In this document: positions 1 through 64,000 of the stretch, one piece after another | Layout: the number at the start of each line of letters is the position of its first letter | Position numbering within the stretch: position 1 is the first letter of the stretch | Source of the DNA: a virus | Strand: one strand, 5' to 3' | Length of the DNA stretch: 64,000 nt | IMG/VR virus record: IMGVR_UViG_3300009502_000041 | Coordinates: 1 to 64,000 of that record | Program-made: the position numbers and the translations under genes | Notes under the pieces: generated by a model | What the model was told of the DNA's origin: nothing | The model's database searches: none | What the model saw: only the letters and a program-made list of their open reading frames with translations

Positions 1-114
1 CGTTCCATTTTTTAAAAAGAAATATATTGCAAATGAAACAAAAAGAATTATTATTGTTAGTAATAATATTAATATATAGAATATTGTCATTCAATGTGTC
101 ATAATTAACTAATC

Positions 115-336
115 TTATTTTATAGCTTCTTGAATTATTGTAATATCTCGAATCATTTTAAGTTGTTTATTCACTCTTAAAAGACTCTCAAGAAATTTGT
201 GATATTCTTCATCAGTAAACGAATTACGCTTAATTTTATTAACAAAACGATCTAAGATAACGTTGCGGTTATTTTCGAACCATATAACGTCATCAACAGT
301 AACATCCCCAATTCCAGTAACATTTAATTCTTCCAT
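115..336 (-). CDS. hypothetical protein
   Basis: 73-aa ORF co-oriented with the thyA block; no recognisable motif. Confidence 0.6.
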   Translation of the reverse strand: MEELNVTGIGDVTVDDVIWFENNRNVILDRFVNKIKRNSFTDEEYHKFLESLLRVNKQLKMIRDITIIQEAIK

Positions 337-347
337 AATTTTTATTA

Positions 348-521
348 TTAATAATATATTTCAATTAATTCATCGATAATTACATTTATTTCGTCATCAT
401 CAAAATCCCAACCAATATTTCGACATTTTAACACAATTTCATGTATCGGTCTACCTTCAAGGTATTCGGTAAAAATGAAACGCCATGAGTCTTCAATAAT
501 AAATTCAATTGAGGTTACCAT
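348..521 (-). CDS. small hypothetical protein (not in ORF track)
   Basis: Hand-translated 57 aa MVTSIEFIIEDSWRF...DELIEIYY; fills the gap between thyA and ORF 115..336. Confidence 0.55.
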   Translation of the reverse strand: MVTSIEFIIEDSWRFIFTEYLEGRPIHEIVLKCRNIGWDFDDDEINVIIDELIEIYY

Positions 522-523
522 TT

Positions 524-1747
524 TTATTTTTTTAAACCAACAAATAGTTCATATTTAATTGCTGGATGTGATTTATAATTAAGCAATTCAAAATCATCGA
601 TAGTTAATGACAATATATCATCCAACGAATTTAATTCTTTATTAATTTTCATTGTTGGTAGAGGAAATGGTTCTCTGGTACGTTTTGGAACATTAAAATC
701 TTCATTTAATAAAGCAATTTTTCCTTCATTAGACCGTACTGGTGTATTTCCAAATATGGGTAATTTAACAATATTGTTATCAAATTGTTCTTTAGTTTCT
801 TTGGAAACCAAATTTAACATTTCGTCTAAAGTTAAATCTCTACCAATTTGTTCTTTTGCTTGTTCAACATGATTAACATATAGATGAGTATCACCACCAA
901 TCCAATTTGCAATACCTGCTATCATATTAGACGCTTTAGCAAAAATCATTAATAATAATGACATAGAAGCCAAATTATACGGGCAACCTAACGCTGTATC
1001 GACACTTCTTTGATACATATTCAAATCAAGGTAAAATTTAGGAATATTCTGCCTATCAAAAAATTTTGAATACGCATTTGGGTCTTCAGTATCAAACATT
1101 TCACCATCATAATAGGAAAGCCTTTCATGAAACGATAATGGTCTAACTATAAAGTGATAAAGCAAATGACATGGTGGCAACGCCATTTCGGGGAAGTCGG
1201 CTTTATTCCACCCATCAATTACATGATATCGTGAATATGGATTTGTTTTCAATCCATCTAACACATCTTTAACCTGATCGACACCATTTTGATTTCTCCA
1301 TTGATAGCCATAGACCTTTCCTAGGTCGCCAAGTTTATATGTAGAATCACTGCCCAAATATCCTATGTTAATATTATGAATAAATTCTTCCATTGTGAAT
1401 GGTCTGATTTTATTTTCAATAATATCTTCTTGAAGATAATCATATTCTGGTTCAACCAAAGTGCTTATGTATTTTAAATACCATCTGTAAGCATCTCCAT
1501 TCCAGATATTTACGTTATTATCGACAAGATATTTAATATTAGTATCTCCACGTAAAAACCACAGAAGCTCATGTACTATGCCTTTCCAATACATTTTTTT
1601 GGTTGTAAGTAATGGAAAACCATCTTTTAAATCCATTCTAATATCAGCTTTTGATATACCAATAGTATTTGGCATATTAGCTCTACCACTTTCTTTTTCG
1701 ACACCATTATCAATGATGTTCTGTAACAAATCTAAATATTGTTTCAT
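524..1747 (-). CDS. thyA: thymidylate synthase (with insertions)
   Basis: FPLLTTKK, ELLWFLRGDTN, GKVYGYQWR, catalytic MALPPCH, YQRSVD..LG.PYN, GDTHLY. Confidence 0.97.
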   Translation of the reverse strand: MKQYLDLLQNIIDNGVEKESGRANMPNTIGISKADIRMDLKDGFPLLTTKKMYWKGIVHELLWFLRGDTNIKYLVDNNVNIWNGDAYRWYLKYISTLVEPEYDYLQEDIIENKIRPFTMEEFIHNINIGYLGSDSTYKLGDLGKVYGYQWRNQNGVDQVKDVLDGLKTNPYSRYHVIDGWNKADFPEMALPPCHLLYHFIVRPLSFHERLSYYDGEMFDTEDPNAYSKFFDRQNIPKFYLDLNMYQRSVDTALGCPYNLASMSLLLMIFAKASNMIAGIANWIGGDTHLYVNHVEQAKEQIGRDLTLDEMLNLVSKETKEQFDNNIVKLPIFGNTPVRSNEGKIALLNEDFNVPKRTREPFPLPTMKINKELNSLDDILSLTIDDFELLNYKSHPAIKYELFVGLKK

Positions 1748-1758
1748 TTACTTATATT

Positions 1759-1983
1759 TTAATCAACCACACATTCAATTGCTTTTTCATATATTGCAAG
1801 AAAATATCCCTTTTCGGTTACTAGTATATTATTTTCTTGTTTAAAAATGTCAATATTATCGGATTCCAGCACTTTACGATACTTATTAATATTTTCAATT
1901 AAATATTTATCATCACTTAATGACTTGATAACGTTCTCGTACTTACTATCCAAACCAGTACTAACTATAATAATCCTATCCAT
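1759..1983 (-). CDS. hypothetical protein
   Basis: 74-aa ORF tightly packed in a minus-strand operon. Confidence 0.6.
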   Translation of the reverse strand: MDRIIIVSTGLDSKYENVIKSLSDDKYLIENINKYRKVLESDNIDIFKQENNILVTEKGYFLAIYEKAIECVVD

Positions 1984-1985
1984 CT

Positions 1986-2180
1986 TTAACTCACTTTCTT
2001 TTTAGTTTCAATCCTTTCAATCTCACGATTAATGCGTGTGATATCTGCAGGGGTTAATGCAATCATGTTATTGGTTGTTTTACCATTAACCTTTTCTGGT
2101 TTAGTCCCTCTTTTAAGTTGTGCTTCAAATTGTTTTCTAGCACTCTCTCTTCTGATTCTAATTCCTGTTGTACCTTTCAT
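1986..2180 (-). CDS. small basic hypothetical protein
   Basis: 64-aa Lys/Arg-rich ORF in the operon. Confidence 0.6.
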   Translation of the reverse strand: MKGTTGIRIRRESARKQFEAQLKRGTKPEKVNGKTTNNMIALTPADITRINREIERIETKKKVS

Positions 2181-2191
2181 AATTATTTAAT

Positions 2192-2749
2192 TTAAATATT
2201 GATTAAAATTTCTTTCGGATTAAAAATACCTCTAATCATAACACTTCGTGTTCCATCATACATATAATCTTTAGGATTATCTAAAACATCATCCAATGTT
2301 TCATGTAGCAATATTCTAAGTCCATCTTCAAGAATATGGTTATTTGTCATAGTCGTTAAGTCCTGAGCCATCGCAGGACTCCAAGATAACATAATTCGCC
2401 TATTTGGTGAAAAATCTATTTCGTCATAAATAACAGGACTAATACTTGCACCATTTTTTACTGGTGTTGTAAACGATTTTACGTCCCACGTTAGTGGTGA
2501 TAGATAAATTTCATATAAATAAACCTTTCCAGTTAATTTAGTATCTTCTTTTACCGATATGGTTACAGAATCATAAATATTTTCATCCACATCTTTCATT
2601 GAAGGGGTGTCAATTATTATAAGTTCTTTTACATCGTTAAATTCTTCTGTGTGATAGAGAAGAATGTCTTTTATTCTTTCCAAACCCTTCGATTTGATAT
2701 TACCGTCCGAAATTTCGGATAAATCTGAAATAAATTCTTTTATTTTCAT
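2192..2749 (-). CDS. hypothetical protein
   Basis: 185-aa ORF abutting its neighbours. Confidence 0.7.
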   Translation of the reverse strand: MKIKEFISDLSEISDGNIKSKGLERIKDILLYHTEEFNDVKELIIIDTPSMKDVDENIYDSVTISVKEDTKLTGKVYLYEIYLSPLTWDVKSFTTPVKNGASISPVIYDEIDFSPNRRIMLSWSPAMAQDLTTMTNNHILEDGLRILLHETLDDVLDNPKDYMYDGTRSVMIRGIFNPKEILINI

Positions 2750-3373
2750 TTATTTAATTTTTAATAGTTTACATATATAATGAAATTCATTGATGGATTT
2801 GCATTCACCATGATATTTTTCTTGATCGTTTATTGCTATCCAAATTAATGGTGGTTCTCCAACACATTGAAGATAACCAACTTTACTTTCTTTCTTTCCA
2901 AAAACCCCATGCGAAACAGTTTCTTCCCATCCTTCGGCTTCTATTTCTTCTTTGGTAAGATAAGAGGTTCGTAGATGTCCACTTTCTAATAGTTCTAAGT
3001 AGTGATGTAATTTTAAATATACTGGATAATCTATACTTACCTTTACCCAGTTTTCATCATAAGTTAAATCGGTTCTAATAATATCGTCAACACAATGACT
3101 TATAGCACTTATTATTTCTTGTACTTCACATTCATATCCAACCCTCAAGTCAGAAATTTCAGGGATAAAATAGGTGTCCATCGTTTTTATATTTTCATTA
3201 ATATTATCTTCAGGTATAATATAACTAAGCTCGCTTTGAAATAATTCAGCAACATTTCCTTTGTAAAGCCCATTTAAACCTTCCAATAACCCTAATTTAC
3301 GCCATCTTTCTGTGGTTTCTTCTTTTAATTTCCTGAGTTGTTCTATGCCAACATTTTTCTCATTTTTTTTCAT
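2750..3373 (-). CDS. hypothetical protein; N-terminus resembles the N-terminal (delta) region of gp23-type major capsid proteins
   Basis: NVGIEQLRKLKEETTERWRKLGLLEGL..NVAELFQSEL; the C-terminal part (from MDTYFIPEISD) is unrelated. Confidence 0.55.
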   Translation of the reverse strand: MKKNEKNVGIEQLRKLKEETTERWRKLGLLEGLNGLYKGNVAELFQSELSYIIPEDNINENIKTMDTYFIPEISDLRVGYECEVQEIISAISHCVDDIIRTDLTYDENWVKVSIDYPVYLKLHHYLELLESGHLRTSYLTKEEIEAEGWEETVSHGVFGKKESKVGYLQCVGEPPLIWIAINDQEKYHGECKSINEFHYICKLLKIK

Positions 3374-3672
3374 TTTAAGCTCTTTAAAGCGTTTAATATT
3401 TCATCCTCGTTCATCGTATCCAGATTATCAACAATGCCCGTCATTTCGGCTATTTTGTTGCTTAACTCATCTCCAAAGCTTGTGTTTGAGTTTAATAATT
3501 CTTCAATTTTAGTAAGCGCAAATCTAGCTTGGCTGCCGTGTTCATCTGCTGCAATCATTGAGATATTGCCCATGTATTCAACATAGTTATTATCGTTTGC
3601 ATAAAACTTTAATATTGGCTCAATTAACAACACTATGTTTTGATATTGTTCAATACTATTCGTCGTCATCAT
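3370..3672 (-). CDS. hypothetical protein
   Basis: 100-aa ORF overlapping both neighbours by a few nt. Confidence 0.65.
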   Translation of the reverse strand: MMTTNSIEQYQNIVLLIEPILKFYANDNNYVEYMGNISMIAADEHGSQARFALTKIEELLNSNTSFGDELSNKIAEMTGIVDNLDTMNEDEILNALKSLK

Positions 3673-4003
3673 CAGTTTCTTTATTTAAACGTTCCTTAAT
3701 TATCTCTCTTAAGCCTTTGACCTCTTCAGGATATAATGTAAATTCCTTTCGGGCGGGAAATGAAGTCTTGTTATTTATTTTTTTATGGAAGAAACTTCCA
3801 TGTGATTCGGCTTCCTCAAATTCCTCATACAATTCTAGACTAATGTTTCCGTATGAATATGTATGACCTCTACTAAATGCAATGTACAATCTTTGCATTT
3901 GGGGGAAATATGTTGTTTTTAAAATATTATCTGATTGAAACACAGACTCAATATATCCAACATCTCCATTTTCTTCTTTATGTTCATTCCTCTCAACTAA
4001 CAT
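3656..4003 (-). CDS. KTSC domain protein
   Basis: SDNI...Y....RLYIAF..G.TYSY..IS.E.YEEF..AESHGSFFHKKI pattern. Confidence 0.8.
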   Translation of the reverse strand: MLVERNEHKEENGDVGYIESVFQSDNILKTTYFPQMQRLYIAFSRGHTYSYGNISLELYEEFEEAESHGSFFHKKINNKTSFPARKEFTLYPEEVKGLREIIKERLNKETDDDDE

Positions 4004-4022
4004 ATTTACTGTTTTAAGTAGG

Positions 4023-4053
4023 CAAATATAAGCAATTAAATATTAAAAACAAA
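4023..4053 (-). promoter_or_regulatory. Bacteroidota housekeeping-sigma promoter for the KTSC-thyA operon
   Basis: Minus strand TTTG-N19-TATATTTG upstream of ATG 4003. Confidence 0.7.
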
Positions 4054-5608
4054 GAGATAATTCAAATTTTGTTTGACCACAATCAAATATTCTTAAATAT
4101 TCATTTTTATTTAAATCATTTTCCTCCTTTGATTCGTTTGAAAATTGTTTGCGAACATACTTACCTCTTTTAAAATACCAATAATTTGGTTTGGTATTAT
4201 TAATAAACATAAAGTTCATTTGTTTATATAAATCACCGTTAAAATATCTTCTATCTACATATGTGGAAATTGATTTGGGTTGATATATATCGATGAAGTG
4301 TTTTAGTAACATATTTGCACCGCCAATAATATTTGTGTTTAGTTTCTCGCAGAATCTTAATATTTCATATTTATCGTTAATAATACTAAAACACATTAAA
4401 CCAACCAATTCATCGTTATATATTAAACCGTAATTATATTTAGTTTTAACGCTTCCTTGAATATGGTTTTGATTTAAAAACTCGGACGATTGTTTGTGAT
4501 TAATTCTCTTAATCGCACAATCACTAACATATATTTCACGATCAAATATGTTTAATTTTGATTTAATTATGTTTTTAACAATTTCTTTTTTGCCAATCCA
4601 CTCATCTTCAAAAATATGTATTAATTGAATTCCGCGTTCTTCACATAGTTCTGTTTTATTTAAATGATATCCATCGTCTTTATGTTCACCCGAATGCCAA
4701 TATAATCCATCAAACTCAATTCCTAACTTATGTGATGGAATGTATATATCAATTTCTTTATTTTCAATTTTTATTTTTTCGGTACAAATATTTAATTCTT
4801 CTTCAATAAAATTTCGAATTTCAATTTCCTTAATCGAACTGTTTTCGGATATTGGGTAGCACTCCGTACAAACTTTTGACGATCTATTGGTTCTATTAAT
4901 TAAATTTGTTTTAGATATTTCAAATTTATCGTGCTTTTTACAGTAATTTTTAATTAAAACAACGTTATTATCTAGAACACAAATATTATCTTTAGATAAA
5001 CATAATATTTTGCTCCATTTTTTCACAAAATTAATTTTTTTTGAATTATTTATTTTTTCACAAATCAAATCGTTTTTTGCTGGAGAATTTACTCCATATT
5101 TTTTTAGCCAAGTAATTTTACTTTTTTTGATGAATTCGTTTGTTTGTGAGTAGTTTTCAACACCATATTTTTTTAGGTTGGTTTTTTTTGATTTTTCAAT
5201 TGTTTCAATTAACGTCATTGGATTCTCGACTCCAAATTTATTTAAATTGGTTTGCTTAATCTTTTCTTTAAATTTTTCACTCTGAAAGGCATTTTCGACA
5301 CCATATTTACTTAAATTAGTTTGCTTTCTTAATTCTTTAGTGTTGTTTGATTTTAAATGACACATGTTTGTGCAATATTTGGAGTATCCAGTTGAGAATT
5401 TTTGAAATTTAACAACATTTCCACAATTAATACATTTAGGTGGATTTTTAATGTTATTAATATAGTTATATAATTTATTACTCCAAATAATATTAATAAA
5501 CCTTTTGTTATGTTTTATTATTTTATCATATAATAATGAATTTTCATTTTTTAATTTCTTTTCATTCCTATCATATTTTGATAAAAATAAAACGTCTTCA
5601 ATTTTCAT
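4043..5608 (-). CDS. Hef-like homing endonuclease (Zn ribbon, KYGVEN repeats, Vsr/PD-(D/E)XK-like domain, GNAT-like C-terminus)
   Basis: CINC..CTNMC, repeated KYGVEN, EIDIYIPSHKLGIEFDGLYWHS, HIFEDEW, C-terminal IFDCG; likely start ATG 5608. Confidence 0.8.
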   Translation of the reverse strand: MKIEDVLFLSKYDRNEKKLKNENSLLYDKIIKHNKRFINIIWSNKLYNYINNIKNPPKCINCGNVVKFQKFSTGYSKYCTNMCHLKSNNTKELRKQTNLSKYGVENAFQSEKFKEKIKQTNLNKFGVENPMTLIETIEKSKKTNLKKYGVENYSQTNEFIKKSKITWLKKYGVNSPAKNDLICEKINNSKKINFVKKWSKILCLSKDNICVLDNNVVLIKNYCKKHDKFEISKTNLINRTNRSSKVCTECYPISENSSIKEIEIRNFIEEELNICTEKIKIENKEIDIYIPSHKLGIEFDGLYWHSGEHKDDGYHLNKTELCEERGIQLIHIFEDEWIGKKEIVKNIIKSKLNIFDREIYVSDCAIKRINHKQSSEFLNQNHIQGSVKTKYNYGLIYNDELVGLMCFSIINDKYEILRFCEKLNTNIIGGANMLLKHFIDIYQPKSISTYVDRRYFNGDLYKQMNFMFINNTKPNYWYFKRGKYVRKQFSNESKEENDLNKNEYLRIFDCGQTKFELSLCF

Positions 5609-5768
5609 AATTAATATTATCAATTTCTTTATTCAATTCTTTTCTAATTAATACTCTAATTCTCTTAGAAATTGAATATCCGTTTTTTTTACAATAATTC
5701 TTAAACTCTTCGCTAATATTTGAATCGAGTCGAATATTTAGCATTTTACTCTTAATTTGTTTTTCCAT
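5598..5768 (-). CDS. ribbon-helix-helix (CopG/Arc-like) DNA-binding protein
   Basis: KMLNIRLDSNISEEFKNYCKKNGYSISKRIRVLI; likely start MEKQ at 5768, downstream of a late-promoter motif. Confidence 0.75.
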   Translation of the reverse strand: MEKQIKSKMLNIRLDSNISEEFKNYCKKNGYSISKRIRVLIRKELNKEIDNINYEN

Positions 5769-5789
5769 GTTGTGTAGTATTTGCTTTAC

Positions 5790-5839
5790 ATAAATACTCT
5801 CAAATATAAAAACATTATAAATAATAAACAAGTATTTAT
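5790..5839. promoter_or_regulatory. divergent pair of putative late promoters (GTATTTAT)
   Basis: Motif on minus strand at 5790-5797 and on plus strand at 5832-5839. Confidence 0.6.
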
Positions 5840-5854
5840 ATAAAAATTAATTAA

Positions 5855-6616
5855 ATGGCTTTTCCAAAAAAAATAAAATATACTTTAGATACCAATCCCC
5901 CTAAGATTGGTACTGAATATCTTAAATATGGGTTTGATAGAATTGAGGAATTAATGTGTGAAGCCGATACCAAAACCAAATATCTCCCAAGAACCATTTT
6001 ACTTGAAGATTTAGATCAAGCTCTTTTTGATTATGTTAATAATGAAATGAAAGTTGTTATTGACGGTAATGCACTGTCTGTCATCTACTTAGATAACGAT
6101 AGATGGGGTGAACTGAGCAAGACGTGGAAATTAATGGACGGAGACCATAATATCCCAACTCCATATGTTACAGTAAGACGCACCGAAAAACAAGCAGGTA
6201 CTAGACTTGGTACTAAGTATCGTATTGCACAGGGGCGTAAGTTCAGATATATGGATGTGCCAATTCTTGATAACGGTGAGGTTATATATCTAAGATTTAA
6301 AATGCCTGAGCCAACGAATGTTGATTTAACATATGAAGTGGTGTTATTTACAAAATACAGGGTTGATGTTAACACGTATGACGAGCAAGTACTTAAGAAT
6401 TTTGCTTCTCGTCAAGAATACCTAGTAATTAAAGGCAATCCAGTTCCACTAGTATTTGACAATTTTGCTGAGGCAAATTCTATTGAGAATATTGATGGTG
6501 ATAGATTTTTTGTGTCAAAATATACCATAAAATTACTTGGGTTTATTCAAGACGAAAAAGAATTTGAAATCGTTAAAACAACAAGAAGACCAAAATTTGG
6601 TTACGTCATTAAATAA
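5855..6616 (+). CDS. putative tail completion/terminator protein (T4 gp15-like)
   Basis: MPEPTNVDLTYEVVLFTKYRVDVNTYDEQVL resembles the gp15-family P.P.DITYEL.I.T motif; late promoter; structural context. Confidence 0.55.
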   Translation: MAFPKKIKYTLDTNPPKIGTEYLKYGFDRIEELMCEADTKTKYLPRTILLEDLDQALFDYVNNEMKVVIDGNALSVIYLDNDRWGELSKTWKLMDGDHNIPTPYVTVRRTEKQAGTRLGTKYRIAQGRKFRYMDVPILDNGEVIYLRFKMPEPTNVDLTYEVVLFTKYRVDVNTYDEQVLKNFASRQEYLVIKGNPVPLVFDNFAEANSIENIDGDRFFVSKYTIKLLGFIQDEKEFEIVKTTRRPKFGYVIK

Positions 6617-7922
6617 CGGTATAAGAATTTTCATTAGATTGGTATTTATTTCCCAGAGGAAAAATCTGTTTAATATTATTGGTATTAATAATAGTGTTGT
6701 CAATTCTGTTATTGTATTGAGTACTATTTACTAATTGATTTGCATTCATGTTTGGGGATGATGCACCTATAACCTTCCATGTTTTATTAATCAAATCTAA
6801 ATTAATTTTAAAATACATTTTTTCTGAAGTACCGATACTTATATTATCTTGATTATAAAATAGTGTGGTTTTTCCATTTTTGGCATTATAGAATGTAAAT
6901 TTAGCATAACCATTTACAATATTATTTATTTGTGATTCAATAAATGATACTGGAATATATAAATCATATAATTGATTTTTGGTACTTGCATTGATAACAT
7001 ATTGAGATTTGTTACCAATTTTTGTTAAATATGTTGTAAATAATTTTACTTGTGTATTAATATCATAAGTATCATAAAAGTCCAATATAAAAAAACTATT
7101 AAGCATTGTAACACTATTTCCATCAATCTCTGCTTGACTAAAACCAGCATTAATAAATGATGTATCATATGAAAGAATGGTTGGGGTTGATGATATACCA
7201 CCACAGCTTGAGTTTTCGCCTGAACAATTATAAGAATATGTGTTATTACAAATAATTTTTACTAAACCAGAATTGGATGTTGCGGAATCAATAATAACAG
7301 TAACACCCCCACTTTTTCCGTTTAATCCCATATCACAATCAATACCACCGCCAACAACTATTTGTGTAACATCAGTAACGCCGTTAATTACATATGTACT
7401 AGTTTTTGTTTGTGAATCTGATTGTGAATTTGGATAATTTCCCCCCGATACTGAAGCATAAACGCTATCGATTGTAATAAAACTAATTCCACCATTGGTT
7501 GATATATTAAAATTGCTTGTAGCTTGTGTTGGGTCTTGACCATTAGTTCCACTATTATCACAACTTGCATCAATAGTATATTTAAATGTAATTGAAAATA
7601 TTTGTCCACTAGCATTATTTGCTTTTAAACTATTAATTAATGCGGGGTTATAATAAATCTCAGCTGGTATTGAATTATTATTACTGGTAATACCATTCGG
7701 ATTATAAAAATAGAAACTAATTGTAGATGTCCCAACAAGCGGATTTAATTTAAATTTTCTTTCTTCAACATCAATAACAGGATTTACCACATCAAGAGCA
7801 CTAAATTCAGTTAAATCATTAATTTCTTGTTGACTTCCAATAAAATCATCGTTTGAATTAAAATTAAGTTTTAGGCTTAAGTTTTGTCCAATACTTCTTA
7901 ATTTTTCACGAATTATTGGCAT
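6609..7922 (-). CDS. putative virion structural protein
   Basis: 437 aa with a Ser/Gly/Thr-rich beta insert; in an operon with two other structural-type ORFs. Confidence 0.6.
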   Translation of the reverse strand: MPIIREKLRSIGQNLSLKLNFNSNDDFIGSQQEINDLTEFSALDVVNPVIDVEERKFKLNPLVGTSTISFYFYNPNGITSNNNSIPAEIYYNPALINSLKANNASGQIFSITFKYTIDASCDNSGTNGQDPTQATSNFNISTNGGISFITIDSVYASVSGGNYPNSQSDSQTKTSTYVINGVTDVTQIVVGGGIDCDMGLNGKSGGVTVIIDSATSNSGLVKIICNNTYSYNCSGENSSCGGISSTPTILSYDTSFINAGFSQAEIDGNSVTMLNSFFILDFYDTYDINTQVKLFTTYLTKIGNKSQYVINASTKNQLYDLYIPVSFIESQINNIVNGYAKFTFYNAKNGKTTLFYNQDNISIGTSEKMYFKINLDLINKTWKVIGASSPNMNANQLVNSTQYNNRIDNTIINTNNIKQIFPLGNKYQSNENSYTVI

Positions 7923-9076
7923 GGTTTTCCTATATTAGTAATATCACCAATTGGTGCATAATTTATTGTAATTGCATTTCTGCTAAACCAAACTTCATTA
8001 AATTTTGAAAGGGTATTTCCGTCTGCTAAATCTGGCGTAACATCAAATATTATGTTTGTAAACAAATATCTTTTTTTGTTTACAAACGGATAGTCAACGC
8101 CAATACCAGTTAATGGGTCAAAATACCCTTGTGATAAAATGTCTCTCCATACATAATTATTATTACCAATTGAGGTTGCATATAAAGGAATTGAATTTGC
8201 TTGATCATATGAAGTACTGCCAGTATTTGCAGCATAAATATCATCACCTAAATATCTTAATCTTAAGGGAATAAATGGGTTATATTTCCAAATAAGTTTT
8301 TTGGTATTAGTATCATATGGAGTACTGATGAAAATAGTTTGTTCAGATAATCGTGTTTGAAGAAATTCGGATTTAGTATATTCTATCAGATCACATATAT
8401 TATTATTATTAAGTGTTTTAACAAAGTCGCCAATATTTAACATCAATGGTAGATATGTTTTTATTGAACTCGTACCGTCACTATACCATTCGGTATAATA
8501 CATTAATTCAATTGGGTTTGGCGATGTGGTTGGTTTGTATTGTACATATAAATATAATTCAGTTGCTGGAAACATTAATTGATCATAATAATTTGAAACA
8601 TCAATATCAACGTTAAAGTTAAATGCATATGCTTGTTCACCATATACATTATTAGAAAAACCAACGGGAAATAATTCAAATTGATTCGGTGTTGCAATAA
8701 CCTCAAAACATCTTACAATTTTGGTGACTCCATTAACGGTTATACCGCTTATATAACCAGCATGTGCGTCTCTAACCAGATAAAAATCAAACGAATTTAG
8801 AATGTTTTTCGATTCAGTTTTTTGTGGTAAAAAAAAATCTTGAAATTGATTATAATTTAATTTTAAACCATTTAAAAGTGACATATACTCAATTTTCCCA
8901 TATATTCTATATATTTGATTTGCTTCTCTTTCTGCTTCAAACACATCGCTTGCACTAAGTACATTTCTAATATCATATTCTGTAATTTCAGTTGGCTTAT
9001 TAAATAACTCTACTTTATCATATGAATCAACATTGACAGATGCAACATTTTTATAGCTATTGAGTAATATTTCCAC
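7913..9076 (-). CDS. putative virion structural protein
   Basis: 387 aa, GTG start, GTATTTAT motif at 9093-9100 upstream. Confidence 0.6.
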   Translation of the reverse strand: MEILLNSYKNVASVNVDSYDKVELFNKPTEITEYDIRNVLSASDVFEAEREANQIYRIYGKIEYMSLLNGLKLNYNQFQDFFLPQKTESKNILNSFDFYLVRDAHAGYISGITVNGVTKIVRCFEVIATPNQFELFPVGFSNNVYGEQAYAFNFNVDIDVSNYYDQLMFPATELYLYVQYKPTTSPNPIELMYYTEWYSDGTSSIKTYLPLMLNIGDFVKTLNNNNICDLIEYTKSEFLQTRLSEQTIFISTPYDTNTKKLIWKYNPFIPLRLRYLGDDIYAANTGSTSYDQANSIPLYATSIGNNNYVWRDILSQGYFDPLTGIGVDYPFVNKKRYLFTNIIFDVTPDLADGNTLSKFNEVWFSRNAITINYAPIGDITNIGKPCQ

Positions 9077-9112
9077 TACTTTATTTTTATTAATAAATAC
9101 CGATAAATTATT

Positions 9113-11434
9113 TTATATGAGACCTAGACCTAGAACCAATTTTATGCAATCATTATTATACATTCCTTTGAACAGATAAGCAGTATCAGGTTCGTCTGGT
9201 GGTATATTAATATAAGTACCAGAGTAATCATCCCAACCAAATTTATTATATTGTCTACTTGTTGTGGTTTCACCAGCCCGTTTCACATGTTGATACATGT
9301 ATGTTTTTGCGGATAGTTGAATGCTTTTATTAGGATTTGGTGTAATGTCTTCATCCTCATTAAACTTTCTTATATTAATTCCCTTTGCATCTATTAGATT
9401 TAATTTTTCCAATTCTTTTCTTGTGGCTACAATGAAATTTGTTCTAAAAGAATCCCCTTTCATTAAATTTTTTGTATTACTTAATCCAGCAAATATTTTT
9501 TGATTATTATCAACCATAAAATACTCGTCTTTTATGTAATTATTAAAATACACGTCTGCCATGTCTTGAGTTCTGCTCGAATCACCCCCTGTATGGGCAA
9601 CTGCAAATTGTGGAAAAAATAAACAAAAATTTAACCATTGTCCCCCAAAATATGCTTCGCCATTAGGCTGATTCGAAAATTTAATTACGTTTGGTGAAAA
9701 ATCGTATTCAAATTGGGGTGTTGCGTTTGTTCTTGGGGGAATAATATAATTACCATCATCGTATGATTTTTCATTACTAGAACCAATATTATTTTCTCCT
9801 GCAACTTTAAACCACGCACCTCCTTGTGTATTAATATCTACAGTATATGTATTACCATCTACCATCATTGAATTCCCAAAAGTATTTTCAGACTTAACAT
9901 TTGCAGCATTATCTTCATAAATTAACGGATTTTTTGTTGGAAAAAATTGTGCTATACTATATATTGTATTTGCACTAAATGAAAAATATTCTTTTCTCCA
10001 TTTATCATTATTTCCCTTCCAATCAAGATTAGAATTTTGACCATCCGAATGTTGATCATCTTTTATTAATCCAATCGATTGGGGTATTTTAAACCAACCC
10101 CTTGCGGGACGTGCGGGGTGATTAACAAGAAAATCACGGTCATGATATGAATTTATTGGCAAAACGTCCACATCGGGATATCTCGCTAAAACCATTCCAA
10201 AGAATTTACTAAACACCCCAACGGTTGAGTTATTATCAACAATTTTATCAACAGCCAAATCATCCGTTATGATCTTTACCTGATTACATGGAATGCTCAA
10301 CGCAAAATTTCCATTATTATCTACATACTTATAATAATCACTATCAAACAATTCAACAATGTCAGTATCTGGATCAAAATTAGAGAGTAATTGTAAATCA
10401 CCGTTAGAATCTATTTGTATATTTGGAGAGCTTGGTAAAATCGAAAATACCTTAATCTCTATTGGTGCAACTCTATTAACACGAATATCAATATTACCAT
10501 AATTTGAATATAGTGGAATACCAGCGGTAGAATCCAATGAATAAGACATTGCATAAAAGCCTCTGTTTGTTCTTGAAACATTTGGATTGCCAAACATTGC
10601 CATTTGACCCATTGTCATTGAAGTACCAAATATCACAAAATTTGATTCAATATTTGCACGAACCCTAAAATCTTGACGTGTAATGCCAATTTCAAAATTT
10701 GTTATATCCCCCCAAAAAGGAAATATATTTACGTCAATTTCTTGTGTTTCAATGTTAGGCAAATCGTTTAAATCTTGACTTGGTTTTATTTCATTTCCAT
10801 TTTTTGTAAATAAATTTGCAGGATAACCTGCAGTAATCATACTCTGTGGTGACATTGAATATTTTCCTATGTCCGTAATATCTACACTCATATGCACGGT
10901 TTGTGTTCCTACAGGCACACCAAAAATCATATAATCGCCATTATCATTAGTTAGTGCAGTATATTTATAATATTTTTTATATACATCAAGGAATGGTTGA
11001 TTAGACACAAGTTCAGGTTTAATTAAAAATGATCCAAATGGTTGTGCTGGTTTATATGTGCCCACATTAGTATCATATTGAGATACACGTGGTAGTAAAT
11101 TATATCTTTTTCCTTCATTATTTGTATCTCTAGGTGTTGTATAAGGATAAATGCTAGTTATTTCCCCATCATTAGCATCACTATCTGTTAAAGGGATAAA
11201 TACACTTATTTTAGTATTTGGTATACCAACACCACCATTAGCAAGTACCCTTCCAATTAGAACACCATAATCTGAATTAAAATTTTGATATGCATCATTT
11301 GCATCTAATTTCATTGTAAGAAATTCAAGAGTATCAACATCTTGCTCAAGTTTTATTTTGATGTGCATATCCAGCCCAACATTGCTCGTATTCCCCGTTC
11401 CCAAATAAATTCTTTGCGATTTGTTCATATTCAA
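9113..11434 (-). CDS. putative baseplate-associated protein with carboxypeptidase-regulatory-like (CnaB-type) domain
   Basis: GVLIGRVLANGGVGIPNTKISVF...TNDNGDYMIFGVPVGTQTV; late motif at 11444-11451. Confidence 0.6.
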   Translation of the reverse strand: MNMNKSQRIYLGTGNTSNVGLDMHIKIKLEQDVDTLEFLTMKLDANDAYQNFNSDYGVLIGRVLANGGVGIPNTKISVFIPLTDSDANDGEITSIYPYTTPRDTNNEGKRYNLLPRVSQYDTNVGTYKPAQPFGSFLIKPELVSNQPFLDVYKKYYKYTALTNDNGDYMIFGVPVGTQTVHMSVDITDIGKYSMSPQSMITAGYPANLFTKNGNEIKPSQDLNDLPNIETQEIDVNIFPFWGDITNFEIGITRQDFRVRANIESNFVIFGTSMTMGQMAMFGNPNVSRTNRGFYAMSYSLDSTAGIPLYSNYGNIDIRVNRVAPIEIKVFSILPSSPNIQIDSNGDLQLLSNFDPDTDIVELFDSDYYKYVDNNGNFALSIPCNQVKIITDDLAVDKIVDNNSTVGVFSKFFGMVLARYPDVDVLPINSYHDRDFLVNHPARPARGWFKIPQSIGLIKDDQHSDGQNSNLDWKGNNDKWRKEYFSFSANTIYSIAQFFPTKNPLIYEDNAANVKSENTFGNSMMVDGNTYTVDINTQGGAWFKVAGENNIGSSNEKSYDDGNYIIPPRTNATPQFEYDFSPNVIKFSNQPNGEAYFGGQWLNFCLFFPQFAVAHTGGDSSRTQDMADVYFNNYIKDEYFMVDNNQKIFAGLSNTKNLMKGDSFRTNFIVATRKELEKLNLIDAKGINIRKFNEDEDITPNPNKSIQLSAKTYMYQHVKRAGETTTSRQYNKFGWDDYSGTYINIPPDEPDTAYLFKGMYNNDCIKLVLGLGLI

Positions 11435-11443
11435 ATATTTTTT

Positions 11444-11655
11444 ATAAATACTAAACCAAAGGAAATCTTATTAATAGAAATTATTTTTAAAATAATTTTT
11501 CGTGTTTTTTTAAAAATTTAAACATAAATAATCCAAATTTTTAAAAATTTGAATATAAAAAATCTAAAATTCTTAAAATTTGGGTTTATAGGGAAGAGCA
11601 ACTGACTTATAATAATACACCTCACGTTCCTTTTGAAATATTTTTTAGTATTTAT
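11444..11655. promoter_or_regulatory. divergent putative late promoters
   Basis: GTATTTAT on minus strand at 11444-11451 and on plus strand at 11648-11655. Confidence 0.6.
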
Positions 11656-11720
11656 TGAAAACAACAATTAAATGGTTTCTGAAAATAAAATAATAATAAA
11701 AAACATTAATAATTAACAAA

Positions 11721-14549
11721 ATGACAGAATTTGTATTTACTTCCCCGGGGGTTAAATTTCGTGAACGTGATTTATCATACGTGGTCCGCTCGGTTGGAAT
11801 AACGACACTTGGTGGTGTTGGTGAAACACTTAAAGGACCAGCCTTTGAGCCTATTTACATTCAAGATAAAACACAATTCTCACAAAGATTTGGTGCGCAG
11901 AGTGTAGCTAGATTATCCAATGGGAATCCCCAATATCAATTACCTTATGTAGCTAACGCATATTTAGAAGAATCTAATCAAATGTGGATAACAAGAATAT
12001 TAGGTTTAAGTGGATATGATGCGGGTAAAGCATGGGCAATTACTTTAGAAGCGGGTGTTGATCCGATAACAGTATCTGCAACAACGGCAACAACTTTTAC
12101 CAATGTGCCGTTTATCAACTATTCATATCTTGGTGTTGGGATACAGGCAGTCGGTAACACTGGTGTGACATTTTTAGGGTTTGATAAAATAAGTGCAACT
12201 AATTTTACGGGTAGGTCATATAATTTTATTGTCACATCATATACAGCAGCTACAGGTGCTGGTAATGTAAGTGGTCACACAACAGTATTGGTAGGTACTG
12301 AATACACTGCATATAAGAACATGGTATTAGCAAAAGTTAGAAGTAGAGGTACTACTTATGATCACGTAAATTTACCAACATCAGTTAAATGGAATATAAA
12401 AGATTTAACACTTCCACTTTCAGGCAATACAACCACATTGGGTACGGGTAATTTATTTGGTACATTTAAATTGATTACAACAAGTGGTTTAACAACACAA
12501 TCATATGTGGTATCATTAAATCCTGATGCAAGCAGTTTTTTACCAAACGTAATTGGTTTAGAGTCTAAAGATAAAACAACTAAAATTTGGACAGAAGCCG
12601 TGTATCCAGACCTAATTAAAAAACTTGATGGTGATGGTGATACATATCCAACAGGATTAACTAAATATGGAATATCTGGAGTTGCACCATATGCATTTGG
12701 GGTTAGTAGTGATTTAATTAAATGTGAATCCAGCTTTTTTGGTAACTATAAAACACAATTTAAAACCCCTGAAACCCCTTGGATTGTATCACAATTAAAA
12801 GGTAATAAAGTAAGTAGATTAGCTAAATTTATTAGTATTTCGGATGGTAATGCAGCAAATCAAGAAATTAAAGTTAGTATTGCTAACATCAATCCTCTAA
12901 CATATGAGTTTGATGTGCTTGTTCGTGATTTTAATGATACTGATGATAATGTTAATCTTTTGGAATCATTTACGAAATGTACAATGATTATTGGACAAAA
13001 TAATTACATTGGACAGCGCATTGGTACTTCAGATGGTGAATATGACCTTCAAAGTAAATATATTATGGTTGAGGTAGGTACAGATATTGCGGTAGGGGAT
13101 TTTCCTGCTGGTTTCGAAGGCTATTCCTTTAATAACTATGCTGTTTCTGCAACCACTACTGGGAATACGGCAGGAATTATTGCAGGTATTACTCCAAAGA
13201 TTTTTTACAAAACTCAATACAATACAGATGAAAGAGTAAAAAAAGTATATTTAGGTATTTCTGAAAATGCTTATGATGCATCCAATGTTATTGGAACTGG
13301 GATTAATCAGAATTTCTTTAATTTTAATGGTCAGGAAAGTACTGGTAGTCACATTAAAACAATAGGATTTCACATGGATAAATATGCAACAGGCATTACC
13401 GAAAATGGGTATGATTTTGATTGTGGTAATGGTAAATTTCAAGTTGCAGATGATGTTCTTGATCCAACATTGACATATTATGACATTAACACAAGAAAAT
13501 TCACATTAGTCCCTGCGGGCGGTTTTGATGGTTGGGATGTAAATAGGGGTGTTGATGGAGTTGGTTATACTCGCTCATATAGTGATAATTATAGCCTTAA
13601 TAAAATTTGGGACGGGGTTAATCCTAATGGCAGTCCCATGAATGATTTTCAAGCATGGCAAACAGCAATTAATACTTTCTCAAATCCTGAAGAAGTTACA
13701 ATTAACGTATTTGTTACACCGGGTATTAATTGGTCAGATCAAAATATTTTAATTCAAAATACAATTGAAATGATTGAACAGCAAAGAACCGATACCCTAT
13801 ACGTTATAGATGCGCCAGATATTGACATTCCCGTGACAATCGGTGATGGAGGTAAGTCAGATGTTATAGCAGCGCAAGGAGTTGTTGATTTAATTAACAC
13901 ATCAAGTATTGATTCAAGCTATTCTTGTACATATTTTCCTTGGATTCAAATGAGGGATACTCAAAATAATGTTAATATGTACATTCCACCAACAGGTGAA
14001 GTTGTAAAAGCAATGGCATTTACTGATAATACTTCATTTCCTTGGTTTGCTCCAGCTGGTTTAAATCGTGGTGTAACAGGTGCAAGAAAATCTAAATATA
14101 AATTATCACTTGAGGCTCGTGATATTCTTTATGCGGGTAGAATTAATCCAATGGCTGACTTTGCTGATTCTGGAACTGCAATCTTTGGACAAAAAACACT
14201 TCAGGTTAAAGAAAGTGCACTTGACAGAATAAATGTTCGTAGATTATTACTTCAAATTAAAGTACTTATTGCAAACATTGCAATCAGACTAGTGTTTGAA
14301 CAAAACGACCAAGCAACTATTGATCAATTTTTAGCTAAAGCAACTCCTGTTCTCGATACAATTAAAAGAGAAAGGGGATTACAAGATTTTAGAATTAAAA
14401 TGGATAGTAGTAATAATACACCTGAGACAATGGATAGAAATGAGCTTTATGGCGAAATCTTCTTAAAACCAACACGTGCAGTTGAATTCATTGGAATTAC
14501 TTTCACAATAACACCTTCAGGAGCATCATTTGCAGATGTTGGTGCATAA
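11721..14549 (+). CDS. tail sheath protein (gp18-like)
   Basis: N-terminal SPGV..RE.D; C-terminal PWFAPAGLNRG, RINVRRL, FEQND, IFLKPTRAVEFIGITF. Confidence 0.96.
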   Translation: MTEFVFTSPGVKFRERDLSYVVRSVGITTLGGVGETLKGPAFEPIYIQDKTQFSQRFGAQSVARLSNGNPQYQLPYVANAYLEESNQMWITRILGLSGYDAGKAWAITLEAGVDPITVSATTATTFTNVPFINYSYLGVGIQAVGNTGVTFLGFDKISATNFTGRSYNFIVTSYTAATGAGNVSGHTTVLVGTEYTAYKNMVLAKVRSRGTTYDHVNLPTSVKWNIKDLTLPLSGNTTTLGTGNLFGTFKLITTSGLTTQSYVVSLNPDASSFLPNVIGLESKDKTTKIWTEAVYPDLIKKLDGDGDTYPTGLTKYGISGVAPYAFGVSSDLIKCESSFFGNYKTQFKTPETPWIVSQLKGNKVSRLAKFISISDGNAANQEIKVSIANINPLTYEFDVLVRDFNDTDDNVNLLESFTKCTMIIGQNNYIGQRIGTSDGEYDLQSKYIMVEVGTDIAVGDFPAGFEGYSFNNYAVSATTTGNTAGIIAGITPKIFYKTQYNTDERVKKVYLGISENAYDASNVIGTGINQNFFNFNGQESTGSHIKTIGFHMDKYATGITENGYDFDCGNGKFQVADDVLDPTLTYYDINTRKFTLVPAGGFDGWDVNRGVDGVGYTRSYSDNYSLNKIWDGVNPNGSPMNDFQAWQTAINTFSNPEEVTINVFVTPGINWSDQNILIQNTIEMIEQQRTDTLYVIDAPDIDIPVTIGDGGKSDVIAAQGVVDLINTSSIDSSYSCTYFPWIQMRDTQNNVNMYIPPTGEVVKAMAFTDNTSFPWFAPAGLNRGVTGARKSKYKLSLEARDILYAGRINPMADFADSGTAIFGQKTLQVKESALDRINVRRLLLQIKVLIANIAIRLVFEQNDQATIDQFLAKATPVLDTIKRERGLQDFRIKMDSSNNTPETMDRNELYGEIFLKPTRAVEFIGITFTITPSGASFADVGA

Positions 14550-14568
14550 ATAACATCTAATAGATTTA

Positions 14569-14603
14569 AAAAGCCGTTAATTTAGTTATTAACGGCTTTT
14601 TTT
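14569..14603 (+). terminator. intrinsic terminator after the sheath gene
   Basis: AAAAGCCGTTAAT-ttagtt-ATTAACGGCTTTT followed by a T run. Confidence 0.85.
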
Positions 14604-14667
14604 ATTGAAATCAAGTATTTGTATTTGCAAGACCGACTTAGTTGGTTAAATATAAAATACTTCAATT

Positions 14668-14983
14668 ATGGCAACAATTGTTAATTTAATTTGTAAAGAA
14701 TGTGGAATTTCGTTTAATGTGAAAAAGGGTAATGAAAAAATGTTTTGCTCAAAAAAATGTAAATCAGATAACCGACATAAGATAGATGAAATATATTTTA
14801 TTGAAAAAGATTGTAAATGCTGTAGTAAAACATTTAGATCAAAAATAAAAGAAAATAAAATTTTTTGTTCTTATAAATGTGCTGGTCAATACAAATAAAA
14901 CAGAACATCAAATTATGTTAGAAAGAAAAATACTTAGAATATATGATTGTGGAAACATTAAATATATTGATATATGCATTTAA
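14668..14983 (+). pseudogene. internally deleted Hef-like endonuclease remnant
   Basis: 14668-14898 encodes two CxxC..FCSxxC Zn fingers; 14894-14983 in another frame encodes NKTEHQIMLERKILRIYDCGNIKY, the family's C-terminal motif. Confidence 0.7.
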
Positions 14984-15059
14984 TAAAAATTCTACCAATT
15001 GGTAGAATTTTTATTTTAAAATTAAGTATTTATTAATAAAAAATAGAGAATAAAATAAA

Positions 15060-15404
15060 ATGACTAAAATAAAAAAATTTATGAATAAAAAATTGGTTGA
15101 GAACAATGAATTTAATAAAGATATGATAGAAGAAGTTTATGAAACTATTGATGCGCCTATCGAACAAACATTAAACGAACAAAACTATTTTCTCGGTCAA
15201 ACTGATGTTGAATCGGTAGATATAGACGTTCTTCCTGAAGAGCCAATTGAAGAGATTATTGATTCATATCAAGATGATGTGGTTGTAGATGAAATTAGTG
15301 TTCCAGTTTTTGTTTTTGAAGAAGAGCCGTTTATGAAAACAATTGAGGATTTAACATATAGTGAATTAAAATTGTTAAAAAGAACGGGTGCAATGCCCAA
15401 ATAA
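15060..15404 (+). CDS. acidic hypothetical protein (late)
   Basis: 114 aa, Glu/Asp-rich; GTATTTAT at 15026-15033. Confidence 0.65.
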   Translation: MTKIKKFMNKKLVENNEFNKDMIEEVYETIDAPIEQTLNEQNYFLGQTDVESVDIDVLPEEPIEEIIDSYQDDVVVDEISVPVFVFEEEPFMKTIEDLTYSELKLLKRTGAMPK

Positions 15405-15484
15405 AAAATTTTATTATAAATTTTAATCGTAACAGTATTTATGATAAAATAAAAATAACAAAACAAAATTTAACAAATAACAAC

Positions 15485-15976
15485 ATGGCAGGAGAAATGA
15501 TAAGGGGGATTCCATTTGAATACGAACCAAAAAGAGTTAATAGATTCTTTGCGGAATTCGCAAATGAATTGGGAATAGAAGTTTGGAAAGTACAAAAGTT
15601 CAAAAGACCTTCAATGAAAATCAATTCAGTACAAATTGATTATATGAACGAAAGAAATTATGTTGCAGGTAGATATAATTGGGAAACAATGAGCGTTACA
15701 TTTATTGATCCAATCGGTCCGTCCACCTCACAACAACTTATGGAATGGGTTCGTTTACACGCAGAATCACTTACAGGAAGAATGGGCTACGCTGCAGGAT
15801 ATAAAAAGAATATTCTACTAAAAGCATTGGACCCAACAGGGGTTGAGGTTGAAAAATGGTTCTTGGAACAATGCATGATTACCTCAATTGATTTTGGTGA
15901 TAATGATCATGGAAGTGATGAATTAACAAATATTACTTTGGAGTTGCAGCCGTGGAGGTGCATATTAAACATGTAA
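15485..15976 (+). CDS. tail tube protein (gp19-like)
   Basis: YEPKR.NRF, YVAGRYNWE..SVTF.D, EKWFL..C.ITSIDFG; 163 aa; follows sheath; GTATTTAT at 15435-15442. Confidence 0.9.
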   Translation: MAGEMIRGIPFEYEPKRVNRFFAEFANELGIEVWKVQKFKRPSMKINSVQIDYMNERNYVAGRYNWETMSVTFIDPIGPSTSQQLMEWVRLHAESLTGRMGYAAGYKKNILLKALDPTGVEVEKWFLEQCMITSIDFGDNDHGSDELTNITLELQPWRCILNM

Positions 15977-16006
15977 TCAGACACTTACAAATAAGTTAAT
16001 AAAATT

Positions 16007-16045
16007 AAACAAACCACAAATAATTTATATATTTGTGGTTTGTTT
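16007..16045 (+). terminator. hairpin/terminator after the tail tube gene
   Basis: 16-bp stem AAACAAACCACAAATA / TATTTGTGGTTTGTTT. Confidence 0.8.
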
Positions 16046-16054
16046 TTATATATT

Positions 16055-17551
16055 ATGAATAAATCAGAATTGCAAGAATATTTTTTATCAAATAATAAGT
16101 CTGGTCATAAAACCAACGAAAGGTGGTTGTCGGTTAACAATACCTTGTTGTATAACGAAATTGTTGATAAATATAAAAGCATTGTAGCCACTTTTAGTGA
16201 GAAAGTATGTCTATATGTTAATGGTTTAAATGATGTTCCTAAATGTCCTAATTGTGACAAGAACGTAAAATACAACGGTACTCTTCGTAAGGGATATAAT
16301 AAATATTGCTCGATTAAATGTCTAAATTCATCTGAAGAACATAAAAAATTGATAATAGCCTCTAATAATCTTAAGTACGGTGTTGATAGTCATAACCAAA
16401 CAGAGTTGGTTAAATATAAGAAGAAAGAAACTTCATTAAAAAATTACGGTGTTGATAATCCAATGAAGTGTAATAAAATTTCGTTAAAACAAAAAACAAC
16501 TTTACTTGATAAATATAACGTTACTAACCCAATGAACATTGGTTCGGTTATTAACAATAGAATAGACAATGTTATTAACGGAACTGAGCTTAATATTCAA
16601 AGAATGTTAAACAGGATAACAGATACAAGCATTAAATTCATAAAACACGATAGTAATAAAAATGTGTTTTTTCATTGTAATAAGTGTAATGCCGACTTTA
16701 ATTTAAATAGCAACTTATTAACATCAAGAATAGCAAACAATACGACAATATGTACAAACTGTAATAAAAACAAATCATATAGTAACATTTTGCTACAATT
16801 AACCACATTCTTAGATTCAATTAACATTAATTATATTATTAATGATAGGAAAATATTAAAAGGCAAAGAACTTGATATCTATCTTCCTGATCATAAATTA
16901 GGAATTGAGATTAATGGTTTGTATTGGCACAGCAATAAATATAAAAGAAATAATTATCATTTAAATAAAACAAAATTGTGTGATGCCAATGGCGTGAAAC
17001 TTTTACATTTTTTTGAAGATGAAATATTGGGTAAAATAGATGTTGTTAAAAAGATAATATTAAATAAAATCAATGATAAAATAGAAGAAAATATTTATAT
17101 TATTAAAGAAGTTAATAATATTGAGCTAACGAACAAATTTTTATTAGAAAACACTTTAAGTCTTAATGATTATTCTGACATTAAAATAGGTGCTTTTAAA
17201 AATGATAATTTAGTTTCGTTAATGCAATTTAATAAAAGTAAAAGCATTGACGAATATAAATTATCTGGATTAAATATAGAGAATTGTGCCGAACACACAT
17301 TAAGATATTTTATCGATAATTATTCGCCAAAATCAATAATAGTTTTTAATGACAGAAGGTTTTTAAATAATATTTATGAAAACTTGGGGTTTAAAATTAT
17401 TAAAAATACGAAACCTAAATATCGCTATATTATATCTGGAAAGTTTAAAAGGTATTTACGATCTGAATTGACTGAAACCGAATTAAAATCCAATGGTTTG
17501 CATAAAATTTATGATTGTGGTTCGGTTAAGATGAAATTAACAATTAATTAG
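16055..17551 (+). CDS. Hef-like homing endonuclease
   Basis: CPNC..CSIKC, KYGVD/NYGVDNPM repeats, ELDIYLPDHKLGIEINGLYWHS, IYDCG; likely start ATG 16055. Confidence 0.8.
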   Translation: MNKSELQEYFLSNNKSGHKTNERWLSVNNTLLYNEIVDKYKSIVATFSEKVCLYVNGLNDVPKCPNCDKNVKYNGTLRKGYNKYCSIKCLNSSEEHKKLIIASNNLKYGVDSHNQTELVKYKKKETSLKNYGVDNPMKCNKISLKQKTTLLDKYNVTNPMNIGSVINNRIDNVINGTELNIQRMLNRITDTSIKFIKHDSNKNVFFHCNKCNADFNLNSNLLTSRIANNTTICTNCNKNKSYSNILLQLTTFLDSININYIINDRKILKGKELDIYLPDHKLGIEINGLYWHSNKYKRNNYHLNKTKLCDANGVKLLHFFEDEILGKIDVVKKIILNKINDKIEENIYIIKEVNNIELTNKFLLENTLSLNDYSDIKIGAFKNDNLVSLMQFNKSKSIDEYKLSGLNIENCAEHTLRYFIDNYSPKSIIVFNDRRFLNNIYENLGFKIIKNTKPKYRYIISGKFKRYLRSELTETELKSNGLHKIYDCGSVKMKLTIN

Positions 17552-17565
17552 CTTTTAGTTGACAT

Positions 17566-18357
17566 TTACTCTGCAATCTCTTTCATTCTTTTACTTAAAA
17601 TCTGCTTAACGTAATATTCTCTATTTTTAGTTTCAATAATTTTATAATTATCATTATTATGTGAAAACCAGACCAAGTAAGATTTTCCTAACTTTATAGG
17701 TACATTTTTTTCAATGATTTGCTTATATAATTCTAACTGTAAGGAATATATTTCCAAGTCAGATTCTTCAAGCATATATAATTCGTCTTTTAAATGTCTA
17801 GATTTACACTCAGCAGTAAAATCTTTGTTAGTTTTATAATCCCAAATCTGAAATTCATTGGCTTTCACATTATAAAATAAAATATCCAACATTCCACCAA
17901 TATTTGTCTCCTTATCATAAATAACAAATTCGGTTCTAACTGGAATTAATTTACCTTGAACATCAGCATAAAAATTATCAACATGTTGTTTTGTTGTTCT
18001 GTATTCTTCCCATATTGGGTCAAATCCAAATTCATTTAATATTGTTTGTTTGGGATATTCGAATTTTTTATTTTGGAAAAGATTTTCTGCATAATCATGA
18101 ATTGCAGAACCTTTGATTGTTCCTTTTTTATTAATGAAGTTCCATGCCCTTAATATTTCAGAAGGTTTGAGATTAAGTTGATTTCCTTTATATTCTGACC
18201 AATATTCCCCATTAAATTCCTCTTGATATTTATGAATCAATGTTGTAACCGAAATAAATTCTTCGTTTTTAACATAATATTTATGAAATTCATCATAAAA
18301 TGTTACATCGTTAAATGCGGTAAACAATTCGCTGGGTATATCTATTGAAATTTTCAT
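17566..18357 (-). CDS. PD-(D/E)XK exonuclease
   Basis: FYDEFHKYY, SVTT, GSAIH, IGGMLDIL...IWDYKTN, YSLQLELY. Confidence 0.85.
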   Translation of the reverse strand: MKISIDIPSELFTAFNDVTFYDEFHKYYVKNEEFISVTTLIHKYQEEFNGEYWSEYKGNQLNLKPSEILRAWNFINKKGTIKGSAIHDYAENLFQNKKFEYPKQTILNEFGFDPIWEEYRTTKQHVDNFYADVQGKLIPVRTEFVIYDKETNIGGMLDILFYNVKANEFQIWDYKTNKDFTAECKSRHLKDELYMLEESDLEIYSLQLELYKQIIEKNVPIKLGKSYLVWFSHNNDNYKIIETKNREYYVKQILSKRMKEIAE

Positions 18358-18361
18358 TATG

Positions 18362-18391
18362 CAAACTTACAAAAAAATTAATTAATTACAA
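18362..18391 (-). promoter_or_regulatory. Bacteroidota-type promoter, probably giving a leaderless exonuclease mRNA
   Basis: TTG-N19-TAAGTTTG followed by CATA then ATG. Confidence 0.65.
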
Positions 18392-19277
18392 TATTTTTTT
18401 GTAAGATTGAATCGAAATTAATTTTTTCTAAATTATTAACAAGCGCATCTTTATCCGCAGGCAATCCAGAATATCCATGAATATGGCTTATTATTACATT
18501 ACGCATGATATTTAGCGCCTCAGCAAGAACATCGCCCCTTACCATTGGGTGTCCTTCGGCAAAAATTCTTTCTCTATCTTTTTGCACTAAACGTGCTGGT
18601 TTAAATTGTGGTGTTCCTTCATGTGAAATTAATGCAATTTTATCACTCATTACAATTGTGCTACTCTGATATGCAGAAACGGTAGCATTAGCAGCACCAG
18701 TTTTTGCTTCATAAACAAGACTAATTTCTGCAGGATTTTTTGTGTTAAGTTTTAATATATTGTCATTCTCATGTTTTCCAGCTCTAATATGTACCTCATT
18801 TATGCGCAATATGACATCAGTATTTATTTTACCAACGATTGCCACATCGGTTTTAAGAGGAAATACGCCAATTGCATCAGGATATGTAGATGCTGCTGGT
18901 TCTGGTATAGTAAGTGCCACATTGGTCGTTGAAAAGGCAGTGTATATTGAATCGAACCCAATTCTTTGTGGTTGTGATATAACACTCCCAAGCCAAAATC
19001 TACTTCTTTCAGGATATTTAATATCTTCAATAAACACCCTAACCATTTCGCCAACCTGTGGATAAAGATGAAAAAACTTTGGGAGCAATGGATAACAATA
19101 AGGCAAATCAGCATTAGATGTTTTGTTATCCAACCCCAATATTTTAACCTGAATTCTTCCACCATCAGTTGAATCCTCAATAGATATTACTTCACCATAA
19201 TAAATTGTTCTGGTTGGTTGAATATTATCCTCTCTTTTAAAAGGATTACTAGTTTGTATTATTGGCTTGTCAAACAT
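18378..19277 (-). CDS. baseplate central spike/hub protein (gp5/VgrG OB-fold)
   Basis: YYGEVISIEDSTDGGRIQVKILG...LP.C.P...PQVGEMVRV; terminal SHIHGY metal-binding motif. Confidence 0.8.
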   Translation of the reverse strand: MFDKPIIQTSNPFKREDNIQPTRTIYYGEVISIEDSTDGGRIQVKILGLDNKTSNADLPYCYPLLPKFFHLYPQVGEMVRVFIEDIKYPERSRFWLGSVISQPQRIGFDSIYTAFSTTNVALTIPEPAASTYPDAIGVFPLKTDVAIVGKINTDVILRINEVHIRAGKHENDNILKLNTKNPAEISLVYEAKTGAANATVSAYQSSTIVMSDKIALISHEGTPQFKPARLVQKDRERIFAEGHPMVRGDVLAEALNIMRNVIISHIHGYSGLPADKDALVNNLEKINFDSILQKNIVIN

Positions 19278-19483
19278 TATCTATTTGTTGTTTCTTCTAT
19301 TAATGCAATATAATTTTTTTCAATTTTATCTAATATTTCAATTTTATCATTAATTATTCTATCAAGATTGTCAATTTCGTAACTATGATCAATAATTTCT
19401 TGTTTTAGCTCATCATGCTTTTCTTTAATATCATTAATCATTTTATTTAACTCAATTAATGTGTATTTACTTAAATCTTCCAT
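19277..19483 (-). CDS. coiled-coil hypothetical protein
   Basis: 68 aa; stop/start overlaps with neighbours. Confidence 0.65.
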   Translation of the reverse strand: MEDLSKYTLIELNKMINDIKEKHDELKQEIIDHSYEIDNLDRIINDKIEILDKIEKNYIALIEETTNR

Positions 19484-19890
19484 TATTGTATTACCCCAAA
19501 TCCTTTAATATATGTAATTGTTGACCCAAACACACTAACAGGACCTGTTGGAGAAATACCGAAAGCAGATACTGCCATCCCGGGCGGTATTCCTACACTA
19601 ATAACAGCATCTTGCTGAAAAGCATTCACGATTTCCTCAATAGCAATCCTCCACATCTTTTCATCGGGATTAATTGCTCCCGATGGTAATGCACCAACAG
19701 GTAAACCCGCCTCACTCTTTCTCGCTATTATATTTGAGGCAATTTTTGTTGGTGATAATCCTGTACGTTGAGGAACACCTGTTAAAATAAGTGGAACTGG
19801 AATTTGTGGCGGAACACCAATAGACGATAATTGTAATATTTTATCAAAACCGTCAATAATCGATTCGGGACTATTAAAATCAATTGCCAT
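19483..19890 (-). CDS. putative virion/baseplate protein
   Basis: 135 aa, Pro/Gly-rich, in the gp5-like operon. Confidence 0.55.
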   Translation of the reverse strand: MAIDFNSPESIIDGFDKILQLSSIGVPPQIPVPLILTGVPQRTGLSPTKIASNIIARKSEAGLPVGALPSGAINPDEKMWRIAIEEIVNAFQQDAVISVGIPPGMAVSAFGISPTGPVSVFGSTITYIKGFGVIQ

Positions 19891-20065
19891 TTTTGTTTTC
19901 CTTTAATTCTTTAATGCCTATCCATTTCCAGCCTAAGAATAATCTTGTGGCAAATCTTCTAAACCAATTTGGTTTAATTGAAGTTGCCAATTGTGTTCCA
20001 TTTATATCTTTATCAATAAGATATACGCCCAGAAATTTCTTATTTATTTTTTGATCTACTATCAT
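19880..20065 (-). CDS. hypothetical protein
   Basis: 61 aa; KPNWFRRF..RLFLGWKW. Confidence 0.6.
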   Translation of the reverse strand: MIVDQKINKKFLGVYLIDKDINGTQLATSIKPNWFRRFATRLFLGWKWIGIKELKENKNGN

Positions 20066-20097
20066 AACATATAATTTAAATTATTAATTTTTATTAT

Positions 20098-21420
20098 TTA
20101 TCCAGAACTAACAACCTTTGCTATTTTTGTGGGTAATAAACTTTTTAATATTTTTATATATTGATTAATTTTTTCTTTTAAAACCATTTTTATTATAGGT
20201 ACGAGTAGTAATATTAAATATTTCTTCACTAAATTAAAAATATATTCAGTAATCATTGCAATAATTTGTTTTACGTTACATTTAATAAAAATTTTAAACT
20301 TCTTTAAATCATCTTTAGCCTGACTTATTAATATTTGACCGTTATTTTGTAATCCACTAATAATACCCAAAAGAGTACGTACTTGTGGTGATGTTGTTAA
20401 TGCTTTGGCTAATGATTGTGTAATAAATTGAATTATTTTTTGAAAAAACCCGTCTTTAATTGAGTCTTTGTTTTCATCTGCAACTGTTTGATCAGAAATA
20501 CTTTTATTAATACTATCATTAATTTGATTACCAACATAAAAAGAATCGGTTGATCCAGATATATTTGACACAATATTACTTAAATCATTTAAGGATAATT
20601 TTGCTCCATATACTCCACATCCCATATCATAATTAACAACCCCATTAACCATTTCATTTGCCTTGGTTAATAATTCATCATTATCATTAGGAGAAAGTTC
20701 AAAAGTATCGTTATCATCATCAATTAATTGCTGAATTAATTTGTCAACAACTAATTCTTGGTATACCTCATCAACTGTTTTATTTTGACCATTGGTAATA
20801 CTCCCATAAATTTTATTCATTACATTACTGATAATTTCTTTTTTATCAATAATTGTTAAGCTGTCAATATATTTATTTGTCCAAGTACCAATAGTCGCAG
20901 CTGGATCGCCTTTTAATGTTATTTTATCGGTAATTGAAGAATATGTCATATTTAAACCGCCAATACTTGTGGTACTTTCATTTTTAATTGCACTATATAA
21001 CGAATTATCAAAATTAGGTTTAATTTTTTCATAAAGTAAACTTCCTACTTTTGAATCTGGATTAGTTTTTAATTTACCATAAACATCAATATTTTTTACA
21101 GGTATTTGATACCCCGTTACAGAAAATGCTGTGGGTAAATTAATACCAGAATTAAATTGAGTTGCTTGTTTTTTTAATGCATCTTTCATTTTAGGTTCAA
21201 TACCATCAATAAATTTTGTTAATAATTCACCAGTTAATTCTTGAAGTGCTACAGTACCGACAATTACCTTCAGAGTATCTAATAAAAACGGAATAACGTC
21301 TTTTTTATTGTTGATTGAAGGGAAAAGGTTTGTAGTGTTCGTTTTATCAATAGTTTGAATAATTGATGTATACGAACCAATTTTACTAAAAACATTTTTT
21401 TTACTATCACTCAAACTCAT
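20098..21420 (-). CDS. hypothetical (probable virion) protein
   Basis: 440-aa ORF in the late operon upstream of the gp5-like gene. Confidence 0.7.
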   Translation of the reverse strand: MSLSDSKKNVFSKIGSYTSIIQTIDKTNTTNLFPSINNKKDVIPFLLDTLKVIVGTVALQELTGELLTKFIDGIEPKMKDALKKQATQFNSGINLPTAFSVTGYQIPVKNIDVYGKLKTNPDSKVGSLLYEKIKPNFDNSLYSAIKNESTTSIGGLNMTYSSITDKITLKGDPAATIGTWTNKYIDSLTIIDKKEIISNVMNKIYGSITNGQNKTVDEVYQELVVDKLIQQLIDDDNDTFELSPNDNDELLTKANEMVNGVVNYDMGCGVYGAKLSLNDLSNIVSNISGSTDSFYVGNQINDSINKSISDQTVADENKDSIKDGFFQKIIQFITQSLAKALTTSPQVRTLLGIISGLQNNGQILISQAKDDLKKFKIFIKCNVKQIIAMITEYIFNLVKKYLILLLVPIIKMVLKEKINQYIKILKSLLPTKIAKVVSSG

Positions 21421-21806
21421 TATTTACTATTATTTTGTTTTTTTCTCTCAATTTCACTCTGAACAAAATTTAATAATTCATTTCTTCTATCTGTTGTTAA
21501 TGTTCCAGTTTCTTCAGATTTTGATGTTTCGTTGTTGTTATTAGATTTATTATCAAAAACCACCTCTTTCAAATATTTTAACAACATGATTTTTTGATCT
21601 TGATTTTTTGCTTCAGCAGCAATAAGTTTAACAATCTGATCACCAATTGCGGCAACTTCACCACTTTCTTTTACTTTAGTTTCCCACTTAGTAAAAAGTC
21701 TAGTGATTTTTGCTTTAATGTTATACGAGTCATCGTAAATTTCTTGAAGCAGTTTATTTACACTTTCTTCATTGAATTGCAGGCGTTTACGTAAAGGTCT
21801 TGGCAT
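21420..21806 (-). CDS. hypothetical helical protein
   Basis: 128 aa; GTATTTAT at 21829-21836 upstream. Confidence 0.7.
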   Translation of the reverse strand: MPRPLRKRLQFNEESVNKLLQEIYDDSYNIKAKITRLFTKWETKVKESGEVAAIGDQIVKLIAAEAKNQDQKIMLLKYLKEVVFDNKSNNNNETSKSEETGTLTTDRRNELLNFVQSEIERKKQNNSK

Positions 21807-21839
21807 TGTAAATATAGTTTTAGTACATATAAATACTAG

Positions 21840-21995
21840 TTATTTTGATTTATATATATTATTAAAAAATCCACGTTTTAGTATTACGCTTGTACTTATA
21901 CGGTAAGTTAAAATATCTTTTTTATAATAATCATGAGTAAAATCGGCTATTTTATCAATTTGTTCTTTAATACAAGCTATTCTATAAGACATCAT
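21840..21995 (-). CDS. possible small ORF or gene remnant (51 aa)
   Basis: MMSYRIACIKEQIDKIADF...NIYKSK; preceded by GTATTTAT (22024-22031) and a TTCCACC/GGTGGAA hairpin. Confidence 0.3.
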   Translation of the reverse strand: MMSYRIACIKEQIDKIADFTHDYYKKDILTYRISTSVILKRGFFNNIYKSK

Positions 21996-22125
21996 TCCAC
22001 CAAATTTTTTTAGGGTGGAAGTAATAAATACTTTATAACAATTAAACTACATGTCACATTATATACATAATCATATCATTTTTTATATTTATATTCATAA
22101 TGTTTATATTTTTTATTAATTAATA

Positions 22126-22992
22126 TTAGTCATCTAAATAATCAAATTTCTCAATAAAATAAATATCTTTAAATGGTTTAATTGCAATTCGTATTTCCTT
22201 GGCTGATAAATTTGTTTGTTCTTTTAAAAAAAATAATATTTTATTTTTTGCAAATTTATTTGTAATTCTTTTATTAAATCTACCATCTGGACTATCTTCC
22301 ATAAACAACACATGCCAATTTTTTAAAACATTAACAATTGCATCTCCAACAATAATTTCGTTTTTTTTCATTAAACAATCACCATTGATTTTAATTTCAA
22401 TTTTATTAACAACTCCGTTAATTAATTTTTCAAGTTGGTGTTGATTTTCCATTTCAATTTCATAAGTATATTCACCATTCTCATTAATTTCGTCAACATA
22501 GTCATCAAACGGTAAATTAATTTTCATTTCAGTATAACTTTTTTTACCATGATCTTTATAAAAATTTCTGATTATCGTTTGACAATAACTAAACGCCCTT
22601 GAATTAAATATTCGATAATTATTTATTTGGTCTTCATTAATTAAATCATTTAATCTATAATTTGCTTCTTCCACAAACCAGAATCTATTATTAATATCTA
22701 ATTTATTCCATTTAGACGTTCCACATTTATTAATTTCAATAATAAATGGTCTATACTTAATCATATTTTCAATTAAATGAGAAAGTGCGTTTGATTCCAC
22801 TTCAATCATATCATAATTACCAATATATATTGGGTAACGTCTTAATATAGATTGTATCATTTTTCGAAAAGGTTCTATAAGAATTTCGTTATATATCTTA
22901 TTTTTTTCCTCAAATGAATTTGATTTAATGTAGTTTAAAACTGCATTCTCTTCTTTTTCGGCAAAATACGGTGTATTATTTTCATTTTTCAT
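22126..22992 (-). CDS. putative late-transcription sigma factor (T4 gp55-like)
   Basis: N-terminal YF, FRKMIQSILRRY, EVESNALSHL..KY and RAFSYCQTIIRN match sigma region-2-like gp55 motifs. Confidence 0.65.
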   Translation of the reverse strand: MKNENNTPYFAEKEENAVLNYIKSNSFEEKNKIYNEILIEPFRKMIQSILRRYPIYIGNYDMIEVESNALSHLIENMIKYRPFIIEINKCGTSKWNKLDINNRFWFVEEANYRLNDLINEDQINNYRIFNSRAFSYCQTIIRNFYKDHGKKSYTEMKINLPFDDYVDEINENGEYTYEIEMENQHQLEKLINGVVNKIEIKINGDCLMKKNEIIVGDAIVNVLKNWHVLFMEDSPDGRFNKRITNKFAKNKILFFLKEQTNLSAKEIRIAIKPFKDIYFIEKFDYLDD

Positions 22993-23019
22993 TATTTAAA
23001 ATAGATTCAATATATAGTA

Positions 23020-23844
23020 TTATTCCGAAATTATTTGTTTATGAAGTCTTGACACATCAATTGTCCTGTCGTTCATAATGTTTGCTTCTGTGGTTGCAGT
23101 ATCAAACCAGAACTTTCTTTCGTTAACTGACATAGTTTTTAAATAATTATCAAAGAGACTATTTTCTCTTGTTGCAAGGTGTTTATATCCAATTTTAGGT
23201 ATTGAAAATACTTTACATGCATTATTTAATGCCCTGAGTAAAAATTCATACATGAAGCTTAATTTAATGTTTGATTTATACCCCCCAAGATTTTCAAATT
23301 CCAATTTCTTTATAATTGCACCCGATAATTTAAAATCACTATATTGCTTTAATGCATTTGCATTTAAATAACCCATTTCGCCATTTTCGCCCACAAACTG
23401 TTGTGCCCACACAGTTTCATTGGTTAATTTAATACCCTCATTTTTTTCATTAACCTCAATCATCATAGTTAAAAAGATATCAATATTAGGAAATGACTCA
23501 ATGTATTTATTTGCATTCTTGAAATAAGTGGTACTATACTCATCATCAAATTCAAGTACCGAGAAATATTCGGTTGTTACAGATTTTACCGCAAGATTTA
23601 CTTGAGATTGATAATCCGTTTTACCTTCATTTTTGAGATATGTAACATCTGGATGAACATAATTATAAACTTTCATTTGTTCTTCAATCTCTGGAGGATA
23701 TACTATAATCACTTTCGGTAAATTAAGACTTAAGTCTTCATTAACAAGATCTTCTTGTTTAAGTATTGATTCAATTGCTTTATTTAGGTAGTTGTTAACC
23801 ACATCATTATATTCGTGAACTGGAATTATTACTGTAATATTCAT
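23020..23844 (-). CDS. glycosyltransferase family 2
   Basis: MNITVIIPVHEY, YFSVLEFDD; GT-A pattern. Confidence 0.85.
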   Translation of the reverse strand: MNITVIIPVHEYNDVVNNYLNKAIESILKQEDLVNEDLSLNLPKVIIVYPPEIEEQMKVYNYVHPDVTYLKNEGKTDYQSQVNLAVKSVTTEYFSVLEFDDEYSTTYFKNANKYIESFPNIDIFLTMMIEVNEKNEGIKLTNETVWAQQFVGENGEMGYLNANALKQYSDFKLSGAIIKKLEFENLGGYKSNIKLSFMYEFLLRALNNACKVFSIPKIGYKHLATRENSLFDNYLKTMSVNERKFWFDTATTEANIMNDRTIDVSRLHKQIISE

Positions 23845-23866
23845 TTTTATATTTTTTAATTTAAAA

Positions 23867-25009
23867 TTATTCTTTTGTTTCTGGTTCAATTGCTTTTTGC
23901 ATTAAAATTATTCTATCATTAAGAAATCCTTGATAAACTTCAGTTAATTGATTTTCGGCAGCTTCTTGAGTGTATTTTGCAACCACAACATCCATTGATT
24001 CATATAGTTTAGCATCAACATTATCATCTAAGAATTTAATTAAAACCTCACCAACTAACACTGGTAGATCATAATAATTATCAGTCCAAACTCCAGCGCC
24101 TTCAACAACATTTGTCACTATACCATTTTCATCTCTTTTAACCATAAATTCTGGCATAATATCTGGTTTTAAACAAATTGGAACTACTCCCGATTTCATG
24201 CACTCTAAAGGAAACGTACCAAAAGAAGCAATTCTATCAATCCAAACTGCAGCAAAGTTACCTTGTAATCTTTTTGCAAAATCAATTCTACGCATTGCCT
24301 GTGGCGGTTTGCTCTTTGTAAGCATAGGGTCAAACGTTACCCAACTATATTGTGGATATCTGCTAAAGAATAACTTGACTAGTTTTGAAATTTCATTTGC
24401 ATTTCTACCTATTACAGAAATAACAGGTTTTTGTGGTAATTTTGATTTTTCAAAATAATCTGGAATACCAATATTATATGTTTTAATGTTAAACTTATTA
24501 GTTCCATAGAATGTTTCAACCCATTCTTTAAGTGTTTGTGAGGTTGTAATAATATCATTAATACCAAAAGATTTCCAATCAGTACCCGGGATTAAACTAT
24601 TCACCATATAATCAACAGATTGCAATAATCCAATTCTTATACATGGCAAATTTTTGGTTTGTTCCATAACGTTTGAATATACTTCGGGAATGACCATCAC
24701 GTCTTCAGGTCCGACCATCAGTTTAGGGTCTGACATTGACATGTGTTTAAAACCCGTTAATTCTTTCTCAATCCAAGCGGGAACAGCATAGTCACCCTTT
24801 TCAACCAACATAATTACTTCATATCCCATATTTTTTACAACTGTTGCATGGAAATAAATTTCATACACACTTGCCACAGGACTTTGTGCTTCGGGTACAA
24901 CAAATAAAAATTTTGATTTTTTTTCTGCCATTTTACCAAGTGATTCTTTAATTTTCTCAATTTTTTCTAATTCAGCCTTTTGAACTTCATTATTTAATAC
25001 TTCGCTCAT
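23867..25009 (-). CDS. GT-B fold (GT4-like) glycosyltransferase
   Basis: VMVIPEV, ASFGTFPLECMKSGVVPI (EX7E-like signature). Confidence 0.75.
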   Translation of the reverse strand: MSEVLNNEVQKAELEKIEKIKESLGKMAEKKSKFLFVVPEAQSPVASVYEIYFHATVVKNMGYEVIMLVEKGDYAVPAWIEKELTGFKHMSMSDPKLMVGPEDVMVIPEVYSNVMEQTKNLPCIRIGLLQSVDYMVNSLIPGTDWKSFGINDIITTSQTLKEWVETFYGTNKFNIKTYNIGIPDYFEKSKLPQKPVISVIGRNANEISKLVKLFFSRYPQYSWVTFDPMLTKSKPPQAMRRIDFAKRLQGNFAAVWIDRIASFGTFPLECMKSGVVPICLKPDIMPEFMVKRDENGIVTNVVEGAGVWTDNYYDLPVLVGEVLIKFLDDNVDAKLYESMDVVVAKYTQEAAENQLTEVYQGFLNDRIILMQKAIEPETKE

Positions 25010-25013
25010 TTTT

Positions 25014-25751
25014 TTAATTTTTAAATTTAATTATTTTTTCAAATTCTGGATTTTCGTATAATTCAGCAATTTGTAATATTTCTAAAGAACCAGATTTAAT
25101 GTTTTCATTATATGGTCTTTTTACTTTAATTAATTTTTGTCCCCAAGGAGCACCTAATTGTAATATTTCAGGGTCTGTTGTAATTAATACATCAATATCT
25201 TTCCACATTTCGGTTGCTTTATCAACAAAACAAATATTTTTAAATCTAGATGTCATCTTACTTAAAAAGAAAAGTGTTGATGGAATGCTAAATCTATTTT
25301 CAACAGAAAATAATGTAAATTCTACACTATCACCATATTTTAAAAGAAAATTATTTACATGTAAATCCATTTGCTTATACATAATCGGTGCAGATGCATG
25401 AATTTCAAAAACAAAATCTTCATACATAAACCTATTATATACTTCTTTTGCAGTTAATTTAATCTCTTTAGGTGCTTTAAACAAAAAAGCATCTGCTGGT
25501 GCTTCACCAAGTTTTTCATCGTGTTGATAATCCAAAGGATTAATGTCTTCGGGAAGATCACCCGGTTCTTTCAATTCTTTAATCACCTCAACAGTATCTT
25601 TCCAAGGATAATTCTTAAAAAAGTCATATACATATGGTTGTTCAGGAACACCCTCATCGGTGAACTCTTGACAAAAGAATCGATCTGTCTGAATCCATTT
25701 ACTTCTGAACACCTCATTAATATCAATACCCACCCTTATTTTCTTACTCAT
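25014..25751 (-). CDS. HAD-family 5'(3')-nucleotidase-like protein
   Basis: RVGIDINEV motif I, IDVLITTDP, IKVKRPYN. Confidence 0.65.
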   Translation of the reverse strand: MSKKIRVGIDINEVFRSKWIQTDRFFCQEFTDEGVPEQPYVYDFFKNYPWKDTVEVIKELKEPGDLPEDINPLDYQHDEKLGEAPADAFLFKAPKEIKLTAKEVYNRFMYEDFVFEIHASAPIMYKQMDLHVNNFLLKYGDSVEFTLFSVENRFSIPSTLFFLSKMTSRFKNICFVDKATEMWKDIDVLITTDPEILQLGAPWGQKLIKVKRPYNENIKSGSLEILQIAELYENPEFEKIIKFKN

Positions 25752-26022
25752 TTTTTAATTTTAATTGTTCCAATTGATATTGGAGATTTTCTTGTAATTT
25801 TTTCATCATTTCTGTATGTTCAAAAATTAATTCACTATCTGTAATATATTTTGGGTTTATACATTCTATTTTTATATTAGTAGATTGTATTGGTATTGAT
25901 ATGATTTCACCCTCAAACGTGCTGGGAATAATTTTTTTTGTTACATTTGTAACAAAACTAGGTATGTCTTCACTACGCACCCCTGCAATTCCAACATATA
26001 TTACAAATATTTTAGTTTCCAT
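25744..26022 (-). CDS. hypothetical protein
   Basis: ~92 aa from METKIFVIYVG; IECINPKY. Confidence 0.65.
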   Translation of the reverse strand: METKIFVIYVGIAGVRSEDIPSFVTNVTKKIIPSTFEGEIISIPIQSTNIKIECINPKYITDSELIFEHTEMMKKLQENLQYQLEQLKLKNE

Positions 26023-27190
26023 TTTTAGACTCACTTAATAATTGTTTATTTACTTTTATAAATAACTTACAGTCATCAATTAAATTATTTTTTTTCATGT
26101 AATTAAAATAATTATAATTATCATATTTAATAGTTGTAATATTAGGTATATTATTATCTGTAATATGTTTTTGAATAATTTCAAAATTTATTACTTCTTT
26201 AAATTTATTTAATAGATGTTTTAAATTATTTCTCATTACATACAAATAACAACCATAATTATTTATAAACAATTCATTATATGAATTACATTTATTAATT
26301 ACATTTATAGCCAATTCAACATTCCAACAAATACGATCTTTAATTAAGTGTTTAGTGTATTCATTCAATAATTTGGTTTTTTTTAATAGATTATATGTTT
26401 TAGGTTCATTAATAATAAAATCATGGTAATTATTATATTTTTCAATAATTTTAACAACATCGTTTACATTAAAAATATTATTTTTTATTAGTTGATATAA
26501 ATATTTATCATTAATTTCTAATATTTTATTTTCAGTAATATTTGAATTGGTAATATTATTAATTATATGTAAATTTGTTATAAGCTGTTGTTTTATGTCA
26601 AAAATATATTTTTTACTAACTTCATTAATAACAATTAAACTGATGTTATTATTTATACATAAATCAAATTTAATTTTATCTTTAATATTATCAGTGTGCC
26701 ACTGTTTACCATTGTATTCAAATCCTAAATTAAATTCTTCAATATAAATATCAATTTCATAAGGTTTTATTGCCTTTCGATTATTATATTCAACAATACA
26801 ATTAGGAAATAAAATTTTTAAAATTTCAAATAGTAATAATTGTGGGGTAGAGTAATGCTGTTTAATCATGTGTTTACAAACATCATCAACAATTTTTAAT
26901 TGTCGACACGTTGTATACGCACTTGGGTCAGCTAACTGAAATTCACCTCTGGTTTTATATTTTAATGCAACTTCTGTTAAATATTCTATATTTAAATCTC
27001 TACCCACCATTTTATTTCTTTTTCCAATTTGTTTTGAGATATGTAATACAGATTTTCTTAAATTAAGCTCATTCGCTTTATTAGAAATACCCTTTTCAGA
27101 CCTATTCAAAATAATTGATAATTCCAAATCACTTTTGTTTAAAAAATTAGCTTTTAGGTAATCAATATCCGTTTTTATCCAATAATTCAT
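26012..27190 (-). CDS. putative homing endonuclease (helical repeats plus Vsr/PD-(D/E)XK-like domain)
   Basis: ALKYKTRGEF..SAY..DDVCKHM repeat; PYEIDIYIEEFNLGFEYNGKQWH; likely start MNYW at 27190. Confidence 0.7.
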   Translation of the reverse strand: MNYWIKTDIDYLKANFLNKSDLELSIILNRSEKGISNKANELNLRKSVLHISKQIGKRNKMVGRDLNIEYLTEVALKYKTRGEFQLADPSAYTTCRQLKIVDDVCKHMIKQHYSTPQLLLFEILKILFPNCIVEYNNRKAIKPYEIDIYIEEFNLGFEYNGKQWHTDNIKDKIKFDLCINNNISLIVINEVSKKYIFDIKQQLITNLHIINNITNSNITENKILEINDKYLYQLIKNNIFNVNDVVKIIEKYNNYHDFIINEPKTYNLLKKTKLLNEYTKHLIKDRICWNVELAINVINKCNSYNELFINNYGCYLYVMRNNLKHLLNKFKEVINFEIIQKHITDNNIPNITTIKYDNYNYFNYMKKNNLIDDCKLFIKVNKQLLSESKNGN

Positions 27191-27191
27191 T

Positions 27192-27962
27192 TTATTTTCT
27201 TTTTTCTTTAAAGTACTCGTCAAATTTATTTTCAATAACATCAATAAGCGGATTTCTAACATTTTTATCAGCATTACTCATTTCAACAACACCAATATTT
27301 TCAGTATTATTAAACATTTTAATTAAATGTTTTAATGAACTGTCTGATTTATTTGTAATATCAATTTGATTGGTATCACCTAACATAATTAATTTACAAT
27401 TTTCCCCAATGCGAGTCATTGAGGTATGTGAATTATCCATCGTTATATTTTGTGCTTCATCACTGATTATTAAGCAATTATCTAAACTAACCCCACGCAT
27501 AAACGCAAGTGGTAATGGTTTAACAATTTCTTTTTCAATTAAAGATTTTAATGCAATGCTCCCAATTATTTTTTCCATGTTAATATAATAACTTAACATG
27601 AAGGGTGTTATTTTATCGTCCAAACTTCCTTTAAGATAACCTAAATCTTCTGATTTTAAAGTAGTTACCGATTTTACTAAATATATTTTATTATAACCAT
27701 TTTCTTTTTTTCTTAAAAGACTTAAAGCATATGCAACAGCAATATAAGTTTTACCAGAACCTGCTCTACCACCGCATATTGTAATTTCATTATTTTTTAT
27801 TGAGTTTATTAAATTTTTTTGACTGTCATTTTTTGCTGTTAATTTTATTTCTGTTTTTATAATTTTACTAATTTCTTCTTTAACCCTTGAAGAAACAATA
27901 TTACAATCTGTTGATGTTAGTTCCTGAAAATCCTTTTCTTCCTTAACTCTATCCCTGCCCAT
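27192..27962 (-). CDS. phoH: PhoH-family ATPase
   Basis: G.AGSGKTY, LGYLKG, PLAFMRG, IISDEAQN, TRIGEN, GD..QID, VRNPLI. Confidence 0.95.
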   Translation of the reverse strand: MGRDRVKEEKDFQELTSTDCNIVSSRVKEEISKIIKTEIKLTAKNDSQKNLINSIKNNEITICGGRAGSGKTYIAVAYALSLLRKKENGYNKIYLVKSVTTLKSEDLGYLKGSLDDKITPFMLSYYINMEKIIGSIALKSLIEKEIVKPLPLAFMRGVSLDNCLIISDEAQNITMDNSHTSMTRIGENCKLIMLGDTNQIDITNKSDSSLKHLIKMFNNTENIGVVEMSNADKNVRNPLIDVIENKFDEYFKEKRK

Positions 27963-28118
27963 AAATTATATTTAATGTTTTACTTTAAGTAATTTTTATA
28001 AAATGTTTTTAACCATACATGTTAATAACTACTATTACGTAATTTAATTTAAAATCTTGAATTATGTTACAAAATTTTTTTTATAGTATTTATTGAAAAA
28101 CTATAAAATTTTATAATT

Positions 28119-29048
28119 ATGGAAAATAATAAATTACCTCAAAGAGAAAGTGTTTCAGATGCATTAAAAAAATATAAAGAAGCGAATGATAAAGTATCTG
28201 ATGAATCACAATATGTAAATTCAGTTTCAAATGTCTCAAATGTTTCAATTCCAAAACCAACACAATTTAATCAACAGGATTTTGAAAAAACAATGACTAA
28301 AGAAACTGATCCAGATTTAATGACTTCTTATGAAGTAGTTAAATTACCATCAAAAGGCATGTTTTATTCACATGGTATTTCAGAAGTCAATGTTGAATAT
28401 ATGACTTCAAAAGACGAAGATTTATTAACTACACCATCATTAATTGAAAATGGAACTGTTTTAGATAAACTTTTAAAAAGAAAAATTAAAACTCAAGGAA
28501 TTAATATTGATGAATTATTAACGGGCGATAGAAATGCAATCATTTTATTTCTTCGTACTTCGAGTTATGGTTCAGACTATACAGTACAAGTAACTGACCC
28601 AAGATCAGGCATACCGTTTACAACTACAGTTAATTTATTAAAATTACAATATAAAGAACCTAAAGAATTTCCTGATGAATTTGGATATTTTTCTGTGGAA
28701 CTTCCTATGCGTAAAAAAACTGTTAAATTTAAATTATTAAGTTCAGGTGATGAAAATTTAATCTTTAAAAAAGCAGAATCAATTAAAGAAGTGTATAATG
28801 AAGAATTTAGCCAGTATAACACAATGAAATTAAAATCACACATTGTTGCGATTAATGAAAAGGCTGATAGGTCATATATTGACAGATTTATTGATGCAAT
28901 GCCTGCTTTAGATGCATATACCATTCGTAAAAAATTGATGGAAGTATCTCCAGATGTTGATATGAATTATGAATTTATGACCAATGATGGTTATAAATTT
29001 TACACAAGTTTAAGTGTTGGTGTAGATTTTTTTTTCCCTCAAATTTAG
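28119..29048 (+). CDS. baseplate hub/tail assembly chaperone (gp26-like)
   Basis: VKLPSKGMFY, YMTSKDEDLL, GDRNAI..FLR..SYG, C-terminal GVDFFFP; GTATTTAT at 28086-28093. Confidence 0.8.
   Translation: MENNKLPQRESVSDALKKYKEANDKVSDESQYVNSVSNVSNVSIPKPTQFNQQDFEKTMTKETDPDLMTSYEVVKLPSKGMFYSHGISEVNVEYMTSKDEDLLTTPSLIENGTVLDKLLKRKIKTQGINIDELLTGDRNAIILFLRTSSYGSDYTVQVTDPRSGIPFTTTVNLLKLQYKEPKEFPDEFGYFSVELPMRKKTVKFKLLSSGDENLIFKKAESIKEVYNEEFSQYNTMKLKSHIVAINEKADRSYIDRFIDAMPALDAYTIRKKLMEVSPDVDMNYEFMTNDGYKFYTSLSVGVDFFFPQI
29027..29036 (+). other. candidate -1 ribosomal frameshift slippery site (T9C)
   Basis: GAT TTT TTT TTC just before the stop; the -1 frame is open into the downstream ORF. Confidence 0.65.
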
Positions 29049-29065
29049 CGGGTGAGTATAAGAAG

Positions 29066-29239
29066 ATGGTTGATGAAGAAATCTTCATTTTAACTAAACA
29101 CGCCAAATTTCAAGCAGAATATATTGAGAAACTTCCAATATATCGTAGACGACATTTCTTATATTTACTTCAAAGAGAGAATGAAGAAGTAGAAAAAATG
29201 CAAGATAAAGCAAGAAGTAAGAATAATAGACCAAGGTAA
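29066..29239 (+). CDS. gp51-like/tail chaperone C-terminal ORF (not in ORF track)
   Basis: MVDEEIFILTKHAKFQAEYIEKLPIYRRRHFLYLLQRENEE; -1 frame relative to 28119..29048. Confidence 0.75.
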   Translation: MVDEEIFILTKHAKFQAEYIEKLPIYRRRHFLYLLQRENEEVEKMQDKARSKNNRPR

Positions 29240-30847
29240 TTAGTTAATATTTAATATAAATTTACTTTTACCACAGTCAAATATTTTTAAATATTTATTA
29301 TTTATATCTTGTTCTTTGTCATTATTAAAAACCTGTATTTCTTTTTTATTATATCTCGTTAATCCACTTGATTTAAAATAGTAATAATCTGGCTTGGTAT
29401 TATTTAAAAAACTAAAACCGAGTTGTTTTAATAAACTATCATTTGAATATCTTCTATCCGAAAAAGTTATAATTGACTTTGGTTGATATGTTATAATAAA
29501 ATAATTTAATAACTTACTTGCACCATCAACTACATAATGATTGATCTTATTACAAATATTAATCATTTTATATTCATTCTTATTAGTTTTTTTAAATGAT
29601 ATTAAAAAAACTAATTCATCATCATTATATAACCCAAAATTTAATTTAGATTTAGTATAATCGTGAATATTATTTTCATTTAGAAATATTTTAGACTTAT
29701 CAGAATTAATATTATTAATAACACAATCCTCACTAAATATTTTACTGTTAAATATGTTTAATTTTGATTTAATTATACTTTTAACAATTTCTTTTTTAAA
29801 AACCCACTCATCTTCAAAAACATGTAATAATTGAATTTCTTTTTTCTCACATAATTCTGTTTTATTTAAATGGTATTTATTATTTTTATATATGCTAGAG
29901 TGCCAATATAAACCATCAAATTCAACTCCTAACCTGCTTTCAGGTATGTAAATATCAATTTCTTTATTATTTAAAATTGTTTTATTTTTTTCTGTTTTAA
30001 GTTTTAAATCATTTTCTATAAATGATTTAATTTCATCTTCTTTAAGCGAAGAATTATTTCCAACTGGATTGCATATTATACAAGGATTTTCACATTTTCC
30101 TAAAATAACTCTCCAATAAAATACTTTTTTATTTATGGTATATTCACTATGTATTTTACACTGATTTTTAATTAAATAATTATTGTTACCATTATTAGTA
30201 ATTATTACATCTTTACCCATAATGTCGGCAGATAATTTAATTGTATTTTTTGTTTGATTTATTATTGATTTATTTTTAATGTTAATATTTTTCATTGGGT
30301 GAGATACTCCGTAATTTTCAAATAAGGTCTTTTTTATTTTATTTTTAACCAAAGGAGATTGTGATGGATAATTAACACCTAAGTTTTTTTGATTTGTTTG
30401 AATTACTTTATTTTTAATTTCTTTTGATTGTGAAATATGTTCAACCCCATATTTTTTAATTAAACTATTTTTTATTTTGTTTTTAACGTCTGCATTTTGA
30501 AAAACACAATTGCTACCATATTTTATATTATTGGTGCTTTTTATTCTATTTTTAATATTATTATCATTATTAATACATTCATTTGAGCAATATCTAAAAT
30601 ATTTGTTATTGGTATTACCCCAATTTACATTCTTATTACAAACTGGGCATACTGGTATTTTTATTATATTATTTACATAATTAAATAATTTCTGTTTAAA
30701 ACTAAAATTATTTGAAAAATATAATAAATCATGTATATTTATTTCATCATAATTTATATTATGGTGTGATTTAATATAACTTTCACGACAAACATTAGGG
30801 TTTTTATTATTTTTAATTAAAAAAATAAATTCTTCTTTATTTATCAT
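29240..30847 (-). CDS. Hef-like homing endonuclease
   Basis: CPVC..CSNEC, KYGVEH repeats, EIDIYIPESRLGVEFDGLYWHS, IFDCG; paralog of 4043..5608. Confidence 0.8.
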   Translation of the reverse strand: MINKEEFIFLIKNNKNPNVCRESYIKSHHNINYDEINIHDLLYFSNNFSFKQKLFNYVNNIIKIPVCPVCNKNVNWGNTNNKYFRYCSNECINNDNNIKNRIKSTNNIKYGSNCVFQNADVKNKIKNSLIKKYGVEHISQSKEIKNKVIQTNQKNLGVNYPSQSPLVKNKIKKTLFENYGVSHPMKNINIKNKSIINQTKNTIKLSADIMGKDVIITNNGNNNYLIKNQCKIHSEYTINKKVFYWRVILGKCENPCIICNPVGNNSSLKEDEIKSFIENDLKLKTEKNKTILNNKEIDIYIPESRLGVEFDGLYWHSSIYKNNKYHLNKTELCEKKEIQLLHVFEDEWVFKKEIVKSIIKSKLNIFNSKIFSEDCVINNINSDKSKIFLNENNIHDYTKSKLNFGLYNDDELVFLISFKKTNKNEYKMINICNKINHYVVDGASKLLNYFIITYQPKSIITFSDRRYSNDSLLKQLGFSFLNNTKPDYYYFKSSGLTRYNKKEIQVFNNDKEQDINNKYLKIFDCGKSKFILNIN

Positions 30848-30977
30848 TTCTAATATTTTTAATTATAAATTGTCTAATTTCATGTGACATAGTAGTTCTA
30901 TTTTTTTCTGTTATAATTTTAAATTGATTGAACAATTCTTCATCTAGCCTGATCATTAAAGTTTTTACTTTTTTCAT
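30837..30977 (-). CDS. ribbon-helix-helix protein (not in ORF track)
   Basis: Hand-translated 46 aa MKKVKTLMIRLDEELFNQFKIITEKNRTTMSHEIRQFIIKNIRNDK; overlaps the nuclease start. Confidence 0.75.
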   Translation of the reverse strand: MKKVKTLMIRLDEELFNQFKIITEKNRTTMSHEIRQFIIKNIRNDK

Positions 30978-30994
30978 AACATTGTTATTACATT

Positions 30995-31064
30995 TATAAA
31001 TACAAAGATATAAATAATAATTAAATATATTTTAAAATATATTATTTAACTCTTTGTATTTATA
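30995..31064. promoter_or_regulatory. divergent late promoters forming a 14-bp inverted repeat
   Basis: TATAAATACAAAGA (30995-31008) / TCTTTGTATTTATA (31051-31064). Confidence 0.65.
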
Positions 31065-31082
31065 TAAAAACGTTAAATTATC

Positions 31083-33617
31083 ATGGCTAAAAATCCCACT
31101 TCTGTAAATGCTAATAATCTTAAACAAGTTAATGATGCACTAGAAAAACAAGCCAAATTATATTCCGATCTCGGTGCTAAAGAAGAAGCAATGTTTTTAA
31201 AACAGAAAATGGCTGAAAATAACAGAACGGCTATTAATAAACTTCTTAAAGAACAATTAGAATTAACTAATTTGATCGGTCCTAAGACCATTGAACAAGA
31301 AGAAACACTTGCAAAAATTCCTGCTCTATTAAATAAAATTACGAAAGAACACGCAAAATTAATTGCCGATTTAAAAACCGAAAATGAATTATTAAAATCT
31401 GGTGTTAAATACAGACAAATTGCTGTTGATTTAACAAGAGAATTGGGCAATCAATTAAAACTTGGGTGGACATATTTACAAGCATCAGATAAAGCAATTA
31501 AATCAACAATTCTTAATTTAGGAATGTCTGGTGCTAAAGCAGTCGAAATGAGATTATCTTTTGAGCAATCCGCACAATTTGCTGCAACTTTAGGTGCTAA
31601 TTTGGAAGATATTCAAAAAATAATGGAGGGTTTTGCTGATGAAACTGGTAGAGCACGTGTATTATCAGCTCAAATGGTTGAAGATGTTGTAACTATGGGT
31701 AAAGGTACTGGATTAGGTATTGAAAATGCAACTAAACTTGGTGCTCAATTTGAATATATGGGTGTTGATGTTAAAAATACAATGAATTTTGTACAAGGTG
31801 TTGTAGACACATCTGAAAGAATGGGTGTTAATACAACTAAAGTATTAAAAACAGTTAATGATAATTTTAAAAAATTAAGTACTTTTACTTTTCAGGGTGG
31901 TGTAAAGGCAATGGGTCAAATGGCAATGAATGCCGAAAAAACTAGAGTAAGTTTAGCTACCGCACTTAATGTTGCCGAAGCAACTAGAGGATTAGATCAA
32001 GTTATTGAATTAGGTGCTAATTTACAGGTAATGGGTGGTGAGTTTGCTAAAATGGACCCATTCCAATGGTTATATATGGCTCGTAATGAACCAGATAAAA
32101 TGACTGAAAAAATTTCTGAAATGACAAAGGGTATTTATACACTTAAAAAAAATTCAGATGGTACTTTTGAAAAATTTATAAGTCCTGAAGATAGAGATAG
32201 ACTTGCAAACGTTGCAAAATCATTAGGAATATCACAAGAAGAAATATCACAAATTGCACAAAGAAGACTTGATTTAAGTCTTTTAGATAAACAAACTGCT
32301 GGAATGGGTTTAACTAAACGTGAAAAAGAATTAATTCAAGGTGCATCCACAATGAATAGTGCCACAGGTAAATATCAAGTATTACTTGGTGGTCATATGC
32401 AAGATATTAGTACTTTAACTAAAGACCAAGCAGATGCATTTGCTAAAGAACAAGTATTACTTAAAGATAGAGCAAAAGAAGCCCAAACCTTTGATGAGGC
32501 ATTTAAAAACACCATAAACGCATTAAAAGCAGCATTATTGCCTTTGTTAGATAATGTGAATGGTTTATTAAAAACCGTTAGACCAATTTTTGATGCAATA
32601 AGTAAGTTTGGAACTGGTGGTGCGATTGCAACATTATTACTTGCGGGTCTTGCGTGGAAAGGCGTTGTTGGTGTTCTTGGTAGATTAACAAGTACTTTTG
32701 TTGAAAAAGGAGTTTCTACTGTAGGTGGTTCTATTGGTAGAATGTTTGGGAAAAACCCAGTATATGGGCCACAATTACCCCCACCCACAGCACCAGCAGG
32801 TGGTGGTACATTTGGGGGTGGTGCAGGTGGTACTGCATTAGGTATTGGTGCAGGTATTGGTGCTGCTGCTTTAGGTACTGGCGCAGGTGTTGGTGCTGCT
32901 GCTGCTGGTATTAGTTTATTGGCAGATGCAATGAGTAAATTGGATGTTGAAAAAGCAAAAATTTTACAAAACATAGTAATCACAATTGGTTTAATTACAG
33001 CAGCTGGAATTGCAGCTGCTACCACATTAATGTTTGCTGCACCATCAATAGTTGCTTTTGGCACAGCAGCGGGTGCAGCATCTATTGGTATTGGTATGTT
33101 AGCAATAGCATTAACACCGATTGGTCTTTCAGTTTTAGCAATAGGTGCAGGTATTGGTCTTGCAACAGCTGGAATTGGATATATGTTTACAGGAATTGGT
33201 AATTTAGTAACAGGAGTTGGTAATTTAGTTACATCATTTTCTAATTTAAAAATAAGTAGCGAAACACTTACAGCAATAAAAACAATTGCACTAAGTGCAC
33301 CAGATTTTAAAATAGTTGGTGATAGTTTTGCTAATATAAATGCAGCTTTATCTGGAAGTAAAGATGATTGGGTTGCTGTTCAAAATGCAATTACTGCAAT
33401 TAGCGGTGCAAACATATCTGGTGGTGGAATGTTGGCTGAATTAGCAAACCTATTGAGAAGTCCATTAAAAGTTGAATTCACCGATAAAAATGTTGCTATC
33501 GTAAGTAATATTACAATGGAAATAGATGGGGAGAAATTTATGCAAAAAGTATATAATATTAATACTTCAGTACAAAAACTTGCATCTGCTAGAAATGGAA
33601 CAGGTGGACAAGTGTAA
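31083..33617 (+). CDS. tail tape measure protein
   Basis: Helical, Ala/Gly-rich with hydrophobic segments; C-terminal ITMEIDGEKF; downstream of the chaperone pair. Confidence 0.85.
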   Translation: MAKNPTSVNANNLKQVNDALEKQAKLYSDLGAKEEAMFLKQKMAENNRTAINKLLKEQLELTNLIGPKTIEQEETLAKIPALLNKITKEHAKLIADLKTENELLKSGVKYRQIAVDLTRELGNQLKLGWTYLQASDKAIKSTILNLGMSGAKAVEMRLSFEQSAQFAATLGANLEDIQKIMEGFADETGRARVLSAQMVEDVVTMGKGTGLGIENATKLGAQFEYMGVDVKNTMNFVQGVVDTSERMGVNTTKVLKTVNDNFKKLSTFTFQGGVKAMGQMAMNAEKTRVSLATALNVAEATRGLDQVIELGANLQVMGGEFAKMDPFQWLYMARNEPDKMTEKISEMTKGIYTLKKNSDGTFEKFISPEDRDRLANVAKSLGISQEEISQIAQRRLDLSLLDKQTAGMGLTKREKELIQGASTMNSATGKYQVLLGGHMQDISTLTKDQADAFAKEQVLLKDRAKEAQTFDEAFKNTINALKAALLPLLDNVNGLLKTVRPIFDAISKFGTGGAIATLLLAGLAWKGVVGVLGRLTSTFVEKGVSTVGGSIGRMFGKNPVYGPQLPPPTAPAGGGTFGGGAGGTALGIGAGIGAAALGTGAGVGAAAAGISLLADAMSKLDVEKAKILQNIVITIGLITAAGIAAATTLMFAAPSIVAFGTAAGAASIGIGMLAIALTPIGLSVLAIGAGIGLATAGIGYMFTGIGNLVTGVGNLVTSFSNLKISSETLTAIKTIALSAPDFKIVGDSFANINAALSGSKDDWVAVQNAITAISGANISGGGMLAELANLLRSPLKVEFTDKNVAIVSNITMEIDGEKFMQKVYNINTSVQKLASARNGTGGQV

Positions 33618-33744
33618 ACATAAATACCTAATTATCAGCTATTTAAATTTATTTTATTATTTATTTAATTGTTAATATTTGTTAATAAAAGTTAAATATT
33701 AATATTTTTATCAAAAACATGGTAATTACTAACTTTATTTTTTG

Positions 33745-33881
33745 TAACTTTGACGTAGCTTTACGCAAGCGCACAGCATAGCGTACTGACGTACACTACA
33801 CAGTCTCGCACCGCACGCTACTTTCTTCAGTTCTGCGAACCAAAGAACAAATTTACAAGGTTTGTTATTGAATTTTTCAAA
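33745..33881. ncRNA. GC-rich structured non-coding island flanked by promoter motifs (ncRNA or origin candidate)
   Basis: ~95-nt GC-rich block in a ~495-nt AT-rich gap; several self-complementary segments; TAnnTTTG motifs pointing inward from both sides. Confidence 0.35.
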
Positions 33882-34112
33882 TCCAATTAAAACTTGACAT
33901 GATAGGGTAGCTATATTCATTTTATAAATAAAATTCAAATTAAAAATCAAAAGTAGTAATTAAATTATAATAAAAAATAATTATTACAAATTATTACCCA
34001 ATTTTTTTGTTAAAATAATGGTGAGAAAAATTTTTGGGTTTTGGAGCGGTCTATTCCAATGTAAAAATACAGTAAATAAAATCAATATGCAAGTATTTAT
34101 TTAAAAAAATTA

Positions 34113-37100
34113 ATGGCAAATACATCTGGTATTCCAACTTCAAGATTATTAACTAGTACGGAGGCTTTGAGAAAGACATTAGCTGCTAGAAATATTTATG
34201 CACCTGATACTGAATATCCTATTAATACTCAAACTACAGTTAATAAAACTGTTGATGCTATTAATAGTGTTATTGCAGGAATAACACCTTTCAAATCGAT
34301 CAATCTTGAAAATACTGTATTTGGTAGAATTGTAACAAATCAAACTCCAATTTCAACAATTGGTTTAGCTATGCTTGCTAAACAAATGGCACTCAATTCG
34401 ATGTCACATGCTTCTCAGCAAGTATTACCTGTATTAAATTTAAGTAATGTTTTAACTGGAAAACCAATAATATCATTTAGCAAGAATTATAATATTACGG
34501 TTAAATCAAGCACAAGCTTTTTAGAAAAATTAAGTCATATTGCTGCATATTGGTATCCAAATAGAGATTATCCATTTAAGCCAACCTCAACCAATGATGA
34601 TTATATCAAAAATAGTGGTAAGGGACAATTAAGTTTAATGTATACTGCTATTAATAGAAATCCCTATAAACAGGGTAAAGTTGGTGATGTTTTTTCTGAA
34701 TATGCAGATGTTGTAAAAATACCAATTAACCCAAGAGATGTAATTTATAATATAGGTAATAAAACTTTTTTTAATTATAATGATAATAAGGAATATCCTT
34801 ATTTGAAAACAGTACCTAAAGAAAGTTCAATTGCACAGGCAAATGCTGGAATGAATCAGGCATATGTTTTAAATGGTTCATCAATACAAGAATATGCACC
34901 AACTGCTGAGTTTATTGATAATAATTTTGGAAGCACTATTTCTAAAGTATCTGACGAAATGTTAGATGAAGGATTTTTAAACTTATATTCTGACTATAAT
35001 ATGAATAGTTGGGTTGGTGATAATACTGAATTTAGTGATTTAATTGAAAATAAAGTTGTTTGGGGTAGAGATGGTGTTACTAAAGAAACTGCTGCAATAA
35101 CATCTGGTTTACAAGGTCTTCCTAGTGGTGTTTCAGTTGTTCCTCAAAATTTATCTAGTGGATTTAACATAAATGCTGGTTTATTGGAATATACGAGAAA
35201 TCTAGTAAATGCTACAGAAGGTTCTGTTGTTGATATTACAAGAAAAGCATATTTAAAAGACGGTAAAATTGCTGGATTTAATGGTTCTGCACTATGGAGA
35301 GCACCCTCAACGTCATTTCCTGAAAATGCTGGAAAAGTTGGCTTACGTCAACATTCCGTATTAGATCAATATGATAGATTTGCAAAAGCAATTCGATTTA
35401 ATGGTAATAATTTATATCAGGGAAATGAAGATTCTGTAATATTCAATTCAGTGTTACCACGCATACATCCCGTTTTAAATAAAAAAGGTGTGTTGGAAAA
35501 TAAAAATATGATGTTTAGTATTGAAAATCTTGCCATTCGTGTAATAAGCACTAACGATGGTTTTGGTGTGATTGATGATGAATATGGTTCACCTATACCA
35601 GCAAGTGAAGTCGGTCAGTTCAACGGGCGTGTGATGTGGTTTCCACCATACAACTTGGAAGTTAATGAAACTGCAACAGCTAAATATGAGTCTACTGTAA
35701 TGGTGGGAAGAAATGAACCAATGTATAATTACATGAATTCAGAAAGAAGTGCAACATTAAATTTTTCTTTATTGGTTGATTATCCACCACAATTAAGAAA
35801 TTTTGCTAATAGCGAGACTGCTCATAAAGACATTGCGGAATTTTTTGCATTTGGAGGCGATTCAACTGCTTTACAGGGAAAATATAAAGGTGATTCTGAA
35901 TATAAAATAAAGCAACTAGAAGAGGAAATAAATAAAATTAATGGTGGTGGTGCAATCTCCGAACCAAAAATTAACGTTCCTACCCCTATCTCAATATATT
36001 TTCCAAACAATATTCCAGAAGAGGGAGATGATCTTAATTCAATTATTGATGAGATGTATAAAGGCGGTAAGGGCGGTTATCATTATGAGATTATTCCTAA
36101 TTGTAAATCGAGTGATGGGGGTCATTACGCATTAAATGCTCCAATTTATTGGATTAGTGGTGTTACTCAAGAATTTGATGACATAACTGGAAAATTTGTA
36201 TATTATGCACCAACTTCACCATCATTTTCACAATATGAGTATTCATCCACTAATCAAGACGGATTTAGTTCTAGTTTAAATTTAAATAAAGTATTAAAAG
36301 ATGTGTATGATAATGAAATGCTTAGAAAATATTATAGTATTAGAATAGTAGGTGCTGCATCAAAATTATATATTGAAAATGGTACAAACGGTACTGAGGT
36401 TAATTTTAATAATCTTTTGGGTCAAAGAAGGGCAGATGCTGCAAAATCTTTTGTAGACCAAAGATTAATTGCAATTTATGATAAATCAGCAACAGAATTG
36501 GGTATTGATATAGTTACTTCAACTTCAGGTAGTATTAGTGCTAAAGCCCCCGCTACTGCTGATGCAATACCATTATTATCTACTAAACTGGAGAGAAATG
36601 CTAGTATTAATATATATCGAAATAACAAGACTTTTGACGAAAAAGCAAAAAAATTAACCATAGAAGAAGAAGAAACAATTAAACAATTACAAATCGAAAT
36701 TGACGTTTTAACAACTCAGATTAATAATACTAAATCACCAAGAGAATTAATTTATAATGAAAGAAAAGCAAGTGAGACCGCAATTTTAAATGGTTTTAAA
36801 TCAGTTACTGGTAATTATTTGTATCCAGCATTTCATTCTCAGACACCAGAAGATTTTCATAAAAGATTAACATTTTTACAACAATGTACAAGACAGGGTG
36901 CAGCTAAAAGATATGATGTTGTAAATGAAAATGGAACATTAAGAGCAAAGAATTCGGTTTTCGGTAGACAACCCATATGTATTTTAAGGGTTGGCGATTT
37001 CTTTTATACAAAAGTTATAATTGAAAATGTTAACATTGACTATAATGAAGTTCCTTGGGATATGAACCCAGAGGGATTTGGCATGCAACCAATGATGGCT

Positions 37101-37376
37101 AAAGTTACATTACAAATGAAATTAATTGGTGGTCAATCGTTGAAAGGACCGATCGATGCACTTCAGAATGCCGTTTCGTTTAACTATTATGCTAATTCAT
37201 CTTATAGTTCAGATGGTATGTATAAATTGCCTTCAGACCAAGCAACTGCGCAGTCTTCATATATCAATGGCATTTTAACTACCGAAAAAAATAGTCTAAT
37301 GGGGGCATATGATAAAAAACATCCCAAAAACACTAACACTGTAATTAATGGACAAACAACCGTTAATAATGAATAA
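34113..37376 (+). CDS. large baseplate/tail-tube-initiator-like protein with OmpA-like domain
   Basis: GRNEPMYNY.NSERS, PICILRVGDFF (gp48/gp54-like); IYFPNN...GAAS...N..LGQRRADAAK (OmpA-C-like); GTATTTAT at 34093-34100. Confidence 0.7.
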   Translation: MANTSGIPTSRLLTSTEALRKTLAARNIYAPDTEYPINTQTTVNKTVDAINSVIAGITPFKSINLENTVFGRIVTNQTPISTIGLAMLAKQMALNSMSHASQQVLPVLNLSNVLTGKPIISFSKNYNITVKSSTSFLEKLSHIAAYWYPNRDYPFKPTSTNDDYIKNSGKGQLSLMYTAINRNPYKQGKVGDVFSEYADVVKIPINPRDVIYNIGNKTFFNYNDNKEYPYLKTVPKESSIAQANAGMNQAYVLNGSSIQEYAPTAEFIDNNFGSTISKVSDEMLDEGFLNLYSDYNMNSWVGDNTEFSDLIENKVVWGRDGVTKETAAITSGLQGLPSGVSVVPQNLSSGFNINAGLLEYTRNLVNATEGSVVDITRKAYLKDGKIAGFNGSALWRAPSTSFPENAGKVGLRQHSVLDQYDRFAKAIRFNGNNLYQGNEDSVIFNSVLPRIHPVLNKKGVLENKNMMFSIENLAIRVISTNDGFGVIDDEYGSPIPASEVGQFNGRVMWFPPYNLEVNETATAKYESTVMVGRNEPMYNYMNSERSATLNFSLLVDYPPQLRNFANSETAHKDIAEFFAFGGDSTALQGKYKGDSEYKIKQLEEEINKINGGGAISEPKINVPTPISIYFPNNIPEEGDDLNSIIDEMYKGGKGGYHYEIIPNCKSSDGGHYALNAPIYWISGVTQEFDDITGKFVYYAPTSPSFSQYEYSSTNQDGFSSSLNLNKVLKDVYDNEMLRKYYSIRIVGAASKLYIENGTNGTEVNFNNLLGQRRADAAKSFVDQRLIAIYDKSATELGIDIVTSTSGSISAKAPATADAIPLLSTKLERNASINIYRNNKTFDEKAKKLTIEEEETIKQLQIEIDVLTTQINNTKSPRELIYNERKASETAILNGFKSVTGNYLYPAFHSQTPEDFHKRLTFLQQCTRQGAAKRYDVVNENGTLRAKNSVFGRQPICILRVGDFFYTKVIIENVNIDYNEVPWDMNPEGFGMQPMMAKVTLQMKLIGGQSLKGPIDALQNAVSFNYYANSSYSSDGMYKLPSDQATAQSSYINGILTTEKNSLMGAYDKKHPKNTNTVINGQTTVNNE

Positions 37377-37394
37377 AATTTAAAATAATTAATT

Positions 37395-37709
37395 ATGCCA
37401 TACGTAGATTATAACAGATATTCAATATTAGCAAATGACAACGGTACAACAGAACTAATGCCTTTTGTCAATTTACCAATTAATCAAAGTGACAAATATG
37501 AAAACTGGAACACTGAGTTTAGTAGGTTGGACAAATTATCACAAAAATATTATGGTAATCCATTTTATGATTTTTTAATATTATATGCTAATAATATTTA
37601 TCTTAGTGAATTTGACATTCCAGACAATGCGGTTATAAGAATTGGATTTCCTCTAAATAAAGTTAAGGCAGATTATGAAGCAGCTTTAACTCAATTTAAA
37701 AAACAATAA
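37395..37709 (+). CDS. baseplate wedge gp53/LysM-like protein
   Basis: RLDKLSQKYYGNPFYDFLILYAN...IPDNAVIRI. Confidence 0.8.
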   Translation: MPYVDYNRYSILANDNGTTELMPFVNLPINQSDKYENWNTEFSRLDKLSQKYYGNPFYDFLILYANNIYLSEFDIPDNAVIRIGFPLNKVKADYEAALTQFKKQ

Positions 37710-37715
37710 TAATCC

Positions 37716-37746
37716 TTGTAAATTACAAATATGTTTTATATATTTG
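37716..37746 (+). promoter_or_regulatory. Bacteroidota-type promoter
   Basis: TTG-N20-TATATTTG. Confidence 0.65.
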
Positions 37747-37822
37747 CGGTTGGAATATACTGTAAATATATAAACATGAAATACGATGAAATAGTTAAGC
37801 AGTTTCAAAGCAATATTTTTGA

Positions 37823-38125
37823 AACGTTAACAATAACAGAAGTAGCTTTGTTAAAAAATCTAAAGGTGCTTATTCTAGCGCATTTAAAAATGGTTGGTTT
37901 GATGAAGTTTGTTCACATATGATTATAAAACATAAACCAAAAAATTATTGGAATAAGGAAATGTGCACAAAAGAAGCGTTAAAATATAACGGCAGATACG
38001 AATTTCAAAAAAATTCAATGAGTGCTTATCGTTCGGCAATTTTAAATGGCTGGCTAGATGAGGTTTGTTCGCATATGGTAATTTCTGAAATCTATTTAAA
38101 AACACAAAAGAATAATGAAAGATAA
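37823..38125 (+). pseudogene. homing-endonuclease repeat remnant without a nuclease domain
   Basis: Frame of 37919 extends upstream as RSSFVKKSKGAYSSAFKNGWFDEVCSHM, then YWNKEMCTKEALKY...NGWLDEVCSHM; same repeat as 60033..61418. Confidence 0.65.
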
Positions 38126-38807
38126 AATAATAGTAGTTTTCTCTTCACATTTAGGAGAAGAATACGATAATAAATTCATTAAGCATATTAGTGATACCAT
38201 TGGAGTTAAGCATACAGCAATTGCTTACCCCAATTACAATCAATTTAGTTTACCTGAAGTCTACAATCTGGCAATAAAAGAAAATAATGCCAAAAATGTG
38301 ATATTTGTGTTCTGTCACAATGATCTAACCATACTCAGCCCTAATTGGGGAAGATTATTACTTACAAAATTTAATAGCACTAATTATTCGATTATTGGTG
38401 TTGCTGGTACTACATACCTTAACGAAAATGGTGTTTGGTGGCACGATAGATCAACAATGCATGGCGTTGTTGAACATACCGATGGAACAAACACATGGGT
38501 TAATGAATACTCAAAACCACGTGCTGGACATATCACTCCCGTTGTTTTAATTGATGGTTTATTTATGGCTGTTGATTGTAATAACATTGAACATCAATTT
38601 GATGAAGATTTTAAAGGCTTCCACCACTACGATACTTCGTTTTGTTTACCTAATGCAATTGCTGGCGTAAACATTGGTGTAACCACCGATATAAGAATTT
38701 TACACCAATCAGTGGGTATGACAAATGACCAATGGGAATTAAATAGGATACAATTAGTAGAAAAATATAAAAACGAATTACCAATTTCAATTAATGATTT
38801 TAATTAA
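38115..38807 (+). CDS. GT-A glycosyltransferase-like protein
   Basis: SLPEVYN, VFCHNDL, IIGVAG, LIDGLFMA, FDEDFKGFHHYD. Confidence 0.85.
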   Translation: MKDKIIVVFSSHLGEEYDNKFIKHISDTIGVKHTAIAYPNYNQFSLPEVYNLAIKENNAKNVIFVFCHNDLTILSPNWGRLLLTKFNSTNYSIIGVAGTTYLNENGVWWHDRSTMHGVVEHTDGTNTWVNEYSKPRAGHITPVVLIDGLFMAVDCNNIEHQFDEDFKGFHHYDTSFCLPNAIAGVNIGVTTDIRILHQSVGMTNDQWELNRIQLVEKYKNELPISINDFN

Positions 38808-38813
38808 AAATTT

Positions 38814-39446
38814 ATGATTAAAGTAGATAAAATAGATGGCGGATTACCAATAAGCATTATTGTACCTCTAAGTAAAAGCAGAAAAGACTTTTTTGAGCAC
38901 ATGGTATTACCGCTAATTGAAGCAAATGATGTTAATGAAATTATTGTTAATGATGATGAGGGACGTGCACCTAAAAAAAGAAATGCAGGATTTAAAAAAT
39001 CAACTCAGCCATTCATACTGTTTGTAGATGATGATATTCTACTACCAAGTAATTATGCATCAACATTATACAAAACTTTAATGAAAAATCCCGATGTTGA
39101 TTTTGTATATACTGGGTATAATGGCATTGTGTTACATCCCGAATCACACCCAATAGGAAGAAATTTTCAAATTCCACCAATTGAATTTAGTATTAACGCT
39201 TTAAGACAAGGAAATTATATTTCGACAATGACATTGATGCGCAGAGAAGTATTTCCAATGTTTGACGAAAATTTAAAAAGACTACAAGACTGGGACATGT
39301 TTTTAACTATCTGTAAAAATGGTGGTAAAGGCATTTTAGTGCCGAATTTAACCTTTTATGCATTCTACCTTGATTCGGGTATTACTTCTAATGATAATAG
39401 TGAAATTGATGCTCTAAATGCAATAAGAATTAAACATCAAATTTAA
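38814..39446 (+). CDS. glycosyltransferase family 2
   Basis: ISIIVP, RNAG, ILFVDDD, FDENL..LQDWD. Confidence 0.9.
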   Translation: MIKVDKIDGGLPISIIVPLSKSRKDFFEHMVLPLIEANDVNEIIVNDDEGRAPKKRNAGFKKSTQPFILFVDDDILLPSNYASTLYKTLMKNPDVDFVYTGYNGIVLHPESHPIGRNFQIPPIEFSINALRQGNYISTMTLMRREVFPMFDENLKRLQDWDMFLTICKNGGKGILVPNLTFYAFYLDSGITSNDNSEIDALNAIRIKHQI

Positions 39447-39454
39447 GTATTTAT
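39447..39454 (+). promoter_or_regulatory. putative late promoter inside the glycosylation island
   Basis: AAGTATTTATT immediately after the stop of the preceding GT2. Confidence 0.55.
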
Positions 39455-39458
39455 TTTA

Positions 39459-40649
39459 ATGAAGAAACAAAACATTAAAATTAAAACGATAATAAAAAAA
39501 AGAATTGAAAATAATAATATTTTTTTTATTGGGAATAAAAAAATGAATGAAAGAGATTTGAGAAGAATAAATGGTGGGAGTAATAATCTTAAATCATTAT
39601 CTTGTAATGAAAAGCAAAATAATGATTTAAGACAAATAAATTCACCAATAGAACCAGAAAAATTAATATTAAAAACTGTATCAAAATATAGTTTATTGAC
39701 CAATAAAACCGCATTTAAATCAGGTTTAACTCTTAAGACCGCACCCAAATCGGTTATTCCTGATAAAGAAATGAGTAATTTCATTACATCAGAAGCAACA
39801 TCCCGTGATGGTAGAAGAAATACAACAAATAACTTATCTATCGACCATTCTACTTCGTTGAGTCGTGACGAAAGAAGAACAGGATATAATGTTCAAACGT
39901 TATTAAATAACAGTATATATCAAATTAAAGCATTTGTTGATTATGATGTTGTGATATGTATCCCTTCTTATAATAGATACGAAAAGGTTAAAAGATTGAT
40001 ATCTCAATTTTATTCACAAACAACAAAATATAGATTTAAAATAATATTGTTAAATGATGGATCAACAGATAATTCATATAATGATTTAATAAAAGAATTT
40101 CCACAAATCACATATTTAAGCAATAAAACCCCAAACGGTAAAACAATGCATTGGTATTGTTATAATCAAATGTGGAGTTATTTAAAGAACATTGAATATT
40201 ATACCGTATTGCAAATGGACGATGATTTCATATTATCAAAAAATTTTTTAAATAATATTCTTGATTTATATTTTAAATTAAAACAAGAAAATAATACAAT
40301 ATTAGCAATTTCCCCTCATTTATGGTCGTTTAATAAAAAAAGTAATCATGAAATGTGGTGGGATAAAAAAGATTTTGTTGATGGAATTGCGTTAATTGAT
40401 GAATCTGTAATTTCCTCAATGAAATATGAAATGAAAAAAGTTGATGTTGTAATGGTAAGTAAACCGGGCATACCCGTTCGTACATGGATACAAATATCCG
40501 AAGCAATTGTGAAAATGGGCGGAATTATATATAGAACACAGAATTCATTAGTATATCATGATGGTAATGATGATTCAAAGTTACATGGCGATGTTAGAAA
40601 AAAGGGCAAAAATGGGGTTTATACACAAAAATATATCGAAAAACTATGA
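39459..40649 (+). CDS. glycosyltransferase family 2 with N-terminal extension
   Basis: VVICIPSYNR, LNDGSTD, LQMDDD; true start may be ATG 39543. Confidence 0.85.
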   Translation: MKKQNIKIKTIIKKRIENNNIFFIGNKKMNERDLRRINGGSNNLKSLSCNEKQNNDLRQINSPIEPEKLILKTVSKYSLLTNKTAFKSGLTLKTAPKSVIPDKEMSNFITSEATSRDGRRNTTNNLSIDHSTSLSRDERRTGYNVQTLLNNSIYQIKAFVDYDVVICIPSYNRYEKVKRLISQFYSQTTKYRFKIILLNDGSTDNSYNDLIKEFPQITYLSNKTPNGKTMHWYCYNQMWSYLKNIEYYTVLQMDDDFILSKNFLNNILDLYFKLKQENNTILAISPHLWSFNKKSNHEMWWDKKDFVDGIALIDESVISSMKYEMKKVDVVMVSKPGIPVRTWIQISEAIVKMGGIIYRTQNSLVYHDGNDDSKLHGDVRKKGKNGVYTQKYIEKL

Positions 40650-41380
40650 TAAGCGTAATTTTAAATGTTTACAAAAGACCTCACATGTTAGAGAAGCAAA
40701 TTGAGGCAATAAAAAACCAATCGGTTAATGTTAAAAGTGAAAATATACATGTTTGGTATAATAAAACAGATGTTGCACAATATTTTCCTTTTGATAAGAA
40801 AATTAATACATATGCATGTAATTGGAATACGAAATTTTGGGGTAGGTTTACAGTACCTTTATTAGTTAGAACACCTTATGTTGCAATGTTTGATGATGAT
40901 ATTATTCCCCAAAAAGATTGGTTAAAGAATTGTATAAATACAATTCAAAAACCCGAAACAAATGGTATTTTAGGCGGTAGTGGAGTTTTATTAAAAGCCA
41001 AATCGTATACACCTTTTGATAAATTTGGATGGAATGGTAATCATTTAGATAAAACTGAACGTGTTGATTTAGTTGGACATGCTTGGTTTTTTAAACAAGA
41101 ATGGATAAAATATCTTTGGTATGAAAAACCATCCACATGGGAAAATGGTGAGGATATAATGTTTTCATTTCTTGCACAAAAATATGGAAATATAAACACT
41201 TTTGTTCCACCACATCCTGAAAATAATAAAGCATTATGGAGTTGTGATTTTAAAATTGGTAATGAGGTGGGCAATGATAAGAATGCTTCTTGGTTAAAAG
41301 GTGCACATTACGGTCAGAGAGACGAAATTGTTAAATATTGCATTAATAATGGATGGAAAACCGTTAATAATATCAAATGA
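40646..41380 (+). CDS. glycosyltransferase family 2-like
   Basis: ISVILNVYKR, AMFDDD, NGEDI. Confidence 0.85.
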   Translation: MISVILNVYKRPHMLEKQIEAIKNQSVNVKSENIHVWYNKTDVAQYFPFDKKINTYACNWNTKFWGRFTVPLLVRTPYVAMFDDDIIPQKDWLKNCINTIQKPETNGILGGSGVLLKAKSYTPFDKFGWNGNHLDKTERVDLVGHAWFFKQEWIKYLWYEKPSTWENGEDIMFSFLAQKYGNINTFVPPHPENNKALWSCDFKIGNEVGNDKNASWLKGAHYGQRDEIVKYCINNGWKTVNNIK

Positions 41381-42081
41381 AAAATCATTCATTTGATATT
41401 ATTAAATTAATTGAAACCAAAGAAGGGTGTTATTTTTTTAGGATTTTTATGGGCAGATGGTCATATTAACAAGAAGTCATCGAGAGTTAGTTTAGATTTG
41501 GTTAGAGACGATGCCGATTATTTATATAAACAATGTTTAGTCATATCAAATGATTTTAATATGAAAATGAAACCCGAATATATTAGAAATGATTCATTGA
41601 CAGTTAGGCGTAAACCTCAAAATATTATATATTTAACAAATAATAAATTATCATTATTTTTAAAAAATCATGATTATATGAATAAAAGTAATGTTAGTGC
41701 AGATTCAATATTAGAAATTGTTAAATATAAAAATTTCTGGTTTAGGGGATATTTCGATGGTGATGGATCATTATTAATTAGAGAAAGAAATAAAATATTT
41801 AATAGTAGTTTACAATTTTCATCAAGTATTGAACAGGATTGGAAATTTTTGTTAAATCTTTAAATTTAAAAAGCTTTAAAATAATTAGAAGAATTGAAAA
41901 ATCTGGAAATTCTTCGATGTTTAAATCAGAATCGATTTATGAATCAAAAATATTTTTAGATTATGTTTATTCTGATTATTTAAATATTGGCTTACATAGG
42001 AAATATTTAATATATTTACAATTAAAAGAAATAACTTTGAAAAGAAAAAGTAAATATGAAAACATTTGCAGGGGATTTTGA
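41377..42081 (+). pseudogene. LAGLIDADG homing endonuclease split by two frameshifts
   Basis: FLGFLWADG and FRGYFDGDG motifs; frame breaks at the T run ~41433-41439 and near 41840-41860. Confidence 0.8.
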
Positions 42082-42781
42082 TAAATTTTTAAATAAAATT
42101 AAAAATAATAAATCATTTTCGTTATCTCGTTGGGGTGATGGTGAGTTGTCCATTTTAGAAGGTCTTTATATTGACATTCGCTCAAAAGGCAATGGTGAAT
42201 TCAGATACGATCCTAAATTGGATCAATATACTAGTGTTAGAAATAAATTAAATTTGTCTTTCATTGGTAAGTCTAATGAATATTATATAGGAATTGCATG
42301 CCCTTGTTGTGTTGGTGATGACAAATACCAATATATGAAGAAAAAATCAAAACAAGATGAGGAACACTTAACTTGGGCAAATATTTTTGTTAATGCTAAT
42401 TATAGTAAGACAATTAATGACTTAATTCCTGAATTTAAAAATCATACGATTAATCTTGTTGTTAATAAAAATTCTAAATTAGATAAATTACCGTTTAAAC
42501 CTAAAAAAGTTTGGTATGTTGGAACCGATGCTTGGGAGAGTGATTATAAATTAGTCGGTGAGATGATAAAACACATAAAAGATAATTCAATAATGAATGA
42601 GATATTTTTATTTGCTGCCGGACCGTTGGCAAACATTCTTACGTATGAATTATGGTTTTATGCAAGTAAGAGTAATACCTATATAGATATTGGTTCGATT
42701 TTAGACCCATATTTACAATTAAAATTAACAAGAGGATATCACTTAGGTGCAACTACTTTAAATAAAATTTGTAGGTGGTAA
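42056..42781 (+). CDS. GT-D fold (DUF1792-like) glycosyltransferase
   Basis: SFSLSRWGDGE; C-terminal AAGPLAN...IDIGS. Confidence 0.75.
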   Translation: MKTFAGDFDKFLNKIKNNKSFSLSRWGDGELSILEGLYIDIRSKGNGEFRYDPKLDQYTSVRNKLNLSFIGKSNEYYIGIACPCCVGDDKYQYMKKKSKQDEEHLTWANIFVNANYSKTINDLIPEFKNHTINLVVNKNSKLDKLPFKPKKVWYVGTDAWESDYKLVGEMIKHIKDNSIMNEIFLFAAGPLANILTYELWFYASKSNTYIDIGSILDPYLQLKLTRGYHLGATTLNKICRW

Positions 42782-42800
42782 TATATTAAATGTTTATAAT

Positions 42801-43451
42801 ATGAATAATATTGTTTTTGCACATAACGTATATAATAGATTAAAAACTTTAAAAGACACTATTTTAGTTGAGAAAAAATATTTTCCCAATTCAAATATTA
42901 GTGTGGCTTGTAATGATGTTTTTATTAATATTTTTTATGATATTACTAATTTTTCTGTTATTCGTTTTAATGAACGTGAACATAAAATTGGTTGTGTTAA
43001 TGGTTGCATATCATCGATAAAACAGTTATTAAACCAAGTGTTTGATGTGCTAATTTTTTCACATGATGATGTTAGAATTAATGAACGTTATATTAATATT
43101 GTTGAAGAACACATTAACAGTATTATTGAAAACAAATATGATTGTATTTGTCGTAAACCATTAAATGGATATGGGGATGATTATTATCTCATGGAAGTGT
43201 TTTATATATCAAAAGAGGCTGCTGTTAAAATATTTTCAAATTTAAATACAATAAATAATGAATCAGAAATCCCAACCGATATTAGAGGTTCGATTTCTCC
43301 AGAGGTTTTTTTATTTCAAAATATAAATAAATTTAATCTCAAAATTAATGAAATTAAATATGTTCATAATGATAATGATTATAATGAAATACTAGGAAAA
43401 ACAATGGGTTATGAACATTTGAATGCTGGAAATAGAGGTTGGATTGATTAA
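42801..43451 (+). CDS. putative glycosyltransferase
   Basis: LIFSHDDV acidic motif; island context. Confidence 0.55.
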   Translation: MNNIVFAHNVYNRLKTLKDTILVEKKYFPNSNISVACNDVFINIFYDITNFSVIRFNEREHKIGCVNGCISSIKQLLNQVFDVLIFSHDDVRINERYINIVEEHINSIIENKYDCICRKPLNGYGDDYYLMEVFYISKEAAVKIFSNLNTINNESEIPTDIRGSISPEVFLFQNINKFNLKINEIKYVHNDNDYNEILGKTMGYEHLNAGNRGWID

Positions 43452-43473
43452 ACAATTAAATATATATATAGTT

Positions 43474-44097
43474 ATGAATAAAAGAGAAGATTTTGTGTTA
43501 TCGTATTACGATGGTTTTAATAAATTAACTGGGGTTAGTTTAGAAGATTTTGAGAATTATTATAATGAAGCCATTTATGGTGGATACCCCGAAGAACCGG
43601 GTGGTAGTATCTGGGAAAGTGAGGGTAAATCTATATATGTATTAATACGTATATTAAAACCTAAAAAAATATTGGAAATTGGTAATTTTTTGGGAAGAAG
43701 CTCAAATCATATACTACAGGCAGTTGAAAAAAATGGCATGGGCGAAGTTACATTGCTTGATATTGAGGAACGTTTACAATACGATAAACTTCACAATAAA
43801 AATTTTAATAGAGTTCTGGATGACTCATTAAATCATTTATCATCCCCAATGCAATATGATTTATTTGTACAAGATGGAAACCATGCTCGTGAACATGTAA
43901 CTAAAGAAATTAAGTTGATTTTAGATAATAATTTACCTAGTAATTATTATATTTGGGCACATGATTATTATATGAGAACACATCCTGATTGTGGAGTGTG
44001 GTTAGCTTGGGATGAAATGAAATCAAAATTTAATGACTTTCAAACATTTCAAGATTCTAAAAGTAATTGTGGTTGCTCAATAGCAAAAAAAATGTAA
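43474..44097 (+). CDS. class I SAM-dependent methyltransferase (Methyltransf_24-like)
   Basis: KPKKILEIGNFLGRS, YDLFVQDGNH, WAHDY; likely start MNKRED. Confidence 0.85.
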   Translation: MNKREDFVLSYYDGFNKLTGVSLEDFENYYNEAIYGGYPEEPGGSIWESEGKSIYVLIRILKPKKILEIGNFLGRSSNHILQAVEKNGMGEVTLLDIEERLQYDKLHNKNFNRVLDDSLNHLSSPMQYDLFVQDGNHAREHVTKEIKLILDNNLPSNYYIWAHDYYMRTHPDCGVWLAWDEMKSKFNDFQTFQDSKSNCGCSIAKKM

Positions 44098-44098
44098 A

Positions 44099-44368
44099 AT
44101 GTATAATCCTAAAGAATATTGGGAAAATGAATTGGGTGGAGTTGAAAATTGGAAACACGATGCAGATACTTCACCCAATATTGTTAGGTCAATTGATAGA
44201 CTTAGAAATGTAGTAATACCAACTATTGTTAATTTAAAACAAGTCAACGGTGGTAATATTTTAGATGCTGGATGTGGATGCGGATACTGTGCAAATGAAT
44301 TTAATTTATCAAATTCATTTAATAATGTATATGGCATTGATTTTCAAATAATATACGCCAAAAAATGA
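44099..44368 (+). pseudogene. truncated SAM-dependent methyltransferase
   Basis: YNPKEYWE, ILDAGCGCG, VYGIDF, then ends at 89 aa. Confidence 0.65.
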
Positions 44369-45306
44369 CAAAAATTGCTTTTCATAGTAATCAATTATGT
44401 TTGAGAGGTACTGAAGTGGCTTTATATGACTATGCTAAGTATAATGAAGAACTACTTGGAAATAAAAGTATTATTATTTCTAAACATCCAGATGTGTGGA
44501 AATATTCACATCCATTGGCGATTGAAAAATTTAAGAAAAGATTTCCTGTTTATTTTTATAATGATTTTAATGAGGTTGAAAAAATATTGGATAATAATAA
44601 TGTGGATATTTTTTATGCAATTAAAGCTGGAATAAATGATGGAATTGTTTCGACTAGTAGAAAATCTGTCAATCATGTCGTATTTCAAAATTATGAGCCA
44701 CATGGTAATGTATATGCATATGTCTCAGAATGGCTTGGGAGAAGGTATAATTCACCCTTTGTACCACATATGATAACGTTACCCGAAGTGAATGATGACT
44801 TAAGAAATGACCTGAATATACCCAAAAACGCAATTGTTTATGGTCGTCATGGTGGTGCAGAAACATTTAATTTGCCTTTTGTTTATGATGTAATAAAACA
44901 AATATTATTAAAAAGAAGTGATATTTATTTTCTTTTTTTATATACAAATAAATTTATTGATCATAAAAACGTAATTTATTTGGAAGGCAATAGTGATATG
45001 GAATATAAGACAAAATTTATTAATACTTGCGATGCAATGTTACATGCTAGACATCAAGGCGAAAGTTTTGGATTGTCTGTAGGGGAATTCTCAATTAGAA
45101 ATAAGCCCGTTATAACATGGACACATGGTAGAGATGGTGCACACATCGAAATGCTGGGTAATAGGGGAATTTATTATAATAATGATGTTGAATTATTCAA
45201 TATTTTAAATAACTTTGTACCTGACCCTACAAAGGATTGGAATGCATTTAAAAATTATAATTCGGAAAGTGTTATGAAAATATTTAATAATGTTTTTTTA
45301 AAATGA
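44365..45306 (+). CDS. glycosyltransferase family 4-like (GT-B)
   Basis: RGTEVALYDYA, GRHGG, CDAMLHAR..GESFGLSVGEF. Confidence 0.88.
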   Translation: MTKIAFHSNQLCLRGTEVALYDYAKYNEELLGNKSIIISKHPDVWKYSHPLAIEKFKKRFPVYFYNDFNEVEKILDNNNVDIFYAIKAGINDGIVSTSRKSVNHVVFQNYEPHGNVYAYVSEWLGRRYNSPFVPHMITLPEVNDDLRNDLNIPKNAIVYGRHGGAETFNLPFVYDVIKQILLKRSDIYFLFLYTNKFIDHKNVIYLEGNSDMEYKTKFINTCDAMLHARHQGESFGLSVGEFSIRNKPVITWTHGRDGAHIEMLGNRGIYYNNDVELFNILNNFVPDPTKDWNAFKNYNSESVMKIFNNVFLK

Positions 45307-46055
45307 AAATAGCGACCCATTTATTGTTTTTTAACCAAGACAATTTCATATTAAAAAATATTGAAATGATTGCGCCGTTTGTAGATAAAATATATGTCAC
45401 TTGGAGCGAATTTCCTTGGTTATACAATTTACAGGCAAGAGATTTGTTTAAAAACAAATCAAACCCCGAACTTCTAAAACAATCGCCATATTACGATAAA
45501 ATTGAATTAATTATAGGTGAATGGAATCTTGATGAAGACCAAAGAAACGCATGTCTTGATGCCGCAAAGCGTGATGAAATGGATTATCTGTTAATAATAG
45601 ATGCTGATGAGTTTTATACTCACGAAGATTTAAAAAAACTAATAACCGATATAGCAAACAATCCTGATTATGAATATTATACTACACCTTGGTTTACATA
45701 TTGGAAAGATTATAATCATGTTATAGTTAACAAAAACGGTAATTATATTAATGGCTTTCCAGAAGTTTGTGTTAATTTAAAGTATAATAACAGATTTATT
45801 AGATGCAGAAGACCATCAGGCACAAGAATTAAAAAATTGACCTCATTATGTGGGCATGCATCATATGTATTAAACAATGAGGAGTGTTGGAGTAAAATTA
45901 ATACTTGGGGTCACGCCCATCAATTTAATAGAAATCAGTGGTATATGGATAAATGGATTAATTGGAATGAAAACACAATAAATTTACATCCAATTGACCC
46001 AAGCGCATGGTATAGAACAATTAAAACACCTGAAGAATTAAAATTAAATATATGA
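45303..46055 (+). CDS. glycosyltransferase family 2-like
   Basis: QRN, YLLIIDADEF. Confidence 0.8.
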   Translation: MKIATHLLFFNQDNFILKNIEMIAPFVDKIYVTWSEFPWLYNLQARDLFKNKSNPELLKQSPYYDKIELIIGEWNLDEDQRNACLDAAKRDEMDYLLIIDADEFYTHEDLKKLITDIANNPDYEYYTTPWFTYWKDYNHVIVNKNGNYINGFPEVCVNLKYNNRFIRCRRPSGTRIKKLTSLCGHASYVLNNEECWSKINTWGHAHQFNRNQWYMDKWINWNENTINLHPIDPSAWYRTIKTPEELKLNI

Positions 46056-47065
46056 TACTTATTGCCTACGGGACCCGTCCAGAAATACTTAAAATACAGT
46101 CGGTTATAAATGTTTTTGATGAGAATAATGTTCAATGCGTAACATTATTTACTGGTCAACACGCTAATTTAATTGGTAGACATAATCCAAACTATATAAT
46201 TGATATTGTTGATATACCTTATGTTAGTAGACTCGATTGTATTGTTAAATCAATAATGGGTTTATTTACAACAATAGGTCTCCACCCAGTTAAAACAGAT
46301 TATGTTTTGGTTCAGGGCGATACTACCACAGCACTTGCTGTTGCTTTAACGGCATTTCATAATGGTATAAAGGTTATTCATTTAGAAGCTGGATTGCGAA
46401 CATACGATAATAATAATCCATATCCAGAAGAGGTAAATAGAAAAATGATATCACAAATTGCTGATATTCATTTATGTCCAACAGAACACGCAAGATTAAA
46501 TCTTGTTAGTGAAAACATAACAAAAAATGTATTTGTTGTTGGCAATACGGTAATTGATAATTTATTACCGTATAAAAGTATGTGTGAATATACAAACAAA
46601 ATATTGGTTACAATGCATAGACGTGAGAATCATCACTGGTTGGATAAATGGTTTATTGAAATCAACGAATTGGCTAAGGATCATCCCGAATATGAATTTA
46701 TATTACCGATACATCCGAACCCAAATGTGATGAGGTATAAGCATTTATTAACGAACGTAAATGTTATTGACCCATTATCATACGATGCAATGCTGAGTTT
46801 ATTGGTTAAAACAAGACTTGTTATTACTGACAGTGGTGGATTGCAAGAAGAAAGTAGTTTCTTTAATAAAAAATGTTTAACTTGCAGAATTGTTACAGAA
46901 AGACCCGAAGCAATAGGACAGAGCACATTTATGGTTGAAAGTCCATCAGTATTGAAAAAAATATTTGACGAACATATTGATAATTATGAAATTAATTATG
47001 TTTCACCGTTTGGTGACGGACACTCTGCAGAAAAAATACTAAAAATATTAAAGAATATTATATGA
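46052..47065 (+). CDS. wecB: UDP-N-acetylglucosamine 2-epimerase (non-hydrolysing)
   Basis: GTRPE, TGQH, VQGDTTT, HLEAGLR, PEEVNR, VGNTVID, HRREN, TDSGGLQEE, TERPE. Confidence 0.96.
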   Translation: MILIAYGTRPEILKIQSVINVFDENNVQCVTLFTGQHANLIGRHNPNYIIDIVDIPYVSRLDCIVKSIMGLFTTIGLHPVKTDYVLVQGDTTTALAVALTAFHNGIKVIHLEAGLRTYDNNNPYPEEVNRKMISQIADIHLCPTEHARLNLVSENITKNVFVVGNTVIDNLLPYKSMCEYTNKILVTMHRRENHHWLDKWFIEINELAKDHPEYEFILPIHPNPNVMRYKHLLTNVNVIDPLSYDAMLSLLVKTRLVITDSGGLQEESSFFNKKCLTCRIVTERPEAIGQSTFMVESPSVLKKIFDEHIDNYEINYVSPFGDGHSAEKILKILKNII

Positions 47066-47823
47066 GGAAAGTACTAGTAATTGGCGATAGCTGTCAGGAC
47101 ATATTTAATTATGGGGTTTGTAATAGATTGTGTCCTGAAGCACCTGTACCTGTTTTTAACCCAACTAAGATGATAATAAACGGGGGAATGTCAATCAATG
47201 TATTTGAAAATCTTAAATCATTAAAAATTGATTGCGACATTGTAACCAATGATCACAGACCAATAAAAACAAGATATGTTGATGAGGTTTCAAACCAAAT
47301 GTTATTAAGGGTGGACGAAAAGGATGTCGTTAAAAGAATTGAGGAAAAAAGATTAAAATCAATTGACTTTAGTAAATATTATGCAATTGTAATTAGCGAC
47401 TATAATAAGGGATTTTTAGATGAAGAAGATATATATAGTATCACCAATTCACATTCATTAACTTTTTTGGATACAAAAAAAGAAATTAAAACGTGGGCAA
47501 TGAACACCAATTTTATTAAAATTAATGAAAATGAATATAATCGAAATTTATTTTATTTTAAAAATCACCATACTAAAGACTTAATAGTAACATTAGGCAA
47601 GAATGGTGCAATGTTAAATAGAGAAGAAATATTTCCAATTACTGGTAATCATGATATTAAAGATTTGTGTGGTGCTGGTGATACTTTTTTTGCAGGACTT
47701 GTTGCGGATTTCATAAATAATAACGATATTCGCAGTGCAATAGTATTTGCAAATAAATGTGCATCATGGGCTGTTACACAAAAAGGAGTTTCTGTTATGA
47801 ATTTAATAAATGAAATAAAATGA
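47062..47823 (+). CDS. heptose-7-phosphate kinase-like (HldE/RfaE domain I, PfkB family)
   Basis: VLVIGD, RLCPEAPVPV, KTRY, LLRVD, ISDYNKG, D.CGAGDTF. Confidence 0.88.
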   Translation: MRKVLVIGDSCQDIFNYGVCNRLCPEAPVPVFNPTKMIINGGMSINVFENLKSLKIDCDIVTNDHRPIKTRYVDEVSNQMLLRVDEKDVVKRIEEKRLKSIDFSKYYAIVISDYNKGFLDEEDIYSITNSHSLTFLDTKKEIKTWAMNTNFIKINENEYNRNLFYFKNHHTKDLIVTLGKNGAMLNREEIFPITGNHDIKDLCGAGDTFFAGLVADFINNNDIRSAIVFANKCASWAVTQKGVSVMNLINEIK

Positions 47824-48110
47824 ATATTTTTGTAGATATCGACAATACCGTTTGTTTAACCAGAGATAGTGATTACGAGAATTCCGAACCGATTTTCGAA
47901 AACATTGCTAAGATTAATAAATTATTTAACGAAGGAAATAATATTGTCTACTATTCGGCAAGGGGAAGGAGATCAGGGGTCGATTGGACAGAGTTTACAA
48001 TAAAGCAGTTGCGGGAGTGGAATTGTAAATATAACGACTTGTTTATGAATCATAAACCCGATTATGATTTGTATATTTGTGACAAAACCAAGAGAATTGA
48101 AGAAATTTAA
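47820..48110 (+). CDS. small HAD-family phosphatase (capsule-biosynthesis type)
   Basis: FVDIDNTV, YSARG, KP.YDLYICDK. Confidence 0.8.
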   Translation: MNIFVDIDNTVCLTRDSDYENSEPIFENIAKINKLFNEGNNIVYYSARGRRSGVDWTEFTIKQLREWNCKYNDLFMNHKPDYDLYICDKTKRIEEI

Positions 48111-48120
48111 ATAATTATCA

Positions 48121-48657
48121 TTGAAAAAGATTTACAATTTTACAACAGATAAGAAAGAAATTTTAGAAGTATTAGACGTGAGACGAAAATTCGTTAACTA
48201 CTTTTTTATGTGTTTTCATCCTTGGAGCAAAAAGAAAGCAAAAATTGTTTTCACTAATGGTTGTTTTGATTTAATTCATTCTCAACATGTAAATCTTTTA
48301 AATAAATCCAAAGAACTTGGATTTTATTTAGTTGTTGGGGTAAATTCAGACAAATCGGTTAAATTGCTTAAGGGAGAAGATAGACCTATTTTTAATGAAG
48401 ACGATAGAGCATTTATTCTCTCAAGTTTAGAGGCGGTTGATTGCGTGATAATTTTTGATGATTATTCGGTGTTAGATTTGATTAAATTCATTAAGCCAGA
48501 CATTATAACCAAGGGTGATGATTATCAAATAAACCAATTAAATAATGTTGGTGGTGAATTTGTTAAAGAATATGGAGGTAAATTAGAAATTATTCCCACA
48601 AAAAAGGGAATGGCAACTAGTGATATTATTAATAAAATTATAAAAATTTACAAATGA
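48121..48657 (+). CDS. heptose-1-phosphate nucleotidyltransferase-like (HldE/RfaE domain II)
   Basis: VFTNGCFDLIH, VVGVNSDKSV..LKG..RPI, KPDIITKGDDY. Confidence 0.88.
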   Translation: MKKIYNFTTDKKEILEVLDVRRKFVNYFFMCFHPWSKKKAKIVFTNGCFDLIHSQHVNLLNKSKELGFYLVVGVNSDKSVKLLKGEDRPIFNEDDRAFILSSLEAVDCVIIFDDYSVLDLIKFIKPDIITKGDDYQINQLNNVGGEFVKEYGGKLEIIPTKKGMATSDIINKIIKIYK

Positions 48658-49289
48658 AAATTGGAAACATTATTTATGAAAAAGAATTGGTTAATCATGT
48701 TAAAGTAGATTTTGTTAATTATTATAACGAAGCCATTGAATATGATAAACTCGATAAGACTTTACCTACATTATGTGTTGGTTGGTCGTTTATGAAGAGT
48801 TGTAATGTTGATAATGAAATAATTCAAAACGCAGACATTCTAAAGAAGAAAATAATTGCAAATGAGTTATATTGGGAATGTAGTTTTGAGGAAAGCAAAT
48901 CGTCTCACATTAAAGGAGTTGGAAGTTTTATAAACCTAATTCCTCAACTTTATTTTCCACCAAAATATCAATACATAAATTTAGACCCAGTGTTTTTTCA
49001 ATTAAAAGATATTGAGGATTTAATGGATGTGATTCCAAAGCACTTTGATGTTTTATATAGGTTTAAAGACGAAATGCTTTATATATTATTTCAAAATAAA
49101 ATATCTGGCATAAATTTAAAAACATATGAATTTTATAAATTTGATATTGAGAATTTATGTAATAGAATTTCCGAGAGAGCAAATACAATTCACATTGATT
49201 TGGATGGTAAAATTCATGAAGATTATTATAAAATTTTACCCAATTTTACCCAACTTAAAAGATATCTAATCACATTGTTGACAAAATGA
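48654..49289 (+). CDS. hypothetical protein
   Basis: 211 aa; LPTLCVGW. Confidence 0.7.
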   Translation: MKIGNIIYEKELVNHVKVDFVNYYNEAIEYDKLDKTLPTLCVGWSFMKSCNVDNEIIQNADILKKKIIANELYWECSFEESKSSHIKGVGSFINLIPQLYFPPKYQYINLDPVFFQLKDIEDLMDVIPKHFDVLYRFKDEMLYILFQNKISGINLKTYEFYKFDIENLCNRISERANTIHIDLDGKIHEDYYKILPNFTQLKRYLITLLTK

Positions 49290-49327
49290 ATGTTTCGTAG
49301 TATTTATATGAAATAAATATAATTATT

Positions 49328-49510
49328 ATGGAAAATAATGTAGAAAAAGCAGTTAACAATTTTATTGGTACTTCTGAAGAAGAAGAATTGAAAAATTCTA
49401 ATGGTAACACCAAGAAAGTTATCTTAAATCAACGTGAAGGTTTGATTGAGAGGGTTGACCGTTTATATATTACCGAAGACGGAAGACAGTTACTAAGAGA
49501 ACAATATTAA
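49328..49510 (+). CDS. small late protein (possibly prohead-associated)
   Basis: GLIERVD..ITEDGRQLLRE; GTATTTAT at 49300-49307. Confidence 0.6.
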   Translation: MENNVEKAVNNFIGTSEEEELKNSNGNTKKVILNQREGLIERVDRLYITEDGRQLLREQY

Positions 49511-49524
49511 AAAACATTCATTCA

Positions 49525-50649
49525 ATGGAAAATAATGCAAAGACAAAACTTTTTGAGGAACAACTTAGAAAGTTTAAATATCGTGTTGATTATAAAGTAA
49601 ACGAGTCTCCAAGATATCGTCCATTAGTTGGCGAAGACGAAGAGTTTGATGAAGTTCCTTCATTAACCAATGAGGCTGGCGATCAAGAAGATGCGCCAAA
49701 ACCAGAGGGAGCAGTTCCTCCAGCACCAACAAATGATCAGCCAATGGGAATGGAAAATGATTCTCAACCACCAGTACCAACAGAACCACCAGTACCCGCA
49801 TTTGATGCAGCAGGTGGAATGCCACCTCCAGATGGAGCACCCGCAGGAATGGACGGTATGCCACCAATGGGAGGTGCACCAGTTGAACCACAACAACAGG
49901 TAGATGATATTCAGAATGAAATTATTAGGCATAATATTGAGGCAATGAAAAGTATTCATGATCAATTGGAGAGCTTAAATAATATGGTTCAGGGATTAAA
50001 TGGTAAGTTGGAAACATTGGGTGCTGATGTTGAGGAAGTTCGTGAACCAACCAACACAGAAAAACTCATGAATAAATCAAAAGTTTCGTATCCATATTAT
50101 TTTAATTTAAATGATTTATGGACGGGAAACTGGTTTAATGAAAAGAGAGAGCAAGAAATGGAAAAGGGTGTAAGGGAATTACCTGACGGTACTTTTATTG
50201 CAGATTTTGATGATTTGCCTCAAAAATCTAAAACTGATGTTCAAAATAGTTTTAATGAGATTAGTGAATCTAAAAAAAAAGTTAAACTAAAAGAAGATTT
50301 TGAATTGAACACCAAATCTGAGATTGATGGTGTTTCAGATAAAAAAATAGCAATTAATCGAATTTACAATAAAGTATCGCCATTAATTAAGGGATTTTTT
50401 AGTGATACTGGTTGGGAAAATGTTCATAAAGTTTTTAAGGTTTTTGAAAGCATGGGCTTAGATTGGTCAATTGTTAAAGCGGAGTATGATGGCTCTATGC
50501 CACCACAGCGTAAGACTTGGTATTTTGAAATTAGTTTTGTTGACAAATTAGGTAAACCAAAACGGATTGGCGGTAATTTAACCGCAGCTGGTGCTGGAAG
50601 AGTTGAAGACCCTTTAGAAAGATATGATATATCGTTAGTACTATATTAA
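49525..50649 (+). CDS. Pro/acidic-rich putative head-internal/scaffold-like protein
   Basis: Pro-rich linker, coiled coil, VNE/LKE sites; late operon. Confidence 0.6.
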   Translation: MENNAKTKLFEEQLRKFKYRVDYKVNESPRYRPLVGEDEEFDEVPSLTNEAGDQEDAPKPEGAVPPAPTNDQPMGMENDSQPPVPTEPPVPAFDAAGGMPPPDGAPAGMDGMPPMGGAPVEPQQQVDDIQNEIIRHNIEAMKSIHDQLESLNNMVQGLNGKLETLGADVEEVREPTNTEKLMNKSKVSYPYYFNLNDLWTGNWFNEKREQEMEKGVRELPDGTFIADFDDLPQKSKTDVQNSFNEISESKKKVKLKEDFELNTKSEIDGVSDKKIAINRIYNKVSPLIKGFFSDTGWENVHKVFKVFESMGLDWSIVKAEYDGSMPPQRKTWYFEISFVDKLGKPKRIGGNLTAAGAGRVEDPLERYDISLVLY

Positions 50650-50651
50650 TT

Positions 50652-51098
50652 ATGAAAGTATTTCATTCACATGGTACAAAAGAAAGACTCTTCGAAATGA
50701 TGAAAAGGGTTAGTAATCTTAATGAACAATTATTGCCGTTTCAAAAAAAAGATGAAATTTTAAATAATTTTGTTGAGTTTGCAATAAAAAAACTTGATTT
50801 GGAAAATGATTCACCAAATGTGGTGGTATCTCATAAAGATAATGATGCTGAAGAAATGAAATCTTTTGGGAAATTTTTCCCCGACACTAACGAAATTAAG
50901 GTTGTTGGAACAAACAGAAATTTAGCTGATGTGTTAAGAACGATTGCACATGAAATAGTGCATTACAAACAAAATAAAGAGGGTAAATTAAATCAAAACT
51001 CAGGTGAGACAGGAAGTGCCGAAGAAAATGAAGCAAACGCACTTGCTGGTGTTCTTATGAGGGAATTTGGTAAAATGCATCCAGAAATATTCGAATAA
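50652..51098 (+). CDS. zincin-like metallopeptidase with a putative head-targeting leader
   Basis: RTIAHEIVHYKQ (HExxH), EENEANA. Confidence 0.75.
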   Translation: MKVFHSHGTKERLFEMMKRVSNLNEQLLPFQKKDEILNNFVEFAIKKLDLENDSPNVVVSHKDNDAEEMKSFGKFFPDTNEIKVVGTNRNLADVLRTIAHEIVHYKQNKEGKLNQNSGETGSAEENEANALAGVLMREFGKMHPEIFE

Positions 51099-51110
51099 AA
51101 AATTTATACA

Positions 51111-53144
51111 ATGAAAATATACAACCAAATTGGTAGTAAAGACAGACTTTTTGAAATGATGAAAAATGTCAACAAAGTCAAATTAAATGAAGATTTTAAT
51201 GCAAACGCATCTGACATTCTGGATATTGAGTTTAATGGACTAAAAAACCAAACACTTAAAGTTCAACAAAGTAATGTTCAGGCAAGTGATAATAAAAGCT
51301 ATGTTGAGTTGGTTTGTCTTGACGAACAAGGGAATGTAATAGACTTTAATTTCGAAGTGGAAGCATCTGAGGGTGATCAAGACGGTGTGTATAATATTAA
51401 CGGAGCTAAATTATTGGGATTTAAATTTACGAATAAGGCTGGAAGTAATACAGTTTCAATTGATGAAAATGGGTTGGCTCAATTTAATTCCTTGCATGGT
51501 AATGAGTTGGTTGATGTTGTTAGTAATTATGCCGATTTTGAGTCGGGTACACCAGAAATTGACGAATCTTTTGTAGAGATAGCAAAAAAAATTGATTCTT
51601 ATCCATTCGGTGGTACGCCAAGAACAATGCAAACATCTAAGGCATATGCAGATGAAAAACCTACAAATCCTAAACTTAGAGTTAAATCTCCAGAATTGAA
51701 TAAATATGTTGATGAGGGAAATTTACCAGTTAATGACTTGCCAGATAATAAAATACAAATTATAAAAACAGCAATTAATAATTTAGAAACAAAAGGCATC
51801 TCAAAAAGTATGTTAACAACTGGTGAGGTTAATTCTGAAATTCAAAGAATGTTAAGTAGTGGTGAAGCTAGTTTGGATGAAACTACAAATACAACCCAAA
51901 CGGTTGATACTGCACCAACGGTTGATATAAAATCAATACCTGATTTTAATACCAAAGATATTAGCACAAAATATTATGAAGAATTGCCACCAGTAACAAA
52001 ATTTGAGGTAATTCAACAGGCACTGCCAATTACAGACAAACTTTTTAAAAACTTAGGTAGAAATCCACAAGAAGCATCACGAGAAGAATATGCTGACGTA
52101 CTGAAAAGAGTTGCAACAAAAATGTATCAAAAGCATATGACGCAAATGAATGGAAGTGGTGATTTGGAAGAAGGGTTTGGAAAAAATCTTGCAGCAGGTG
52201 CATTAATGACGGCAGCTACAATGGGGGGTATGAATAATCAAGCACAAGCAGCACCTCATTTTGGTGATAAACTAAAAGCAAAAATGGAAAAAGTTGGTGG
52301 TGGTGTTCAAAAAACTATTGATAATTTTAAAGATAGAGTTGCTAATTTTAGAACCCAAGGGGGTGGAATACAAACAGAACCATCAGAAACCTCAACACAA
52401 ACGTATGAGAGAATGAGTAAAGAAGACGGATTTGGACAAGGTAAATCACCAGACCAAAGTACAGCAAAAAAGATTGCACTGAATAATGCACAACATAATC
52501 TTGCTAGAGTCGCCACTGGAAATAGAACTACAGTAAATGCAAATGTTAATAGCACTAATATTACAGATGAGGTAACTTATAGAAATAAAGATACTGGGGA
52601 ATATACGACATATGTGGTGGTGACAGCTAATGTACAGAATCTTAGAGAAGACGATGAAATGTCATTTGAGCCAAACGGCGATGAGGTTGAACAACTTGCA
52701 CAAGATAATGAAATACGGAATGATAACGAAGAATCGCCATTAGAATTCGACCCAGACCAAGTATTGGCGGGATTAAAAGTGGAGATGGAAGAAAATCCAA
52801 ATCCAATGGAAGCGTTGGAAATTGTTATGGGTAATTTGGAAGAAGACCCAGAATATTATGTAGTTGGAGATGATAATGTCGATGGTCAAGAAGAAAATCC
52901 TTCGACCGAATTTACAACCGATGATACTGAAGATATTTTACTAGGTTATAAACAAAAGGGCGATGTGGATGAAGAAATGATTGGTGCTACTGGTGCAAAA
53001 CCTGTGGTAGATACCAATACAGCCAAATATGATCAAGATTCAGAAAGAAAATACAAAGAATACCAAGCTAAAGATTTTAATTCACTACCCGATAATGATA
53101 AGGAAGAATATTTTACGCTGTGGCAACAATTTAAAGACAAATAA
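51111..53144 (+). CDS. multidomain putative head-packaged polyprotein (LPP20-like and DUF5661-like segments)
   Basis: Leader shared with 50652; GFGQGKSPDQSTAKKIALNNA; GLKVEMEE..ALEIVMGNLEEDPEYY. Confidence 0.6.
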   Translation: MKIYNQIGSKDRLFEMMKNVNKVKLNEDFNANASDILDIEFNGLKNQTLKVQQSNVQASDNKSYVELVCLDEQGNVIDFNFEVEASEGDQDGVYNINGAKLLGFKFTNKAGSNTVSIDENGLAQFNSLHGNELVDVVSNYADFESGTPEIDESFVEIAKKIDSYPFGGTPRTMQTSKAYADEKPTNPKLRVKSPELNKYVDEGNLPVNDLPDNKIQIIKTAINNLETKGISKSMLTTGEVNSEIQRMLSSGEASLDETTNTTQTVDTAPTVDIKSIPDFNTKDISTKYYEELPPVTKFEVIQQALPITDKLFKNLGRNPQEASREEYADVLKRVATKMYQKHMTQMNGSGDLEEGFGKNLAAGALMTAATMGGMNNQAQAAPHFGDKLKAKMEKVGGGVQKTIDNFKDRVANFRTQGGGIQTEPSETSTQTYERMSKEDGFGQGKSPDQSTAKKIALNNAQHNLARVATGNRTTVNANVNSTNITDEVTYRNKDTGEYTTYVVVTANVQNLREDDEMSFEPNGDEVEQLAQDNEIRNDNEESPLEFDPDQVLAGLKVEMEENPNPMEALEIVMGNLEEDPEYYVVGDDNVDGQEENPSTEFTTDDTEDILLGYKQKGDVDEEMIGATGAKPVVDTNTAKYDQDSERKYKEYQAKDFNSLPDNDKEEYFTLWQQFKDK

Positions 53145-53168
53145 GTAATTAAGATTCATACATAATTT

Positions 53169-53195
53169 AAAGACTGTTAATAGCAGTCTTTTTAT
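53169..53195 (+). terminator. intrinsic terminator
   Basis: AAAGACTGTT-aat-AGCAGTCTTT followed by a T run. Confidence 0.8.
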
Positions 53196-53225
53196 TTTTA
53201 TAGTATTTATAGTAAAAAAAGAAAA

Positions 53226-56200
53226 ATGTCAACATTTCGAAACTATTTTTTAAAGAATAATACTTTAATAGATAATAATCTAACAAATTCTTCACAGAAT
53301 CCAGTGTGTGAAATCTCATACGGGACTTATAATAAGCAAGTTAGCAGATTTATTTTTGATGTTGATTTAAGTAATTTACAAGATAAAATTGCAAATGGTT
53401 TTATTAACCCAAATAGAATTGTTAAACATGTATTGCATATGACCAATACAATTAGTGGTGCAGAACAATATGTTGGCAAAAAATCGTATTCGTTAAGTAT
53501 TGATAGAGCAACTAGTTTTAATTTAGAAGTTTTTAATGTTAATGAGGATTGGGATGAAGGGGGTGGTTATGATTTTATTTATAATGATAGCCAATTATTG
53601 GATTCTACGGTATATCCACAAGCATCAAATTGGTTTAGCAGAAAAACCGCAGATACATGGTTAACGGCTGGAGCATATTTTAGTGGTAATACTGAAATAA
53701 TTGGAACACAAAGATTCGAAACTGGTGGTGAGAATCTTGAAATAGATGTTACTGATTATATTAATCGAAGATTATTATATGGTAATATTTATACTGGCAC
53801 TACTAATTATACAGGTACTACTAACTATACTGGTGAAACTACGGGAACTACTGGTTATACAGGAACTACTGGTTATACAGGAACTACTGGTTATACAGCC
53901 ACGACATTTGGATTAGGTATTAAGTTCACAGATGTTTATGAACAACTCGATCCTGAATTTAGACAAGCAGTTGCGTTTTATACAAAACATACAAATACTT
54001 TTTATGAACCATACGTAGAGACAATTATTGATGATACAATCACTGACGATAGAAATTATTTTTATTTGGATAAAGATAATGATTTATATTTATATGCAAA
54101 TGCAGGACAGTCACAACAAAATGTTATTGTAAATCAAGTTAATATATATGATAATGAAGATATGTTACTTGGTAGTTTATCAGGTAACTCAATAGTTAAT
54201 GTAAGTAAAGGTGTTTATAAAATAACGTTAAACATTGATTCACAATCATATCCAGATGCCGTTATTTTTAGGGATGAGTGGATTATAACTATTAATAATA
54301 AAGAGATCACACATAACGGTGAATTTTATTTAATATCTCAGGATAAATATTTTACCTTTAATCAATCAAACCAAATTGATTTTAATAACTATTTTTTCTA
54401 TTTCTGGGGAATTGGGGAAAAGGAAAATATTAGAGCAGGTGCGGTTAAAAAAATTAAATTAACAATAAAAGAATTGTATTCAAACCAAGATAGTTTTTTA
54501 CCATTAGAAATTGAATATCGTTTATTCACAACAGTTGGAAAAAAATACGAAATTGATATAATTCCGTTTACTCTTACAAATAGAACTAATACTGGATATG
54601 AGTTTAGTCTTGATACTTCGTGGTTAATTCCCCAAGACTATTATTTACAAATTAGAATGAAAAATGGTGATTATTATGAAAATAAGCAAACACTATCGTT
54701 TACAATTGTAAGTGACGGTATTTTTGGCAATTTATCACATAAAATAACCACAACAAAAGCACCTAAAACAACCACCAGTACATCAACAAGTACTAGCACC
54801 AGTACCAGTACATCAACAAGCACTAGTACTAGCACCAGTACCAGTACATCTACAAGCACCAGTACATCTACAAGTACTAGTACATCTACCAGTACAAGTA
54901 CCACAACTAGTACAAGCACCACAACTAGTACATCTACTAGTACAAGCACCACAACTAGTAGTACAACCACGATAGCGCCAATACTTAATCCATTAACATT
55001 GTCTTTTGACAGTATTTTAAACGCTAATTTATTAATTGGTGGGAATTCATCGGATGTTAATGTGTGGAATACATTTTTTGATTTACCCACTAACGGTAAT
55101 TCGTTTGTAATTGCAACGGTAAGTGGAAATAGTGTAACTTTGCTTGGGGGAAACAATATTCATTTAAGAGATTCATTATTCTATGTAAATACTGTTCAAG
55201 GTAATACAACTTTAGTATCGATTGTTGATAGTTCATGTATTATTTCATCAGGAAATCAAGGTTTTATGTGTTGTGTTTCATTAACCACAATAAGTTTACC
55301 TTTATTAATTTCGGATAATGGACATTTTCTTTATGGGTGTACTTCCTTAACAACCGTTGATTTACCAAAACTGACCAATTCGGGAATATTTGGTTTTGGG
55401 TTTTGCACTTCATTAACATCAATTAATTTACCAAGTTTAATTACAACAGGAGATTATTGTTTTTATAATAGTACTGGTTTATATACTGTTAATTTACCAT
55501 TTTGTGTTAATTTGGGTAGTACCACTGGAAATGACTATGTATTTGGCGGAATTAGTGGAAGAGCTATTACACTTTCCGTTCCTCCAGCACTAATGACGTG
55601 TAATAATGGAAATCCAGATGGAGATATACAAGATTTCCTGTTTAATAATAATTCATCAATAATTTCCCCAGTAATATCTTTAAGTTTTAATAATATTACA
55701 AATGCCGATTTATTAATTGGAGGGAGTTCGTTAGATGTTAATGTTTGGAATACATTTTTTGATTTACCAAATAATGGAAATCCTTTTATTTCTGTGAGTG
55801 TTAGTGGAAACACTGTTGAATTATTTGGAGGAGAAGGTATTTTTCTTAAAGATTCATTATTTGATGATGCTGGAAGATATGGAACGAATTTATTATCTTT
55901 TATAGATTATGGAAGTATTATGAGCACTGGTTATGATTGTTTTGGGGCTGATAATAATGGGGGATGTCCTAATTTAATCACAGTGGTTCTACCAAGTGTT
56001 GCAACACTTGGTAATTATTGTTTTTTGGGGTGTTTTTCCTTAACAACCGTTGATTTACCAAGTTTGATTGTCGCAGGTCAAGGGAGTTTCCAACAATGTT
56101 CAAGTTTAATATCTATTAATTTTCCAAGTTTAATTAATATTAAAGACTATTGTTTTTATGGTTGTACATCATTAATAAATATCAATATACCTGCTTGTAT

Positions 56201-57410
56201 AAATTTAGGAACAACAACAGGAAATAACAATGTATTTTCAAACATTAACTCAAATATCATCACATTAACAGTTCCTTCTACATTGATGTCTTGTGATGGA
56301 GGTTTACCTGATGGAGATATAGTTATATTACAAGGAAATAACACAGTAACCGTCTTAACTAATGCGTTACAAATATCTATGACGTTTGTGAACACAAGGA
56401 GTTTAACTTTTTTTATTGGCAATGATCCTAGTGATATCAATGCGTGGAATACTAAATTTAATCTACCTACAAACGGTAATATATTTACTTCTGTTATTGT
56501 AAGAGGAAATTCTGTTATATTATTAGGTGGAAGTAATATTCATTTGAAAGACAACTTATTTAATCTTACTCTTGGTAGTAATGATAATGGCTTAGTGTCT
56601 TTTATTGATGGTGGATGTATTATAAGTGCAGGAAACAATGTGTTTGGAAATCAAAATCAACAAAAAGCCAATAGTAGTTTAACTACAATTAATCTTTCTG
56701 CTTTAACTACTGCTGGAAATGATTGTTTTTCTAATTGTTTTATGAATTACTTTAATGCACCATTATTGGAAACAATTGGTAATTCATGTTTCTATTACTG
56801 TTATTATTTGACTTCACTTAGTCTTCCTAGTCTAATAACCGCAGGGAATGAATCGTTTGCTTTGCTGAACTCATTAACAAATCTTGACTTACCTAAATTA
56901 ACAACTGCTGGAACTTCCTGTATTTCTTCTTGTTCTAGTTTGACTTCACTTAGTCTTCCTAGTCTAATAACCGCTGGGTATCGTTGTTTATATAACAATA
57001 CTAATTTAACCTCTTATGATTTACCAAAATTAACAAGTGCTGGCAGTGAATGTTTTAGTGGTTGTGTAGCATTAGTAAATGCTAATTTTCCAAGTTTAAC
57101 TACTGCTGGAAATACTTGTTTTTCTTATTGTACAGGACTAGTAAATATTAATTTACCAAGTTTAACTATTATTAGGGATAATTCTTTTACTGAATGCAGT
57201 TCATTAATATCAATTAATTTACCAATTTGTACAAATTTGGGATCAACTATTGGTAACAATGGTGTATTTGATGGAATAATAGGAAATACAATAACATTAA
57301 CCATACCTTCAGCATTAATGACTTGTAATGATGGTATAACCACTTTTGATCCTGATGGAGATATTCAATATTTACAGGCAAATAATACGGTAAATGTGAT
57401 AACCGTTTAA
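53226..57410 (+). CDS. large virion protein: N-terminal structural domains, Thr/Ser linker, three BspA-type LRR modules
   Basis: SRFIFDVDLSNL (DNRLRE-like), (TS)n tract, repeated CF.GCTSLT.INLPSL.TAG; GTATTTAT at 53203-53210. Confidence 0.8.
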   Translation: MSTFRNYFLKNNTLIDNNLTNSSQNPVCEISYGTYNKQVSRFIFDVDLSNLQDKIANGFINPNRIVKHVLHMTNTISGAEQYVGKKSYSLSIDRATSFNLEVFNVNEDWDEGGGYDFIYNDSQLLDSTVYPQASNWFSRKTADTWLTAGAYFSGNTEIIGTQRFETGGENLEIDVTDYINRRLLYGNIYTGTTNYTGTTNYTGETTGTTGYTGTTGYTGTTGYTATTFGLGIKFTDVYEQLDPEFRQAVAFYTKHTNTFYEPYVETIIDDTITDDRNYFYLDKDNDLYLYANAGQSQQNVIVNQVNIYDNEDMLLGSLSGNSIVNVSKGVYKITLNIDSQSYPDAVIFRDEWIITINNKEITHNGEFYLISQDKYFTFNQSNQIDFNNYFFYFWGIGEKENIRAGAVKKIKLTIKELYSNQDSFLPLEIEYRLFTTVGKKYEIDIIPFTLTNRTNTGYEFSLDTSWLIPQDYYLQIRMKNGDYYENKQTLSFTIVSDGIFGNLSHKITTTKAPKTTTSTSTSTSTSTSTSTSTSTSTSTSTSTSTSTSTSTSTSTSTSTTTSTSTTTSTSTSTSTTTSSTTTIAPILNPLTLSFDSILNANLLIGGNSSDVNVWNTFFDLPTNGNSFVIATVSGNSVTLLGGNNIHLRDSLFYVNTVQGNTTLVSIVDSSCIISSGNQGFMCCVSLTTISLPLLISDNGHFLYGCTSLTTVDLPKLTNSGIFGFGFCTSLTSINLPSLITTGDYCFYNSTGLYTVNLPFCVNLGSTTGNDYVFGGISGRAITLSVPPALMTCNNGNPDGDIQDFLFNNNSSIISPVISLSFNNITNADLLIGGSSLDVNVWNTFFDLPNNGNPFISVSVSGNTVELFGGEGIFLKDSLFDDAGRYGTNLLSFIDYGSIMSTGYDCFGADNNGGCPNLITVVLPSVATLGNYCFLGCFSLTTVDLPSLIVAGQGSFQQCSSLISINFPSLINIKDYCFYGCTSLININIPACINLGTTTGNNNVFSNINSNIITLTVPSTLMSCDGGLPDGDIVILQGNNTVTVLTNALQISMTFVNTRSLTFFIGNDPSDINAWNTKFNLPTNGNIFTSVIVRGNSVILLGGSNIHLKDNLFNLTLGSNDNGLVSFIDGGCIISAGNNVFGNQNQQKANSSLTTINLSALTTAGNDCFSNCFMNYFNAPLLETIGNSCFYYCYYLTSLSLPSLITAGNESFALLNSLTNLDLPKLTTAGTSCISSCSSLTSLSLPSLITAGYRCLYNNTNLTSYDLPKLTSAGSECFSGCVALVNANFPSLTTAGNTCFSYCTGLVNINLPSLTIIRDNSFTECSSLISINLPICTNLGSTIGNNGVFDGIIGNTITLTIPSALMTCNDGITTFDPDGDIQYLQANNTVNVITV
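53790..53900 (+). repeat. 18-bp coding tandem repeat (GTTGYT/GTTNYT)
   Basis: GGAACTACTGGTTATACA x3 at 53844-53897 plus degenerate upstream copies. Confidence 0.9.
54768..54971 (+). repeat. Thr-Ser low-complexity coding repeat
   Basis: ACN-AGY/TCN hexamer array encoding roughly 65 consecutive T/S residues. Confidence 0.95.
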
Positions 57411-57451
57411 ATTTTTATTTTTTAAATATAATTAAAAAATTTTAAAAACAC

Positions 57452-57482
57452 TTGTATTTATAATAAATGAAGGCTATATTTG
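57452..57482 (+). promoter_or_regulatory. Bacteroidota-type promoter overlapping a late motif
   Basis: TTG-N20-TATATTTG; GTATTTAT at 57454-57461. Confidence 0.65.
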
Positions 57483-57530
57483 TAGCACAATTATATAATT
57501 GAAAATAATTTTAACTGTAAATTTTTTAAA

Positions 57531-58757
57531 ATGGAAAACCAAAATTCAAATGCGACAAATGCCCAAGGCGGCAATTTGTCAGATTTAAAAAGAATGTTTA
57601 ATGACTACCAGAAAAAACAAACCCAAGCTGGTTCAGGTAACAGAAAAACACGTGAGGACATCTTATCAAAGTACTTCGTCCCTCGTAAAACCAAAGAATT
57701 GTTTAGGATTCTTCCCCCAAAAGGAAACAAGAAACACATTGAAGAAGCATTCTTCCATGTTGTCACTACTAACGCTGCTGGTGGTAAGAAAAAGCACGGT
57801 ACTGTTGTTTATTGTCCTGCTCACAATGACGTTAAGGTAAAAAAAATGGACAGTAACGGTAATCCTGTTTTGGATTCTTCTGGTATTCAAATTATGATTC
57901 CAGCACCATGTCCTTTGTGTGCAAAAAACAAAAAACTCATTGCAACACAAGATCAATCTTTAAAGGGCATTAAGAAAGAGAACATGAATGATGATCAATT
58001 GAAGATTAAGGCAAAAAATGATGAAATCTACAAGGATGCCATCAAATGGGAAGCGAAAAAATTTTACATCGTTCGTGGTATTGACAAGGGTCAAGAAAAA
58101 GACGGTGTTAAATTCTGGAGATTTAAACACAATTACAAAAATCAAGGTACTCTTGATAAACTTCTTCCTATAATTCAAGAATATATGGAAGTACAACAGG
58201 CAGATTTTTCTAACCCTCAGAATGGTACTGATTTAAGTATTATTATGACCGATAGCGAATTCAATGGTCATGTTTACAAAACAATTTCTGCAATTAGTTA
58301 TCGTGGTAAATCACCACTTCACAGCGATCCTTTGGTTGCAAGACAATGGCTTGATGATGATATTATTTGGAGAGATGTTTTTCTACCCAAAAGAGCACCA
58401 AACACAACTCCTTATGAGTTTTTGGAGATGATTGTTAGAGGAGAAAATCCTTATTGGGACGACACTGACGCATCTAACAAGCATTGGGTGTTCCCAAATC
58501 GTCCTGACTTGGAAGAAGCAGCAAATACTCGTAATCGTAATCTTGATGCCGATGCTGAAGAAGATTTTGAACAAGCATCTGACTTGGATGAAGAATATCC
58601 ACGTGTCACAATTAATAACATTACCGAATCAAAGGTAGGTACTTATAATGACAATGCATCTGATTTGGGGGCTGAAATACTTGCAAACGCACCAAAGGTT
58701 GTTGATGTAGTAGAAGAAGAACCTGAGAGTGATAATTATGAGGATCTTCCTTTTTAA
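57531..58757 (+). CDS. single-stranded DNA-binding protein (T4 gp32-like)
   Basis: FRILPP, CPLC, KKFYIVRGID...GVKFWRF, GTDLSI; acidic tail ending EDLPF. Confidence 0.88.
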   Translation: MENQNSNATNAQGGNLSDLKRMFNDYQKKQTQAGSGNRKTREDILSKYFVPRKTKELFRILPPKGNKKHIEEAFFHVVTTNAAGGKKKHGTVVYCPAHNDVKVKKMDSNGNPVLDSSGIQIMIPAPCPLCAKNKKLIATQDQSLKGIKKENMNDDQLKIKAKNDEIYKDAIKWEAKKFYIVRGIDKGQEKDGVKFWRFKHNYKNQGTLDKLLPIIQEYMEVQQADFSNPQNGTDLSIIMTDSEFNGHVYKTISAISYRGKSPLHSDPLVARQWLDDDIIWRDVFLPKRAPNTTPYEFLEMIVRGENPYWDDTDASNKHWVFPNRPDLEEAANTRNRNLDADAEEDFEQASDLDEEYPRVTINNITESKVGTYNDNASDLGAEILANAPKVVDVVEEEPESDNYEDLPF

Positions 58758-58779
58758 GTATTGAGATTTTAAAATTAAT

Positions 58780-58806
58780 AATAAGGGGATGAAAATCCCC
58801 TTATTT
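58780..58806 (+). terminator. hairpin/terminator
   Basis: AATAAGGGGAT-GAAA-ATCCCCTTATT. Confidence 0.8.
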
Positions 58807-58833
58807 ACATAATTTAATTAAACATAAAATTAC

Positions 58834-59937
58834 ATGGCAAAAATAGAAGAAGTTCCCTCAAACGATAAGGGACGTAAACCAACAGCGAAAAAAACATTTT
58901 CTTTGGATGATTTTAAGAAAAAAATAGGGGGAGAAGATATACCAGATAAACCATTACTTTGGATTCCAATTGATAGTGCATTGGAAAATGTTACAGGTAT
59001 GCCCGGTTTTCCGAAAGGATACATATCAACCTGTTGTGGTTTTTCGAACAGTGGAAAATCTACTGCAATTTGTTTAGGAATTGTTTCTGCACAGAAAATG
59101 GGATTACTACCAATAATTATTGATTTAGAAAATAATTTAAGTAAATATAGGTTAACCACAATGGGATTTGATTGGGATGGTGATTATATTTTTATTGATA
59201 ATGAATATTTACTTACAAATTTTGGTAAAGTTAGCGATAAGACTAGAAATTATGCCTCAATTGAAGATTTGGCTAATTGCATAAGATTCTTTTTAAAGGA
59301 GCAAGAATTGGGAAATATACCATATGACATGGTGTTTGCAATCGATTCTATTGGTACGTTAAATTGTAATAAAACAATTAATGCTGCTGAAAAAAATGAG
59401 TCAGATTCAAATTTCTGGAATGCTGGTGCATACGAAAAAGAATTTATGTACCTATTTAATGATGTAATTCCAAACAGTAGAAAATCAAATAAGCCGTATA
59501 CTAATACAGTTATTGCCGTTCAAAAAATAGGCAGAGATGCTATGAATAATACCATAACCATGAAAGGTGGACGTACTTGGGAATATGTACCAAGATTGCA
59601 ATATTATTTTGGGGGTATTTTATCTAAGGGGGTTAAAAAAATCACAGCCGTTTCAAAAAAGAAAGAAATTTCATATGGGGTTTCCGTAAAGGTAAATATT
59701 TTGAAAAACCAGATCGACGGCCCGCTTGGTGGTATTTCGATGGAAGGTTCAATTATATCAGTGCCACACGGTTTTATTACTGCAGAAGGGATTGAGGAAT
59801 ATAAAAAGAAAAATATTTTATATTTCCGTAATTTATTTGGAAACGATGAATTAACTGTTGATGACATTAGTACTGGTGAACGAATTGAAGGTAGTGATGG
59901 TAAATTATTATATGATTTTATTGATAAGTCTGAATAA
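58834..59937 (+). CDS. uvsX: RecA/UvsX-like recombinase
   Basis: G.PGFPKG, Walker A GFSNSGKST, IIIDLE, Walker B FAIDSIG, TMKGG, ILKNQI. Confidence 0.88.
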   Translation: MAKIEEVPSNDKGRKPTAKKTFSLDDFKKKIGGEDIPDKPLLWIPIDSALENVTGMPGFPKGYISTCCGFSNSGKSTAICLGIVSAQKMGLLPIIIDLENNLSKYRLTTMGFDWDGDYIFIDNEYLLTNFGKVSDKTRNYASIEDLANCIRFFLKEQELGNIPYDMVFAIDSIGTLNCNKTINAAEKNESDSNFWNAGAYEKEFMYLFNDVIPNSRKSNKPYTNTVIAVQKIGRDAMNNTITMKGGRTWEYVPRLQYYFGGILSKGVKKITAVSKKKEISYGVSVKVNILKNQIDGPLGGISMEGSIISVPHGFITAEGIEEYKKKNILYFRNLFGNDELTVDDISTGERIEGSDGKLLYDFIDKSE

Positions 59938-59986
59938 GGGATATAATATAAATAAAAATAACTATTTAACTGAGAAATAAATTTTA

Positions 59987-60023
59987 AAAATATTGTGGAA
60001 GTTTAATATTTCCACAATATTTT
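59987..60023 (+). terminator. hairpin upstream of the GIY-YIG gene
   Basis: AAAATATTGTGGAA / TTCCACAATATTTT 14-bp stem. Confidence 0.7.
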
Positions 60024-60032
60024 AATTAAACA

Positions 60033-61418
60033 ATGAAACCTATTAATTATTGGACATACGAAAATTGTAAAGTAGAAGCATTGAAATACCACAATAGGGT
60101 TGATTTTAGAATAAAATCCAGCGGTGCTTATTATTCGTCCCGTAAAAATGGGTGGCTAGAGGAAATTTGTTCACACATTATAAACAAGAAAAAAACAAGT
60201 AATTATTGGACTTATGATAAGTGTAAAGAAGAGGCATTAAAATATAAAACAACAAATGAGTTTAAACTAAATTCCGTGGGGGCATATGGATCATCAAAGA
60301 GAAATGGGTGGATGGTGAAAATATGTTTACATATGATCCAAAAGAAAAATTCTAGTTATTGGGAAAATATTGAAAATTGTAAAAACGAAGCATCGAAATA
60401 TAAAAATAGAGGAGAGTTCAAATCAAAATCTAATTTATCATTTAAAATATCTCGTAAAAATGGTTGGTTAAATATTGTTTCTCCACTTACGAATGTCAAT
60501 GCTGCCCCAAATAATTATTGGATATACGAAAGGTGTAAAAAGGAGGCATTAAAGTATTCCACGAGAAGTGAATTTAAAAGGAAATCCATAGGTGCTTATG
60601 CTGCTTGTTTGAGAAACAAATGGGATGATGAATTATTTTCACATATGATAAGAATTGGAAATAGATATTTAAAATGTGTTTATGTTTATGAGTTTTCTGA
60701 TAATTGTGCGTATGTTGGACTTACATATAATATGGAAAGTAGAACTCATGATAGAAATAAAACTGCAACCGATTCTGTTACAAAACATATTAAAGAAACG
60801 GGGATAAAAAACCCAACATTAAAACTGTTAACTGATTATATTAATGTTGATGAGGCGGTTATTTTAGAAGAAAAATATGTGAAAGAATATAAAAATAATG
60901 GTTGGTGTTTATTAAATAGTGCAAAAACTGGTAGTGTTGGTAGTGTTAGAAAATGGAACAAAGAAAAGTGTTTGAATGTTGCATTAAGATGTAAAACATA
61001 TGGTGAATTTAGTAAAAATTTTTCTGGGGCGTACCAATGTGCCTGTACAAACGGTTGGTTGAATGAAATTTGTTCTCATTTAACAAGAAAAAATAAAAAA
61101 GGGGGTTATTGGACAAAAGAATTGTGTAAATTGGAATTCTTGAAATATAAAACACTAAAGGAAATAAGATTAAATTCCAAAACGGCATATTCTAAGGCAT
61201 CTAAGAATGGATGGCTCAGTGAATTAAATTCGCATATGATAAGGTTTGTAAAAAGTAGAGGATATTGGACAAAAGAACGTTGTTTAGAAGAGGCACTTAA
61301 ACATTTTAAAAAAACTGAGTTTCGTAAAAAAAATGGAAGCACATATGTTATTGCATGCAAAAATGGTTGGCTAAATGATATTTGCTCTCATATGATCAAA
61401 AAAGAACCTAAATTATGA
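60033..61418 (+). CDS. GIY-YIG homing endonuclease flanked by ~53-aa repeats
   Basis: Central CVYVYEFSDNCAYVGLTYN..R and LEE..LLN; seven W..E.C..EALKY..EF..SGAY..KNGWL.EICSHM-type repeats. Confidence 0.8.
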   Translation: MKPINYWTYENCKVEALKYHNRVDFRIKSSGAYYSSRKNGWLEEICSHIINKKKTSNYWTYDKCKEEALKYKTTNEFKLNSVGAYGSSKRNGWMVKICLHMIQKKNSSYWENIENCKNEASKYKNRGEFKSKSNLSFKISRKNGWLNIVSPLTNVNAAPNNYWIYERCKKEALKYSTRSEFKRKSIGAYAACLRNKWDDELFSHMIRIGNRYLKCVYVYEFSDNCAYVGLTYNMESRTHDRNKTATDSVTKHIKETGIKNPTLKLLTDYINVDEAVILEEKYVKEYKNNGWCLLNSAKTGSVGSVRKWNKEKCLNVALRCKTYGEFSKNFSGAYQCACTNGWLNEICSHLTRKNKKGGYWTKELCKLEFLKYKTLKEIRLNSKTAYSKASKNGWLSELNSHMIRFVKSRGYWTKERCLEEALKHFKKTEFRKKNGSTYVIACKNGWLNDICSHMIKKEPKL

Positions 61419-62467
61419 AAACCCGCACATTATTAATTGATGGATCATATTTATTGAAACGTTCGTTTCATGGGGCTAAAGACATTTACAATTCTAAAGG
61501 AATACATATTGGTGCAATATATCAATTTTTAACCACCGTAAGAATGTTAATATCAAAACACGCAATAAACCGCTGTGTGGTTTTCTGGGACGGTGATCAA
61601 GGAGGAAAACAACGTTATTTAATTAGTTCTGATTATAAAAGTAACAGAAAAAATAAGGATTGGCATAATAGAATCGAGCTTTCTGATTTCGAAATAAAAA
61701 AAGAGAAAGAAAAAGAAGAATCGATTTTATATCAACGAATAAAAATTAAAAATTATCTTGAGAACGTTTTTATAAAACAAATTGAGGTGTTAGAATGTGA
61801 GGCAGATGACCTAATTGCCAAGTATTGTATTGAACATAATAATAAGGAAGAGCTATTTTTATTCACAAATGACCGTGACTTCGCTCAACTTTTATATTTA
61901 AATATGGTCATAATTTTTGGTAACATACCCGAACCTGTTAATAAGACTAATTACATGATGCATTTTAATCATCATTATTCAAATGCATTAACATTAAAAA
62001 TAATTTGTGGAGATGTTGCTGATAATATTAAAGGAATTGAGGGAGTTGGTGAGGATACGCTATTAAAATTATTTCCAGAACTAAAATTTAAGCATTTATC
62101 TGATAGGGAGATTTGCACCAAAGCAGACGAGATAAATAAAGATAGAATTTTAAATAAAAAGAAACCTTTAAAATCGTTAGAAAACTTACTTAACAATATT
62201 GAGCGTTTAAAGACTAATTTTAAGCTTATTAATTTGCGTGAGCCAATGCTTAACGAGGAAGCAATTGAAGAGTTAGAGCAGCTAGAAATGCCATTATCTC
62301 CTGATAATAGAGGAAGTAAGTATCTTTATAGATTAATGATGGAAGATGAGTTTTTAAAAGTGTATGGTAGTACATTTGTACAATATGTAGAACCGTTTTA
62401 TACTGTAATAATGTATGAAAAACAATTACTTACAGAATATAGAAAAAATAATAAAAATAGTTTATAA
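61415..62467 (+). CDS. 5'-3' exonuclease/RNase H (FEN/T4 Rnh-like)
   Basis: LLIDGS, FWDG, YKSNR, EADDLIA, TNDRDFAQL, GDVADNIKGIEGVG. Confidence 0.92.
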   Translation: MKTRTLLIDGSYLLKRSFHGAKDIYNSKGIHIGAIYQFLTTVRMLISKHAINRCVVFWDGDQGGKQRYLISSDYKSNRKNKDWHNRIELSDFEIKKEKEKEESILYQRIKIKNYLENVFIKQIEVLECEADDLIAKYCIEHNNKEELFLFTNDRDFAQLLYLNMVIIFGNIPEPVNKTNYMMHFNHHYSNALTLKIICGDVADNIKGIEGVGEDTLLKLFPELKFKHLSDREICTKADEINKDRILNKKKPLKSLENLLNNIERLKTNFKLINLREPMLNEEAIEELEQLEMPLSPDNRGSKYLYRLMMEDEFLKVYGSTFVQYVEPFYTVIMYEKQLLTEYRKNNKNSL

Positions 62468-62472
62468 AACTC

Positions 62473-62503
62473 TTTGTTATTTAGAAAGATTCTCATATAT
62501 TTG
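62473..62503 (+). promoter_or_regulatory. Bacteroidota-type promoter
   Basis: TTTG-N19-TATATTTG. Confidence 0.7.
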
Positions 62504-62534
62504 TGAATATTTAACAATTTAATTATAATTAAAC

Positions 62535-63182
62535 ATGTACGAAAAAGAATATAACAATATGTTCAAGTTCTCCTTGCATCAGGAAGACGTTTTGTTATGC
62601 GAAAAAGTGTTCGATGCTGACCAGTTTAACCCCTTTACCAGATATTCAATTGATATTAGGGAAATTCTTCCACGTGCAATTACTAAATTGCAAAAAACAT
62701 TATCAAAGAAAAGTTATTATACACAAGTGGACGAAGACTTTGATTTGTATCAATATCATCAAAAGATGGTTAATTTATATATACCTGAATATAGAGGTTT
62801 TATGAGATATAATCCACAGCAAGTCGTTCAACAAATTGACAATAAAGTTATCAGGGGTGTTGAAAATAAAATAGGATTCTATATCAACGATAAGCCTATT
62901 GTTGAAAGAACTTTTTATGTTGATGGTTTTAATCCTATTGCTAGATGGTCATTTGATATTGTAGACGCAGTAAGTGATATCAGTGATGCAATTTACGATC
63001 AGATTAAAAAAATTGACATTAAAAATATGTGGGATGATTATGATTTGATTAATGTATATGGATACTCGATTTCTCAAATTAGAGAATTCTCACCCGCAAA
63101 AAGAGAAGATTTATTAAGAAAAATTAGAGGAAATGTTTCGTATGGTGTACATTCAATGACACTAACCTCAACAGGAAACTAA
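62535..63182 (+). CDS. hypothetical protein (internal duplication)
   Basis: CEKVFDADQFNPFTRYSIDI versus VERTFYVDGFNPIARWSFDI. Confidence 0.75.
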   Translation: MYEKEYNNMFKFSLHQEDVLLCEKVFDADQFNPFTRYSIDIREILPRAITKLQKTLSKKSYYTQVDEDFDLYQYHQKMVNLYIPEYRGFMRYNPQQVVQQIDNKVIRGVENKIGFYINDKPIVERTFYVDGFNPIARWSFDIVDAVSDISDAIYDQIKKIDIKNMWDDYDLINVYGYSISQIREFSPAKREDLLRKIRGNVSYGVHSMTLTSTGN

Positions 63183-63273
63183 TTGTTTTGTAATACAATT
63201 CAACAAATTTTTTATTTTATAAGGTAGTTGCATAATTTGGTTTATGTGACTACCGTTATACACCCAATTCAAA

Positions 63274-64000
63274 ATGAGCGAAACAACAGAAAATACTCTC
63301 TCTTCGTATCTCGGTCCTGAATTTCAAACACATCTCATGTGGCAATTACTGGTTGAGCCAGAGTTTGCAGAAAAAACAATATCTAGTTTGGCTATCGAAT
63401 ATTTCGATGACCCAAATCTTAAGAGATTATTTATAATTGTGCTTGAGTTTTATAAAGAATTTGGCAGAGTTCCAAATTTACAGAATCAGAGTATCCATCA
63501 AGCAATTAATAAATATAAAACACCCAACAACTATATTGAAGAAGAATCGCTTTTTTCCGTAATTAAACGAATTAGTTTATGGAATGAAATGATTATTAAC
63601 AAACAAATGTTATATAATGGGGATGTTGTCCAAAAAACCACCAACAATTTCATTAAACAACAAGAATATCGTAAATTAGCTGAATATATTTTGGATAAGA
63701 CCAAAAATGGTGAAATTAAAAATAAGTTTATTGTCTCGCATATAGAAGATAAGTTTCAGAAGATTACCCATATTGGTGAAGAGAATGATGATTGCGAAGA
63801 AGTGTTCGAAAATATTGATCGTGCGCTAAGAAAAGAATTCAGACAAACAATCCCAACAGGTGTCGATGTAATTGATACATTAACTGGTGGCGGATTAGGT
63901 AAGGGTGAAATTGGTTTAATATTAAGTCCTTCGGGAGTGGGAAAATCGACATTGCTAACCAAAATTGCCAATACTGCTTATGAAGAAGAAAAAAATGTTG
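63274..64000 (+). CDS. DnaB-like replicative helicase (partial; runs off the window)
   Basis: Hand-translated MSETTENTLSSYLGPEFQ...IPTGVDVIDTLTGGGLGKGEIGLILSPSGVGKSTLLTKIAN (Walker A). Confidence 0.9.
   Translation, partial: MSETTENTLSSYLGPEFQTHLMWQLLVEPEFAEKTISSLAIEYFDDPNLKRLFIIVLEFYKEFGRVPNLQNQSIHQAINKYKTPNNYIEEESLFSVIKRISLWNEMIINKQMLYNGDVVQKTTNNFIKQQEYRKLAEYILDKTKNGEIKNKFIVSHIEDKFQKITHIGEENDDCEEVFENIDRALRKEFRQTIPTGVDVIDTLTGGGLGKGEIGLILSPSGVGKSTLLTKIANTAYEEEKNV

Follow-up and report, generated by a model that had tools for sequence, protein, structure and literature searches.

Does a giant phage that carries a block of sugar-building enzymes use them to glycosylate its own adhesin? The question is raised by a locus in which such a block lies upstream of a late-type protein with a pure Thr/Ser run, and the initial annotation had read the two as one system that builds a methylated glycan on the phage's own fibre. 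The window, the whole 64,000-nt stretch of DNA that was analysed (positions 1–64,000 of IMG/VR record IMGVR_UViG_3300009502_000041; one strand, 5′ to 3′), is a fragment of an uncultured giant phage. T4-type sheath and tube genes bore out the phage origin, and a gp6-like baseplate gene is present in relatives. It belongs to a jumbo-phage lineage that has core genes of T4 type and a genome size of ~330 kb. Six related jumbo-phage records were used for comparison: G001, which is complete (327 kb) and the closest complete relative, and G002–G006, which are partial (30–66% complete; G003 covers 141 kb). A megablast search with 38–58 kb of the window against 50,697 phage records gave zero matches, and the phage is known from metagenomes only.

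The sugar-enzyme island and its slot

The island at 38115–48657 is a real block of sugar-building enzymes. Its genes and the one that borders it on the right are given below, where matches above the Pfam cut-off are called firm and sub-threshold matches weak.

38115–38807 (+): GT-A glycosyltransferase (Glyco_tranf_2_5), firm (PF13712, 92 bits), 58–67% identity in relatives
38814–39446 (+): GT2 glycosyltransferase, firm (30.7 bits), found in G001, G005 and G006
39459–40649 (+): GT2 glycosyltransferase with an unassigned N-terminal part of ~160 aa, firm (43 bits)
40646–41380 (+): GT2 glycosyltransferase, firm (31.9 bits)
41411–42081 (+): two overlapping ORFs, weak LAGLIDADG match
42056–42781 (+): GT-D/DUF1792-like protein, sub-threshold matches only
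42801–43451 (+): 216-aa island protein, common to G003 only
43423–44097 (+): SAM-dependent methyltransferase (Methyltransf_24), 37.2 bits
44099–44368 (+): 89-aa ORF, sub-threshold, its resemblance to methyltransferases limited to their SAM-binding start, missing in G003
44365–45306 (+): GT-B-like protein, weak Glycos_transf_1 match (PF00534, 16.5 bits, below 26.4)
45303–46055 (+): GT2 glycosyltransferase, firm (27.8 bits)
46052–47065 (+): WecB, the non-hydrolysing UDP-GlcNAc 2-epimerase that makes UDP-ManNAc (252 bits; TIGR00236, 242 against a cut-off of 210)
47062–47823 (+): PfkB kinase, above the Pfam cut-off
47820–48110 (+): 96-aa HAD-like phosphatase, weak match below cut-off
48121–48657 (+): heptose-1-phosphate adenylyltransferase-like protein, cytidylyltransferase-like by Pfam (TIGR02199 rfaE_dom_II, 172 bits, below 181.5)
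48654–49289 (+): unassigned 211-aa protein kept in all relatives, closing the variable slot on its right side

About eight contiguous glycosyltransferases of GT-A, GT-B and GT-D type had been counted here. The cluster is there, but the count comes to five firm GT2/GT-A enzymes and two sub-threshold transferases, so that GT-A stands firmly while the GT-B (44365) and GT-D (42056) assignments stay below threshold. The 42056 protein scored 20.9 bits against PF08759 (cut-off 27), 16.3 against PF22882 and 29.6 against TIGR03728 (cut-off 290), and a five-sequence profile found nothing significant in the PDB (Asp1 at E 0.16). PDB sequence searches with 42056 and 44365 returned nothing useful, with no PDB match at all for 44365, and neither a second GT-B beside 44365 nor a recognisable protein-specific initiating transferase was found in the island. 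The ESM Atlas neighbours of 39459 were generic GT2 enzymes only, and in NCBIfam the GT2s came closest to exopolysaccharide and teichuronic-acid enzymes, with weak scores. The ORFs at 41411–42081 are an insertion, because the genes on either side of them adjoin in G003 and G006.

The methyltransferases and nucleotide-sugar enzymes that had also been listed hold as one SAM methyltransferase, WecB and a putative ADP-heptose set made up of the kinase, the phosphatase and the adenylyltransferase; the 89-aa ORF at 44099 is just a fragment, by its sequence probably a methyltransferase remnant. For the kinase at 47062, the best NCBIfam model was heptose-7-phosphate kinase (rfaE domain I), where the score of 105 bits falls well short of the cut-off of 345. 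The heptose branch requires GmhA to start, and the ADP-heptose route (GmhA, HldA, GmhB, HldC) is incomplete in the island, where no SIS-domain isomerase/GmhA was found among the proteins; the host could supply it. None of the island proteins has hydrophobic or membrane segments, and genes for a flippase, a polymerase or an initiating transferase that acts on a lipid carrier are absent from the island.

The slot that holds these genes is occupied in all six related records of our presence/absence matrix. It is flanked on one side by the late tail/baseplate-type genes 31083, 34113 and 37395 and on the other by a conserved late block that begins at 48654. Only the transferase at 38115 occurs in all six relatives, with the remaining content swapped between genomes; G003 and the window have seven island genes in common, at 51–76% identity. 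We read the island as a lineage-wide, exchangeable glycan-building block with a turnover like that of O-antigen loci.

We also looked at how the region may be expressed. The window holds 25 copies of the motif GTATTTAT where 10.3 are expected, a number reached in 0 of 100 shuffles, and the motif is positionally kept before the 31083 and 34113 homologues in the six relatives. The features of this kind that bear on the island and the adhesin are as follows.

39447–39454 (+): GTATTTAT, with a gap of 4 nt to the start codon of 39459, not kept in relatives
49300–49307 (+): GTATTTAT, position kept in 6/6 relatives, 206–242 nt before the 49525 homologue
53169–53191 (+): terminator-like hairpin, the only one on the plus strand from 37.7 kb to the adhesin gene besides a weak one at 52802
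53203–53210 (+): GTATTTAT, 15 nt before the ATG at 53226, and 13–26 nt upstream in 10/10 relatives

The copy at 39447 had been taken as a late promoter heading most of the island, a role that it does not keep on closer inspection. It ends 4 nt from the ATG, where the usual spacing is 9–40 nt, the motif is missing in G001, G003 and G006 ahead of the genes homologous to 39459, and one plus-strand copy per 11-kb island is about what chance gives (~0.9), so it is no evidence of a dedicated late promoter. No plus-strand terminator-like hairpin was found between 37.7 and 52.8 kb, and a scan for sigma-70-type promoters was uninformative (142 found, 134.6 expected). We infer that the island is expressed late.

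The carrier protein, its spacer and its LRR cassette

The protein at 53226–57410 (+) has 1394 aa. We refer to its N-terminal part as the carrier, and its parts are given below.

53226–54035 (+): CBM96-like beta-sandwich, putatively carbohydrate-binding, residues 1–270 (model, structure match)
53787–53906 (+): disordered (Y-T-G-T-T)n loop, residues 188–227, encoded by 18-nt tandem repeats
54045–54725 (+): two Ig/FN3-like domains, residues 274–500 (model)
54768–54971 (+): pure Thr/Ser spacer, residues 515–582, 68 aa (39 T and 29 S)
54972–57410 (+): three BspA-type LRR_5 modules (LRR_5/BspA, 147.8 bits, 4 stretches)

The Thr/Ser tract first put at ~65 residues is real, with a length of 68 residues, and it is not a perfect microsatellite, since its codons are mixed. 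The three LRR modules have conserved caps. The carrier was modelled from a 112-sequence alignment (pLDDT 89.5), an earlier 24-sequence model (pLDDT 51.5) having been discarded. The fold of residues 1–270 matches CBM96 modules (chondroitin-sulfate- and alginate-binding; PDB 8wab, 7vbo), with Z 17.0, rmsd 2.7 and 169/176 residues aligned for 8wab_B and Z 14.3 for 7vbo_A, and differs from them in an inserted 40-aa Thr/Gly-rich loop and in the lack of a PF24517 sequence match, which neither the window protein nor ten distant homologues gave. The ESM Atlas offered CBM96 as a lead only (14% of one neighbouring cluster). Foldseek matches of the model include Hoc. As in T4 Hoc and similar decoration proteins with Ig domains, Ig-like domains stand in tandem in a late phage protein, but the carrier differs by its N-terminal CBM96-like domain and has no sequence similarity to Hoc. 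PDB sequence searches with the carrier and its neighbours 49525, 51111 and 57531 gave nothing useful, and tblastn with the whole 1394-aa protein gave two weak LRR matches only.

That this protein is a late one, as initially proposed, agrees with its conserved late-type promoter motif. The protein also has a surface-adhesin architecture (CBM96-like, two Ig-like domains and LRR). Judging from the modelled fold, the promoter and the gene neighbourhood, the carrier is probably exposed on the virion in the manner of a fibre protein or a Hoc-type decoration. The carrier gene and the major head protein gene are 3.3 kb apart in lineage B, but in G001 the distance between carrier and capsid genes is 58 kb. 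The motifs TG[ST]T and TTG[ST] were considered as an acceptor motif and rejected: in 59 contig proteins they occur 8 times against 2.1 expected, with 6 against 0.17 in the carrier loop, and an enrichment in the carrier's own loop only does not make a general sequon.

Related carriers are widespread and stand alone. Among 52 copies (42 and a further 7 IMG/VR loci, and 3 from the alignment), of 455–526 aa, none has a tract (0/52). The 42 IMG/VR homologues of residues 1–500, whose complete copies have 465–526 aa, carry neither tract nor LRR, and among the best 150 of 428 representative matches none exceeds 721 aa. The LRR cassette, on the other hand, is 95% identical to that of P0272/P0274, whose carrier is just 34% identical and is joined to the cassette by a Pro/Thr spacer of variable length, which makes the cassette mobile and the spacer variable. 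A third carrier–LRR fusion, P0054, has a PTTT-repeat spacer, and all three known carrier–LRR spacers are Thr-rich. From these comparisons, the LRR cassette is a horizontally mobile adhesin module, in our reading one that was independently acquired. One candidate for a stand-alone LRR gene, P0002 (809 aa), was rejected, as its cluster members show it to be a truncated call of a 1300–1320-aa fusion. The protein at 53226–57410 would then be a chimera of a widespread 450–520-aa carrier, the 68-aa Thr/Ser spacer and a captured three-module LRR cassette, and the tract would be an extended spacer that arrived with the cassette or was built for it.

Possible targets of the island

Our preferred reading, which we hold with belief and doubt in about equal measure, is that the locus contains two separate features, a variable glycan island and an independently acquired chimeric adhesin, and that the tract is not the reason for the island. 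The soluble enzymes would act in the cytoplasm on an acceptor present late in infection, adding ManNAc made through WecB and heptose made through the kinase/phosphatase/adenylyltransferase set, together with methylation. Addition in the cytoplasm is suggested because all products are soluble and a flippase, a polymerase and a lipid-carrier initiating transferase are lacking, though missing membrane segments weigh little, since most O-antigen transferases are soluble too. The acceptor would most likely be virion surface proteins in general, with the tract perhaps glycosylated as a bystander.

It is also conceivable, although we consider it rather unlikely, that the island is an auxiliary set for the host envelope, a source of nucleotide sugars and peripheral transferases by which LPS, capsule or another surface glycan of the host is re-routed during infection, for example to block superinfection. 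Such a role has been put forward for clusters of glycosyltransferase and LPS genes in large T4-like cyanophages. WecB and the ADP-heptose enzymes are classical envelope-glycan enzymes, the NCBIfam neighbours of the GT2s point the same way with their weak scores, and variable content suits a surface glycan under diversifying selection. In the cyanomyoviruses S-SCSM2R, S-SCSM1 and P-SSM2, comparable clusters (13 transferases, 22 cell-wall genes) were read in this manner (PMC12801897). Like those of P-SSM2, S-SCSM1, S-SCSM2R and the 'moraphages', large T4-like myoviruses, the island here combines clustered transferases with nucleotide-sugar enzymes and varies in content between relatives (PMC12801897, PMC12619734), but it differs by WecB, the ADP-heptose branch and the methyltransferase, and by its slot between late tail/baseplate-type genes. 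That slot lies among late structural-type genes rather than early ones, which argues against an envelope role, as do the missing GmhA and the absence of any membrane protein, flippase, polymerase or initiating phosphotransferase; with no membrane machinery, such an island would rely wholly on the host.

The reading in the initial annotation, a dedicated O-glycosylation system whose main substrate is the Thr/Ser tract and whose product is a mucin-like stalk, comparable to streptococcal serine-rich-repeat protein (SRRP) loci and giant-virus fibril glycans, is in our view unlikely. It is favoured by soluble enzymes co-oriented with the late genes, by the purity of the run and its place in a surface-type protein 5.5 kb downstream, by the weak GT-D-like matches and by the Thr-rich character of three independent carrier–LRR spacers. 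Moreover, the closest genomes, G000 and G001, each have the island and Thr/Ser tracts in virion-type genes; in G001 the tracts are large and lie in two baseplate-adjacent genes, and mucin-like tracts therefore recur in the lineage. Co-occurrence across relatives nevertheless goes against a dedicated pair, with the island in 6/6 records and the tract on none of the 52 related carriers. GT2 genes are found also in a second carrier lineage, itself without a tract. G003 shares its seven island genes with the window, yet the Thr/Ser pattern appears nowhere in its 141 kb or elsewhere in the partial records G002–G006, and across G001–G006 there is no island gene whose presence follows the tracts. With five of the six relatives only 30–66% complete, tracts could lie in their unseen parts. 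Since the enzymes are kept without the spacer in relatives, the island and the Thr/Ser protein are, as far as sequence comparison goes, probably no dedicated pair. A specific coupling in which the glycan is built on the phage's own Thr/Ser adhesin also finds no support in the cassette, which occurs elsewhere on a Pro/Thr spacer. Glycosylation of the tract itself is possible.

The analogy to SRRP loci (GtfA/B, the GT-D enzyme dGT1 and accessory Sec) fares no better, as it depends on a sub-threshold GT-D match that the five-sequence profile did not improve. In both cases a single genome encodes several transferases together with an adhesin that has Ser/Thr repeats, but here no GtfA/GtfB-like initiating pair and no accessory Sec were found, and the substrate gene is non-adjacent and lacking from relatives in which the island is retained.

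Many glycosyltransferases of phages modify DNA. Sugar hypermodification of the phage DNA to evade restriction, in the style of T4 glucosyl-hydroxymethylcytosine and a cited option for jumbo aquatic phages (PMC12619734), is very improbable and rejected as the main reading because the sole thymidylate-synthase-family gene of the contig (524–1747) scores as a genuine thymidylate synthase (254.5 bits with TIGR03284, cut-off 108) and not as a hydroxymethylase, while the T4-type alpha- and beta-glucosyltransferase families gave no match and seven transferases, methyltransferases and a supply of ManNAc and heptose far exceed known DNA systems.

A more specific scenario, which we put forward tentatively and think rather doubtful, is that soluble phage enzymes place a strain-specific methylated ManNAc/heptose glycan on the Thr-rich spacers of horizontally exchanged adhesin cassettes, including the present Thr/Ser run and the two baseplate-adjacent proteins of G001. 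If so, the carrier would display a mucin stalk of the phage's own making with an LRR adhesin at its tip, and a Thr-rich spacer would serve as a portable glycosylation tag in every island-bearing phage of the lineage.

Relation to known systems

To our knowledge, large aquatic phages commonly carry sugar islands of several enzymes, and we know of nobody who has named the targets of these islands. The present case provides a comparative frame for that question, with a fixed slot, swapped content and a well-modelled surface-type carrier. For the mycobacteriophages Che8, Corndog and Myrna, capsid and tail-tube subunits are described as experimentally shown to carry glycans at their C-termini (Freeman et al. 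2023, as reported in PMC12619734). Going by that report, both cases have soluble transferases that are encoded by the phage and proposed to act on proteins of its own virion, whereas here the candidate acceptor is the internal spacer of a chimera and the island is larger.

The BspA-type LRR family (PF13306) comprises surface proteins of bacteria and Trichomonas (PMC2843621). The protein described here resembles such adhesins in its three LRR_5 modules and differs in their fusion to a phage carrier; our literature search found no paper on LRR_5 cassettes attached to phage proteins. The transfer of a cassette across carriers 34% identical, with three different Thr-rich spacers, is a clear case of horizontal exchange. 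It makes two questions testable: whether Thr-rich spacers are glycosylation tags or plain linkers, and whether modules for host range or adhesion are displayed on members of the widespread carrier family. As a separate observation, the G001 tracts and the three Thr-rich spacers would fit a glycosylated stalk.

Phage affiliation and the sugar-enzyme island

The source contig, whose first 64 kb make up the window, is linear and viral (74,270 bp, G+C about 30%), with a completeness of 23% according to CheckV. It encodes a tail sheath of 942 aa (phrog_23) and a gp19-like tube protein, and the isolates nearest to it (34–40% identity) are myoviruses of the T4 type that infect Microcystis, Flavobacterium and marine cyanobacteria; no DNA-level match to the region was found among GenBank phages. 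The closest relative found was the IMG/VR record G001, which is 327,676 bp long and rated 100% complete. Taken together, the sheath and tube genes, the T4-type isolates and this relative mark the contig as a fragment of a jumbo phage carrying T4-type core genes. The "moraphages" are a described aquatic lineage of such phages with Bacteroidota hosts and four core glycosyltransferase groups (PMC12619734). At the contig end (about 73812–74270) the last 50 bases are present again 408 bp upstream, which indicates a direct repeat.

Genes of the sugar-enzyme island (38115–48657) were assigned using Pfam and NCBIfam searches and are named by start coordinate.

Gene content of the island
38115, 38814, 39459, 40646, 45303: five GT2/GT-A transferases, confirmed by Pfam/NCBIfam
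41411–42081: LAGLIDADG-like element, split in two overlapping ORFs, between two transferase genes
42056: GT-D-like protein, weaker assignment
43423: Methyltransf_24 enzyme, confirmed by Pfam/NCBIfam
44099: methyltransferase fragment (89 aa), weaker assignment
44365: GT-B-like protein, weaker assignment
46052: WecB, scoring above the equivalog cut-off
47062: PfkB kinase, heptose-7-phosphate kinase being the best model
47820: HAD-like protein (96 aa), weaker assignment
48121: adenylyltransferase, slightly below the rfaE-domain-II cut-off

The initial annotation had counted about eight transferases; five hold, while those at 42056 and 44365 match only weakly, and its methyltransferase and nucleotide-sugar enzymes are borne out at 43423 and 46052. 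The LAGLIDADG-like element is an insertion, since its flanking genes adjoin each other in the related jumbo-phage records G003 and G006; G001 has a 31%-identical copy elsewhere in its genome. Two degenerate copies of a ...NGW(F/L)DE(V)CSHM repeat, also found in the nuclease-associated protein at 60033–61418, lie in the gap before the island (37760–38100), and as no intact ORF crosses this gap they are probably the remnant of a decayed homing endonuclease.

The Thr/Ser tract protein and mobile LRR cassettes

As first described, the LRR protein at 53226–57410 (1394 aa) has a pure Thr/Ser tract, here 68 residues (515–582, against about 65 claimed) encoded by mixed codons, and three BspA-type LRR_5 modules follow this spacer. 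Judged by sequence similarity, residues 1–500 (the carrier) define a large phage protein family, with 428 representatives at E ≤ 1e-3 among 1.84 billion proteins, nearly all 445–520 aa long. An AlphaFold model built on a 112-sequence alignment (pLDDT 89.5, pTM 0.87) resembles chondroitin-sulfate- and alginate-binding CBM96 modules over residues 1–270 (Z 17.0 and 14.3) and has two Ig/FN3-like domains over residues 274–500, the sole disordered part being a (YTGTT)n loop at residues 188–227. This loop is encoded by 18-nt tandem repeats (53787–53906) and is longer than in relatives; its counterpart in a second carrier lineage is minimal.

The top hit for the LRR part shows 95% identity. Its cluster mates, the metagenome fusion proteins P0272 and P0274 (1300 and 1320 aa), have the same cassette on a carrier with only 34% identity to that of the window, joined by a Pro/Thr spacer whose length differs by two 10-aa repeats. 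In a third fusion, P0054, the carrier is 54% identical, the spacer is built of PTTT repeats and the LRR_5 module is another one, and the small unrelated phage L043 has a similar LRR module behind another anchor. The carrier–LRR spacers are Thr-rich in every case and otherwise unrelated. Such fusions on divergent carriers point to the carrier C-terminus as a display site recurrently used by mobile LRR cassettes.

Two extra TDTPTPTPAP units are apparently the sole difference between P0272 and P0274 (both ENA metagenome proteins), suggesting that natural populations are polymorphic for spacer length. In L043, adjoining genes (9848–11266 and 11209–12696) have a common N-terminal anchor of about 40 aa (SRPIGQDPVS.QLWRISKQ), then a Pro- or Thr-rich link and C-terminal modules that differ between them, one being an LRR_5 module 38–43% identical to the window's; the pair looks like a swappable receptor-binding set.

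Island and tract across relatives

The slot of the island is occupied in all six large relatives (G001–G006); the 38115 transferase is universal there and the remaining genes vary, with G003 having seven in common with the window (51–76% identity). Gene order is conserved around the carrier, whose homologues at 42 of 42 IMG/VR loci are stand-alone proteins (57–73% identity; complete copies 465–526 aa), none with a Thr/Ser tract or LRR. The expected co-occurrence of island and tract thus fails. No further tract in a real gene was found in 604 kb of related DNA, no Thr/Ser pattern in G002–G006 within the 99–203 kb examined, and no island gene whose presence tracks the tracts; the second carrier lineage has GT2 genes and no tract. 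Large tracts occur in G001, the sole complete relative, in two genes beside a gp6-like baseplate gene, and their counterparts in G002–G005 are short and tract-free. These genes (G001 213112–217163; 6113–8695 and 8695–10164 of the extracted locus) lie downstream of the baseplate gene and have tracts of about 100–110 residues, one gene having two; in four other relatives the roughly 55-aa N-terminal anchor of the first is joined to a tract-free 148-aa domain.

We give an even chance to the reading that the island serves as a cytoplasmic glycan cassette, variable in content and found throughout the lineage, with virion proteins its likeliest acceptors, and that the tract is part of an independently acquired adhesin. 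No island protein has hydrophobic segments, and flippase, polymerase, initiating phosphotransferase and GmhA are absent from the island; that it remodels the host envelope we consider unlikely. A system dedicated to glycosylating the tract seems quite unlikely given the distribution just described. DNA modification is highly improbable, as the gene of the ThyA family codes for a genuine thymidylate synthase. That gene (524–1747, minus strand, 407 aa) matches its model in separate stretches and so has an insertion of roughly 100 aa.

Promoter motif and neighbouring genes

The motif GTATTTAT occurs 25 times in the window against 10.3 expected (0 of 100 shuffles reach 25) and stands 9–73 nt ahead of many genes, those for the sheath and tube among them. 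In ten relatives it is found 13–26 nt upstream of the carrier gene; relatives also have it about 70–95 nt upstream of the gp32-like gene (57531–58757) and directly downstream of the 48654 homologue, and it precedes the 31083 and 34113 homologues in six. Its over-representation and conserved positions argue for a genuine promoter-like element. Evidence is weaker for the copy at 39447, proposed as a late promoter for most of the island: 4 nt separate its end from the start codon; G001, G003 and G006 lack it ahead of the corresponding gene; and one plus-strand copy per 11 kb is what chance predicts. Since no plus-strand terminator-like hairpin was found from 37.7 to 52.8 kb, transcription from 34093 could read through the island.

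Proteins encoded at 50652–51098 and 51111–53144 both have the N-terminal motif (S/T)K(E/D)RLFEMMK.V, a leader reminiscent of the sequences that target T4 internal head proteins to the capsid. The former has an HExxH metallopeptidase motif and a weak Peptidase_M78 match; the latter is long, acidic and of low complexity, its conservation in relatives being confined to the first 200 aa or so. The 57531–58757 protein has no match in Pfam or PHROG but resembles single-strand DNA-binding proteins of the gp32 type: it contains a zinc motif of Cys and His residues (CPAH...CPLC), its C-terminal tail is acidic and a UvsX-like recombinase gene adjoins its own.
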